A DNA stretch of 63,966 bases, the filler included, from Perkinsus chesapeaki ATCC PRA-425 (lineage: Eukaryota > Protista > Perkinsozoa), in assembly GCA_013115145.1 (NCBI GenBank). It is 7 parts of 7 records of this genome, joined end to end, with 100 filler letters (N's around TTAATTAATTAA, not from the genome) between each part and the next. Parts side by side here need not be neighbours in the genome. Positions count along the whole stretch, not along the records: positions 1 to 30,330 come from JAAPAO010000437.1; positions 30,431 to 43,250 come from JAAPAO010000803.1; 5 more parts are not named here. One strand, given 5' to 3'. A model generated the notes under the pieces. It ran no database searches. It was not told the origin of the DNA and was given only the letters and a program-made list of their open reading frames with translations. Below, piece after piece: positions 1-63,966 of the stretch (positions are counted from its first letter, which is position 1; the number at the start of each line of letters is the position of its first letter). The position numbers were made by a program, and so were the translations under genes.

Positions 1-70
1 ACCCTGGGAGGTGGTAGTGGTTTAGTATCGGCCACTTCAATATACCCTGGGAGGTGGTAGTGGTAGTGGT
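1..70. repeat. Short direct duplication at the window/contig start (period 43 bp)
   Basis: ACCCTGGGAGGTGGTAGTGGT occurs at 1-21 and 44-64. Confidence 0.8.
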
Positions 71-551
71 TTAAGAACATCAATTTCGCTACAATCATCT
101 ACGAATTACAATCTCGGAACTTTACTGAGAACAATGTCGAATATACGAACTTCAATTTCGACACATACTTCCTAACTCCACCAGGTTGACTTACAAAAAA
201 TACCAGACATAAAACAGATAATACACAGAAACATTATAATTACAGATAAATTTGACAGAAAATACCAAAGACATGGTCATGATAACGTTTCTTAGATAGA
301 GTTACTGGGTGACTACTAAACGAGAATCTTTACGTGAATTTCGAAGTTACTAAGAGTAACTTACTATTGTCGAAATAGGCGTTGAAAAGGTGTAGACGTT
401 GAAAATGTTACGAATGCCATTGTGATGTTTATTTATTACGAAACCAGTTTAAATTAGCAAATATCGAGTGAGTAGCGATGAATTGTCATATGTCCGAGTG
501 ATTTCCCTATGTCTAATGTAGCCTATCAGATTTCCAGAATACATACTGTAG

Positions 552-1411
552 AACGCCTTGGACGTCGTTATGCCTGATAATGTTTGGCAAGGTGACGTGT
601 GTTCTCGAAGCAATTAGTAAATACTATTAGCCGTTCGATCGCTGTGGCTATGTGTGAGGCAATCGCAAGCCAGTGGAATGGGCAGGCTTTATCCGCGCTT
701 TTATAAGCTATTCAAATGTTATCGACTGTTGCTTCAAGAGGGTCATGTCGAAGTATATTGTATATCACCATGTTACTATAATATGGCGATGTTGATATGT
801 AAATATTGTACTTGTGTCAGTTGGTGAAGATTACCTTTGTTGTTCTAACGGTTGTGGCCATATCTGCAAGCGTGGTGTGAGTCAGGAAGAGTACAACAAA
901 TTGGCGGACTTCGATAATCGTCCCGTTACCGCATGTGAAACGCAAGCGGACATCAAAGCGGTAACGTTGCTGGTTCAGTTACTATATTGATCGGTTTCAA
1001 CAATGGCGTCGATATGGACGAAATCTCGGCCAGCTTGGTGAGTTTTGGTTTTAATTTTCGGGAGTGACGATTCGGATGTGGCAGAATTCGGGTGTGATAG
1101 CAAGCGGCCTGTCGCTCCCACCGGCCTCAGTAAATCTTAGCTTACTGCGTGCATTGAGGATGGCGACCATCAAGGTTAAGGTGAGGGAGGGTTGAGTTAT
1201 GATGTATTAGTGATTTTGCAGACTTCCAACCAAGCCGATGCGGAGGGCATGAAGGAGTTACTCAAGAGCATGCCGGAAGTTGCTGGTGCTGTAAACTCTA
1301 CTGAAATAGAATGGACTTACGCCGAAGTGAATGCAAGTAGTACTTCAATTAAACTACTGCAATTGATTAGTAATTGTTAGGGCAACCGTCGATGGATATT
1401 GAGGAGATCTA
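552..1411 (+). CDS. Multi-exon gene fragment with a WAP-like Cys motif followed by a subtilisin-prodomain/I9-like segment
   Basis: Exon near 821-960 reads GEDYLCCSNGCGHIC. Downstream exons read TILIGFNNGVDMDEISASL, LLRALRMATIKVK and TSNQADAEGMKELLKSMPEVAGAV. GT-AG introns were placed by eye and one junction (about 960-980) could not be resolved. Confidence 0.35.
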
Positions 1412-1599
1412 AGATTTTAGCGAAAAACGGCATTTTGTAGAATATTTGATTCAGTATGTTTGTTGAGTTGGGTATCCTTCATAGCCATCTGATCGGGTCG
1501 GACCGACCCGGTCGGTGGTGCCTTGGGTCATTCAAATTGGGTGAATATTCGTGGCGTACATATGGTTGGGCTTAAAAAGTTTACTAAAACATTGAACTG

Positions 1600-2792
1600 T
1601 AAAGTTACAATGTTGCGCTGAGCATTGCTCAGTGAGGATCCACCCTCGACTTTTCTTTCGTGCCTTTTTACAACAAGAAGAAGTATTCAACAGTAGCAGG
1701 TTCTGAACCTCAGGATCTGAAGATATAGTCTATATCTGAGAGTGGGTTTTGACTTGGAAAATCCACGAAACAAGTTCTGTCTACAGAACTCGAAACTCAA
1801 AAAGCCAACGAAACAAACAATATCAAATTATGATGTGTGCTGAGGTGCTCCCTCATCCTAGTATTGATGAATAATCGGAACGTTATCCCGTCAGCGCGAC
1901 ACTGGTAGAAAGGGCGCCAAAGCATCTTCTCAGGAGGACTCTTGATACTGTCGGAAATTGCCTCCGCGCTGATGAATGCGTTGTGAAGCTTAGGTGACTG
2001 CCCCGTTCGAGAATTTTCTGATTTTCTTGAGTTCCCAGGCATACCACCTGAACTTGCTCGACTTCACAGAAATCTGGGCAATGTCCAGTGGACATGAGAT
2101 TAAAGAATTAAGGGATGTATACGCACCGCCTCAGATGTCCTCGCTTGTACCCCTATATTATTCATTTCAACCTTTCTCACACCTAATATATATTGGATTA
2201 TTGCAATAAGTGTCCTAACCTTAGGGTACTACCCTATCCCTTGAAGGGATTCCCTTCTCACTCCTATCCCTCTTCTTCATTTCCACCGGAACTAACGGGT
2301 GGACAACATATTCAGCCAGATATAACGGCTATTCATATGATTAACAGAGTAACTTGGCTATTGCCTGCTTTCACATTCAGACTGAATGATTCAGTGAATG
2401 TCATTCACCAACCATGCTATGGTTACATAGCTGGGGACATTGAAAGAAAATTTATATCTTCGATACTGCAGCAGTATGCACTGCATACCATGCAGTGCAG
2501 CAGTGTCATCAACAGCTGCAAAACGAGATGCTAAACTTCGGAAGTTTAATGTTTAAAGTTCAACTTTCAAGGCATGGGCTCCTTTCGTCGACAGGCTTTC
2601 GGGTCCTGAATGGGTAAGCGTGATATTCCTACAGTAGCTGCAGTACTACAGATTCCTTGGAGGATCACTAAAATGCACCCCAGCAAACCGTATCAACTTG
2701 CGATACCAACTTTGAGTGTCGCATCGGGCACAGCCGAGAAAGCCCCGGAGACAGACTCCGACATAGAGTAGATTTCGTATGGCAAGCTTCAT
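1600..2792 (-). CDS. Hypothetical multi-exon gene with a signal-peptide-like N-terminus
   Basis: ATG at 2792 gives MKLAIRNLLYVGVCLRGFLGCARCDTQ followed by a GT donor. Further small exon-like pieces lie downstream. The 3' end is uncertain. Confidence 0.3.
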
Positions 2793-3049
2793 TGAAACAG
2801 ATTGATAGAGATACCGGCCGTCACAGTAAAGATAATGCGATCTCGTGAGTAGTATAAAATGGCATTTCAAAAACGACGTGGAACAGACACATCGTTTGTT
2901 ACACACGACAGTATCGGAGTGTCAAAAAGGCTTGGGGTATTGATTTTAGTGTTAACTGTTAGTGTTTGGTGAAAGTTCAGAATACGAAACCCCATTTAGG
3001 ACTGATATGACGAAGTAGTATATCCATATTGACTTGACGTTGTTGAGTA

Positions 3050-3171
3050 AGTGTGCTATACGGTGTAGCCTATACTTCAATGCATGCTTCATGTTTGTTT
3101 TCTCAGTGTGCTATACAGTAAAGGCTATACTTCAATGTATGCTTCATGTTTGTTTTTTCAGTGTGCTATAC
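3050..3171. repeat. Tandem direct repeat, period 55 bp, about 2.2 copies
   Basis: AGTGTGCTATAC at 3050, 3105 and 3160, with CTATACTTCAATG.ATGCTTCATGTTTGTTTT repeated between them. Confidence 0.85.
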
Positions 3172-3301
3172 TACTGTACAAGGCGTAGTTCTGATTTTAA
3201 ACTAAGTTTTCTCGAGACTCGAGGTTCTGACCCAGACCTTCTGAGTGTGTAGCTCGAAGGATATTTAGCAGGCGACTCGCGTGATGCGTCATATACATCC
3301 G

Positions 3302-3366
3302 GTGCATAATATACACTGTATATGACGAGTCGATTCGACTCGTCATATACAGTGTATATTATGCAC
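3302..3366. repeat. Perfect inverted repeat, 32-bp arms with a 1-nt loop
   Basis: GTGCATAATATACACTGTATATGACGAGTCGA-T-TCGACTCGTCATATACAGTGTATATTATGCAC. Confidence 0.97.
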
Positions 3367-5388
3367 TAGGTGGCGTTGGTGCTACACATTCACTGTGTCG
3401 CATTGAACCTACTAAGGAGGTCCTCCTTGAAACAAGGATATTTTATAGAATGTCGCTTCGGCAACCGATACTATAGAATTGGGATTTCCACCAGGTCCAG
3501 AAGGAATCGTCCAAAGGCAAAGGTATCTCCAAAGATGGCCAACTGGAATTCTTTGAAAATATTAATGTTAAGCTGTGTTCTTAATCGTGAAGCAGCTCGC
3601 CCATTTTTACGTATCGGGCTGGTCAAGAAGACGATCAAAGCCCGGCATTTTAGTAGAAGTGACGAGTCCGGTACGCCTGCGTGCGACTGAGATGCAAACT
3701 AGTTGTGATTTTGCCTCAAAAAACTAAGTGTGCCGAACAATACTGATACCAGGTAGTATGTGTGCGCAAATAATGTGTAGTTTTTATGTCGTGACGACAT
3801 TGTCGTCGTGCTTGCCCAAAGTTAAGTCGTACTACAAGACAAGCTTTCTGGCGTGCTCCACCGGGTGGAGTCCACCCAGGGTTGAGTTGAGGCGCCGCTC
3901 CAGAAGCGGGGCGTATACGATGGGATGAAATGGTACTGGACGAACAATACATAAATTAGTAGTCAGTCCATAATCGGTCATATTCATTATATTGGTCAGA
4001 GATAACCAAGGCGAGTTGGTAGAACCTTGGATGACCTATACTAACCAAATTGTCAAGCATGTGATGATGCGCTTCGGGCAAGCTTGATGTTCTTTCACAG
4101 TGGAAGTTTCACTTCAGCCAGCATGTACAGCCCGACGCAATGAAATAGAATATTTCGTATTTTTTAGATTTCTCACTCAATATTGAGTATTATCGAGCGA
4201 AATTTAAAACATGAGTACTACAACGAGAATCGAAAACATGACACTAAATCGATCAACCGTTTCATGACTATCTACTGATATCTTGGCGCGCGAATTTTTC
4301 ACCGCGCGCAGAACTGGCGCAATGAAATAGAATACTTTATGCGCGTTTGTGTTACTCCACCAACTGGTCAACTCAAGATCTAAAAACTTCAACCTAGGAA
4401 CTAAGACACATACGCTATCACATGGTACATGAAAATCAGAAACTAGTAATCAATTACGGCCCCCTGGCCCTTCAGAACTGCGCATAGCCGCATGTAGTGA
4501 TGATTAAAGCCGAACACGTTTGATAGTTCCACACAGCGATGCCCCGATTCAGTTAACGTTCGCTCAGCGAACTTCGCTGGTACACGCACGTTTTAGCTCT
4601 GTTGTAAATAGCGATAACGTTCTTCCAACACTTTCTAGTAATCACACGATATTTTTTTCACAGGAATAGCTCGAGAAGTCGCCCGATTGAGAAACGGAAA
4701 TGTGGGCCGAAATCCGAAAGTGATTGGTGCAAGTCTCTTTCTGGTTGTTGGAGGTTCCCTGGACGCACGCTCGTTCGATAGTACCTCACCCCCCAAGCCA
4801 GAAGGCATTGCTTGGATGAGGGCTCAGTCAAAGCAGAAGGCCTAGGATCGAATATTCAGCGCATGTCAATTCACAAAGTCATGCGGTCCTACTAATCTAT
4901 TACCAGGAGTCTCATAGGGCTCGACAGAGAGCATGATGGAAGCGCTCGCCCAGCGAGCCTGTGCCCAAGTGAACCTTGAAGTTCGGCCACTGAGCTGACA
5001 TTCACGCCTAGAACCTATTACATATCAGCATTGCTTCGCTTGTTCCACCTCAGAGGCTTTGCTCGGCTAGGCTTTTCGTCGAGGAACTACATTTTCAGTG
5101 AGGCTTTATAATATCGAGCTGTGACGCGCGCGCCGCATGCTCGTCACGCGCCGTACGTCACCTCAATGAGAACGGTGGATTTCATTCAGCATGCCGCGCG
5201 CGAGTTTTTCTAAATCTTCTCCAACCCTAAAGTGGTATTCCCCTCGTTTGAACAAGGAAATCATCGACCGGGCGGCCAGGCTATATTCGGTAAATATAGC
5301 CGCGAGATATCGAAATCAGAGCTGACGTACTTCCAGATTTCATACGTGCTGTAGCTACTACGATCGAAGATATTGTGCCTTTCTCAGA

Positions 5389-6129
5389 ATGTTTATTAAA
5401 CAAGTCGACCCCCCTTATGCCACTTCTGAGTTAGAAGCTCTGACCAGTTCAGCAATGTCCAATGGAGAAGGCTCGTCAACACATTTCCTCACCTATCTTG
5501 GAACTTACGAAAGACTTCATTCGACGAAGAATAAACATCGATGGTATCCTTACAGAAGAGTCGATGTCATCAAGGGTATAATTTATTGTTTAATTCTCTC
5601 ATGTATCATTTTCGCTCTCTCATTCTTCACTTGGTGGCCATACTACATAACTCGACTACAAGCCGAGAGCCTATCCCTCTCCGTGCTGAGTCTTCGTGTT
5701 CTCTCCGCCGTGGACTGTAGACTGGTGAACCTGTCCAAGGATATATGTTTTCGTACGGAATTTACTCTGGAGGTCGAATCCAGCGCCGATGATGAGCTAA
5801 TAATTCGTCGGTCTGGTGGTGAAATATTTGGCTCCTCTCCACCGTATGGGGAAACGTGGGTTAGTTTCGTGCTTGCCGATTTTAATATCGCCGCACGAGA
5901 GAAACGCACATCTATCCATATCGGATATATCTGGGTGTTTGACAGCTCTTATCCACATGTTTCACGTTGGGTGTTAACACGATCACCTATTCCTGTGTCG
6001 CTTGACGTAGATGTCTGCCGTACGCCAAATACGGCGGACTGTGTGAGGCAGAGCCGCAAGGTTGTTGTGTATAACTACACCTTGTTGAACTTTACTGAGC
6101 ATCATCCCACGGACAACTCGCCACGATAG
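5389..6129 (+). CDS. Intronless single-pass (type II-like) membrane protein, possibly LEA_2/WHy-like
   Basis: 246-aa ORF. One hydrophobic helix (IIYCLILSCIIFALSFFTWW) is followed by a beta-rich region (EFTLEVESSADDELIIRRSGGEIF...FNIAAREKRTSIHIG). The fold assignment is an inference. Confidence 0.6.
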   Translation: MFIKQVDPPYATSELEALTSSAMSNGEGSSTHFLTYLGTYERLHSTKNKHRWYPYRRVDVIKGIIYCLILSCIIFALSFFTWWPYYITRLQAESLSLSVLSLRVLSAVDCRLVNLSKDICFRTEFTLEVESSADDELIIRRSGGEIFGSSPPYGETWVSFVLADFNIAAREKRTSIHIGYIWVFDSSYPHVSRWVLTRSPIPVSLDVDVCRTPNTADCVRQSRKVVVYNYTLLNFTEHHPTDNSPR

Positions 6130-6499
6130 GCTTCAAATATCATTGTCATCCAGTTCAGATCGTTGCGCAGTCAATGGCTTTTACGTGGCGATAAGACACC
6201 CCTTGTGCAACATTCCCAAAAGCTACTAGAGTGCTTTGCAGTGAGACCTAAGGGGAGTATATTGGACCGGATGATCATTTCCAATTATAATACGACAGCG
6301 CAAGGATTGGAACCTGCGCATGCTGAGCCTAGTGCACTTTGAGTCCACCTGCTTAACCACTCGGACACGCTATCACTGAGAATTAATTTTATATATTGGA
6401 TCGCGAGTGGAACAGGAAAGCTAGGCCTTTGTTGATGTCTGCACTGCAGTTGTGTTTATCCGCTTAGCTTCATATCATTACTTCGTATTTAGTTCGGCA

Positions 6500-6815
6500 C
6501 AGGAGTATTCATGGCCGAGTATAAACACCAATGGTGTTTATACTCGGCCATGAATACTCCTGGTGTTATGACTAATGGTGTTACACTAATGGTGTTACAC
6601 CATCAAATAGCGGTGGTCAGCCAGGCTGCCGGCTACTGTGACTATTTAATTCATTGCTAAAGATGGACTAATATTCCCAATGGGAATATTAGAGGGTGTT
6701 AGGCGTCCCATAGACCGTCTATGGGAATTTCCCATAGACTTGAACTCGGTGATTTAAACGGGTGTTTACGTGACACTGTGAGGCCTTACTATACAGGCCT
6801 TGCCTTTGTCTATGG
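6500..6815. repeat. Cluster of chained perfect palindromes, each with a 1-nt loop
   Basis: Hairpins at 6500-6562 (31-bp arms), 6589-6603 (7), 6668-6692 (12), 6706-6726 (10) and 6717-6739 (11). Confidence 0.93.
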
Positions 6816-9061
6816 GGAAAGAATCACGATCAACTACTATAGGATCTACGAAATCTTCTCTCGCAGTTTCTGTCTGTGACCGTGACACGAGAAGGAGAAT
6901 TGCAGAATATGCCAGCCAAAGGTGATCATCCGTTGACCTATAGCATCTACTACAAGCAGCTGAGCCTTAGCTCATCGCGTTTGGAGGATTATTCAAGGAT
7001 TCGATTTGGCTCGAGGAGAATTTCTGCGCAGAATCGACTTGCTCCTGCTAAAGGGGCGCTGACACAATTCAGAACGATAATTAGAAAGTCCATCTTCTAA
7101 CGAACGTACCGGTCGTGCAACAGGTCTACTGGCACCCATACTGCTTCGTCTGTTGATTTCTTTCTCGAATCACTAGATGCTCGTGAAAAGCTGAGAGAAT
7201 CACACTCCAGGTTGCAGGTGGGGCGCGAAACCTACATTAGCCACGCTTTCGCCTCCGTAGGCACGCGAGAGAGACAGCCGTGCTCGTGAAGTAGAGCTTG
7301 ATAAACTAAAAAGAGAAATAATTGACATCAAGAATATCTCGAAAGAGACAGCCCGAAAATTCCGAGCAAAAATACAAAGCCTTGTAGAGGAAAACGACAT
7401 CTTGCGAGAAGTAAGGGAGCAATACGCAAAAACCGCAAATATCTTCCACTTGCTCACGTTATTGGGAGGTTGGAAATACTCGCGGCGAGTGTCATTGGCG
7501 GACTCCCTCTATCTCGAGTTTATCCTATTCTATTTTCAACCGAGGACTCTACCGTACATCAGAAAAACGAAGCGTCGTCGTTGACTATAGAGTCACTTCG
7601 GTCTGAAGTGAAGAGCGCGAAGCACCGGATTGATCGAGTAGAGAGCGATAGGGATAAGCTTCGTGGAGTTATTGACCAACTTGCTGAGAAGCTCGCCAGC
7701 ACAGGGACTCCATCAAGGTTCAGTAAATACTAGTATGAGCATTCACCGTGTAGTCCGTTTAGACGGTCTTCCTTGCATGGCTTAACAGAACAAATACAAC
7801 GCCTCATGTCCTCATCAGAACAAAATATTGATGTGAGCTAGTCAATCCAAGCGGACTAAGTAATTCTAGCGACAGGAAGACGCGTTTCGAGTTGAGGATT
7901 TCGTTAGTGCACAGGCTGCGGTTGGACTGATTCCAAAGGATGTGGCCGCCTATATAAAAAGGTAACTAGGTGACGCACAGGTATGAGTAGGGTGAAAAGG
8001 CATCCTTGATCCGGTGGTAAGCCCGTGACCTGCCCCGAATGTACCCCGGTACTGTAGGCCTATCAGGGCAAGGGACCTGACGAAAGGGAACTTTTTATGA
8101 TACCGAGTCGTAACGATGTGCTTTTGTGGATTGCCATGCTGTGCTTGAAGTGAGCCAAATGGTTGCAGATCCGAGAAGGAGGCGGTAAAATTGAGAGAAG
8201 CAAATCGATCATTGGAGGCAACCAACGCTAAGCTTATTAATAAGCTTCGAGTAGCACATCTGCGGAGTACGGAGACGAAACATATGAAGCATGTGGATGC
8301 TGCGGCGAGAACTATTATGTGAGTTGAATACACGAGAAGTGGGAGGATCGCGAGCTTGAACAGGCAGTTGAAGAAGCTCCTCCGCGAGGAGCAGGCGAAG
8401 CGAGAAAAACAGGAGGCTTATGTGCGCCGACTTGAAAGGAAACTTCTGGAGCAGAGCACAAAAGGATTCTCTCGTGAGGACACAACTTCTGCTGCTCGAC
8501 CGTTCTGGATGAGGCTCAGGGGAGCGTGGCCGAGTAGACGGGGTTGATTCCAGAGCAATTATCAGAGCTGCAGCAGATGAGCTTGGTGTACGGTCGAATG
8601 AAATAAGTACACTAGATGTTAGGTCGGGGTTGAGCTCTGAGTTGTGCGATGAGGGTAAGCCGGAGCCGACTAACTTCTGTAGAAGTGTGAGGTAGATTTC
8701 GGAGCATTTACTGGCGTGCAGCACAAGCAAGAATCGCCAAAGCCAGCCAAGACCCTACTGCCGAACGAACGAGCACCGAAAAGCTCTCCATCAATGGTTA
8801 TGCGTCTGCATAGTTTAGATAATTAATTTGAATGTAGGTGCTAGCAAAGTGGGAAAAGGTCCAAGAGGAGAGGAGCCAGAAGCTCAAAACCGTAAGCCAG
8901 TCTATTGGAAGCTGAGGATCAAAACCTAGTAGGCACGCTCGACCACGCCTCGACAGAGTGGAAGGCATTCCTCCGCAACCGATTCCGAGGACCACTGTGA
9001 GATCTCTGATATAGAGTTTGTTACTGACATGGTCGCCAAAGAACATGGCCTCGATGACTGA
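6812..9061 (+). CDS. Multi-exon coiled-coil protein of unknown function
   Basis: ATG at 6812 (MGKESRSTT...). Heptad-rich exons include ARERDSRAREVELDKLKREIIDIKNISKETARKFRAKIQSLVEENDILRE, IESLRSEVKSAKHRIDRVESDRDKLRGVIDQL and LLREEQAKREKQEAYVRRLERKLLE. Short GT-AG introns. Putative stop at 9059-9061. Confidence 0.55.
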
Positions 9062-9939
9062 TGTTTTCTAGTAGAGTATTCTGTTCGGTTCTCTGTGAAT
9101 AGTGAGGAGCCCAATGCCACACACATACCATACGACCCGCATATATTGTATGTTGGGAAGTGCGCTTTTTGCCAAGTTGTGTCAACGCCGCTGTAACAGA
9201 AGTGAGTCGATTGTCGTTCTATATCGACTCCGATTGTTGATCATTAAGCAGGATAGTGTGTACAGTACGCCTGCGTGGGGTACTATTAACCCATCGCCGC
9301 TGGATCCACTGCAATTTACCGAGATTGAGACCACTGCTGTTATTTATTTTTATCGTCTGATTCCCGTTATTTGATTTTTTTGTCTGTTGGAACTTTATAA
9401 ACGCAAACTTTAGGACATCTTCAACAATAACAGTTCACGCTAAGTATGGCAGTCTTTGAGGCCCAGACGGTTGAAGTCAACCGAATCCTCCTCCACTGAT
9501 CTGGCACGACTCTGCGCCTTACAAATGTCGAATCCAAACTTCACAACTCGAGCAAGCATCATTGAGTACCTAATGAACCCGAGTCTCAAATGTCAATGAA
9601 CAAGGCCGTTGACGTATATCAATTTCCTCATTAGGTTATCGAGTTATCTAGATAAATCACCGGTGATACGCGCATGAAAAGACGCCACAGTGTGATTCAG
9701 TCTTCGCAAACGATGCACTAACTCCACAGCGAATCTGTTGCGCGTCATTTGATTATCATCGAAAGGGGGCTACTGACCACCCAAGAGCATCATCGAGTTG
9801 CTCTTCAATGAAGTACTTAATTCGCTAAGTAAATGTTTACCTAGCTGAGAGTAGTATTGCTGCTGGTCGCTCAGGAAGAGTGGATGCGAATACAAGGTCA
9901 GCAACCAGGCATACTACTGACAAGGTGGCTAATATCACA

Positions 9940-11209
9940 TCACATACCTGACAGAATATCCAAACAAGTGCCGCACTTGCACGCTTCAAATCTATAACAC
10001 AGTGAGGTTTGAAAGGGCATCAAGCCGGTATAATTGCGCAACTGTGTGAGCGGGAGTATACAGCTCAACGCCGGAAATTGCCAAGTTAGGCTATCTTCCA
10101 TTATGCAACTGCCGAGTGGGTTTCGTACTTCTATTGTTATTGTCACTGAAAGTGATGTGTTCACAGAATCGATATGTAAACTGAATGGTGCATGGGATTT
10201 TCACCGCTGTTTTCGACTAGGAACAGCTTCGAGCATTGTGGTATAAATGATACGACAATAAAAAGTGAATGTTTGGTTACATTCCAAAAGCTGGTAATGT
10301 AAGTCTTCCAACCTCGCTCCCACACATCAACGCTGCACTCAATGATTAAAGCACATGTCAAGAGTACCTAACGAAGTTAACCAAATACATTCCACGTATA
10401 GCCAAGTGGAAGATACTCCACATGCTCCTAAAAGGTAGGAGCTCCTCGTCCTCCTGTATTCACGCACGGCGGTTTATGAGGTGCCTCAGCTACGACATAG
10501 GGCTATACTATTTATCTTAAATAATGTTGTGCAAGGCTGCTGAGTTGTGTTATATTATTTCACATAGGAGAGGAGTGTGGAGATTCTCCTCATTGTTCTC
10601 CACTGGAGAACAATAGAAGCGAACTACGGGTTACAAGGCTGAACTTCAACTGAAAGCTTCCTCGTGCAGTCACATTTCAACGGTAATCGATACACCCATC
10701 CACTCACAGGCAGGCAGTAGACTATTGCCAACTATTGCCAACAGTTCGCGTTTGGAGCTACTAGACGATTTCATACCTCAGCAGTGATGAAATAAGAATT
10801 AGTGGAGTGTTGCCGTGTTGCCTGTGTTGAAGCGTTGAACCTGTATTAAAGCTCAAGATTGCTAGTATTCATCAACGCCCTACTGTAATAGAGCAATTAG
10901 AGTCCCCACGGAGAGAGCAGCGCAGAGCACACAGTAAATGGTGTACCCTGTTGTCAGCCTCGCGCGCGGTATAATCATCTGAGTCACAGAAGATGATCAT
11001 TGCAACTTAATCAGGCACACCTTGCCGTATTCAGCCGAATTGATGGGGCTGCTACTATAAGAGCTGGAGCTACCAGCTGCTGTGGAGATCGAGTCCGAGG
11101 CGACTATGGAAGGAGGGAGGCTTTCGTAGGTTCTGATTCTCCATGACTTGTCAGTGTCACAGTATGCTGGTGATTGAAGTAACGGTGAATCTCTAAAGGA
11201 ATCATCCAA
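9940..11209 (-). CDS. Hypothetical multi-exon membrane protein
   Basis: Hydrophobic exon segments TGYTIYCVLCAALSVGTLIALL and LIIECSVDVWERGWKTYITSFWNV. Boundaries are uncertain. Confidence 0.3.
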
Positions 11210-13789
11210 GAGGTGGGCCTGTTTGTGTCCTTACTCTGGTGACAATGTCATGAATAATAAAGAGCAATGTCAACTGTAAATATTACGCTATTATATTTAA
11301 CTGCAATCCTCTGTTATGCATCGCTGTAAAGTACATCTCAAGTGTCCCATTATAAACCTCAATGAATGGACTTTGGTAACGGTTTAGTTCACAGATGACG
11401 CGTTCGATTGATTCACTGTGTCTGGTTCAAAGCCTTTTCGAGTTGGCCTCATGAGCAACTCAACAACTGAATGTGCTCTCAGGAAGCCATACCAACTTGT
11501 CAAGCCCGCCGGAATCGTCGAAATGTAAAATGACGCAGCAGCTTCTCGATACAATAATGACCTTCCTATCATCCATCCTTCAGAGATCCTCTCTGTACAG
11601 AATAATAATAGGGAATATATTATAGTCAATGAAGTGATATCTCACCTTCTTCGATGACTGCCAACTCCGACGCTCGCGTGCTGCTGCACGCACGCGCAAA
11701 CTCGAAGAATACACAAAAGATTCTCTCGAGGTTACTTCATGAACCAAAGTGGATCACACGAAAGCGCCAAGCCTTGAGAACACACCACTGACGATTAGTA
11801 ACTTGATAATGCTTCATCGTCTTCCAGTAGCCGGCAGGCCCAAGAAGGCGGCTTTGTCGATTTAGTAAAGTCCTCGTTGTTCAGTTACCAAACCATTTTA
11901 GAACTCCTCAAGACTAATTGATACTCTAATTTAAAGAATTCACCCGATCAATCCGAAGACTGTTATACAACGAATCAATCGATAACAACACATTGGTCCA
12001 TAACCTCAGTCTCTTGTGTGGCTCACCACGTCATTACTCACTTTCGAGATACCGATGGTCGATTTAAGCAGAGCTATTCGCCGGTTTGCTTCCGAGGTAT
12101 CAACACGTACGACAGCCTACTGCCGAAGGTGACTCTTCAATCATATTGGTGACACGTGAATTGGAACCTGACGGTGAATTCGAACATGTGTCACCACCGA
12201 CCATCTGACTCATATTTCTTGTTCACAACTTTGCCTTGTTGAGTTTAACAGTATGCGACCATTGAAGTTTCTGAATCCCAAATCGTTCTGACTTAAGTTC
12301 CTAAACCACGGAATCTTAACTTACATTTCGTTCGCCCGTCCGGAGTGTCCAAGTTGACCTATTTAGTATCTTTTATCTTTAGGCTTGTTTATATGAAAGG
12401 CTCTCCTTCTTCCTCTCCCTATGGCCCAACTCACCAAGTACTTCAATAAATGGATATCCCCTCTGCTAGCCCTACTTCACCAACAACTATGCCTACTCAT
12501 TACTCGACTTGGGAATTTATTGGTAGCAGTTTGCGGCTGCCATTATCGACCGACAGATGCTCAACTGAGCTGTCTCCCGCCCTTGTCCATCGGATTGATG
12601 GAATTACCTTTATGGTGTGATATAGCTATTGCGGAGAGGTAGTACTGGGAAATAAGAGATACTTGATTTGATGGAAAAATTCATCGAGAAATTCGATTTG
12701 AACTGGTGAATTTGATTACTAGATTAATCAGTCATCGAGTCCGTATCGATATATTAGTCACCGGTAATATGTCTCTCACATCGAATCGTATTAAGTATAT
12801 CATATGAAAATTATAAATCTAAAAAGATGTGACCCGGTAGAACTACTGCACTATCGAGCTTCGCGTATGAAGTGTCTTAGACCAGTCTAAGAGTCGCCCT
12901 TATATTGTCAGTATCAACTTTATTTACATCGCTTGACTTTGATTTAATCAGTTCTATATTTTATTATTATTATATTCAATCACATTTGATGGGATTATAC
13001 GTTTATCAATATTCATTTTAGTGAATCATATATATTTAATCATTAAAATCAATCGTATCCAGCCGCCTCCTCCCGTTTTCCATGACTTAGATTCCTTCAG
13101 CGTCCATCAAAGCTTCGAATCCCTCCCATACAGTACATTGCTCCTTCTCTAGGTTATCCTCTACAATTCGTCCACTTCGCGGTGTCGTCACTGAAGTGTT
13201 GTGTTCGTTATGTGATCTCGTTGTGTCTATAAATGACCTTGAGGAATATGTAACATTAATGGTGGACGAGAATGGGCAGAGGAAGCTCCAGCCCTTCATT
13301 GATAATATGCTGTAGTACCTGGGAAGGGGATTTGTGGATTCGTTCCCATTGGCCGAATTTCGGTTAAAGATTTGCTTCGATGATAAGGTCTATGTATTTT
13401 ATTATTATTTAAATATTCGGTAATAGTCGAGTTATCGAATATAAAAGTGCTAAAAAACCAAGATTAAAAAATCTGTAAATTTTACCGGCATCGTAAAATT
13501 TTACAGGGAAAAATTACCAATAATTATTATTAGTAATAGCGGGATGATGAAATACCAAATCCATGGAAAAGGAACGGCTTTACTGCTCTTAAGCTGCAGA
13601 AGAGAGTTGATCGTCGGAGGGATCGACGATCCAATCCGCGAACAATTCATTTACTTTTTTGTTTCATCCGGTGGGCTAAATTATCTAACCTATTATTTGC
13701 CCGAGAAGGGAAAATCTTGGGAATGATCGTATTACTTCCGGTCTGCTCGAAAATGTGATTCCGGAATCGATCAGGGCCGCAACTTGGCG

Positions 13790-16700
13790 TGATTGTAGTT
13801 GAATGTATAACGAGATTCATGTTGAACCATAGCGTGTTTTTATGTTGTTGGGGGTTGAATGCGGGCCTGCTGATGTTTCCTCCTTTGTTACGATGGAGGT
13901 CCGTCTTGGGAATTATGAAACGATTACTTTGTGTAGGGACGAATGAGGTGCCTACATGTGCATTACATTATTAAACAACCGTCGCTGACGTCCATTTTCA
14001 ATGAGAATTAGTGTCATCAACAGCAACAGCTGCTGCTGGGTAGTTGGTTTTGCCTGGGCTGTTTGAATGTACTTAATAAAGTATATATTGATTCGATTAT
14101 GTGTCGAACTTGGTTTTTATATTCGCCAAAATAACAAAAAATTAACTGGTTTGCATAACAGTTTGGGCCACACTGTATATTTCAATGTATAATAATTCAT
14201 CGCCCCGATGATGATGCTCTCGGTTGTGTAGGTATTTCTCTATGTCATGGATTGATATAGCATCCGACCCAAGTGGAGCTTCAGGGAAGTTAACAGTATT
14301 AGATATAGTAGCTGGATGTCGACCTTTACCACCTATATTGCCTGATTCAGCCTATTATTCATTACTGGTTACACCTATACGAGATAATATACGTAATGAG
14401 GGGCTCTAGTGGGGAGGTATCATAGGAAAGCAGCAGCTCTCCAGTGACTTTCGGGAGGGGCCAAGTTTCCTGACACAGGGGGAAATAATTCCTTAAAGGA
14501 TGTAATTCTTTGGATTGTCAGCAGCAGCTGCGGCACAGTCTATTCTTATTGGGGAGCATTATTTGATTTGTGAAAATGCCGGCATCGGCCAAGGAGTCGT
14601 AGAGGAACATCGGGGGAAGATTGTGGTACAAAGTGTCTTATTCTCTCCAGGACCACACTTTTCGTAAGCCGGAAACCTTCTCCGTTATCCTTCAACACTA
14701 ACGGAACCTGCCTCCGTCGGATGACTAAATAAATTACTGGTTCCTGCGTTCGGCATGCGACTGTCAAATTCCCGTCCTCTAGTCTTACTGGGCTTTTAGA
14801 TATTTGGGTACTCAATATTTTTCTCTAAAATCACACAGAAATTTGCCGAAATTTTCAAATATTTTTCGGTCTTCTGTACAGGACAATTCCGGCAGAGTTC
14901 ACTTGGATACGGCACGGTTTCATTATTGTTGTCATTCAGGTCAGCTTCATGCCGCCTTCCACCCCCTCTGCCATATTGGTGTGGTATCTCCGACCGGTGA
15001 GATACCTAATTCGATGAAGAACGGTACGGAGAGGCTAATGCTTGTTGACTGTAAACAACCTGGAAATGGTAGGGAAAAGCCTTTTGCGGAGAAATTTTTC
15101 TGGGGGGAAAGCGACATTTTCAGGTGTGAAACCGCCGGAGGACGTGAATTTGAGAATGCAATTTCGGATTGAGCAATTGAAGCGTTGTATGAATCATCTG
15201 GCAAGGAGCTGTGCGGAGCTGGATATCGAGTTCCATCGGGTAGGTATTTTGTGGCGCGCAGGAATGATGAGATTTTTTTGAATTGTTGTAGTAGTAATTG
15301 CCATTTTGGAATCCATGAATAGAAAACTCTCCTGGAAATAAGCTTCTTCTCTTTCACGAAGATGATGTTTCTCTCATCTTCACCAGGTTAAGTTCCTCCT
15401 ATTATACGATGTCACAGATGTTTTCGGTTTACCACGGCCTATCCCATCCCATCACTACTGTGATGGACACTAGTAGCAGCTAATGTGTTCGTTGAAGTAA
15501 TTCGATTGTGTGCCGAGAAGATCGACACAAGAATTTGGGACAGGTATCTTCCGTAGACGACACCCTAAAAAATAACTTTTGTCGAAAATTTTATTCGTTA
15601 GATGTGGGCCAACAATAGTCTGTCATTTAGAGTGATTTCTTACTGCAATACCTTCATAACTGTAAACAAGATCCGCGGCTCTTTGGTGGGTACGCGTTGA
15701 CCGAGATACATTCGCTGCAGCTGCAGGAGTACCAGACGCGAAATGTAGGTGAAGGTTGGATGTTAACATTCATCTTCGTTCATCAGACTTGGTCGAAGAT
15801 TTTGCAACAAACGAGTTCGAGAGATGGCGAAATATTTGACACGGAGACCTGCCAGAAGATCATTCCGGCGATGTATCGAGTGTTGGTGTATTCGACGACG
15901 ATCATGAGGCTGGCATCGATTGCGGAGTTCGCCGTTGGGGAGTGCGAGAGCTTCTTCAAAGTAAGTTCGGTCGAAGTAACTCCGTAATGACTTGTTCAGT
16001 CTTGGAGAAATCCTGCGGCGAGCTCCTCGCATAAAAAAACGTCGGCGAAGGAGAGTGAAGTGGGAAGCACTTGGCCGGGATCGAGGGCGAAGAGCGATTG
16101 TTTTGATTGGGCACAGGTATCTTAAAATCTTCGCAGTGCGAAGTTCTCAAGGTTGCCCTAGGATGTGTCTGTCGTGGCCCTGACTGGATCCCCGCTGGAT
16201 CGAGCTGTTGGTGATTTCTGTGTCAAGGTGATTCGCTCGGCAGAGTTCCCATTGAACGCTTCAGATGATGGTGAGGTGACTGCTGCTCCATCGCTCCGCT
16301 AGAAAATGTGGCATGTTTACCAGTTTCTGATTTGGAAAGTGTATTGCGACAGCTCCTCAGTGATGATTGGCTCGAGCTCCTCTTGCCACCGGGAACGTGC
16401 CGAATCGAGTGAGTCAATCACACTGTTGAAAAATGTCTAGGGTGGCTTTTGTCAGATACACCGATTACAAAGAGAAGGGCTTTATTCAGCGTTTGGTTGC
16501 TGCGGTGGATCATTTGAGAAAGACTGTCGATGATGTTGTCGATTCCACAAAGGCAGATGGCGGCCACGCTAGTGAACGGAAAACCAGGAGCGTAAGGAAT
16601 GGTGAAGTTATGTTCAGCGGTTTCGGACGAGCGACTCGGACGGTTCACTTGTTAGTTGGCAATTTTCTTCCCCGCATTGTATACGATGATACGGGCGTAG

Positions 16701-17199
16701 TTTTCACGGGGCGTTATTTGTCGTGAACTGGTGAGTTTTATGATGATTACTATTTTCAGGCAATTGTTGCGCTCTGGCGAGATTTACGTCAAACATCTTT
16801 GGATGGTTATCTGCACCATTTCGGATCTTTCGTGGCGCAGTATCCAGCGGTGGTCCAAAAGCCACTCGGTGATCGATTGAGGAAGTAAGTTGTAGTTTAA
16901 AACTTTCGGATTTCTTGAGACGAGAGCAACTCCTTATGCTGGACCGCCAATTGCCCTATCCGCTGCATTCTTGGGAAAATATGAACTTACGAGATTTACA
17001 GTGCTATCATTTTTGTAGGATTCTCGGCCAGGAAGTACGAGTTGATCTGCCCGCTATGAATTTGCATCCTCTTTATCCCTCCGGGCATTGCCTCCGACTG
17101 GTAGAGCTTCAACGTGCTAAAGTGAATGATTCCGCTGTATCCTCCCCACTTGTAAAACCTAGTATCACCCCCGCTCCCCCGATACCGGCACAATGTTGA
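13790..17199 (+). CDS. Large hypothetical multi-exon gene, product unidentified
   Basis: Series of GT-AG-bounded open exons, e.g. FSGVKPPEDVNLRMQFRIEQLKRCMNHLARSCAELDIEFHR, TWSKILQQ...ECESFFK and AIVALWRDLRQTSLDGYLHHFGSFVAQYPAVVQKPLGDRLRK. Ends are approximate. Confidence 0.4.
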
Positions 17200-17996
17200 T
17201 TTCTGTGATAGTTGTTGTTGGGTTCCTATAGTGTAATGCGCGAACGCGTTCAATACCCATATAATCAAGAATCGCGCTTATGGCCAATGGAAGTTTCACC
17301 GTAAAACATAAAGTACATTAGAGCAAATGTAACACGCACAATTGGCAAATTAATATGATAACCAATCCCCAGGGGAACGTATTTTAAGACCTAAGCGATA
17401 TGGGGGCTGTCTAGGCCGGATAATTGAATGATTCAGTGGTCCAAGTCCTGCTGGTATCAATTCAATTTTAATCCCTGGTTACCAGGGCCTGGTAACCGGA
17501 CTTGGTAACTACCGAGCTACTGTCAAAGTGTGGGATATTGTCCAGTTCTTACTGAGAGCTTCTTGGAAACCAGCAGCCTTGCTTGGGTATCAGGATTCTC
17601 TCGCGTTGAGATTAACCTCACAATACGATTATTATGAGATGTATATGATTCGGGGTGCAAATAGAATGATTCCGACATGAATACGATGAAATGAGGAGAA
17701 TCAAAATAGTGCGAACAGAGAATTTACAACGAAGAAAGCGTCGAGCAGGATATCTTACATCACTCTAACGCCACTTTTCTGTATATATGCTTATTTTCGT
17801 TTCGTTATAAGTGTGAATACGATAGTGGTTCAACCAGCATTGGGAGGAGCTCGCGGAGCGCTTTGAAGTAGGGCCTCAAATGGTCTCATACTCGCGCTGG
17901 GAAGTTACTAGGAGGGTCTTTTAAAATGATTCTTTCTATCGATCACCCTATGCCATTGGTGCGACCATATGAGATCTTTCTAAGGTGTAATATTCT

Positions 17997-18848
17997 CTAA
18001 GATATGAATGCAAGTTGGGTCGAATCCAATGTGGATACCAGTCCTAGCGGCGTCATGTCACATTACGGTTCGGCACATTTGAACTCCGATATGAGCCCCG
18101 GAACCAACCATTCCACGCCATTCTCGTTGTTTGGAACATCTTGTGGACATATGTGTCCCCTGAAGTATTATGGATGCCTTCTATTTCTCATTACTAGTTG
18201 GCAGAAGAGAAAGTTTGTTTACAACCTCAGTCTGGCTGGAACCAATTTCATCTCCTAATTGAATTTTTCGCGTTGAGATCAATTAAGTGGCTTCAAACCT
18301 TGCTGACCAGAGCCGGTGTGCGGATCAACAGGTGGAGCATATGATGTTGCATCATTGATGTAGAATACAATGCAGAGAGCGTCAGCACGGGCTTCTGCAG
18401 TTCCTACTCATTCTGCGTTCATTATGAACGGATGAAGGAGGATAATACTTCATTACAGCCGCTAATCTATGCACTGCTGGTCTCGTTATTTACAATCGGA
18501 AATCCATCCCCGTTGCCGACCAGCTCGAGCTTGAGCATCAAGCCTCCAAGGGGGGAGCAATTCCAACACCATTTGGATGACTGTAAATATTAGCTTTTCG
18601 GCTCCCGATGTATGCGTGCGGCAGAGGGCATCATCCTGTTGTACGACTCCATGCTATGGAATAATCTTGACGCAGAAATCGCGCAGTCATGGCGAAGAGC
18701 CCAACAGAGAGGCAGTCAAACCGCACGATATAGAGATATTGCTGGCTCTCCTTCGGAGTCCAAATGTGCCGAACCGTAACGTGACATGACGCCGCTAGAT
18801 CTGGCACGTATCCACCTTGGATTCTACTCGGCTCGCATACATACTTAG
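17997..18848. repeat. Imperfect inverted duplication, arms of about 93 bp (17997-18089 and 18753-18848)
   Basis: TCGGAGT(T/C)CAAATGTGCCGAACCGTAA(T/C)GTGACATGACGCCGCTAG...TATCCAC.TTGGATTC is present on opposite strands. Confidence 0.8.
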
Positions 18849-20065
18849 ATTCATACAAAGTCGTAGGTTGACAGAATTGCAACATCTTAGCAAGATTCCA
18901 TAAGTTGATGTTGTGATACTACGAAAGTCATCGAGCTACGATGATTCAGCACAGATGCGTTTTGACAGAGAATATTATTGCTATTCATGGAATAGATTCC
19001 CTTATACAGCCACTACACCTAAATTATGTTCTTATCTGTGAAGTTTATCTCTGAGTGGTAGAGTTGCCGCGTAACTCCAACAAGGAGCATCTAGGCTGCT
19101 GTGATAGTATTGCCCTCTCATTGGTATGCCGGGTGCGCACCGCACCCGAAAGACTAATGCCTGAGCACACAATCCCACCACAGCGCACAATGACGCTAGT
19201 GGAAGCGGCACCCGGCAGCATAATAGTGTGCTACGTCGCCATTGGGTAACTAATTTTTTTTCTTTCCTGTGAGAGGGAGGTGTTGGCAGCCGCTACCGAG
19301 TATGTTTTCCCACGAGCTGAAGATGATTTGAGTTACTTACTAGTTAACGGGATCGGGTATTAGTCGTTTGTATCTAGCTTCGTTCTGCATAAAGTTGTAT
19401 TCTTAATGAATGGTACCGCTTGATCTTCTTCTGTAGCAGACATTCTGTTATATTCTTCGTGAGAAGTTATATTCTTAAATTCTGTCTTTTGGTTTGCAAC
19501 GGTTCTATCGACAAGTACAGAATGTGTAACATGTTGTGATATTGTGGTAAGCGTGCTATCATGCATATTCTCTACGCTCAGGCATATGTCAGTGCTAAGA
19601 ACCGGGAAGGTATTCTTAGTACTGTAAGTAGTTGCGCTGTGCGCCATAGCTATGCAGTTTACACAGTTGCACGCATATACACTAAGGTTCTTTCTTACAC
19701 CTCTCCGTCAGCTTCGTGTTGGAGTGTATCTCTGGCACACAACAAACAGCAATACCTAGACTTTTCATAGCTATAGCTACAAAACTGGGAAATTCCCCTA
19801 ACTAGAGTGATAACAGAAGCTTAAGGAAGTTGTTATAACTTGATAATTAAAGTCAAGCACTTCGCAGAGTGACCATCCGTCATGGCTTAACTGACAACCA
19901 CTACCAGTAAGTCAGCGAGAGAGCCTCAGTGAGAGTGTGTAGCTTGCACAGTGTAAGATGTTCCAAAAAGTTACCCTGATTTCTGTACGTGCACATGCTT
20001 CTATTCCAGTTGGATTCTTACTGCGCTGTGCGACGCATCTCAAGAAGCCTTCGACACTCGTCAGA

Positions 20066-20630
20066 ATGAATCTCTTCGCGGCTACTGTTACCCTTCTCGG
20101 TGTCTACGTCTGCGGGCAGCCTCCCCCAAATCACCTCGTCGGGAGGGTCTTCACCGTACGCAACGCAGAATGGGTGGTAACCTTCACATTCTCCGACTCG
20201 GAGACCGATTCCCAGGTTAACATGCTCTTCGGGTGGTACGACTTTGATTCAACTGAGTGTACCATACGAGATTGATATCCAAGAACCAAACGAGGCTCGT
20301 CTGTTATGGGACCAAGTTGAAGGGCCGATTGGACGCGAGGAGTTCCATCAGCAGCTTCGAGAAGCCAATCTACTAGACGACGACAATCAATATGGTGGAT
20401 ACATTGATACGATATTCTATAGGGCTGAAGACGCGCCCGATCAAATAAGGGTTCACGCGCTTCTTGAGGAATTGTTTACCCTATTTGAAGTTTTAGTCCA
20501 AGGAGTTGATCCGTATCCGTATCCGAACTATGGATTGGCATTATTGCTCTGCTCGCTACCAACTATCTTCCATCACCACCAAAGTGGACCCCATCGTACT
20601 TTGAGGGAAGATCCTGTCATAACTTTCTGA
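20066..20630 (+). pseudogene. Secreted-protein gene with an apparent frameshift near 20255 (pseudogene or sequencing error)
   Basis: Signal peptide MNLFAATVTLLGVYVCGQPPP. The protein-like sequence switches frame from ...WYDFDST to VPYEIDIQEPNEARLLW..., and no GT-AG intron is evident at the switch. Confidence 0.55.
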
Positions 20631-22010
20631 TATAATAAACGTGACTGGAATGTTATTAACTTGATTATCAAATGAAAAGTCATCACTACGTAGTCTAGTC
20701 GCTGGTTGTTTGAGTTAATGTTATGATATTATGAATATGTTCGATGCTATTTGTGGTTTACGAAGACTACAGCCTCATTCCTTGTTGGATGTTATACTAC
20801 AGGCTAGTAAATCCCCCCCTTTTTGACCGTAGGGGTTAGACTGTGTTTGGATACTCCTTTGGATATCTTCACTTACCAACAGCAGGTTGATATTCTGTTT
20901 TGCTAGCCGTTCTTTTGTCCCATGTAACATCTCTATCTTCGTGCTCCACTTCTAGCAAGGAACAAGATCACTCCCCTTTTCGTTCGTAAACTTGTAGCGT
21001 TTTGTTCAATTGTATCTTTCCATGTCAAACATGTTTTGAATGCTTTGAAGGCTGTCTAAGTTCTTGCCACTTGCCCCTCGGAGATCTGCCACCGTAATGT
21101 TTACCGCGTACGTAGTAAGTGCACATTTTCTAATAGTAAATTCCTATTACACTCTCCGTAATGTTTTGACCATACGCACATAGCATGTAATGAATGGGTT
21201 AGTGACTGAGCCATGTTCGGCGTTGGACCATCAACGTAGGGCACAGCAGCAAGTACAAACGCATACAGTAGTATTTCAGGTTTAATAAGACCTTCACAGA
21301 GCTTTAGTACGGCTCGTTGGAGTGGCGAGGAAAGATCTGTAGTCCGAGAATCCTTTATTGCGATTTAATAGTTGAGTATATGAACTTTTACTGATGTTTG
21401 CTCAGTTGTTTTCGAGCTCAAATAAAACTGCCAATGGGCGTTACTGTGCTTGGTGGTTGAAGGGGTAACCTCTGGATGTGAATAGTATCTCAAGACTCGT
21501 GGATGGACTCCATTCAACGCTGCCTGACCCTTCGAGGTCGAGTAGCCCATGTAACGTGAGTCAGCGGCCTAATCCGACGATCTGCTGAACTCTCCAGGAT
21601 GGTTCTCGGCCCACTAGGAGGTAATCAAGTCGGCCAGTAGCGTGTGTGTGTGAGTTTATAGTCCAACGCCGAAAATTGTCTTGTCAGACTATCCATTCCA
21701 TGTGCAGCTTCAGAGCGAGGGTTTAATACCTATACTGTTATTGTCACTGTAGCATAACTGTGGCCAGTAGCATAACTCATACAATCGGACTCAGTTTCGT
21801 TTCGTGACCAACTGAAGTCTCGATGTTTCGACAGATGCCTGTCTGCCTGAGCTTCGATGGGTAGTCCTAATTTACGACTTGCAATTCGACGGGTGAAACC
21901 CAAACCAGTACCCCGCAGCTTCGTTCTCTTGCTTCAAACACTTCTAACTTCGTAACTCAAGCCTCTGTAAATAGAAAAGTCAATGCTTCTTTGTTGTTGA
22001 ATGTTATCGT

Positions 22011-24207
22011 CTACACCGTGAAAATAGGCGATGATGGTGGTGGCATAGAACTGGTGGCTGGCGAATCAGATGGTGATAGTAATGTTGATGAAGCCCATGT
22101 TAGCTGCATATTAGGTAGATACTCTATACGAAAGGCAAAGGCTAAACAACCCAGAAAAATGCCACACAGCGTTCCAACTATAACTTGCTGAAGAGTGTGA
22201 TCCATGTTATACCATCGAGCCCACGGAACCTGATGGCAACAATACATTATATTCGGTAATGGACTGATCAGTCCGTCGTAAATACCTCGTGAATCTACAA
22301 GTGACCTCGCGCAACAAAGCCGATATGAAACACTGATGAAAGGGAGGGAGTTGAACGAATTACAGTTTTGTTTATTCCCACAAGGCATTAATATGCTTCT
22401 GCAATGTACCAAATATGCCGTTATTACTGAGAATATAGGCGATGGTGTACAACCCTTTAAGTTGGACTAGAAGCATCTCTGATCCACGAGTGTTAATTAC
22501 ACAAAAAAGGGGACAAAGTGAAATATCGGCCATATCCGAAAGAACGTGTCTCGGAAGACATTAAGAACCAATTACTGCTCTCGAGGAAGTAATCGCGATA
22601 ATAATCCTCGATAACTACTAAGTGTTAGACCCCAACTTAACTGCACGGCAGTCCTTGAACACTTAATAGAGGAGTAATATGTTCATTCGAGCAGCCCACC
22701 CCAGAACTTACTGGTCCAAATGCTGCCAGTATAAATATTATCCGACCAATCAATTCCTCCATACTGCCCGTGTTAGTTGCTCCACCATGAGAAGCGAACA
22801 AGCCGATGGACTCCAACAGAAACCATGTACCTTACGTACAATTCGTTCGTCGAGTCACAAGTAGACTGAATCTCGATATTTCTTCACGGGATTTCGATAA
22901 GAACACGGGAACTTGTGGCACGCATTATAAGCCTTCTCTTAACCTTTTTTTAGGATCAACAAGGTCTCCTTATCGCGGTGACTATTCCAAGGAGATGCAA
23001 TCGACCCAACAGGAGCTTTACCTCCCTCCCTTGCACTCTGACATTTTCAACTATTACTTTGAATTCTGTGACGACCAATGCTTCCATTGTTTCTCCTCAT
23101 ATGGAACACACTTTCCGCGATATAGGTATTATATAACATAGAAAAATTAAGCACTAGGTTCCAGATGGGACAATACACTGTCAACGTGTGAAATGATATA
23201 ATAGGCCGGAGAAGTTCAATTCATTTGTTATCAGTTAGTTTCCCATATTACAAAGCACTCCCGAAGTGATGCAATGTCCACTAGGCATTCCTGGGCCTTC
23301 ACAGGCACTCTGTGGTGGGCGAGGTTGACCGAAAAAACGTTTAAAAACAGCCTCGTTAAGGAATGATGTTACCAACAGTATAGCCTGACAAAAAGGAATT
23401 CTTTTGGTGGAATACACCATGTTTAAGATTCTTTTAAAGAATCTTAAACATGGTGTATTCGGGAAAGTCGCGTTGTCAATGAGAGTCAATAATGAACAAT
23501 TAACTGGTCCATTTATCGTCTGAGATTAATGCATGGTCCATTGTATCTCAGCTAGATATGATCTAATGATGTATCTCAACTTAACATGCTATTTTATAGA
23601 TAAATTCATATATTAAAGGCTCATCATTGATAGGCAACCTATCTAATGGTTAAATCTATTGTCCAACATATCATTTATAAGGTAATAATCTTAGTGATAC
23701 ATATGATAATTTTATCTATATGAATAATCCATATCATTAGTACACCTCCCCCTCCACAGCCTTTGGCTCCCTATTACGCAGGCGTATGTGTAGACAGCCC
23801 TCCGTGTGGTAAGCATTAATATTGTAAGTGTTGCTGGTACAATCCATGGAATGAAGCCATATGCCTCGGCCACAGCCATTAAAGGTGGAGCAGGCACTCG
23901 TATGGTCACTTGGCCTAGCTCGAACACTGACCGATAATTCAGATTATCTGGCAATACGGAGATGACTGCTAAGGCCAATTGCATTTTAACTACCTGGATG
24001 CTCCTTGCCGCGCAGTACTACTTCCTGCGGTGGTGTTCCTTGACCAGATTCTAAGTCGATCTCCAGGGGAGCATATTTGACAGATCCCTCTACAGTCGGG
24101 GCGCAATCCTTCTGTAGAGCAATCGTCGATGATGACATATAGAACAAGCTGTAGAATAGTAATCATAACAAACCTTCCCTTATGGATCTCGGACTTGCTG
24201 CTGTCAT
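22011..24207 (-). CDS. PAP2-superfamily phosphatase, dolichyldiphosphatase (DOLPP1/Cwh8)-like
   Basis: Spliced reading from ATG at 24207 (MTAASPRSIREEGSVKYAPLEIDLESG...). It contains C1 K-x6-RP (KRFFGQPRP), C2 PSGH (GMPSGHC) and C3 AR-x5-H-x3-Q (VPWARWYNMDHTLQQVIVG), plus several TM helices. About six exons. Confidence 0.85.
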
Positions 24208-25107
24208 CTAACAGTGTGCGACATAGAGCTTGGGGTGGGTTGGTGAACTGCCCAAAATACTCTAAGCAAACCATGATTTCGAGATTCGAGAACAACTAAG
24301 GTATGCTGATCGATAAGTACCCCAGGTATATATGTTATTAAAGTTGCAAGAGGTTTCAGAGCCAAACTCCTCAGCGCTATCGAGTTTGTGCTATCGAGTT
24401 CGAGTAGCTGACTACATAGGGACAGCCTGTTGAGTAGGAATACCTGTCATCCACATCATCCCACCTTATAGGGATTTACCAACTACAATACGTAAGATGA
24501 CGAGAGCTAGATTCAACCCGCTTGAAGATATAGTGTATTTAATCGTATGAAAGGCACGCTCAGGAGCTCCCAGACGATGCGGATTTCGCGAAAAAAATAG
24601 AAGGAGCATTTTACCCGTTTCACCAGAACGCAACGTGGTTGGCTTTCGAAGTGTTTAATAACTAAACATTAACTATGACTGAGGTTCTTCTTCGCGACAA
24701 TTCCGAGTGGAAGGCGGAGCGAAGCAATTCACGTTGTCTATTTTAGGAAAAAGGAGACGGCGAAGAACGCACAATTGGAAAGGGTATTTCGTAGGACTTG
24801 ACTTGACTTATTGGGCTCCTTGTGGCCGGAAAGCACCTCTCATTGAACTTCTCTCTCGACAAACGTATAATAGGGCAGCCACCTGTAGATCTGTTTAAGA
24901 GAGTGGATGCCGTTGAGGCGTATGGACTTTAGCTCTGAAAAACTCCATCGACACCTGTTGGGCTACTTCGAGCTGGTTTTGTGAACATTTGTTATTCGAA
25001 GGCACTTGGAGGGAGCAAGCTCGAGAGGAGGGGCGAATCGGAGTGAATGTGGTAGAAGGGAACCACTTCCATTAGTGAGTATATTATTACTCAACGACCA
25101 CGTTATA

Positions 25108-27677
25108 ATGGGACTTCTTTGCTCGAAAGACTTATTCAAATCATTTGCCGATTCGGAGGACTTCCCGGTAATAAATAAACATCACCGGGACTCGAACCCG
25201 GGCGATGCTAATAGCAAACCTGGACGCTTACCATTTGAGCTACACCTTAGATTGAAAATCGCCCACCAGAAGGGGAGGCGGCTGATATACGAGACTATTA
25301 CGTCCTCGGAGAAAAGATTGGGAGCGGGGCGTATGGCCAGGTAAGATGTGTTTGGAATGGATGTGAGTTCTAAAGATGTCTTGTAGGTAAGAAAATGCCA
25401 TTGTGTGGAGACTGGCGACCTTTATGCCGTGAAGATATTGGCAGTTGAAAGACCAGACAGAGATTACAATCAGGTGGGATCGAACCTGTGCGGGTTTCGG
25501 TGTACCGGGTATAGGTACGAGCGACGGTTGCCAACGAAGTGTACGTCCTTAGCAAACTGAACCATCCAAATGTCTGCAAGTAGCGTATGTTTGCCGTCTA
25601 TTAAGGGAATGCTTACCGACGTTTAGGCCTCGGGAGTTCTTTGAGGATGAATACTTCTATTATCAAGTCATGCAAATGTACGGTCCGCCAGTATTCACTG
25701 GGCTCAATGCCAAGTACTGATGCACGGAAGGCGACCTATCTTATATCTTGCATGCTTCGACGTTAGATTCGCGCCTACTATGCGGTATCGGGATGGCAGT
25801 GAGCCCCTGCTGGCTGTGAGGTTGCCGGAGTACCGCATCGCGGAGCTGGTGAGATCTGCATTGAAGGCCTGTGCTCATATTCACAGTCATAGGATAGTGT
25901 AAGAAGTATCTTTGGGTTGAGCATGCAAGATATGAAACATGTAAAATCCGTTCTCCTCTCAGTCATCGAGATATAAAGGGAGATAACTTTCTCTTTGCAA
26001 GTGATGATGTTGCCAGAGGAGAGCTTGTCATGGTTGACTTTGGCCTGGCCATTGAACGTAAGCCATTCTTCCCTGAACTATACAATACTCTTTCACAGCT
26101 GTCATAGTATCTCTGACTACGGGTCACCTTCTCCTTGGTAACTAGTATTACGAAGTCTTTTTTTGTATTTCGTAAGATTCTGTTTTTGCTTGCTGCTATG
26201 TGGTCAATAATGTATAGTTGAATGCCTGATCGATTATGAGTCATCATTACCGATTTATTGTATTCCTTCAGTCACGAGCGAGGAGCCCATCAGGCGAGCA
26301 TGTGGGACAGTGAGATGGGTAGCACCTGAAATGCTTCAAGGAGGATATAACAGTGGATCCGTTGATATCTGGGCCGTTGGTGTTTTAATGTAAGAAGTTG
26401 TTGAAGCACCCACCACTAATAATAGTACAACCTTATAATGCTGAGCCACCAATAACTTAATTAACGATTAAATCATATCCTTGTTTACCAATTGCAACGC
26501 TCTGTCTTCCCTGTCCTCGCGAACATGTGCTCTTTTATCATCCCTCTCACCTTCGATGAGGGCATCTTGCTCAACTTTACTAACTTGGCATGGGAGCCAT
26601 GATCCCGGTCTCGATTACTGCTATCATCGAGTATTCGCGCAAAATGTTGGACATTATGTTCAGCACCGTTGGAGGGATCACTTTCCCCTTCCAAGCTGTC
26701 CTGGTATCAATCATATGAATTTACCGTGTAAATGACACGGTAAATGTGGAATTAGTATCCTCGGCTTCATTTGCACTCATAGATTGATCGAGGCGTCTGA
26801 AGTTGAAATGTCCCACATCTCCTCTTCCTTGTTGTATTTTGCAGGTACATCCTCGTGTACGGTTGTTACCCCTATGATGGTAAAGTGGTCCATGAGGTCT
26901 TAGAGAAGATACTTTGCGTGAGTGTGGAGAAGGACAATGGCGTTGATGTCGATGCTGCTACTGTTTCAGTACGAACCCGCCTGGCAACCAGTACATTCGC
27001 AATGGGAACCAAGTATAGAAACGAGGAAGTGAGGATTGTGTATCGACCTATTATGTATCTTGCACGCTTGACCTTAGATTCATGCGAAGGTTGATGATGA
27101 AAGACCCTCGGAAGAGACTAACAGCGAAGCAAGCTTTGAGAGATAACTGGTAAGAAATGCGCCAAGAGATAATACGATTGCCGGGTTTGATCCTGGGTCT
27201 TACGCTTGACAAGGCACATGCTTAACTCCGCCGCCAAATTGCCTTGTTCATCAGGTTCATGGTAATAGGCAAGACCAAACCGCCAGAAGTCATAGTGGCT
27301 GATCGAGTCGCCAAGGCCGCCCAGAAGGAAGCTGCGAGGCTGAAAAAGGCGGAGCGAAGCACAACCGATGCAATCTCCCAAAGCCATCTGGAAAGGGAGC
27401 CGTCCCCGGCCAGCGAGTGAGTCATTCTGGACACATTGGTTGAGCATTTCCCGTCAGAGCTGAGTTTTCGATGGTTCCGGGCTCGTCGATAGCAGCCACG
27501 AGGGGTGACGCAGAATCGATAAGGGATGATGATATGAGTGTTGGCGGATCATTGCATGAATCCGAGGTTGGAAAAATGCAGGGTATGGGAGTCGAACCTG
27601 CGCTCTTCAGAGTCAACAAGAAGGCCATACTGAGGATGTTATTGAAGATGAAGCTGGGGAGGATGGTGTCCGAGTGA
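25108..27677 (+). CDS. Ser/Thr protein kinase, CAMK/CDPK-like, with N-terminal myristoylation/palmitoylation motif and no EF-hands seen
   Basis: MGLLCSK N-terminus. Spliced motifs: YVLGEKIGSGAYGQV, YAVK, LNHPNV, HRDIKGDNFL, VDFGLA, CGTVRWVAPEML, DIWAVGVLMYIL and DPRKRLTAKQAL. The stop is at 27633 or 27677 depending on a possible 28-nt intron at 27583-27610. Confidence 0.92.
25177..25249 (-). pseudogene. Decayed tRNA-like element, antisense within kinase intron 1 (25168-25250)
   Basis: The minus strand has an A-box-like TAGCTCAAATGG and a perfect T-arm CCGGG-TTCGAGT-CCCGG at tRNA-like spacing. The acceptor and anticodon stems do not pair. Confidence 0.75.
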
Positions 27678-27875
27678 GGCTGGTGCATTGTGATTCATCT
27701 GTTGAATAATAATAACGACTTGCTTACATTATGTATCGTCTGTATGCCTGAAATAGTAAAGAGTCTTGGAGTACCTGTTTCAAGGAATTACTCTCCTGCA
27801 CTCCTCATTCTCGAGGGCAAATACGATACAATATTTGATATAAAGTTCGCAACTTGAACGATCGGTTTCGGTGCC

Positions 27876-30110
27876 ATGTACAAAGCCTATCGCCATTCCT
27901 CATCGCGTTGTCTACTTGTGCGCATGCGTACAAGTTGCACAATTCTTAGGCGCCAGTCGAAGATACCAAGAAGCCCCTAGATGCCAAAGATCCTCCGCTT
28001 GCTTCGCCGAGAGGATTCCGCACCGCCTCACCTCAGGCGACTTCGAGCGATGCCCCTCTGGACCCGACAAGGTGGCTACGAGCATCGGTTCCATCCGGAA
28101 TGACGCGACATGGCAGGTTCATTTCGTTGCTGCCGAGCAACCATCAAAGGGAAGACAGAGAGGTGGAGAAGGAAGCGTCCGCGGCGGCGATGACACCGAG
28201 GGTGGACTGGGATAGCTTTTCTGACACCTCTAGCTGTGTTGCTAGGTGAAGAAGATCCTGAAAGACATTCGTGTGGAGCTGAGGAACGACTTGGATGTTG
28301 ATGATGGTCTAGATGTTTATGACGGAGATGAAGAAGGTGCGCTGGCCGGGGATCGAACCTGCGGCCTCGGACTCTTGGTTGTAGGAGCCTCCAAAGAAGA
28401 GGTGCCGCTGCCATCGTCTGTGGATTCGCCCAAGGGTGGCCCTCCGGCACCGTCCAGCGAATCATCGACGAAGCGACGACGATTGAAAAAGGTAGGATTT
28501 CATCGACGACAGAAATATCAGTCATCGATTCGCGATAGTAACATGATTGCAGTATATAGCACTGGTGCAAGGTTGAGACTGCTTCTGATGTTCAAGCGGC
28601 CCAAATGATAACTGTTTCTAATAACGTCCAGAAAATGATACGCTTTACTTTCGAACTTTCGCCGGCTGTCTAGATGTTCAGTCGAATAAGCTTTGCTCTG
28701 TGCAATTGGAATCCAAGCTACTGAGGATATTCTTCCGGCTGCGATAAAGTATCTTCTTACGTTAGGAGCAACTAAGACAAGATTCGAAGAACTTTGAGAC
28801 CAAAGCAGATAATCTTCTTGAAAAGCTGAGAGCTGAGTAAGCTGCGCGTCGCCGCTGAGCCGCGCTGGAATATTTTGCGATATCGCAGCAGCAATGACCT
28901 AATGGTTATCACCACCACTCAAGAAGAAGGCCATTTCTTTGAACATGATATTTCGATTAAGAGCGCATTTCCGCCTCCCTCGTGCGGTGGTCTGTCATTT
29001 TCTTGTTTCAGCCACGAGCATGGTGTACGGAGAGGTAACAGGATAGCAGGCTTCTCAGTGGAGAGGACGGCTCTCGCACCAGGTGGGTGCTGGAATGGCA
29101 ATAGGTTTGATGGTTTGCTCTGATCAGGTCCGAACAAGAACCCTCTCGGAGATAATCGTTTTATATCATCCCCACCGAATGCCAATATTACTAACAGCAC
29201 AAGCGAAATGAGCAATGAAAGGGCGAATGTAAGGCAGAGGATTTCAGACCTTCTCCCTTCAAGGCTTTTCGATTAGGTCTTGGCGTTCCGGTCTGTGTTA
29301 CCGAGAGGAGCCCTCAATTTCCAGACGATTGAGAGTGGACCTGTGAAGAGGGTGTCATTGGAAGGAATTGAGGAAAAGGTGAGAGAAATACTCTGGGCGG
29401 GACTTGAACCCGCAACCTTTGGATTAGAAGTCCAACGCTCTATCCGATTGAGCCACCAGAGCTGATGATTATTTCGTATTGTTAGATCTTCTCTCAATTT
29501 CAGGACGGTTCCCATGACAGCCGAAGAAGCTCTAAAGCATCATGTAAGTTCAGAATGTTCACACGACCTCATCGATTCATTCTGGGACGCTTCGAGATGA
29601 TCCTAATCGAGCAGGGCCCTGCTCTTCGACAATTAATATCATCCAACCATCTGTCATCATTATGATGGTCGTGCTGCTGCTATCAGTTTGTATCTGTCGG
29701 AGAGGATCTACCACTTATATTGTTACTATTTGTTACTTATTATTACAATCTACCTCCACCCATTTCGGAAATGGGGCTGTCTCACACTTGTCGTCGTCTT
29801 GTTGCATAAGCTTTCCAGTTGACGGTTTTTGAAGCCGTAGTAGGATTGGTAGCCTCTTAAGGAAGTCATTTACAAAATCTGTCGCCAGCTTGATCAATTT
29901 AGTTACCAAGAACCAGACATGGCACGCGCCCCTGGAGGAAAAGCAAAATAGAAGTAAGCCAAGAAGCTACCGCTCGCTGATGAAGTGATTTATTCGGTGT
30001 TTAGCGAAAGCCCGTCGAAGGAAGAGTATATTGGAAGGCGAGGCAGCGAGTGCTGAGGAACCGGAATCGGAGCAAGCCTCGAGTCAACGGTAAGATACTC
30101 ACTGCGCACT
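27876..30110 (+). CDS. Hypothetical multi-exon low-complexity protein, 3' end probably cut by the contig end; hosts tRNA-Arg in an intron
   Basis: Open exons include PVEDTKKPLDAKDPP, VKKILKDIRVELRNDLD...DEEG|ASKEEVPLP, TIESGPVKRVSLEGIEEK|IFSQFQDGSHDSRRSSKAS and KARRRKSILEGEAASAEEPESEQ, bounded by GT-AG introns. Confidence 0.5.
28338..28372 (-). pseudogene. tRNA 3'-half remnant (tRNA-Gly-like), antisense in the 48-nt intron 28337-28384
   Basis: The minus strand reads GAGGCCGCAGGTTCGATCCCCGGCCAGCGCA-CC, with canonical spacing from the B-box to the discriminator position. Confidence 0.65.
29389..29462 (-). tRNA. trnR-UCU: tRNA-Arg(UCU), intronless, 74 nt
   Basis: Full cloverleaf: GCTCTGG TG GCTC AATCGGATA GAGC G TTGGA CTTCTAA TCCAA AGGTT GCGGG TTCAAGT CCCGC CCAGAGT A, followed by a T-rich trailer. 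Confidence 0.97.
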
Positions 30111-30253
30111 CTGAAGAATTCAAGGATCCGTATCCCGTGTTTTTCTGCAATTTTTATCTGAGTTGTAAAAGTGAAGAGCTGTGAGTAGTGCTGATTGAAT
30201 TACACTGGTTAGTTAACAACCTTTAATAACCGAATATACCGTTCTGTTCTTTA

Positions 30254-30330
30254 CCATCTATCAGTTCTCTTCTATCGTTACAGTTCTTTCCCATCTATCA
30301 GTTCTCTTCTATCGTTACAGTTCTTTCCCA
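30254..30330. repeat. 37-bp tandem repeat running into the contig end
   Basis: CCATCTATCAGTTCTCTTCTATCGTTACAGTTCTTTC at 30254 and 30291. Confidence 0.85.
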
Positions 30331-30430
30331 NNNNNNNNNNNNNNNNNNNNNNNNNNNNNNNNNNNNNNNNNNNNTTAATTAATTAANNNNNNNNNNNNNN
30401 NNNNNNNNNNNNNNNNNNNNNNNNNNNNNN
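30331..30430. other. Artificial contig linker N44-TTAATTAATTAA-N44
   Basis: Six-frame stop spacer at 30375-30386. Confidence 0.99.
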
Positions 30431-30530
30431 TATCAAACTCCTTTCTATTATATCTCCTCCTCCGTATCACTAGTAGCATATTTCCTATCAAACTCCTTTC
30501 TATCACATCTCCTCCTCCGTTTAACTAGTA
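30431..30530. repeat. About 55-bp tandem duplication at the contig start
   Basis: TATCAAACTCCTTTCTAT.A.ATCTCCTCCTCCGT at 30431 and 30486. Confidence 0.8.
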
Positions 30531-32213
30531 ACCCCCGCCCTGCATCATTCCCTCACCTGTGTTTCCTCATCCTTTCTAACTCGTTCCCCTATCATATCCA
30601 ATTTCCTCAATAGTTTATCAATAGTTTCGACGGGATCGGTCCCAGCGGCCTCGATCTGAAAATTACCGATTCCCACTGCCTCTAGCACACATCAGTACAC
30701 GGGATGTATCCGAAACGAGGGGCAACAGTTTAAGAACTTATTTCCACTCAAATTTTCCCCCTCCCTCTCCGAATAACGATACACCTGTAGGAGCAGATCG
30801 ACTCCAAGCTCCTCCTCCCGGGAGGCGGAGCTGTCTCCTTCTCTAGGGGGGTAGAAAGGATCGCCAACTTTTACCAGAAAAAGGCATCCGAGGTTGACCC
30901 TTGCTCTAGGCACATCTTTCACTTCGGAGCCAGGCCGATTTTCGGCCCATTTTGAATACCAAATTTACGTTGTAAGATTAGATGTAACCCTATCAGTTTT
31001 AAGCTACTTATTACTGATCTAACTGAAGTATAGGATTCCTCGCCGATTGGACGGTGCGGGTCGTTGGGAAGGTCAATGGGTTAGGTTCAGGTAGCTCACC
31101 TTTCCATTTGATATAAAATTCTGGACAAGTAACAGCTCGCGCTCAATGTCCTTTCGATCAGAACGAAACGTAGATATGAGCACCTCCAGTGGTAACTAAG
31201 GTATCCAAAGGTTGAGCGTGCAAGATACCCAAGAGGTCGATTTGAGTACCCTAAAAAGTCCTCCGGTACTGATCACCTTCCTATTTTCGGGATTACTATC
31301 GCTCATACGCAATGACAATGAAGTAGCTTGGGCTTATTATTATAACTAGCTCAACTCTCTGTTATTAAGGAAACCTCAAGTCGGCGAAACGCCTACATTG
31401 TCACCGTGGAAATAAGGAGAGAATCAAGAAGGGCGAGGGCCAGTGCCGGACGCGAATGCCCCTATGCCGAACACCTCGTAAGGTGTTGAAGGAGATGAAC
31501 TTGTGCGAAATTTCAAGTCGATCCAAACATCAGAGATATATCAACGTGTCGGCGATGAGATTCCATCTGTCAACTGAGGAAGACTAACCCCCGTTCGCAC
31601 GCCATACCCGAGGGAAAATACTCCCCCCCCGGCATGTGGTGAATTGACCATTCAGTAGGGCTGTGTGGGATGTAGGAGTCCTTGGAAGGGCACCCGAAGA
31701 TTAATGTATGAGGGCATAGCTTTGCAACTATCCGCCAATACTGCGGCCAGTGGTCCATACGTATGCGTGCTAGGGTACAAATGTATGGGCAGCGTCTATG
31801 AGCTGATTAAGTGGTGGAATCGCTTTTACACAACACTGTTATTCCGCAACCCCCACGGCCGTGTAACAGCCGTCCGATAGACCTTTCTCAACGACTTGTC
31901 AGCCTATGGTTGGTCGATGCCCTTGAATCCACGGGGTAGCACCAAGTCTCCCAGGAGATAGAAAGCTATCTCATCGGCATGGCATCACAGGGTTTCTACA
32001 AGCGATGCAATTGGCCTTTTCCACAGGCAGTTTTTTCCACTACAAGTTTTCAACGAGAATAGCATCTTCAATGTGGATAGTGAAGCTTCTGGAACATAGG
32101 ACTACCAGCTTCAATTTACCGCTTGAGATAGATCTCCAATGGGCCTCGTTAATAAGGACGCGATAGCTGTATCATGTGTTGCTCGTTATTAAGGACCGTT
32201 TCAATTGGAAAAA

Positions 32214-33026
32214 ATGAGTATCGTGGTAGCCGCCAGAGCACGTCCAGAATGTACAGCTGAGTCCCATACGAAACCCACTCCACTAACCAGAAGATTGAGA
32301 GAGCTTTTGCTGGACAATCTTTTGTTCGATGTGCCCGACTCGGGTAGCCCGAGTCCGCCGAACGCTTCGAATCCTGCCCGAGTCCACAATGATGGTGCAT
32401 CGGCTATGCCCGTCCTTGCCAACAGAGCTCGTCTAAAGATTCCAACTTCCAATTACGCACCCAATGTTCATTAAACCAATTCTGAGATTCAGAATCGATT
32501 CCAGCATCGCATTTTACGTGTTAAAAGCAGTTCTGGAATCGATTCTGAATTTCAAAATCGGTTTGTTGAACGATCCCGCAATGCATATCGATTATCTGGG
32601 CGCACGCTTTCTTTATTAATGCAACGTGACGCGTCTACTGCGTTACGTTACGTTAGTTTTTACAGATTTTCCGGTACAGACTTTATGGACTCTACCGAGC
32701 ATAGACGTTTCGATGATGAGGAGGAGCTTCTACGTTATTTCAGTCGTACGGCCGAGGCGTATTTTGCGCACTGTGAAGATTTTTTGTTCTCAGTGAACCC
32801 CACTGGCCGCGCACCCTCTTCCAACACCGAAGATAGCGGCACAGTACTGACCGAACTTGTCGGTTTTCATCATTACTTCATTCAGAGCAAAAGTCAGCAA
32901 GCTTCGAGCAAGCAGGCTGGTAGTTTAAAGGGGGGTGAGGAATCTTGTCTGAAGACGATTCCGTGCCCGAAGGCCGCCAATCCAGAGCACCAGGACATGT
33001 TGGAATCGGTACATGTTAGTATATAG
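32214..33026 (+). CDS. Hypothetical protein (two open segments separated by a fold-back element)
   Basis: ORFs 32205-32474 and 32619-33026 have protein-like composition. Splicing was not resolved. Confidence 0.4.
32466..32572. repeat. Fold-back/MITE-like inverted repeat
   Basis: Arms 32473-32504 and 32533-32564 match at 29 of 32 positions, with a 28-nt spacer. No clear TSD. Confidence 0.75.
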
Positions 33027-33110
33027 TATTTAATTAATATATGGTTATAGATATGGCCTCTGGTTATGGAGGGAGTGGATGAGAAAATGCAGCATATGGA
33101 GAGGGTAATC

Positions 33111-33343
33111 AGGTTAACCTCTCAAATATCTTTTGAAGGTTAACCACTAAAATATCTTTTGAAGGTTAACCTCTAAAATATCTTTTGAAGGTTAACCTCT
33201 TAAATATCTTTTGAAGGTTAACCTCTTAAATATCTTTTGAAGGTTAACGTATCTTCTGAAGGTTAACGTATCTTTTGAAGCTCAACGTATCTTTTGAAGG
33301 TTTACGTATCTTTTGAAGGTTTACGTATCTTTTAAAGGTTAAC
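33111..33343. repeat. Two-period minisatellite: 5 x 26 bp followed by 5 x 19 bp
   Basis: AGGTTAACCTCT.AAATATCTTTTGA at 33111-33240, then AGGTTAACGTATCTTTTGA at 33241-33335. Confidence 0.93.
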
Positions 33344-33455
33344 TTGAATTTCCAATTGAGTCTCAGCAAAACGCATTTGGATCGAAAGATTCCTTTGAGG
33401 TCGACTCGTATACTCCCTTTCCTTGTAGGCATTGATCAAAAGGCATAACATCAAG

Positions 33456-36400
33456 ATGATGAATGAGATGCAGGAGGTTGTACGGCAAATATCAGCGGCG
33501 AAAACTAGGAATGAAGAGGTGCGGGGATGGATCGAACTCGGGACCTTTTGGTTTCGTAGATTTGGACTTTGCCAGGTCCTACTCGCCTATAACGCCTGCC
33601 TTGGAGAGCTTGCTCGAGCTCTGACCGACCTATCGGAGAAACAGGAAAGCTCTAAAGACAATGAGGAGCTTAAAAGGCACATTAATCAATTGAGGCAGCA
33701 CTTGAATATGAGGTGGGATAGGTCCCGGGTTCGATCCTCAGTAACGGAATCTCTGTAGATGTGGCCAGACCACTGAGCAAGTGGCTCAATTGAAGCAGTC
33801 TGTAATAATTACTCTCCAGCGTGAGAGGGCCGATATGCAACAAAGGTAATTCACCGCGTCGCTCCGCCGCTGCCGTCGGTGGTGGTATATTCCGTTTGTA
33901 GGGTGTCGCAACTTATCCGCAACGATTTGGCTATTGTGATTCAGCAATGCGATCGTCGCTTGAAAGAGGAGCATTCACAAGTGGGCTATCTGGGGTGTCG
34001 AGAGATATCTTGTAGTCCTCTAATTTCAGGTACTCGCTCTTAAGAAAGTCTTAAAGCAGCTTTGTAGTTCGATAAGTGGCGCTGAAGGTCTAACTAATGA
34101 GGTGATAATAAAGCACCGCCTGGGGATCGAACCTGTGCCATCTTCAGCTTCCAGACGATGAGGGTCCAACATCTTCTACTTTGGAAGCTTCCAAGTTGCT
34201 TGGGGACGCCTCGAGAATGATGACGGCGGCGTCGGCGTCCAATCAACAGCAGCAACAACAACCTCGCGCGCAACAGCAGCAACAACAAGTAGGCGATGCT
34301 GGGCAGACAGTCGGGAGATGTTTTTCGACCAGATGTCCGCGGTTAACTCCGGACCGCTCGGCGGTCGTCCGCAGACGCAGCAGCAAAGCACGATGCCTGC
34401 CGCTTCGAACGCTTCACCTGCTGGCTCGTCGGCCACAGGAGCGTCTATTCCGACCGGGCAATTCAATCACAATCAACCAGTGAGGCGCGCGACGCTCTTT
34501 GTCAGCTAAGTATGGTTTAGGGCAACTCGGCGGCGGCGGCGGCGCAACAGATGGCTTTGAGTAAGCGGATCGCAGAGCTTATCAAACGGCAAGGTAAGGG
34601 TAGTGGGCACCATTTTGGGAATGTCATCGGCGGTAACTCGGTCAATGCGAGGGGCGGCGCGTTTTACGGCATCACATGGCGCATATGTGGACATTTTCGG
34701 GAATGTGTTGGCTGGAGTGACGAGGCGTTCAGGGACTACTGGTGGCATGTATCTATAAGGTAGACAAGAGGGCTTTGGTGGTGTATCTGAAACGGCGCCT
34801 GGTGACTCTGGGGCACCCGGGTTCAACGCGCACCTTCTGATATGTCACTATTCTTAGTTGCATTCACCTGCGTGCAGTGGCGCAACTAGGGTCAAACATT
34901 TGAAAAACTTTCTTCAGGGCCCCGCCGGGCCGAAGGCCGGAAGGGGCCCCGGCCAGTGTCAGCAGTGTGAATCGGATGGGCCCCAATCGATGCCCGAACT
35001 TCAGGGTCCACGCACGGGAAATCAAGCTAGTTGCGGCCCCGCTTGCGTGGCACGAAATTATGATGTGCTACAATACATAGTTCGCCATCGTTATAGAAGA
35101 AATAATGATTAGCGGCTTATCTGTTGTTGTTTTCATCGTCTCACAATAACGATTCTCAGGCGGAAGCCTCTCGTCCCAACCGGCATTCGCCCAACTTCTG
35201 GGTCATCTGCCGCCACAACAACAGCAACAACTACAACAGCTATTACAACAGCAACAGAGATCATTCGTCCCTGGGAATCAATCAACTCAGCAGGTAGGTT
35301 AGCGCGCGATAGGCTCGACGGGGAATGTATAGCCAGACCTCGGCGGCGGCGGGCAGGACCATGAGTGCTGCGGCAGTTCAACAGCAGCAGCAGCAACGCG
35401 CTATGGGTGAGAATACCTCTGGTGGAGTAACGGAGCCATGATGTGGCAAGGTATGACTCTAGGGCAGCAAGCTTCGCAACAGCAGCAACAGCAGCAGCAA
35501 AGCACGGGCGTTTGCCCCTTGATGGGCACCTTTGGATGGTGCAAGTTTGGCGATAGTTGCCAGTAGGAGGGATATTCATGAGGCGATTGGAATTGAGCGG
35601 CGTAGGTTTGTTCACACTACGACCAATCGAGAACCGCTTCGACATCTTCCGGGGAATATGACCGCTCAGCTGCAACAGCAACTTGCGCCACAGGTCAGTC
35701 AGCTAAATGAGAAAATCGATCATCTGATCGATTTGAGTCCAGGTCCTTTCGGGACAAATAACTACCTGCGCAGAGCTCATGAGGGCTATTGCCAACACCG
35801 GCGCAGCGAAGCAACTGCAACAGCAGCAAGGCGGTCAAGCTCAAAGGACGGCCCAACAGCAGCCCACTGCGAGCGTAGGCATGCAAAGTGGTTGGTGGGT
35901 AGCAGAAGCCTTGATTTAGGGCTCCGCTTCCTCCTTGTCGTCCTCATCAACAACAGCTCAACAGGATTTGATAGCCGCGCAGATAACTCATCAGCAGGAG
36001 GCTGCATCCATGGGGGCGGCGAAGGCGAAGAGTATCCCGTGCAAGTTTGACAGTTCGGGCCAGTAGGAATCGGGAATCGGCAGTAGAGATGATTCGCTCC
36101 CAATACCTGGGAAAATCTAGTACACGGGCCACCCCATCTCCCATAGCACAGAAAGATATCCTATGAAGCGTTCTAAGTCCGGCGGAGGGGCACAGTGGAG
36201 TTTTTGGTGGACCGAAGGAAAGGAGATTTTTTGTTGGGGCACCTGATGGTGGTGGAATACGGTGACTTTTAATAATCTGTTTGTAGAATCTGGATGGGTT
36301 CTTGATTTTATTACTATTGTAGTTCATAATAGAACATATACGTTATGGTAGTAAAATATTGTTAATAGGAATGTAACTCACTCGATCGATGTGGTCGGGA

Positions 36401-36827
36401 TGTAGCTCGATTCGTGGTAGAGTCCATCGGTCCTCCCTCGGTCAGATGCGCCTATGGTTCCCGGTGTGCTTATAAACATGCCGACAAAGAAGCAAAAGCT
36501 GGACAAGTTGGAAGCAGCAGCACTTACAGTAGAGATCAGCAGGATGAGCAGCCAACAGCTGCCGCGATATTGGCGGCTATGACCAGGGAGCAGAGCAATA
36601 ATAATAATATTAATCAGGTCGGAGCGGCGGCGGTGGCGTCTGGCGTGGTTATAGGCTGTAGTCCGCGCTACAATGGACTACACCGCGCGTCAAATTTTTA
36701 TCAACTCGTGTTTTTCAAGGGTCTAAGAACAACTAAGGTGTGCTCATCAACGAGTCCCTCAAGGATATGTTCCCTAGTCAAAATAAGTATATCCTCCGAA
36801 CTTCAGAGTCAACCTCCTTGTCAGTAG
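33456..36827 (+). CDS. Coiled-coil, poly-Q protein with two CCCH zinc fingers (probable RNA-binding protein)
   Basis: Spliced finger 1 is CPLMGTFGWCKFGDSCQ|FVH (C-x8-C-x5-C-x3-H, 35513-35615). Finger 2 is CKFDSSGQ|CAYGSRCAYKH (C-x7-C-x5-C-x3-H, 36040-36479). N-terminal coiled-coil exons and Q-runs. Both ends are uncertain. Confidence 0.75.
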
Positions 36828-37238
36828 TGAGTAGTTAAAAGAATTGTGCAAAATCGGTGCGACACATTCTTAGAAACCACAGCTTGAAAATGCACGCAAA
36901 ATTCATGTTTTTTGTTAAGTATATTAAAGCAGACACTTGAGACCTAATCACATACACCATTGGAAAGCTCATTCTTCCTTCACTAAATGACATGAGTTTC
37001 GTAACATTTCGGATTTTCGAAAGACACGAGTTGATAAGTAATTGACGCGCGGTGTAGTTGTGCATAATAGGTTACATTAATAAATAGTTAGTGGTACTTG
37101 AATCTGTATTCCTGTACCCGAGTCTCTATTATACTTATAGGATCTGATGTCAAATGTTATAAGGGAGTGTTATATGGAAGAGTCTGAAGCGATGAAGTGT
37201 GAATTCTGGCTCTAGTGAAGAGCTTTGACATTTCCGCG

Positions 37239-38030
37239 ATGAGATCTATGGTGATCGTTCTTCTTTTAGGGCTCTTCGCAAGGACGCACTTCTTTGTTGA
37301 CTGTAATACAGCAACAACGACAGGAACAACGAAGTGAACAAACAGGTAGTAGCATTCGGACATGCTTTGTGGTACTCTTCGGGACATGATCATGCAGAAT
37401 CCAAGCATGCGAGTGAGGCGGCGGTGGCAGAGGGGGGTTCTCTTACCGCCGGCGGAGGCATCTCGAGCGCAAAGAATGGAGAAGCTGTTAGCACTGAGGC
37501 GGTTACGAGCGCTTGGCTGAAAGATCGTAAGATTGTTCACGGGTTTTCGAAAACCCGAAACCCATTTGGCTACGGCTCAGATCTGTCGGGAACCGCATGG
37601 GCAGAGAAGCTAGATATCACCAAGAGTAATAACAAACCGCAATCTGGGGTGGCGGGATCGGCGAAAGAGGGCCCATCAAGTTCGGGAAGTTCCGGCTCGG
37701 CAGCGGCTGCTCCACCGTCGTCCCCTCCTCCAGCGGGATCTCCAGCCGGTGAGAGCGAGGATGTTGAGAGCGAGACGGAGGTAAGTATCGGACGCCGCCG
37801 ACTTGTGAATGGTATTTCGTTGGTCGTATTAGGTTGAAATGACCGTTGATTTCGGTAAAGTTGTCGACGATTCTTCGAAGAATATTGGAAAGGATTGTAG
37901 TGGAAACAACGGTGATGAGAGCGGTGGTGGCAGCAGTGGGGATGACAGTGGCCCTCCTCCCGGTACGAGTGATGCTGTATTTGTGTATGATTTTCATTAG
38001 GGTTTTAGGTCTTTGACGCTTCTCCCGCTA
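37239..38030 (+). CDS. Hypothetical secreted Ser/Ala/Gly-rich protein
   Basis: Signal-like MRSMVIVLLLGLFA at 37239 and a long open low-complexity exon (ORF 37334-37837). Confidence 0.4.
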
Positions 38031-40164
38031 ATTTAAAGAATGTTGGTGACCGTCATCATTATAAAATAACCGAATTCTTTTACTAGTAGCCAAGACGAGG
38101 ACTGATTTCAGCTTTTGGTCTTTGGTGGCTAAAATCTTCTTGCCCCATTGTTGGTCTACGATATTAACAGTTTTACATTCCTCCTCCTCCTACTCCACCT
38201 CCTGTACAACTCTACCGATCCTTCAGTTGGTAGAGTTAGCGAGTATATACGCCAGAACGGCGGCCGCCAGCAACACGGACCCATTTCGTTGAAGAGTCTT
38301 GTCGGCTCATAGTAGCAACTTTCCAGTTGTGCTCAATGTTACGTTGTTAATCTTAACTTCGAGGCAATTGGAATTGTTCCCATCGCTGCCAAGCGGTGGA
38401 AGCCGTTGGTCGCACTTTTGTGCATGAGAAGTTTGAAAGATGAGTGTAGCAACTCGATGAACATGTTGTGAAATAGATATATGTAGAGTAATAGAGATAG
38501 GAGTAAGAGTAAGTATTAAGTAGTTATTAAGTAGTAGTAAGTATGTATTAAGTAGTTATCAAGTAGTAGTAAGAGGATTAAGTAGTAAGAGTGTAGAGTA
38601 AGTAGATAATGTGTAGTAATTTGGAGATAAGTATCTACAAGTAGGATGGTGTTGCTTGCGCTTTGTGAAGAGGTGTGATTTATGGAAAAGGGGAAAGCTT
38701 GTAAAGTTGAGAGTATTACGCTTCCTCATTGCTACGAAAAGTTGTATTTAACGCGTTCCTGTACTGTACAAGATGCTTACATCACAATATCGCATGTAGT
38801 CGCGATGGAGCACCGTACGTGATCGTTGGGGAGAGGCTCGGACCGTGGCACGAGTGAAAGCAATACTGAAACTAGGATATATATTTCCTGGGAGGGTGGG
38901 GGGGGGAAGAAATCAGAAAACTGCTTAGCTTACGATACGGTTGATAAGGCCCCGCTCTGCACGTTAAGCTGTAGTCGTGGTGCGCTCCCCCACGATGAGC
39001 GCTGATACGCTATTCAACAACATATTCGCGGCTTCGATCTGCTACCATGAAACTATTGACGGGTGAGTGACGTCAGCACGCATGGGCGATCGCAGCCTAT
39101 CAGACAGCAACGCTTGCACTGTCTGGAGCGTTGGTAGTTGCAATGGGTTATATCCAAGCAGTAGATTATGGATAACACGATTCTTTGACGGAAAGTGTCG
39201 TCATTATTTGCCAATCAGAAACCTGTTCCAAGTGACCGTGCAACACGGTCAAAGCAGCCTTTTCCCAATAAAGAAAAAGAGAACTCAGGTTTCCGCGGAA
39301 TCTCCGAGCTGGGATGAAGCTTTGGATGTAATCCCGTGGCGAACAGGATAAACTCCTTATATGGATTGAGGAAGATTTATATCAGGAACGTCGCTCGCCG
39401 AAAAGAACGTTCACAGTTCAAAATGCGCGATGCAGAACTAAGCACACGCAAATTCCCCCTGCTAGGAGCTTGTTAACCCAAACAAATCAGCCTACGTTGG
39501 AGTATCTGCCTAGCGCAAACACAATTTAATGCTGCAAGCACAAAACTTGCGCGGTGATGCGTAGTAGGCCATCACCGTCTGGTGGGGACGATCAAGAACA
39601 CCCGAATAGGCAGTCAGACGAGCTGCCTCTGGAGAAGAATTCGCGCAAGTCCTACTAAAGTATCGAGGAGAGCCGAGGAGCTTGTAGGAGTCTTTTGAGA
39701 GCGGAAGTTAAATATCGTATAGTTGAATATTAATGTTGACAATTTTTGGAACATATCCGAACCCTCCGCCTTATGGAAGGCGACAGGAAGAGCGTCGTTA
39801 CGACGCCGGCGTATGGGACATCGCTACACTGCAAACTTCGCAAAAGTGCTCTGCAAAAATTGCCCTACACGGAAAAAGTATGACAATAATTATATGACGA
39901 ATTGAGCGGAATTGATCAAACCCGAATTTAACTCAATTGAGCGGCAGCATACGAGCCATACTCCTTCACACATCCTTCATTCACAGAGGAACAATAATCT
40001 ATTGATTTAGCATACCGATAGATGTCGTTAAATAATATTGAATATGTCCCATCCCTCACGAACAATCCTTCCTGGAAGAGTCTTCCAAGTCGGAATTTCC
40101 AACGCCAGTCCGCTCATTATACACAGAGTCAAAGTTAGTAAGAATAGAACATGGTCAATCAGGT

Positions 40165-40674
40165 CAGGGTGGCAGGTTTCATTCTTTCTTCCGGAAAGAA
40201 TTTCTATTTTCCCGAAAGAAAGAATGTCTATTTTTCCTCGGACAAATAGGAAAAATAGCCACTCAAACAGAAGGCCTAGCACGTAGGAAGGCTCTTACAA
40301 ATAGCGCAATACGCTTATAATGCACGGCACTACGGATCTAGTATCCACGAGGTTGAGAAGAAACCATAAAAATAGATGGCTCTTATACCAGGGATCGAAC
40401 CCGCTCCTTTCTCGTCTGGGGGTATGCCTCAGCAAAAATTATCTGCCTAGGCATCCGAATACGCTAAGCTTGTAGTAATTTATTGCATTATCTTAACTCT
40501 AATAGTATGCTCCATCTCTATGATGCGCATAATTAATGACTCCAGTCCTATTTAAACAAATTTTGTTTAACAAAATTCCCATGATTTTTTATTTTTCTCT
40601 ATTTTTCGTATTTTTCCGAAACAAGAATAGCATGAAGGAAAGAATCGCTATTTTTCTTCCCACCGGCCACCCTG
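40165..40674. mobile_element. Non-autonomous hAT-type MITE, 510 bp
   Basis: 13-bp TIRs with one mismatch (CAGGGTGGCAGGT and the reverse complement of ACCGGCCACCCTG). Perfect 8-bp TSD AATCAGGT at 40157-40164 and 40675-40682. Repeated subterminal CTATTTT(T)C motifs. No transposase ORF. Confidence 0.93.
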
Positions 40675-40760
40675 AATCAGGTCCTGGTGGCAAGCCTTTT
40701 GCTACACCTTGTGTTACACAAGTCAAGTACACTGAGTACAGTACTTGATGTCAGTTTGAC

Positions 40761-40824
40761 GGTCGAACGGTTCGGTTCAGAGTCTGAACCGAACCGTTCG
40801 ACCTGAACCGTCTGAACTTCAGAC
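40761..40824. repeat. Chained perfect palindromes with 1-nt loops
   Basis: GGTCGAACGGTTCGGTTCAGA-G-TCTGAACCGAACCGTTCGACC (40761-40803) and GTCTGAA-C-TTCAGAC (40810-40824). Confidence 0.93.
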
Positions 40825-41542
40825 CTGTCCAGAAAATTACGATGAGGGTGTGGAAATTGATTCTTTGACAGAAAGTGTTGTCATTAAATGACTATTCACA
40901 AGCCTGGTTTAAGTGAGCATGCCTGTCGTTGGGCGGACAGCTTCAACAGAGAAACTGAGGAGCTGAGAATAGCGAAACAACGTGTGTTAGCCATAGAGGT
41001 ACCTCTCGGTCCTGTTGTTTCTGTTGTTTCTGGCGGTTCTGTCGCTTCTGGTTTGTCGGAAAAGATTTTATTCAACCACTCTATATACGTAGGAGGGCAT
41101 CTGGAGTACCTGACATATGAAAAATGTGAAGTAGAGTAACCGTCAAATTCTCATCCTGGGCCCCCAAATGTCTGCGACCCTCGTACCCCGGCCATCTTTC
41201 GGTCGGTAGAGCTCGTTCAATCTCAGGGGCTGTGGCATGGAAATTTCATGATGAAATTGCAAGTATGAGGGTTCCGGCCCGACCGAGTCCGCCGTTTCGT
41301 AAAAGCACCCGGCTAGAGGAACTTGAATTTTTTTGTATGCAAACGTGTATTGCCTTCAGAAAGGTATTGTATTCACAATCTACTACTGAAACTGTCTAGA
41401 GTCTTCGTTTAGAATCTAACGAAGACTCTGAACGAAGACTTCTTAACTTTAGAAACTATGATGCATGGACCTTGGCCTGTTGCATACCATGGCTTTCATA
41501 TTGCTTACTCCGTAAATACCTAGCCCACTGTTACAGGCGGAA

Positions 41543-43250
41543 ATGCGAGGGCCTTTGACCAGTGCAAGCAGAAGATCTCTCGAGCGCGCTCGATCGAGCC
41601 TTGAAAGGGCTACTAAGAAGCTTGAAGAGCGGAAAGCTGAGGCTGCAACCTTCAGACACAGGGTAGGCTATGAGACGAGAGTACTTGTTCCGTTCATTCG
41701 GCGGTATGTACAGTCAGCTCAGCCGCGTTGTCTCCATATCTCCAATTCGATTGGACCGACCCATGACTAGTGACTCTACGTCTGTTGCGAGTCTTACTAA
41801 GCCCGCAGTCTTCACTAAGCTCCACCAGGTGCGACTGAAGGACCCTCTCCCAACGGAAGCCTCACCGCCTTCGCACGCTGACAACCGCTTATCCAGAATC
41901 AGGCCTTCAGGAAAATCCCGGCTGCATGAAAGTGAACTACAGAGCGACGACCTGCCACCGCAGATATATGCCGAGCTCCAAGCGCTCCGTTCTAAACTGT
42001 TCGAAGAGCTTGAAGAATGCATTGCGAGGGATAGAGCTCGGAGATGCCACCATGAAAGTTGCCGCGGCGATGGGATGCCGCGCACCTCGGCTGACATTCC
42101 CGCTTGGAGGAGATACATTGGAAGTGCTTCAGTGGACGTTGATAGAAGTCGCTACGAAACTCCCTCTGAACACTTTCCACTGTCGAGCTCTCTCCATCTG
42201 GAATCAACTCCGAGCGATTGTGAGAGTGAACGGAGCGACGTAGGAGAGGTAGAAGTGGCTACATTCACCCGACCCCACGGTCGATTCAACAACGCCGAGC
42301 CGGTGCAAGCTGTCGGCCACACCCGTCACAGGGCTGCGCGTTTGGCAAGGAGTGAGACAAGAAGGACACGCGGTGGACATAAAGATGAGACTCAAGATAC
42401 ACAGCGGTTAGACGAGGTAAATTTAAGCCAGGTCGTGGACTTGTATATTTTCCGACTATCGATGGTGGTTATACGACAATATTCACCTGCATTAAATGTT
42501 TCTATATCTACCTTCGAGCAACTCGTCTGAGCAACGACTCCCTCGTCTTAGTCGTTCCTAATTCTCGGTAACTAGCAGCGGTAGCTCGCATCAGTTAACG
42601 GGCACTACTGTATCGTCGACAATTTTATTTGCCAGTCTGACCGTCGCTTCCGGTGCATGCTACAAGAAGATCCATCTCCGAGACGAACCTGCTCGTTCAC
42701 GTCCGGAGATAGAAATGAGGGATCGCAAACCATGACGGATGATATTGTACTCTAGCATTCACTCGACAATGCTCTGCGTTAACTTGTGGAGTTGCGCACT
42801 TCTTCTTGTTATACGGAGAGTAAATAAGCGAAGCGGATGGAGTCCGCGTGAACGTGCTCCTGGGCTCCCGGCGCGGTTTCTGATGGGAACTCTCCCCCAA
42901 TGGGAAGTTGTGACTTTGCAATAACTGAGGAGCTTATGGTGTTCACTGCGGAATCTCACACTGAAGCTTGGAGACTCTCCAATGCAGAGTCCGATGAAAA
43001 AGGCTTACATTTTATTCGTCACAGGGAGGAGCCTGATTCGCGGCTCAGAGCTGGCCGCGCCAACTTGGCTCTCCACGAGGATCTCTGTGAGCACGAGTGA
43101 CTAAGTGGGCTCGGCTTCAGTGCTATCACTGACAGCCTGCCTTCCGGCTGCTGGTCAACACTTTGACCCGCTTCCCGCTCTCGCGACAAGACTTGTAACC
43201 GTTCTCTTTCCGCACGTAAACCCTAGTAGGGGTTTACGTGTGTGGCATCC
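41543..43250 (+). CDS. Hypothetical multi-exon protein with coiled-coil segments
   Basis: ATG at 41543 (…SLERARSSLERATKKLEERKAE…), a long open exon (ORF 41670-42530) and further exons up to the contig end. Confidence 0.5.
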
Positions 43251-43350
43251 NNNNNNNNNNNNNNNNNNNNNNNNNNNNNNNNNNNNNNNNNNNNTTAATT
43301 AATTAANNNNNNNNNNNNNNNNNNNNNNNNNNNNNNNNNNNNNNNNNNNN
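43251..43350. other. Artificial contig linker
   Basis: TTAATTAATTAA at 43295-43306 flanked by 44 N on each side. Confidence 0.99.
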
Positions 43351-43420
43351 AGCTCCGTGTGGCGCTAAGGCCGAATACTGCCACTATGGCGGTCGGCAAG
43401 GCCGCCCAAACAAACAAACA

Positions 43421-43421
43421 A

Positions 43422-43488
<67 letters not shown>
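43421..43488. repeat. (ACT)n microsatellite, intronic
   Basis: Uninterrupted ACT run of roughly 22 units. Confidence 0.92.
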
Positions 43489-43489
<1 letters not shown>

Positions 43490-45692
43490 CTGTCTGTATT
43501 GATGTAGGTACACCACCAATAAATACTTTACAAGGATCATCACTACTACTATTATTATGACCACCATCACCACCATATACTCGTTGAGGTTGTCTTATAG
43601 GACCAGTAGAAGAGTGTCTCCCATATACATCATCATTATAATCCCGACGAGGATGAGGGCGATGATGAGGTGGTAATGGGGAGAATCTGATATAGTATAA
43701 ATAATGATAATATATAATAAGAATTACTGATGACAACTGTATTATGCCTATACTATTAGTACTAGTATTATTATTGCTACTCGTATATCCTACTACCTAC
43801 CCTAACCTACCTACCCTGGAGGAGGAGTAGGAGAAAAAGGACCACCACCAACCATCTGATGATGATGTGGTGATGGTGATGGTTGTTGATAAGCATGATA
43901 ACTTGATGATGATGGTGATGATGAAGTAGTAGCATTATTGCGGCTGTGGCTGATGCTCCCTCGAGTTGCTATCTTAACATCAACCTATAACTAATTATCA
44001 TGAACACTAACATCTAGCATAATCATCATCATCAACTACTACTACTACCTTTGTATTAAGAAAACTCCTATTATTATCACTTTTATACGAACTACTACTA
44101 CTACTATTATATTCACTAATCATTNNNNNNNNNNNNNNNNNNNNNNNNNNNNNNNNNNNNNNNNNNNNNNNNNNNNNNNNNNNNNNNNNNNNNNNNNNNN
44201 NNNNNNNNNNNNNNNNNNNNNATTAACCTACTACTATATTCACTAATCATCAACCTACTATTATATTTACTAATCATCAACCTACTATTATATTTACTAA
44301 TCATTAACCTACTACTATATTCACTAATCATCAACCTACTATTATATTTACTAATCATCAACCTACTATTATATTCACTAATCATTAACCTACTATTATA
44401 TTTACTAATCATCAAGCTACTATTATATTTACTAATCACCAAGCTATTATTGTTCCCATATATCATTATCAACCTCCCTTTCCTCTCCTTTAGTATTATT
44501 ATTATTACCCATTTCCCATCAATCATATTAGCATGACCAGCATTAATAGCACGTTGTGCTTCTTGTGGTGTTGAATAAGTTACATATGCAAATCCTCTAG
44601 GTTTACCAGTTACTCTATCCTTCATCACAACCGAATCAATAATATTACCATAACGTGAGAAGAACTCATCTAATCGTACTGAAAATGATAACGATGGTGG
44701 TTAGGGTTAACACTATTATTATAATAATACACTATTATTATTACATTGATCCATATCTGACGGTATACCACCAATAAATAATTTACATGGATTAGTATTA
44801 TGATAAGTAGTATCCTGGTATTGTATTGCTGCTGGGGGTATATTGCTGTCATAAGCATCATTATACATTATATTTGAGCCCGATGATGATGGTGGTGGTA
44901 TATTATTATATCCCCTAGTGAAGTTACCATATGGACCTCCTCCTACTCCTACCGCCGCTTCTGCTGGGTATGGTGCACTAATAATAATGTGTTGTTGTTA
45001 TATAACCTCTATTATATTACCCTCTAATATTATATCCATTATTATTAGATACCATCATCATCCTATCATTATTATTCCTTCTATTATTATGATGTGCTGC
45101 ATCACCACCACCACCACCTTCAATTGCTCGTTTTACATCAATAGATTTATCAAGTAATACGTGCGGTCCACTTGCTAAGCATACCTAAATATAATCATCA
45201 TCATCCATATCATTATTATTACTACCTCTACTGCCTGTAATGTTGTATATGTAACAAAACCAAATCCTCTAGTTCTACCAGTTATTCTATCTGTCATTAC
45301 CACTGAATCTTCTATATCACCGTATTGACTAAAATATGCATCAAGTTGGCCTTGTTCACATCCTATTGGTAGACCACCAACAAATAACTAACAACAACAA
45401 CACTAACAACAACAATGACACTAACATAACCATTATTGAATACTAGTTCATAACATTATTAAATTACCTTCCTTTCCTGTCTTGTACTAGTATCTGCTGC
45501 TACCCCTACCGCCGCCGCCGCCCCTCCTATCGGTGGTAATGATGTTATTCCTTGCCCATCTCCTGATATAATAATATTATTAGTACAACCAATACTTATA
45601 CCTTCAGTAGTACCAGTACCAGAAGCAGCAGCAGCAGAGGTAGAAGGTACCACTGCCGTTACTGGTGTTGTTGCTGGTGTTGGAGTTGACAT
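43489..45692 (-). CDS. Multi-RRM RNA-binding protein, copy C (at least 3 RRMs, 3'-truncated), Musashi/DAZAP1/Hrp1-like
   Basis: LFVGGLP...YFSQYGDIEDSVVMTDRITGRTRGFGFVTY...PHVLLDKSIDVKRA; NPCKLFIGGIP...FSRYGNIIDSVVMKDRVTGKPRGFAYVTY...IDGKW|VDVK; DPCKVFIGGVP at the contig end. Confidence 0.85.
44098..44455. repeat. 27-bp intronic minisatellite spanning an assembly gap
   Basis: Unit AACCTACTATTATATTTACTAATCATC, about 8 copies after the gap at 44125-44221. Confidence 0.9.
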
Positions 45693-46261
45693 TATAGACA
45701 GTAGTAGTATAACTTAGAATAATAATACATACTTAACACAATAACATAATCTATTTGGTAGAAATGTTCACGGCTTATTAGAGACCGAATGATGAGGAGT
45801 AGGAGTAGCAGGACTATGACGATGATGATGATGATCACTAGCATAACAATAATGATAACAACCACAACAACAACAAGCACAGTAGTAGTAGGAGACAGGG
45901 AAGGGGGAGGAGCTTAGATAGTATATCTAAGTAATGCTGATGCCCTTTCATTATCATGAAGAAGACAATCGATTATAACAGCAACAACATCAACGGTGAA
46001 GGTGGAATAAAACAGGAAAACAACAACAAGAACGACAACGAAGCCAGCAGCAGCAGCAGCCGAAGTGGACAAACTCTCCTTCTTCTTCTTGTCGGCGGTG
46101 GTGTTACCAATACCTTAACGTACAAACGACGAAGAAGGGAAAAACAGTGTGGGGTAGGAGAAGGAGGAGGAGGCGATACAACAACAACAAGTATAACAAT
46201 ATGGTTAATGTTAACATCTGGATAGCTAATCAGACATGATAATAGGGAAGATCATGTGAAA

Positions 46262-49200
46262 TTAGTATGGACCAGAACGATATTGTTGTTGTTGTTGTGT
46301 AGGAGGTATTGCTGCTGCTGCTGCGGAGGAGGAGGACGATGATGCTTGATGCTGTTGTTGTTGGTGGGCAGCGGCGGCGGCGCGGGCGGTTGCCATATGA
46401 TATTGCATATACTGTTGAGGGGTATAATGACCATACATAGGCATAGGAATATACCCACATGCAGGGGGAGGTTGGCAGGCTAATGAAGATGATGATGATG
46501 ATGATACCATACCAGCACCACCATGTTGTTGTTGTTGAGCACCTCCGTTCATAATATATACCGCACCACCATTAACACCTTGTTGTTGTTGTTGTGGTGA
46601 TGACATTGTTGAAGCATAAGGATGAGGAGGTAATGGTATAAATGCAGGTGGTGTAGATGATCCACCACCACCACCACTGGATGACGATGATAATGGTCCA
46701 TAACCTGCTGCTCCTGCTGGTTGTTGTTGATAATAAGCAGCAGTAGGAGCAGGGGCAAAATGGAATGGTGGACCTCTATACACTCCACTGGATGCTCCTG
46801 CTGTAGGTGGTGGGGGTGGAGTACCTCCTCCTCCTATCATTGACCTGAATATCATTATTATTATTCGATACTAGGACAATACTTACTGTTGGTGTGCAGC
46901 AGCGCCGGCGGCGGCGGCCATAAAACCAGCAGCCATCATTTGATGATGATGATGTTGTGGAGTAGGTGGCCCCTGTGGCGGTGGTGGCGGTGGTGGTGGT
47001 GGGGGTGGAGGGACCATACCACCATAATACTCTTCTTCTTGTTGTTTTTGTTGTTGTTGCTGGGATGATGATGATGTCTTGTCATTACCAACTGCATGAT
47101 GATGAGGAGGACAGGTAACATATGATGTGTTATCATCATATTGCTGTTTATCATCTTTTTTAGATGTAATAACTACGTCATCATCATCATAAGATATCAC
47201 CACTCCCCCCTCTGCTGCTGCTTCTGGTGCTGGTGTATACTCATATTGAGCTACAGTACGAACAGTATCAGCAGGTGGAGTAGTAGTAGGAAGAGGACTA
47301 TCCTCTTTCGACGCCTCCCCTCCTTCCTTTTTATTATCATCTATCATCACTACCCCTCTTCCTTCATCTATATGTTTATCATCATCATCAGTAACCCTTT
47401 CATCCGAAGGGTTACTACCACCCTTGGCAGCATCATCATCATGTTCTTGTGAATGGACAGACCCCCTCCCTTGTCCAGGTGATTCATCATCCCGCCCTTC
47501 TTCCTGGACCTGTGGCTTCTGTGTTGAAGGTGTCCTTGCTGATGACGAAGACGTCGATGATGATGATGTTTTACGTTGTTCCGTATTTTTGTCCCCCGTT
47601 CCCAAAGTAGTGCTGCTTCTTTGCACTACACCTCCTCCTCCTCCTTCACTTTCATTATCATATCGATCTTTAGTTCTACTAGTAACAACCTTAGATTCAT
47701 ACCCTGCTGATGGTCTATATCCCCTGCTAGTAGTCTGAGCATGATATCTATTATATCCTCCACCACTCGATGATGCTGCTGATGAACCATAGCCACCCCC
47801 TATATGGTAATACCGTCCTTGCTCATGATGATGATGACCTCCACCACCATACCGTGATGATGATACCCTATTAGTATATCTAATACCAATCAATAACATC
47901 AACAACAACAACAACAACAACAAAGGTAATAGTATTACCTATCATACCCAGTGACATCACGTCTAGGACCATCTGATGACAAATGGCGTAGTAATGATGA
48001 TGATGATCTTGGCTGCTGATACGATTGATGATGGTACGAGGAAGAGATGGTAGGGGGGCGGTGGTAATAATAATATTCACTATGAGCATGCGAGGAGGTA
48101 TATGCTGCTGCTTTACCAACATGTTCCATACTTCTTGATGATGCTTTTATTTGGACCTGATAATAAGAATGACATGAGTAAAGTGTGTATTGTTATTATT
48201 ACCCATTTTCCATCAATAATATTATTATCACCACCCTTAATGGAAGCTAATGCCTCTTTACCATTAGAAAATGTAGCATAGGCAAAGCCACGATGTCTTC
48301 CTGTATCTCTATCGTACATAACAGTTACATCAATCACTTTACCATATTGTGATAGATGTTCTGTTACACGATCTAACAACAACAACGATAATACATTAAT
48401 AATATCATAACACTACTACTACCTTCATCAGCTGTTTGTGGTAGACCACCAAGGAATATCTTGCAAGGGTTATCAGGCAATAATAACAACCTAATAATAT
48501 ACAATAACAACAACTGCCGGCCCCTCCCCCCAACAATCACGGTAATCATCATCATCAAGATCCTTACTTATCTTTCTTCTCCTCCTCTTCATCATCGTCT
48601 TTATCTACCACTACTGCTGTTCCTCCTGTTGTTGTGGATGTTGTTGTCGATTCTACTGCCGCTGTTGCTGATGCAGCTGCTGCTGAAGGTGATGGTTGTG
48701 GTGATTTAGTTGTTGGATAATAAGTGGTAGTAATTTTTTCATTTCCCTCTTCTCGCTTAGGTGTTGATGTTGTTGATGTTGTTGTTGTTGATAGTTTTGT
48801 ACATGGTTTAACTTCAACCCATTTACCATTAATAATATTATTATTACCACCTTTACAGGCAGCATTAGCCTCTTGTGGTGTGGCAAATGTAGCATAAGCA
48901 AATCCTCTATTTCTACCAGTATCTCTATCAAACATAACATTACATTCAATAACATCACCATATTGTGATAACATATCAGTAAGAGTATCTAGTAACATAA
49001 ATCGATAATCACAATAATAATCAAAGTAATATAACAAGTATAACTAGCATATTCTCATCCCTGTAATATTATTATTACCTTTATCAGATGTTGGCGGTAA
49101 ACCACCAATAAATACTTTACTGGGATCATCAGGTACTCTATATGGTACTGTAGTATTATTATCATTACCCTTATTATACCCCCCTGCTGCTGTTATATAA

Positions 49201-50340
49201 CCACTACCACTATTACCAGTAGCCCACCATCCACCACCACCACCTTTACCACCACCTTTACCATAATAATAGTAATGATGATGTTGTCCAGTACTAGGAT
49301 GAGGTAATGGTGGTTTATTATTATAGTAATAGCTGGTAGGATGATGATGACCCCATCCAGATGATGATGACCGTATACCTATATGATAATAATAAATGAC
49401 CTATAAATACATTTATTACCTTCATGTTGTTGTTGAGACCGTGATGCTGCTGATGTTGCTGTTGTTGGTCCTCCATACAAAGCCCCTCCTCCTCCTACTC
49501 CATGTGGTCCTAAACCACCTTCAACCGCTCTCTTAACATCAATAATCTTATCCATTATTAAATGTGGTTCAGTGTTATCCAAACATTTCTAAATCCATAA
49601 TATCATTTCTATTAAGACTATTACTATTACCTTCATATCTTCAGCTTTATCAAATGTTATAAAACCAAAACCTCTAGATCTACCAGTGAACTTATCAACC
49701 ATAACAATAGCATCTTCAATGAGTCCAAATTTTGAGAAGTATTCTTCTACTTGCTCCTTATCACAATTGGGCGGTAGGCCACCCAAGAATAACTAATAAT
49801 CAAATAATAACATATAACAATATCAACATAATAAGTATATTATAATTACCTTTTTCTCCTCCAACTTAGGAGTATCATCATAATACCGACCTTTCCCTCC
49901 TTCATACCATCCACGACAACGACGCTGCTGCTGCTGCTGTTGTTGTTGAGTTGTTGTTGATGATGATGACGATAAATCAATAGACATAGTCGTGTTATCA
50001 ACTTTAGCATCATCCTCATCATTAGCTGTGTCATTAGCAGCACCTTCTTCTATGATATCTTCATGTTCACCCATGCTAGATACATATAAGGTTGGTGGTG
50101 ATGTAGGTGGTGTTGGTGATGACCATGTATTACGTCTAGGCCGTGGTCTAATACCTGCCGTTGTTGACGTTAAAACGGTTGTAGTAGTAGTATCGTTATG
50201 CTGCAGCTGTCCCTCCGCATCCTCATCGTCTGATGATGATGATGTTGATGATGATGATGTTGAAGCATGTGGTGGTGCTGCCAACATTATCAAGTATTTG
50301 AGGTAGTACAAGAAACAGTATGGTAGACCACTAAGAACAA
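46262..50340 (-). CDS. Multi-RRM RNA-binding protein, copy B (3 RRMs, long low-complexity tail, C-terminal R-x-x-PY)
   Basis: GGLPPNCDKEQVEEYFSKFGLIEDAIVMVDKFTGRSRGFGFITF; DPSKVFIGGLP...YGDVIECNVMFDRDTGRNRGFAYATF; NPCKIFLGGLPQ...YGKVIDVTVMYDRDTGRHRGFAYATF. The protein ends YRSGPY*. The 5' end is uncertain. Confidence 0.85.
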
Positions 50341-50377
50341 CAACAATAATAATAATACTATAATAATAATAAAACTT

Positions 50378-50703
50378 AACAACAACTATTTATCATAAGA
50401 AACTACTTGGTAATTATTATGGCAGCAATGGATCGCCGTAATAATAATGTAATAAATAGGGTACTAGGCAAAGCCTACTACTACAACAACAACTATTTAT
50501 CATAAGAAACTACTTGGTAATTATTATGGCAGCAATGGATCGCCGTAATAATAATGTAATAAATACGGTACANNNNNNNNNNNNNNNNNNNNNNNNNNNN
50601 NNNNNNNNNNNNNNNNNNNNNNNNNNNNNNNNNNNNNNNNNNNNNNNNNNNNNNNNNNNNNNNNAGGGTACTAGGCAAAGCCTACTACTACAACAACAAC
50701 TAT
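50378..50703. repeat. About 107-bp tandem repeat around the gap at 50573-50664
   Basis: ACAACTATTTATCATAAGAAACTACTTGGTAATTATTATGGCAGCAATGGATCGCCG occurs twice, with a partial third copy after the gap. Confidence 0.8.
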
Positions 50704-51190
50704 TTAGAATATATCCCTATTATTAGCAAGGGGAAAACAACTAAAGTATTATATTTAATTAGTAATAATAATAAAAGGACGACAGCGGCAGTGGCGGCAG
50801 TGGCGGCGGGGGCGTTATTAATATATTATGGATGGTGGTATTATGGAGTATTATTCAACTTCAAGTTGCCAACAAGTAGAAGAAACCACCTAAGATGAAT
50901 AATAATATTAATAATTATATCTTATCATCATATACTAACCTAAGATAAACACGTATAATAATACATATCCATTATCTACTATATAATATATAGTAATATA
51001 AACAACAACCAAAAGTAGTCTTAATACTCATCATGTTCACTTCGTTAACGTTCTTCTTCTTCTTCTTGTCGATGGTGGTAATGATGATGACGATGAGTGC
51101 ATATAATAATATATAACTTAACGTTACTATATTGTATCTTTAACCAACATCCTTAATCTCCCATTAGCATCAACATTAGCATTCATACTC

Positions 51191-51390
51191 TATATAATAA
51201 TAATACTATAAACTCTACTCTATTATACTAATATCTATATAATAATAATACTATAAACTCTACTCTATTATACTAATATCTAGATAATAATAATACTATA
51301 AACTCTACTCTATTATACTAATATCTATATAATAATAATACTATAAACTCTACTCTATTATACTAATATCTATATAATAATAATACTATA
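51191..51390. repeat. 45-bp AT-rich minisatellite, about 4.4 copies
   Basis: TATATAATAATAATACTATAAACTCTACTCTATTATACTAATATC at 51191, 51236, 51281 and 51326. Confidence 0.92.
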
Positions 51391-51495
51391 TATTAATAAT
51401 AAGCGGCAGTTTTCAGCTTATATCAACAACAACAAGGGGAAGAAGCTTTAATATATATTATATGATAACGTTGTATATATAACCCGTGCTACTTA

Positions 51496-54400
51496 CTAAT
51501 AAGGAGCAGCTCTGCTGCTGCTGGCCCCATTATGTTGTAAATGCTGCTGCTGGCTGCCCTGCCTAATAGGAGGAGGAGCAGCAGCAGCAGCAGGAAGAGG
51601 AAGGGGGCATTGCTGCTGCTGTTGTTGTTGTCGATAGAGATGTTGATTATACTGCATAAATGTTGTTGCTGTTGTTGATGGTATATAACCCATTTGTTGT
51701 TGTTGTTGTTGTTGTTGATATAATGTATTGTTATTATTAGGTATAACGGAGGTATCAGGCAGTGGTATTACTTGATTAGTAGTAGTAGTACTGATTAACC
51801 CACCACTTCCTGTTGTATTACTGCTGCTGCCCCCTCCTCCTCCTCCTTTACCCCCTATCATATATCCCCCACCATATGGCGGTATTATTGTTGATGATGA
51901 TGGTGCTAGTGGTAGTTGTGTTGGTATAGTATTATATATCCTTCCTCTTCCTCCTCCATCTCGTCCTGGTATTGGTGGTGGTATCGGTAATGCAGCAGTA
52001 TTACCACCACCCTGGGGCAGTAGGGGTAAATAAGGGTTATTCCTACTAAAGTATAATGTAATAATAAGGTTATAATACTTAACCACTTACTGCATTATAT
52101 TATTAGACGGCAGAGGTATACCCCCCACCCCTGACGACATCATCATCCCTCCTCCTCCTCTATACATCGCCCCTCCTCCTCCTCCTCCTTGTTGTTGTTG
52201 TGGTAGGGTCGCCTTATAACCTTGTCGTGCATATGGAGATGTACTAAGATATTTGTCTTGTATCATCATTGTATTCCTATACAATCCTAAAGGTATACTA
52301 TTCATACCACTACCACGTGGGAGTGGTGGTGGAGGGCGGCGACGAGCAGCAGCAGCAGCAGCAGGCATTGATAATGATGATGCTCCTCCTCCTTGTAGTT
52401 GCCCTTGTTGTTGTAGTTGGGTATCGTCATTTAAGGCACAAAATGGTTTAATTTGTACCTGATGTTTATTGATGATGATTATGATGATACTGATATATTA
52501 TTATTACTACCCATTTAGCATCAATATAATTCTTGTTTCCTCCTTTACATGCAGCTTGCGCTTCCATTGGTGTTGACATTACTGCATAACCAAATCCTTT
52601 ATGCCCTCCATATCCAGCTCCCCCACTATCTCTGTGCTGCTGCTGTTGTAGTGGTGGGGCTTTATCATGATATATTCTCACATCAACTACTTTACCATAT
52701 TGGGATAAGTGGCTTCTAATACGTTCTAAATGATGATGATGACTACAATGATGATATACTCCTTATATTACTATTATTATTATTACCTTCATTAACCGAT
52801 TGTGCAATACCCCCTAAGAATACTTTACATGGATTACTATTATCTGATGATATATTAGACCTAATAATTAAACTAACAATATCATTATTATGTAACATTA
52901 TTATAATTATCATCACCACCTCATCCTATCATCATGATGATAATGATGGCTACTCCCAGTTTGGTGTTGCCCCGAGAATCCACAATTATTACTCTTATCA
53001 TTACCACCACCACCACCTTTATCAATTAACCGCATTAATGGTTTAATTTCAACCTATATTAAACAACAACCCTTATGTATGTTATCTGGGGGAGAGGGGC
53101 GGCATTGGTCATTATTATTACACTACGACCATCCAGTATTGTATTATTATCCCCTACTCCTGCTCCTTCTGCTGCTAATCCACCTTGCATTATTGCCAAT
53201 TGTGCTTCCTCTACCTTCGAGAATGTAGCCCTACCAAACCCTCTACTTCTACCACTATTCTTATCATACATAATATCACAATCAATTACATTACCATAAT
53301 GTGATAACATATTAATAAGTCGATCTAAATGATGATGTTAAGCATACTAGTAATACTTAACATAATATATTACCCTTATCAACGCTCATAGGTATACCAC
53401 CAATAAATACTTTCCTAGGGTCATCAGGTGTTTGGTTATTATTACCATCTAACAAGTATTACCATATAATATCCTACTATATTTATAATATACTACTACT
53501 CTCCATATGTGGTGTATATTCCCCTCTATTATATGATTTTCTATCCCTTCCTAAATATGATGTCCTTGTAGTAGTTGATGATGAGGTCCTTAATTCCGTT
53601 CCTCTTGGTGTTATTGGTATTTTATTGATATCATCTTCATTATCCTTTTTTTTACCATCAGCTGCCCTTTTAACATCAATAACCTTTCCCATGATAACAT
53701 GTGGTACATTAGCCACACAAGTCTAAATAACAACAACAACCCCTACCTTGAACATACCTCTCATTATTAAAACTAATAATACTACCTCCATATCTTCTGG
53801 TTTAATAAATGTAATGAATCCATAACCTTTAGATCTTCCTGTTATTTTATCCATTAATATTATTGAATCTTCAATAGGCCCAAATTGTGAGAAATATGCT
53901 TCCATATAATCTTTATTTATATTATTAGGTAAACCTCCCAAAAATATCTAATATAATAATTATAATAATCCACCACCCGACCAATAGTATATAATAATAT
54001 ACCATTATTATTACTACTACCTTCCTATCTTCAGCATGACCAGGTGCCAAACTATCCCCTTCTTCTTGTGCTTGTGCTTGTGGTGTTGGCGATATGGATG
54101 GTATTGATGATGACATTGTATGGTTAATAAGACTAATATAAGGCAACCACATTCATACTTAATTATTAACAAAGATTAAAGATACCTCCGATGAAAAAGA
54201 GGTCGATAACACCTTGACGACAATAAGTACGTCATTGGGTATATAAAAAGATATTGAGATGATATAGACTACCACTACTACTGCCTCTAGTTTTATACAT
54301 CAATGATCAAAAGAATTAAATGACATTATTCACTCACTGCATATGTTATTACAGTGAATTCATTCCTAAGTGAATCAATCCCTTGAGGGGATATACTAAT

Positions 54401-55790
54401 GAGTATTATATATTATTGTAGGATAACTACCGAAACCTCCACCACCACTACCGGTAACATTAAATAGGATCAATGGCATCTGCTGCTGCCGTTGCCCCTG
54501 CACTTTCTCCTGCTCCTGATGCTGGTGGAGGTGGAGGTGGTGGGGGTTAATGATATTGCAAGGTAGTGTTGTTGATGACATGTCGAAGGGAGCTATAGTA
54601 TAATGGATCATAGGAGAATACGCTTGATAAAATCTATATATGACGAGTATATTGTATTTAAACTATTATTACTACTACCTCAATGGTGAAGAATGTTCAT
54701 TAGTTGGCATTGTTAAGTATTGATAATTATTAGGTGGCATATTACATAGCTTAACATCAACCTATAATAACAGTTATGTAGTAATAATAATATTATATTA
54801 ATTATTACCCATTTTCCATTTATAATATTATGATCTGAATGAAGTAGTGCTGATATAGCATGATCGATAGACTTATAAATTATGAAAGCGAAGCCTCTAG
54901 ATTTACCTGTCTTCTTATTAATACTAAGTAATAATATTATAATATACATTAACCGTCATCATCATACTCACATTATCATACTTTTCTGAATAGGACCATA
55001 ACGCGAAAAGAATCCCTCTAGTTGACCTGTAACTAATAATAACAACATTAATATATATTATTATTATACGTACGTTTATTAATATCACGTGGTAAACCCC
55101 CAACAAATATTTTATTAATATGACGGGAACTGTTATAAAATCCATCATAATCTACTAAGACGATGACCACGACAACAATAACAACATCATTACTATTGAC
55201 CCTTACTTTTCGATATTTGTTGTTGAGGAGGAGGAGGAGGAGGTGGTGGTGCAGTAATACTACTTGGACAATTATCAATTGAAGATTGTTTATTAGGTTG
55301 CTTATCGATATCTTCAACATGCTGCCTATCAATTTTATTATATCTAATATTGAGATACTATATATTTTATATGATAAAATATATACTTATGATCATCTCT
55401 ATTCCAAATTATCGAGGTAATACATCTACTTGCTATTAAACCATTATATTCATTAATAGTATGTGGATTGCCTCTAATACACGCCTATTATATATTATTA
55501 TAAGTATATCATATATAATTACTACTACTACTACCTCGCGTCCTTTCTTGCTACCGTAACTTATACAAGCAATAACCTTATCATCTCCATTCTTTATAAT
55601 TGATAAATTTGATAACTTTCCAAAATTACAAAAATAGGTTCTTAAATCAGACTCAGCTATAGATGAAGGTAAAGCATCTACATAAACCTACATACAACTT
55701 ATTATACAATATTATACCCATATTACTACCATTTTAGATGAATCAATTGTAGGGCATATGAAGATAATGTCACTGTATATTTTACATCGC
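51496..55790 (-). CDS. Multi-RRM RNA-binding protein, copy A (5 RRMs, Q/G/P-rich tail, C-terminal R-x-x-PY)
   Basis: VYVDALPSSIAESDLRTYFCNFG; KIFVGGLPRD...KTGKSRGFAFI; GGLPNNINKDYMEAYFSQFGPIED...GRSKGYGFITF; DPRKVFIGGIP...GRSRGFGRATF; NPCKVFLGGIAQ...HKGFGYAVM. The protein ends SSRAAPY*. The 5' end is near the contig end and uncertain. Confidence 0.85.
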
Positions 55791-55816
55791 TCCGCCCCTC
55801 TAGGAGAAACGGCCCG

Positions 55817-55916
55817 NNNNNNNNNNNNNNNNNNNNNNNNNNNNNNNNNNNNNNNNNNNNTTAATTAATTAANNNNNNNNNNNNNNNNNNNNNNNNNNNN
55901 NNNNNNNNNNNNNNNN
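55817..55916. other. Artificial contig linker
   Basis: TTAATTAATTAA at 55861-55872. Confidence 0.99.
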
Positions 55917-56389
55917 AAACGCCGAACGCCTGCTCGCAGAAGAGTCTCTTCGAAGAGTGACACAAATTAAAGGTTATTAGGTTTTTTCGGGTTTCATATC
56001 TCTTGATCATCTGTCGGCTCGTTGTCCGGTGCGTCTGATTCAACAAGTGCACCGTTTAGTACAGATATTGAGGTTTCCGCGGTAGCTGTCATTTGTAATA
56101 GTGGTAATATGCGGATAATAGGCCATTGGTAAATGTGCATAATATTGGTCGATAGTCTTCTAGAGCTAGTAATTCCATCCCGTTTCTTCCATTGTGATTG
56201 CGACAGCTGGTGTTCTTTGAGACCTCGTCTGTGCACCCAGACTGTCTGGGTCAGACACCACATACGTTACACAGTCTAACTTACACTCGATGTGGTTCTG
56301 ACTGCGTTGCAGTTTAATGGCACATGACTTCATAATATGAATATGAATATAATATGAAGTTCATATGTCTCGCAATGTTATTTTTTGAC

Positions 56390-57878
56390 TTAGGTCTGGA
56401 GCAGATAGGACATAACGTCTGCGTCATCGTAAAAAGACAAGCGCTCTATGAGCGACGTTTTGCGTCTACTTCCTATTTTAAGGCTACTATCTAATGCACG
56501 GAGTGTAGGGTTTCTGCCCTGATTCGCGCATGTGAACCCTTCCGCAAAGAATAGGTCCGATACAAGTCTTCCAAGCCTGATAGACGTTGAGTTTTTACAA
56601 GTGTGATGAAATGGGTTCCAAAGAGGACTTGACCCATTACTATCACCACCAGCTACTATAGAGCAGTTTTCCCTTACATTACAGAGGGGTTGTAGAACAG
56701 AATTTGGGTCACTGTCCATATTCATATAAAATGCCGCGATGACGATACTATCCATAAACTGCACTACTGTCAGATTCTTACTACTACTACGCACAGATAT
56801 GTTTTGTAAATGTCTATTTTCTACAAGTATGCACGAGCTATATCTATCCGAGTCTCTAATCACTAGGTATCCCTCTACAATGATTTCACGTGGAGGTTCA
56901 GAAATGAGAATGAAGTCAGGCTTAAATTCTACGGTTGCTAACAAACTTATAAAGATAGACTGTGATTTACGACAATTAAGTTGTAAGAATTTTAACAACA
57001 TAGCTGGTCGAAAATGCTACCTCTATACGGGACTGGACTATCACCGTAATCTGTCATTGCTAGTTTTGCGCGCAAATGCTTAAGGTTGACATCACACAGC
57101 TCACCAAACAACGCATTGTGTCCTCGATTCTTACATAAGGAGCAAGTACTAGCAGCTAAATCTATACGAGTGCCTCTTTTTGGACACTTCCCCATCTGAT
57201 GTTGTCCGCCACATAAGCAACACGAGGCAAGCTCAAGGTTATTTCTAGCCGCACAAGCCTTATTTTTAGAGTGACACTGGCCACAATCGTAGCATACCTT
57301 CAAATCTATGTGATCCTTGACTTTCAGCTTCATATTCCGAACATACAGTCCATTTTGGACCATACAAGATCTGTCCTTGGCTGGTACTCGTATGACAAAG
57401 GCTTTTTGTGTGGTTCTAGTAAAAATCCATTCTTCCACATTGAGATTATCTTGGAAGAATTTCGCTTGGGTTTTCAATTCTTCCTTTTCTCCCGCGAAAT
57501 CTTCTTTGAAAATGATTATTTCAGGGTCTAAGCGTGACTGTAACCTAATTTCAGCACCATCAATACCTTCGAGTTTTTCAATTGCAGACTCTGTATCAGA
57601 ATCAATCCAGGGAGCTTTGACGATTATGTTCTCACTTCTTTAGAGAACTCTATTTACCTTATACTTATCGGGTTTGCAATCCACACAGTTCTTGAGATCA
57701 CTTATCTTTTGCTCCCTTTGTGCAACGTCTTGCACTGGAGTTTTCAGTTTTATCACGACTGTTTTAACGTCCTTTGTTCTGGACGGAGTAAGCAACCCAT
57801 TTCTTGGGAGCATTTTGGTTGTTTGGGCTGTCCCCAGGACATCCCTATAAGTCCTTCGGGGTTCGAATTTAGATAAAT
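56390..57878 (-). mobile_element. Non-LTR retrotransposon (LINE, R1/I/Jockey-like) 5' fragment: gag-like ORF1 plus APE endonuclease of ORF2
   Basis: ORF1 (57878-56992) has three Cys/His knuckles (CYDCGQCH, CCLCGGQH, CSLCKNRGH) and one in-frame TAA at 57640-57642. ORF2 (57001-56390) has APE motifs FLQLNC, PDFILISEP, GGDSNG, SPLW and NPT. The ORFs overlap by 10 nt. No RT is present. Confidence 0.9.
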
Positions 57879-57978
57879 NNNNNNNNNNNNNNNNNNNNNN
57901 NNNNNNNNNNNNNNNNNNNNNNTTAATTAATTAANNNNNNNNNNNNNNNNNNNNNNNNNNNNNNNNNNNNNNNNNNNN
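57879..57978. other. Artificial contig linker
   Basis: TTAATTAATTAA at 57923-57934. Confidence 0.99.
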
Positions 57979-59173
57979 AAGTCACCCGAAGCAAAAGGGT
58001 TAGAATGCATGTCACCTTTAACCATTATACAAGTTAGTCAGGTCATCCGATAATAATTCAGGAAACAATAGTCCGTCACCATCGAGGTAAAATATTATCT
58101 AGTATTCCATTATACCGAATTCATGACAAAGTATCAGCTCATCAAAGGGGCAGTCATCAGAGCATCAAGGACCAGTCGGCGAGGAAGCGAATGGGACAGG
58201 CGGAACTAAAACTCATACCATTAAACCCACAAACATGGAGCAAGTCGAGCTGAAAGACGCTCCACTGGGGAAAAGTTACGAGCATGGAAGTGAGAATTCG
58301 ATATAGCGTTTCAAAACTGGCAAATCTTCTTCCCGAACAACTTTCCCGTGGTCTAAAACAGCCAAACATCCAGCGGTACTTATTACCCTCTATTTTTCAA
58401 TCAATGTCACCATTCTATATAAATACCGTCATGCATCATTAGACGCGTTATGTAGGTCATCAATCACCATCGGTAGCCCGCGGAGGTGATGAGAAAACAG
58501 ATTCCGATCAGCAGGTCAATGAGTAAGCAGATATCCGCTCTCCGCATCTCGTTCTTGGTAGTGTTATTCCGATATTGTTCATTATTTCTTTCATCCTTAT
58601 TAGCACCGATGAATTTGAGATGATAGAAGAACCAGCTTCTGAACAAGATGGCTCGACCGATGGTGAGTTGCAGGATTGAGTGCTCGGAAACGGTCATGTC
58701 TCATGTCGGCTAGCATACTACCGGTGTTTAGGCCTTGAAAAATACAAGAAAGCACAACAGTCTTTGAGGAACAGGTTTGCTGGATGGCGTAGAGCGAAGG
58801 AGTCTAGGTAAAGCCTCGATAGGTGTGAAGTAGAGTCTTTGGTTCAGAAAGAGAGGATCGACCGATGAAGAGTTCGATGGTGAATTTGAATCCATTCCGG
58901 CTCCACTGGGATCTGTCCATGGCCTTGCCGACTAGTATTTTTATCGTAATTTCAAGTTGTGTCTAAGATGTGGTTATTTACATGTTTATCGGTGTACATG
59001 TTGTTTATCTGGTCAAAATTATTGTTGTTTATGCAGCGTCATGGATGGGATAGTAGTGGTGTGATCTATGCGCAAAACATATGTACAAGCATGGCAAAGC
59101 ATATCATTCGACTTTTATTATTGGCCCAGCTACCTCCGAATTCCTTCGTATACAGAGTTTGGCAATTATTGTT

Positions 59174-59715
59174 ATGTCAATGGCCCTGAAGAAGATGAGC
59201 CTGTTGCTCGTTACGTGCCTCCTCGTGTCTTATAAGGTTGTTAGCGAGTATCCCTATAAATATTACTGTCACTTCGATGAATACCTGCAGTCAGTTTGCC
59301 TTAAAAAACTGCAGAGGCAAGTCATTAACACCATATCTCGTCATACAGTTTTTGCCTATGAAGACAATCCCCGAGTCCCACTGTACGAGAGCAGAAGTTA
59401 TGCTGCTAGCTCGAGTTCGCCTGCTGGGTTGGGCATTCCTTCGTTTTCCAAGGGTAAATGGTCATACCTTAATACCGATTGCTTCCCTTGGCCAGTTGAG
59501 TTGCCGGTGCGGTACTCAAAAGTAGACGGCAAGCATGGTAAGCCTGGGTATTATGATATCAACTTCACAATGGACGCTAATATGCCACGGAGATTTAATC
59601 ATCTTATACCTGTTAAAGTCTCCGCTATTCCACTAAGTGATACCCATTCTGTGGCAGTATTCAAGACTAACCTTCCGACACGATGGACGGCTACTCTCTC
59701 TCTTGGTCATTCTTC
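59174..59715 (+). CDS. Hypothetical secreted protein, intronless in the visible part, 3'-truncated
   Basis: Open frame to the contig end, with signal-like M(ALKKM)SLLLVTCLLVSYKVVSE. Confidence 0.6.
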
Positions 59716-59815
59716 NNNNNNNNNNNNNNNNNNNNNNNNNNNNNNNNNNNNNNNNNNNNTTAATTAATTAANNNNNNNNNNNNNNNNNNNNNNNNNNNNN
59801 NNNNNNNNNNNNNNN
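59716..59815. other. Artificial contig linker
   Basis: TTAATTAATTAA at 59760-59771. Confidence 0.99.
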
Positions 59816-60057
59816 ACGAGTCGAGCGGAAGTGGAGGGATCATCATCGCGATTGTCTTGGTTGTTATCATTGTTGCCATTGCATGCTATTTAATGTGGGA
59901 GATGTTCCTGCTTTGTTACTTTTCTATTGGATCATGCTCTTTCAGGTGGCGTTTCTACAAGCATCGTAGCTTCTCCTTGTCTGCTCTCCGTTTGCCTACT
60001 TTATCGAAGCCTAGTAAACTCGCAGACCAAGAGCTATCCGAGAGTTCTGCTCCATGA
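59816..60057 (+). CDS. 3' end of a single-pass membrane protein
   Basis: TM helix GGIIIAIVLVVIIVAIACYLMW followed by a short tail and a stop at 60057. Confidence 0.55.
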
Positions 60058-60419
60058 TATAACCAGATGAGGTGTGTCGCCCAATGTAACTCTTTAACAT
60101 TATTATTGGGCATTATATAATAACATGCATTACTTTACCATGTCAACCTGTGTCTGTTATATTCATGCTTGAATCTACCCCAAACTCAGTCATACTGAGT
60201 AAGTAAGTTGATTGCCTCTTAAGTATAAAGTACTCTTCATTACTTCCGAACACCAATGTTTTGAGTTTTACAGTTCACTCGCGAGGCGACTCTGCAACGT
60301 TGAAGGATCTCGGCACTTGAAATCCCGGAAATCCTTAAAGATTCGAAAATACACTGTGAGCTGATTTTTCCGATCGACAACCTGTGAAACATACTCAGTA
60401 TCTGCTCACATACGATAAC

Positions 60420-62799
60420 AATGTACAATTGATGGGTGTGGCGCTCAAGAGGCTTTCAGCCGAGCAAGAAACTATTACTGATCTTGTTTGCTCAGTTTTC
60501 CCTGATGCTTGTGAGCGGGGCAGCCTCTCTCACCCACAGCCGTACGAGGTCAGAAACTCGAGCATTTAAGATGCTTCAGAACGTTCATGACCAAAATCCT
60601 GACATTACTACTGTGGACTACTTTAAGAGTTACTCTAGGAAGACTATGTCACTCGAGATAGTGCCAAGTAAACATCCTGATGAACGCGAGTCTCGCGCCG
60701 CGAGAGAGTTCCTATCAATGGCCGGGATGCTCTGTAATTGAGGACCCGAAGCACACCGCGCAGCCGAGAAAGTCAAAGATACTTCGCACGGAAGCACTGC
60801 CTACGAGGCACCAGGTTCAGTATGTTTGAGGGATTTCGGCCAGGGTTGATGGGTTTTGGAATCATCTCAGGGCCTGAGACTCACATACATTACGAATGAA
60901 TGGTCTGGGTTGGTGCCACGGACGTTTTGAGGTCTCCGAGACAATCACCGTACCGCAGCAGAAGTCAAGTGCCTACGGCACACGATATGCCAGGGTTCAC
61001 GCTGCGGTCGTTGACTTGGGGCATACGTCTGATGCTCGAGGGTGCAACGCAAGTACGTTTGAGAGAGGTGATACTTTGATGCAGTACGTAGTTTGCGGTC
61101 CGATCAAACTGGCAAGGTTTTGCAACAGCGTCGCGCACAGATGAAACTGCAACGTTTCAAAACGGTTGGAACGGCCGAAGCGCGGCTGATCGATCCATTA
61201 GCCCGGTAGCTACTAACTCCCAACAGTTGAGATTATTTCTCATCATTATGAAGCTTATCGAATCTCTGGTACTATTCGTGAGCACCTCGCGATACATGAT
61301 ATCTGCTGGGGCCAAGTTACCTAATGATGATAAAAAGCCATGTAAGCTGGATGCCTTGGTGGCAGATGCCTTAGTGCATTGTGCATGGACGACGTTTCTG
61401 ATTCAGGGCAATCGAAAATTCAAAAGCACTACCGAGGTTCCGGTGACCTAGGTGATTTCGATTTTTACGCTAATGGCAGAGGCTCCTGGGTGAAGCCTGG
61501 CGTGTTCAAATGCAAAGGCAAGTGGCAAAATGCTTTCAAGTATGGTGCCCGAAAAGCGAAGATTATGGAGTGAGTTTTCCATGTTAAGCTTTTTATAATC
61601 CATGCTTTGGTTTCGACAGGTTCTGTGTCCGATTGCACGAAGATGATCAGGGTCACAAAGATTACAAGGATGCGCCGAATAAATACAGTAACGCACGTCA
61701 CGTCAAACTTGAAGATCTTCTGCATCCTCAGATTGCACTCTCGATCCTAACGATGAAGGCAACGACCATGGAAAGAAGAATAGAGATTGGCTGTGAGTTC
61801 AGTTATTTCGCATATAACTCTATGGCATGCTCAGATGCTACGAGAGGATCCCGAAAGTGGTACTGGTGGCTCCACACGGCCCACCGTGGAAGGGTAAATG
61901 CTCTACCCTCGAGAATTACGTGCCAAGGTGTAAGTCAGGGTATTCCATAGACACTATCCAGTATTACTGGTAGCGTTGTTTAGGGTATCCTGATGAGAGC
62001 CCTCCTGAGTGGTGTACTTATAATTGGTATGCTGATTATCAAACATGTTGGTGTATGAAAGGTTACTATAGAACCTCACCACATGATACTTCACTATACA
62101 TGAGGTAAGCCGGATTCATGTAACTAGTCTAACTGCAGTTCTTCGCAAGCACGGGAGTCATTCAGAGTCACATCTGATCGACGTCCTCTACCATTCATCC
62201 GCTTTCAGGGAGTGTCCTGAAGAAACTATCGTCAATGTTATTATGGCTATAGATAGTACTTGGTTCATAACCAAGAAGACGGGCCTACGTTTCAAAATCG
62301 CTACAACTTCCACTACAACGACAACGACGACGACTATCTCGACCACAACCACTTCAACGACCACAACCACTTCAACGACCACAACCACTTCAACGACTAC
62401 AACCACCACTATGACTACCACCACAACGGCAAGCACTTCCACAAGCATGACTACAACTCCTATACCAGAAACTACAAGCACGACTATAGTGATAGCTAGT
62501 ACACCAACGACTACAGCTACGATCTTAACAACATCTGCCACTACGAACACTGTAGCAGAGGTGACTCCAACTCTCACTACGGCAACAGCCGGAGCTGATG
62601 CTGAAACTACGTCTGCTTCGAGCTCTTCTGCCTCTACGTCCGCTCAAATGAGCGCCAACCTCACGACAACACTAACTTCAACCCCAACTACTATTGAATC
62701 AACAAGCGTGAGTCCTACAACAGTTGGTACTTCTAAGAGATGCATCTGTCCATCACCTACTAGTAGTTATTTTGAGACAACCGATACTATCATCCAGAC
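60420..62799 (+). CDS. Multi-exon gene ending in a Thr-rich mucin-like region, 3'-truncated
   Basis: The last visible exon (about 62259-62799) encodes TTSTTTTTTTIST...VSPTTVGTSKRCICP. Upstream exon-like pieces are present, but their assignment to the same gene is uncertain. Confidence 0.5.
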
Positions 62800-62899
62800 N
62801 NNNNNNNNNNNNNNNNNNNNNNNNNNNNNNNNNNNNNNNNNNNTTAATTAATTAANNNNNNNNNNNNNNNNNNNNNNNNNNNNNNNNNNNNNNNNNNNN
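62800..62899. other. Artificial contig linker
   Basis: TTAATTAATTAA at 62844-62855. Confidence 0.99.
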
Positions 62900-63966
62900 C
62901 AGCAAATACAGTTGTTGATGACAGATCTCGTCAGCCCGATGATAGCGGGGAGATAGAAGTCGCGCACAAAACCTACGGTACCAGGGACACCGGGGTGAGC
63001 ATTGGCGCGATGGGCATCAAGAACTATCTTCCGTCGAAAGAGGCCTGCTTCTCGCGGTACATACGGCAATAAGATAACGGATCCATCGCTGAGACCTGAT
63101 CGATAGACGAAGATGTCAGCAGCATCCACGTCAACTGATAACTGGACTGGTCCACCATGTTGAGGACAGTTGTTGCCAATAACGCTCTTGACTGGAAAGT
63201 TCTTCGTCATATGAAGTTGGGCTGAATGACAAGCCGCACGAATATTAGCATATCCCCAATGATCGGAACAGTCCATAGTGAGTTGAGTAGCATCAGGATC
63301 GTTGTGATTCTCCTTGAGCGCGGCCAGAATAGCACGAAGTAATCTGACACGCCAGAGAACGTCGTCAAGATCATAAGAATAAGCAGATATAATCTCGACC
63401 AACGGTTGGCAGTGAGGAGCTACATCGCCCGATTCCACCTGATGAAGCGAGTCTCGAAGTTCAAACACACAGTTTATTGTATCGAGAACTCCACAAATAT
63501 CAACAGGATGAACTGCGAGATCACGAGCGATGCACAAAGAATCCATTGCTACACTAGGACGATCAGATGCGTCCTCGAGCACTCGGCAGCAGTCATGGAG
63601 GTGCTCGCTCGCGTGACCAATAGAGGGAGTCGATGGGTGTTGTAGTAGGGCACACAGATCACAGGCTGCGTCAGCGGGACAACGGTCGATGAGAGCGCAA
63701 CAACTATCATCGAAATCTTGACCAACGGCTTCGACCTCGTCCTTGTTAACGGCGTTGTAGATATCGGCCACCTTGATACCCTCGCCCTCCCCTCGTTTGA
63801 GAAGAAGCGCACCCATAGACAATCCACCGGAGTCGGGAACCACTCGGTCGAGGCAGCGACTTGCAGAATCAGCAAGCGTGTTCACGGATCCTTGAACGTG
63901 AGCAACAGAGATGGTACCACCATAGCTCCGGATACGAGTAATCTCCTGAACAACACACTCTACTAA
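62900..63966 (-). mobile_element. LTR retrotransposon pol fragment, BEL/Pao-like (RNase H end, linker, integrase H2C2 domain)
   Basis: Uninterrupted frame across the whole contig. It contains the RNase H C-terminal HVQGSVNTLADSASR, the Pao-type LWRVRLLRAIL, and the integrase Zn domain VLDAHRANAHPGVPGTVGFVRDFYLPAIIGLTRSVINNCIC. Confidence 0.85.

Follow-up and report, generated by a model that had tools for sequence, protein, structure and literature searches.

Antisense tRNA 3′ ends in very short predicted introns of two Perkinsus chesapeaki genes, with a B-box that may be retained as a putative TFIIIC site

Results

tRNA-derived elements lie in predicted introns of two host genes

The window analysed here is a stretch of 63,966 nucleotides of Perkinsus chesapeaki ATCC PRA-425 (assembly GCA_013115145.1), filler included, in which a tRNA gene or tRNA relic is present in 8/46 introns of two protein-coding genes. 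The protein models of both genes, P0003 and P0006, were reproduced exactly from the window. Five elements, including an intact tRNA-Arg gene, belong to the kinase gene P0003 and three to the CCCH gene P0006; a previous sequence-only reading had described the hosts as unrelated genes, but all eight intronic elements fall in just these two, and their independence was overstated. The features are as follows.

25108..30090, + strand: Ser/Thr protein kinase host gene (P0003; Pfam Pkinase; 24 introns in the public model; partial at the contig end)
25168..25250, + strand: predicted intron 1, 83 nt, holding an antisense, near-full-length decayed tRNA-like unit
25474..25514, + strand: predicted intron 3 (41 nt), interrupting the kinase domain; antisense B-box at 25476-25486, exact, with a donor-to-box distance of 2; removal needed for the frame
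27150..27254, + strand: predicted intron 11; near-palindromic box with 1 mismatch at 27183-27194, ambiguous in orientation and marginal (E 3.1)
27567..27610, + strand: predicted intron 13 (44 nt), carrying the 3′ half of a tRNA in antisense; its B-box (27588-27598) is exact, and a discriminator A and a T5 terminator are present
28337..28384, + strand: predicted intron 17, 48 nt; exact antisense B-box 28349-28359; in frame and stop-free
29389..29462, − strand: tRNA-Arg(TCT) gene, antisense within intron 22 (29379-29503); box 29400-29410, donor-to-box distance 21
32685..37997, + strand: glutamine-rich CCCH zinc-finger host gene (P0006; Pfam zf-CCCH; 22 introns in the public model)
33519..33575, + strand: predicted intron, 57 nt; antisense variable loop and T-loop relic, box 33528-33538 with 2 mismatches, donor-to-box distance 9
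33713..33758, + strand: predicted intron, 46 nt; sense relic, box 33728-33738 with 1 mismatch
34102..34147, + strand: predicted intron, 46 nt; antisense B-box at 34123-34133, exact, with a donor-to-box distance of 21
40391..40401, − strand: exact B-box not within any mapped gene; a T5 run lies 7 nt past tRNA position 73
6292..6375, − strand: near-intact pseudogene resembling tRNA-Leu(CAA), also outside the mapped genes; mutated B-box; called by ARAGORN at the 95% threshold

The introns at 25168-25250, 25474-25514, 28337-28384, 33519-33575, 33713-33758, and 34102-34147 are exactly as spliced in the public gene models, and for five relic introns the GT-AG ends, the public models and the reading frame all agree with predicted spliceosomal introns. 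Two boundaries proposed earlier differ from the public model: the intron drawn at 27583-27610 is 27567-27610 there, giving a donor-to-box distance of 21, and the intron around tRNA-Arg ends at 29503, the proposed end at 29485 being an alternative AG. The idea that intron removal restores the open frame does not apply to 28337-28384 and 33519-33575, where read-through is in frame and stop-free. The nearly fixed donor-to-box distance of 20-21 nt was borne out, in four introns rather than three (P about 0.004). P. olseni proteins align without gaps across the site of intron 25474-25514. A degenerate match at 16077 sits within annotated exon 16000-16116 of a third gene, P0013, where a 57-nt in-frame intron may be present; the 10 introns of this gene hold no box at ≤1 mismatch. 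RNA contigs from two runs have no joint over any element intron, which counts neither for nor against splicing, and contain the joint 15238-15630, which is unrelated to the elements.

The elements derive from the 3′ ends of tRNA genes

The intact tRNA-Arg(TCT) was confirmed at 74.6 bits, and with its complete cloverleaf, A-box and B-box inside an intron it is an intron-nested tRNA gene. A tRNA origin of the other elements is likewise supported: T-loop, acceptor end and T-rich trailer are colinear in tRNA register, so that they can be classed as tRNA relics, and YGC occupies positions 70-72 in 3/3 mini-intron relics that reach that far. A graded series of states runs from the intact tRNA gene down to these relics, none of which retains a complete cloverleaf or receives an ARAGORN or Rfam tRNA call (tRNA-Arg is the sole match in an Rfam search of the window). 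The unit in intron 25168-25250 has an A-box (25231-25242), an exact B-box (25188-25198, donor-to-box distance 20), a fully paired T-stem and a T-rich tail; ARAGORN detects it solely when relaxed to a noise-level threshold (settings of 60-80% returned noise). The same intron shares a marginal 18-nt match with 422-439, a score attained by 1/40 shuffled queries, and 18-mer repeats of some kind were present in 12/100 simulated contigs.

Besides the intact tRNA there are five exact intronic boxes, four of them lacking an exact A-box; exact 12-nt A-boxes are confined to two near-full-length units and none occurs on its own. Neither the body of a tRNA-derived SINE nor additional copies were found within the window. 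A sequence model built on 11 elements recovered below E 0.01 only its own training set, and in metagenome scans the kinase locus was not found and the relic pattern was unmatched.

The B-box shows signs of constraint

The motif GGRNTCGAACC was confirmed at 25188, 25476, 27588, 28349, 34123, and 40391, on a single strand throughout. That this exceeds chance holds, and the earlier estimate of 0.5 expected hits can be lowered (shuffle mean 0.12, maximum 2, vs 6 exact observed). The near matches reported at 33728 (sense, 1 mismatch) and 33528 (2 mismatches) are also present, and these two relics form an inverted match over 16/17 nt with one exon between them. The box at 40391 had been assigned to a MITE copy; imperfect inverted repeats of 14-21 nt do flank it, but the window holds no second copy. 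When antisense boxes were counted by mismatch class in all 46 introns, there were 6 with none, 2 with one and 4 with two mismatches, against shuffle expectations of 0, 0.27, and 4.15, respectively. The exons of both host genes contain no box at ≤1 mismatch (this search and the A-box search took in 42/46 introns).

This distribution bears on an account, unlikely in our view, in which nested tRNA genes are often born and lost and the recognised relics are simply those with a box still unhit. Such debris is to be expected where tRNA genes turn over quickly, as nested ones do in Caenorhabditis (PMC3342880), or abound, as in P. marinus with >500 copies in five tRNA types (PMC3706591, in the portion of the text available); damaged boxes do occur here (6304, 33528, 33728), and the relic search was itself conditioned on the box. 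However, six exact boxes stand against near-matches that are scarcely in excess. Among the mini-intron relics, four have an exact box, and their outer T-stem pairs persist in 2/12 cells; we found no T-stem covariation. Had neutral decay degraded the stems to this degree (about 40% per site), each exact relic should be accompanied by some 6 relics with one mismatch and 15 with two, according to a post hoc calculation that considers substitutions only and is based on these four relics, in a window chosen for this cluster. The gap in the mismatch classes together with the unpaired outer T-stem argues against neutral decay. Beyond the box, 4/4 relics agree at bases 48, 50, and 51; descent from a shared master or a role at the RNA level would account for this equally well. 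Acceptor-arm bases 66-69 vary between relics. CpG decay as the source of shared bases 50-51 was ruled out by an intron CpG o/e of 1.06. Box retention is not universal, given the damaged boxes of pseudogene 6292-6375 and relic 33528, and the pseudogene shows ordinary decay.

A second indication of constraint comes from P. olseni, whose model P0014 opens with 11 residues in place of the upstream exon. Within the last 33 nt, these residues are compatible with an exact box at offset 10 and nowhere else, which is where intron 27567-27610 has its own box (chance 3.3e-4 there, 4.3e-3 at any offset), and such a segment occurred in 1 among 12 Perkinsus models scanned; a frameshift of the exon was ruled out as its source. 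The box thus apparently has been kept in the matching P. olseni intron, one case read from a protein model rather than from DNA, despite flanking exons that are identical at 15/57 positions (26%). The earlier suggestion that the B-box outlasts the tRNA body therefore stands to the extent that the mismatch spectrum and the P. olseni case both point to constraint. P. olseni model P0011 breaks at the position of intron 28337-28384, and, judged from such breaks in protein models, three intron positions appear common to both species. A box-like peptide close to the tRNA-Arg intron in model P0030 of P. marinus was discarded: it is incompatible with an exact box and aligns with exon.

Discussion

We propose, with a probability of roughly 0.5, that antisense tRNA 3′ ends reside in very short predicted introns of these genes and that their B-box is under purifying selection as a putative TFIIIC site. 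The sequence-only reading had left two options, an intronic TFIIIC-site system or tRNA-seeded intron gain; the former is favoured here, as predicted binding, and support for the latter is indirect. Intron gain would have the 3′ halves of tRNAs, or else a short mobile element of tRNA origin, insert at exonic AG|GT with their own splice signals in an introner-like manner. It concerns origin and is therefore compatible with the TFIIIC-site proposal, and as the leading explanation it seems to us rather improbable. Introns 27567-27610 and 34102-34147 align end to end with 32/44 positions identical, the top of 496 short-intron pairs and a score reached by 0/5000 shuffles preserving box and splice sites, although an ordinary intron pair scored close (13 vs 16). 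In tRNA numbering the two acceptors map to positions 40 and 38, the acceptor-adjacent sequence deduced for P. olseni fits the variable loop, and the donor of intron 28337-28384 coincides exactly with the tRNA 3′ end (offset 12). An exonic AG at the donor is found in 7/8 element introns vs 11/38 others (P 0.004; among weak-donor introns only, P 0.07), and the phase bias of 6/8 vs 17/38 is not significant (P 0.24). In P. marinus, Dada transposons interrupt tRNA genes for Ile, Leu, Gly, and Tyr by inserting at the A-box; the B-box stays behind on a 3′ part, a possible source of 3′ halves (PMC3706591, available portion). Against this, the three positions apparently common to P. olseni argue against a recent gain, the differing acceptor-arm bases speak against a young family, and by eye the element introns have no end duplication beyond ordinary AG|GT.

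A DNA-binding factor alone leaves the one-way orientation of 6/6 exact intronic boxes unexplained. This uniformity would follow if the antisense T-arm were kept because it helps the spliceosome to process such tiny introns when their donors are weak, perhaps by serving as branch region or by binding a factor. Conservation also runs beyond the box toward the acceptor, with 25476 and 34123 identical over 16 nt, the box-to-acceptor distance is equal in both species, with the P. olseni side taken from the protein model, and a RAG donor is present in 1/8 element introns vs 18/38 others (P 0.12). Nevertheless, we regard such a splicing role as doubtful: box-to-acceptor spacing ranges from 12 to 52 nt across relics, folding is no better than in shuffles (z −1.7 to +0.7 for seven introns), the exact box at 40391 lies outside the mapped genes, and the conserved letters are those of a DNA promoter element.

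The TFIIIC-site proposal starts from the state observed in tRNA-Arg: the gene lies antisense within its intron, and roughly 10 nt separate the donor from the tRNA 3′ end. A sense tRNA copy in an intron would likely be selected against, because it would be cut out of the pre-mRNA. Antisense copies would then lose the 5′ half and T-stem pairing while the intron shrinks to 41-57 nt; these states are observed and their order we infer. Two tests suggest that what is retained is the 11-nt box, a few adjacent bases and often a T-rich tail. Bound TFIIIC would then influence nearby chromatin or the gene around it by acting as a roadblock, by insulating, or by positioning nucleosomes.

The closest likeness is to yeast ETC and COC sites, in which a decayed tRNA gene or lone B-box is kept across species (PMC4228148; PMC3395662), and the Perkinsus relics likewise carry a B-box without a working tRNA gene. 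ETC9 is a tRNA pseudogene upstream of TIM21 that recruits TFIIIC and TFIIIB, and mutation of its box alters the neighbouring transcript (PMC4228148). As described in the parts of PMC3395662 available, the eight ETC sites originally described in yeast lie between genes, in most cases divergent ones, and have a 10-base 3′ extension, whereas the Perkinsus boxes, putative sites known from sequence, lie within 41-57-nt introns with up to five per gene. The tRNA-Arg gene is of the same kind as the intron-nested tRNA genes of Caenorhabditis, where nested copies on one strand or the other account for 43-44% of tRNA genes, where births, deaths and pseudogenes all occur, and where gain or loss mostly leaves the host gene unaltered; selective B-box retention and relics filling mini-introns are not described in the available parts of these accounts (PMC3342880; PMC4999229). 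The MIR SINE in intron 1 of Polr3e is similarly a conserved antisense intronic Pol III element that affects its host gene (PMC5358760, in part). However, MIR is a transcribed full unit, while an A-box is missing from most Perkinsus relics, ruling them out as standard type 2 units; only the relic in 25168-25250 retains both boxes. Introners resemble the present case in that short introns of different genes are similar end to end (PMC9860276; PMC12130899), but in the window we see neither a near-identical whole-intron family, the 27567/34102 pair being the best, nor a duplication signature. Our literature searches found no report of intronic tRNA relics or TFIIIC in Perkinsus, and the P. chesapeaki genome paper was not among the results.

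A bolder reading, which we hold to be quite unlikely when its parts are taken jointly, is that tRNA 3′ halves became a large class of Perkinsus mini-introns, the antisense half providing both splice sites, the acceptor from tRNA position 38-40 and the donor next to the terminator, and that they persist as a dense intragenic array of putative TFIIIC sites organising chromatin. Should the relics have given rise to introns as well, tRNA genes would count as a source of introns, one that goes unmentioned in the main texts of two introner surveys, where the terms tRNA, SINE and Perkinsus are absent (PMC9860276; PMC12130899). If the relics are neutral, they would merely record a high turnover of tRNA genes. 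If the boxes bind TFIIIC, Pol III factor sites would be densely packed within the protein-coding genes of Perkinsus, the sister lineage to dinoflagellates, in contrast to yeast, where ETC sites are few and intergenic.

Results

The six exact matches to the antisense B-box GGRNTCGAACC were recovered where the sequence-only reading had put them, on a single strand, against a shuffle expectation of 0.12. Three public P. chesapeaki models, all gene predictions, were placed on the window:

14242-17196, public model P0013, ten introns
25108-30090, Ser/Thr kinase (P0003), 24 predicted introns
32685-37997, CCCH protein (P0006), 22 predicted introns

The kinase exon at 25768-25896 gave a 100% match to a public P. 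chesapeaki protein, and proteins of P. olseni matched it at 74%. Five exact matches, the tRNA-Arg and two near-matches do lie in predicted introns; however, they all fall within two genes rather than in unrelated genes, and the 16077 match, also taken as intronic, falls in an annotated exon. The intron donor near 27.6 kb is at 27567 in the public model, contrary to the start first proposed. Five relic introns must be removed to keep the frame, as had been claimed for all, but 28337-28384 and 33519-33575 are already in frame and stop-free. RNA contigs from two runs gave no coverage of these introns. The adjacency of the kinase and CCCH genes is uncertain because of the 100-base spacer between them (30331-30430) and because nothing in the window matches the C-terminal portion of the P. 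olseni kinase; at 30090-30430 the kinase model reaches the edge of its contig, and sequence may be hidden where that contig joins the following one.

Numbered as in tRNAs, the elements make up a graded series from an intact gene to a fragment:

29389-29462, minus strand, intact tRNA-Arg(TCT), confirmed as the only tRNA at default thresholds; complete end of the series
25168-25250, near-full-length unit filling its intron; both the A- and the B-box present, T-stem paired throughout
44-48-nt introns, 3' halves with the box kept, YGC at 70-72 and, in two, a T-rich trailer
intron 25474, fragment ending two bases beyond the box

Exact 12-nt A-boxes are confined to two near-full-length units, and the trailer of the relic in intron 27567 carries a T5 run. 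The near-fixed donor-to-box spacing also stood, in four antisense elements (20-21 nt) rather than three. For the seven antisense elements the distances, in order, are 20, 2, 21, 12, 21 (tRNA), 9 and 21; that four of these should agree to within 2 nt has a post hoc probability of about 0.004 if placement is uniform. The 20-21 nt are made up of the 11 bases between the box and the end of the tRNA and a trailer of 9-10 bases, which would be about the space needed for a donor and a terminator.

Several other features were observed. The relics at 33529-33545 and 33721-33737, inverted copies of each other (16 of 17 bases) in introns flanking one exon, could pair in the pre-mRNA. The plus-strand segment 388-439 matches intron 25168-25250 in inverted orientation over 18 exact bases at the donor end and, colinearly, over 9 bases at the opposite end; the 18-base match is marginal, its score being reached by 1 of 40 shuffled queries. 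Tandem arrays of 26-base and 19-base units lie within a CCCH gene intron (33085-33362). Nested short inverted and direct repeats surround the 40391 box (40157-40692), a structure with no second copy within the window. A MITE-like element (18038-18804) has 52-base terminal inverted repeats, 92% complementary, and four perfect palindromes (3302-3366, 6500-6562, 23410-23460, 40761-40803) have arms of 21-32 bases and one-base centres. A minus-strand gene at 22156-23905 is matched by two classes of spliced RNA contig, one exactly and the other with many differences, which suggests a paralogue or second allele. The AT-rich minus-strand stretch 43400-55800, of very different composition, holds repeated RNA-binding-domain-like exons (by eye and from repeat families) and no exact B-box.

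Discussion

Against 200 dinucleotide shuffles, the consensus GGTTCRANYCC occurred exactly, in antisense, in 6 of 42 introns scanned (of 46) where the shuffle mean was 0.01; the exact sense form occurred in none of the 42, and exons scanned alongside had no match at ≤1 mismatch, nor had the ten introns of P0013. Over the full set of 46 introns, six had a best antisense match without mismatch, two had one with 1 mismatch and four had one with 2 (shuffle means 0, 0.27 and 4.15). Both one-mismatch boxes are near-palindromic, and one reads better in sense.

That the relics are neutral debris of tRNA genes we consider unlikely. Damaged boxes, which count against retention of the box for TFIIIC, do exist: a near-intact tRNA-Leu(CAA)-like pseudogene (6292-6375, minus strand; missed by ARAGORN at default and recovered when the cut-off was lowered to 95%) keeps its cloverleaf with a mutated box and T-loop, and the 33528 relic has two box mismatches. 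However, the four relics that sit in mini-introns and keep an exact box retain only 2 of 12 outer T-stem pairs, a loss plausible only at about 40% change per site (P 0.03 for ≤2 of 11 pairs). At that level the model would give, for every exact relic, about 6 with one mismatch and 15 with two, exceeding the capacity of 46 introns and disagreeing with the counts. This excess of exact boxes is suggestive of selection on the box, and only suggestive, since deletions are left out of the simple substitution model and this window was selected because of its motif cluster. Also weighing against a box kept for TFIIIC, positions 48, 50 and 51 carry the same base in all four of these relics, and two relics have 16 bases in common, suggesting a shared origin or a constraint that extends beyond the box. 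A DNA-binding factor does not require the strand bias, though such a bias would follow if the parent copies were antisense; that the box serves instead as an RNA-level splicing element seems quite improbable.

A partial P. olseni model, P0014 (KAF4758653.1), offers independent support for selection on the box, in one case inferred from protein, with the intron orthology alignment loose by about one residue. Its first 11 residues replace an exon seen in complete models of that species, after which it continues into the exon aligning behind intron 27567-27610. When these residues are read as intron read-through, an exact antisense box fits solely at offset 10 within the final 33 bases, where the P. 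chesapeaki box also sits, and 4 of the last 6 residues are identical to read-through of the window intron; among random stop-free read-throughs the frequency of such a fit is 3.3e-4 for that offset and 4.3e-3 for any. The segment is the sole such case among 12 Perkinsus models, and its origin as a frameshift of the upstream exon was rejected. The box appears to have been kept although, between the two species, the flanking exons agree at only 15 of 57 residues, which also argues against neutral debris.

It is possible that tRNA relics have been a source of introns. The introns at 27567 and 34102 belong to different genes and share 32 of 44 positions end to end, the top of 496 short-intron pairs; their score (16, against 13 for an ordinary pair) was attained by 0 of 5000 shuffles preserving box and splice sites, and the two acceptors correspond to tRNA positions 40 and 38. 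Exonic AG precedes the donor in 7 of 8 element introns and 11 of 38 others (P 0.004; P 0.07 among weak-donor introns only), and intron phase showed no significant bias between the two groups. New introns tend toward stronger exonic signals. Nevertheless, an intron-creating element is quite doubtful, given that introns 28337, 29379 and 27567 seem to predate the P. chesapeaki/P. olseni split: models P0011 and P0005 of P. olseni are interrupted where the first two lie, and the P0014 read-through lies at the match of the third.

Nested tRNA genes with rapid turnover are described in Caenorhabditis (PMC3342880, PMC4999229). Yeast ETC9 is reported as a tRNA pseudogene recruiting TFIIIC and TFIIIB, whose box mutation changes the adjacent transcript (PMC4228148), and ETC boxes as kept across Saccharomyces (PMC3395662); an antisense intronic MIR is described as repressing Polr3e (PMC5358760). 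For P. marinus, unusually numerous tRNA genes together with Dada transposons targeting such genes (PMC3706591), and introns mostly <100 bases (PMC3101222), are reported. Two TFIIIC subunits were found in all eukaryotes then sequenced, including apicomplexans, the box-binding subunit being outside that coverage (PMC1540719). Our literature search found no publication on these relics in Perkinsus. The feature is real and is related to nested tRNA genes and ETC-like relics; the most likely reading, to which we give a probability of about 0.5, is that these are tRNA relics whose box has been kept for putative TFIIIC binding.
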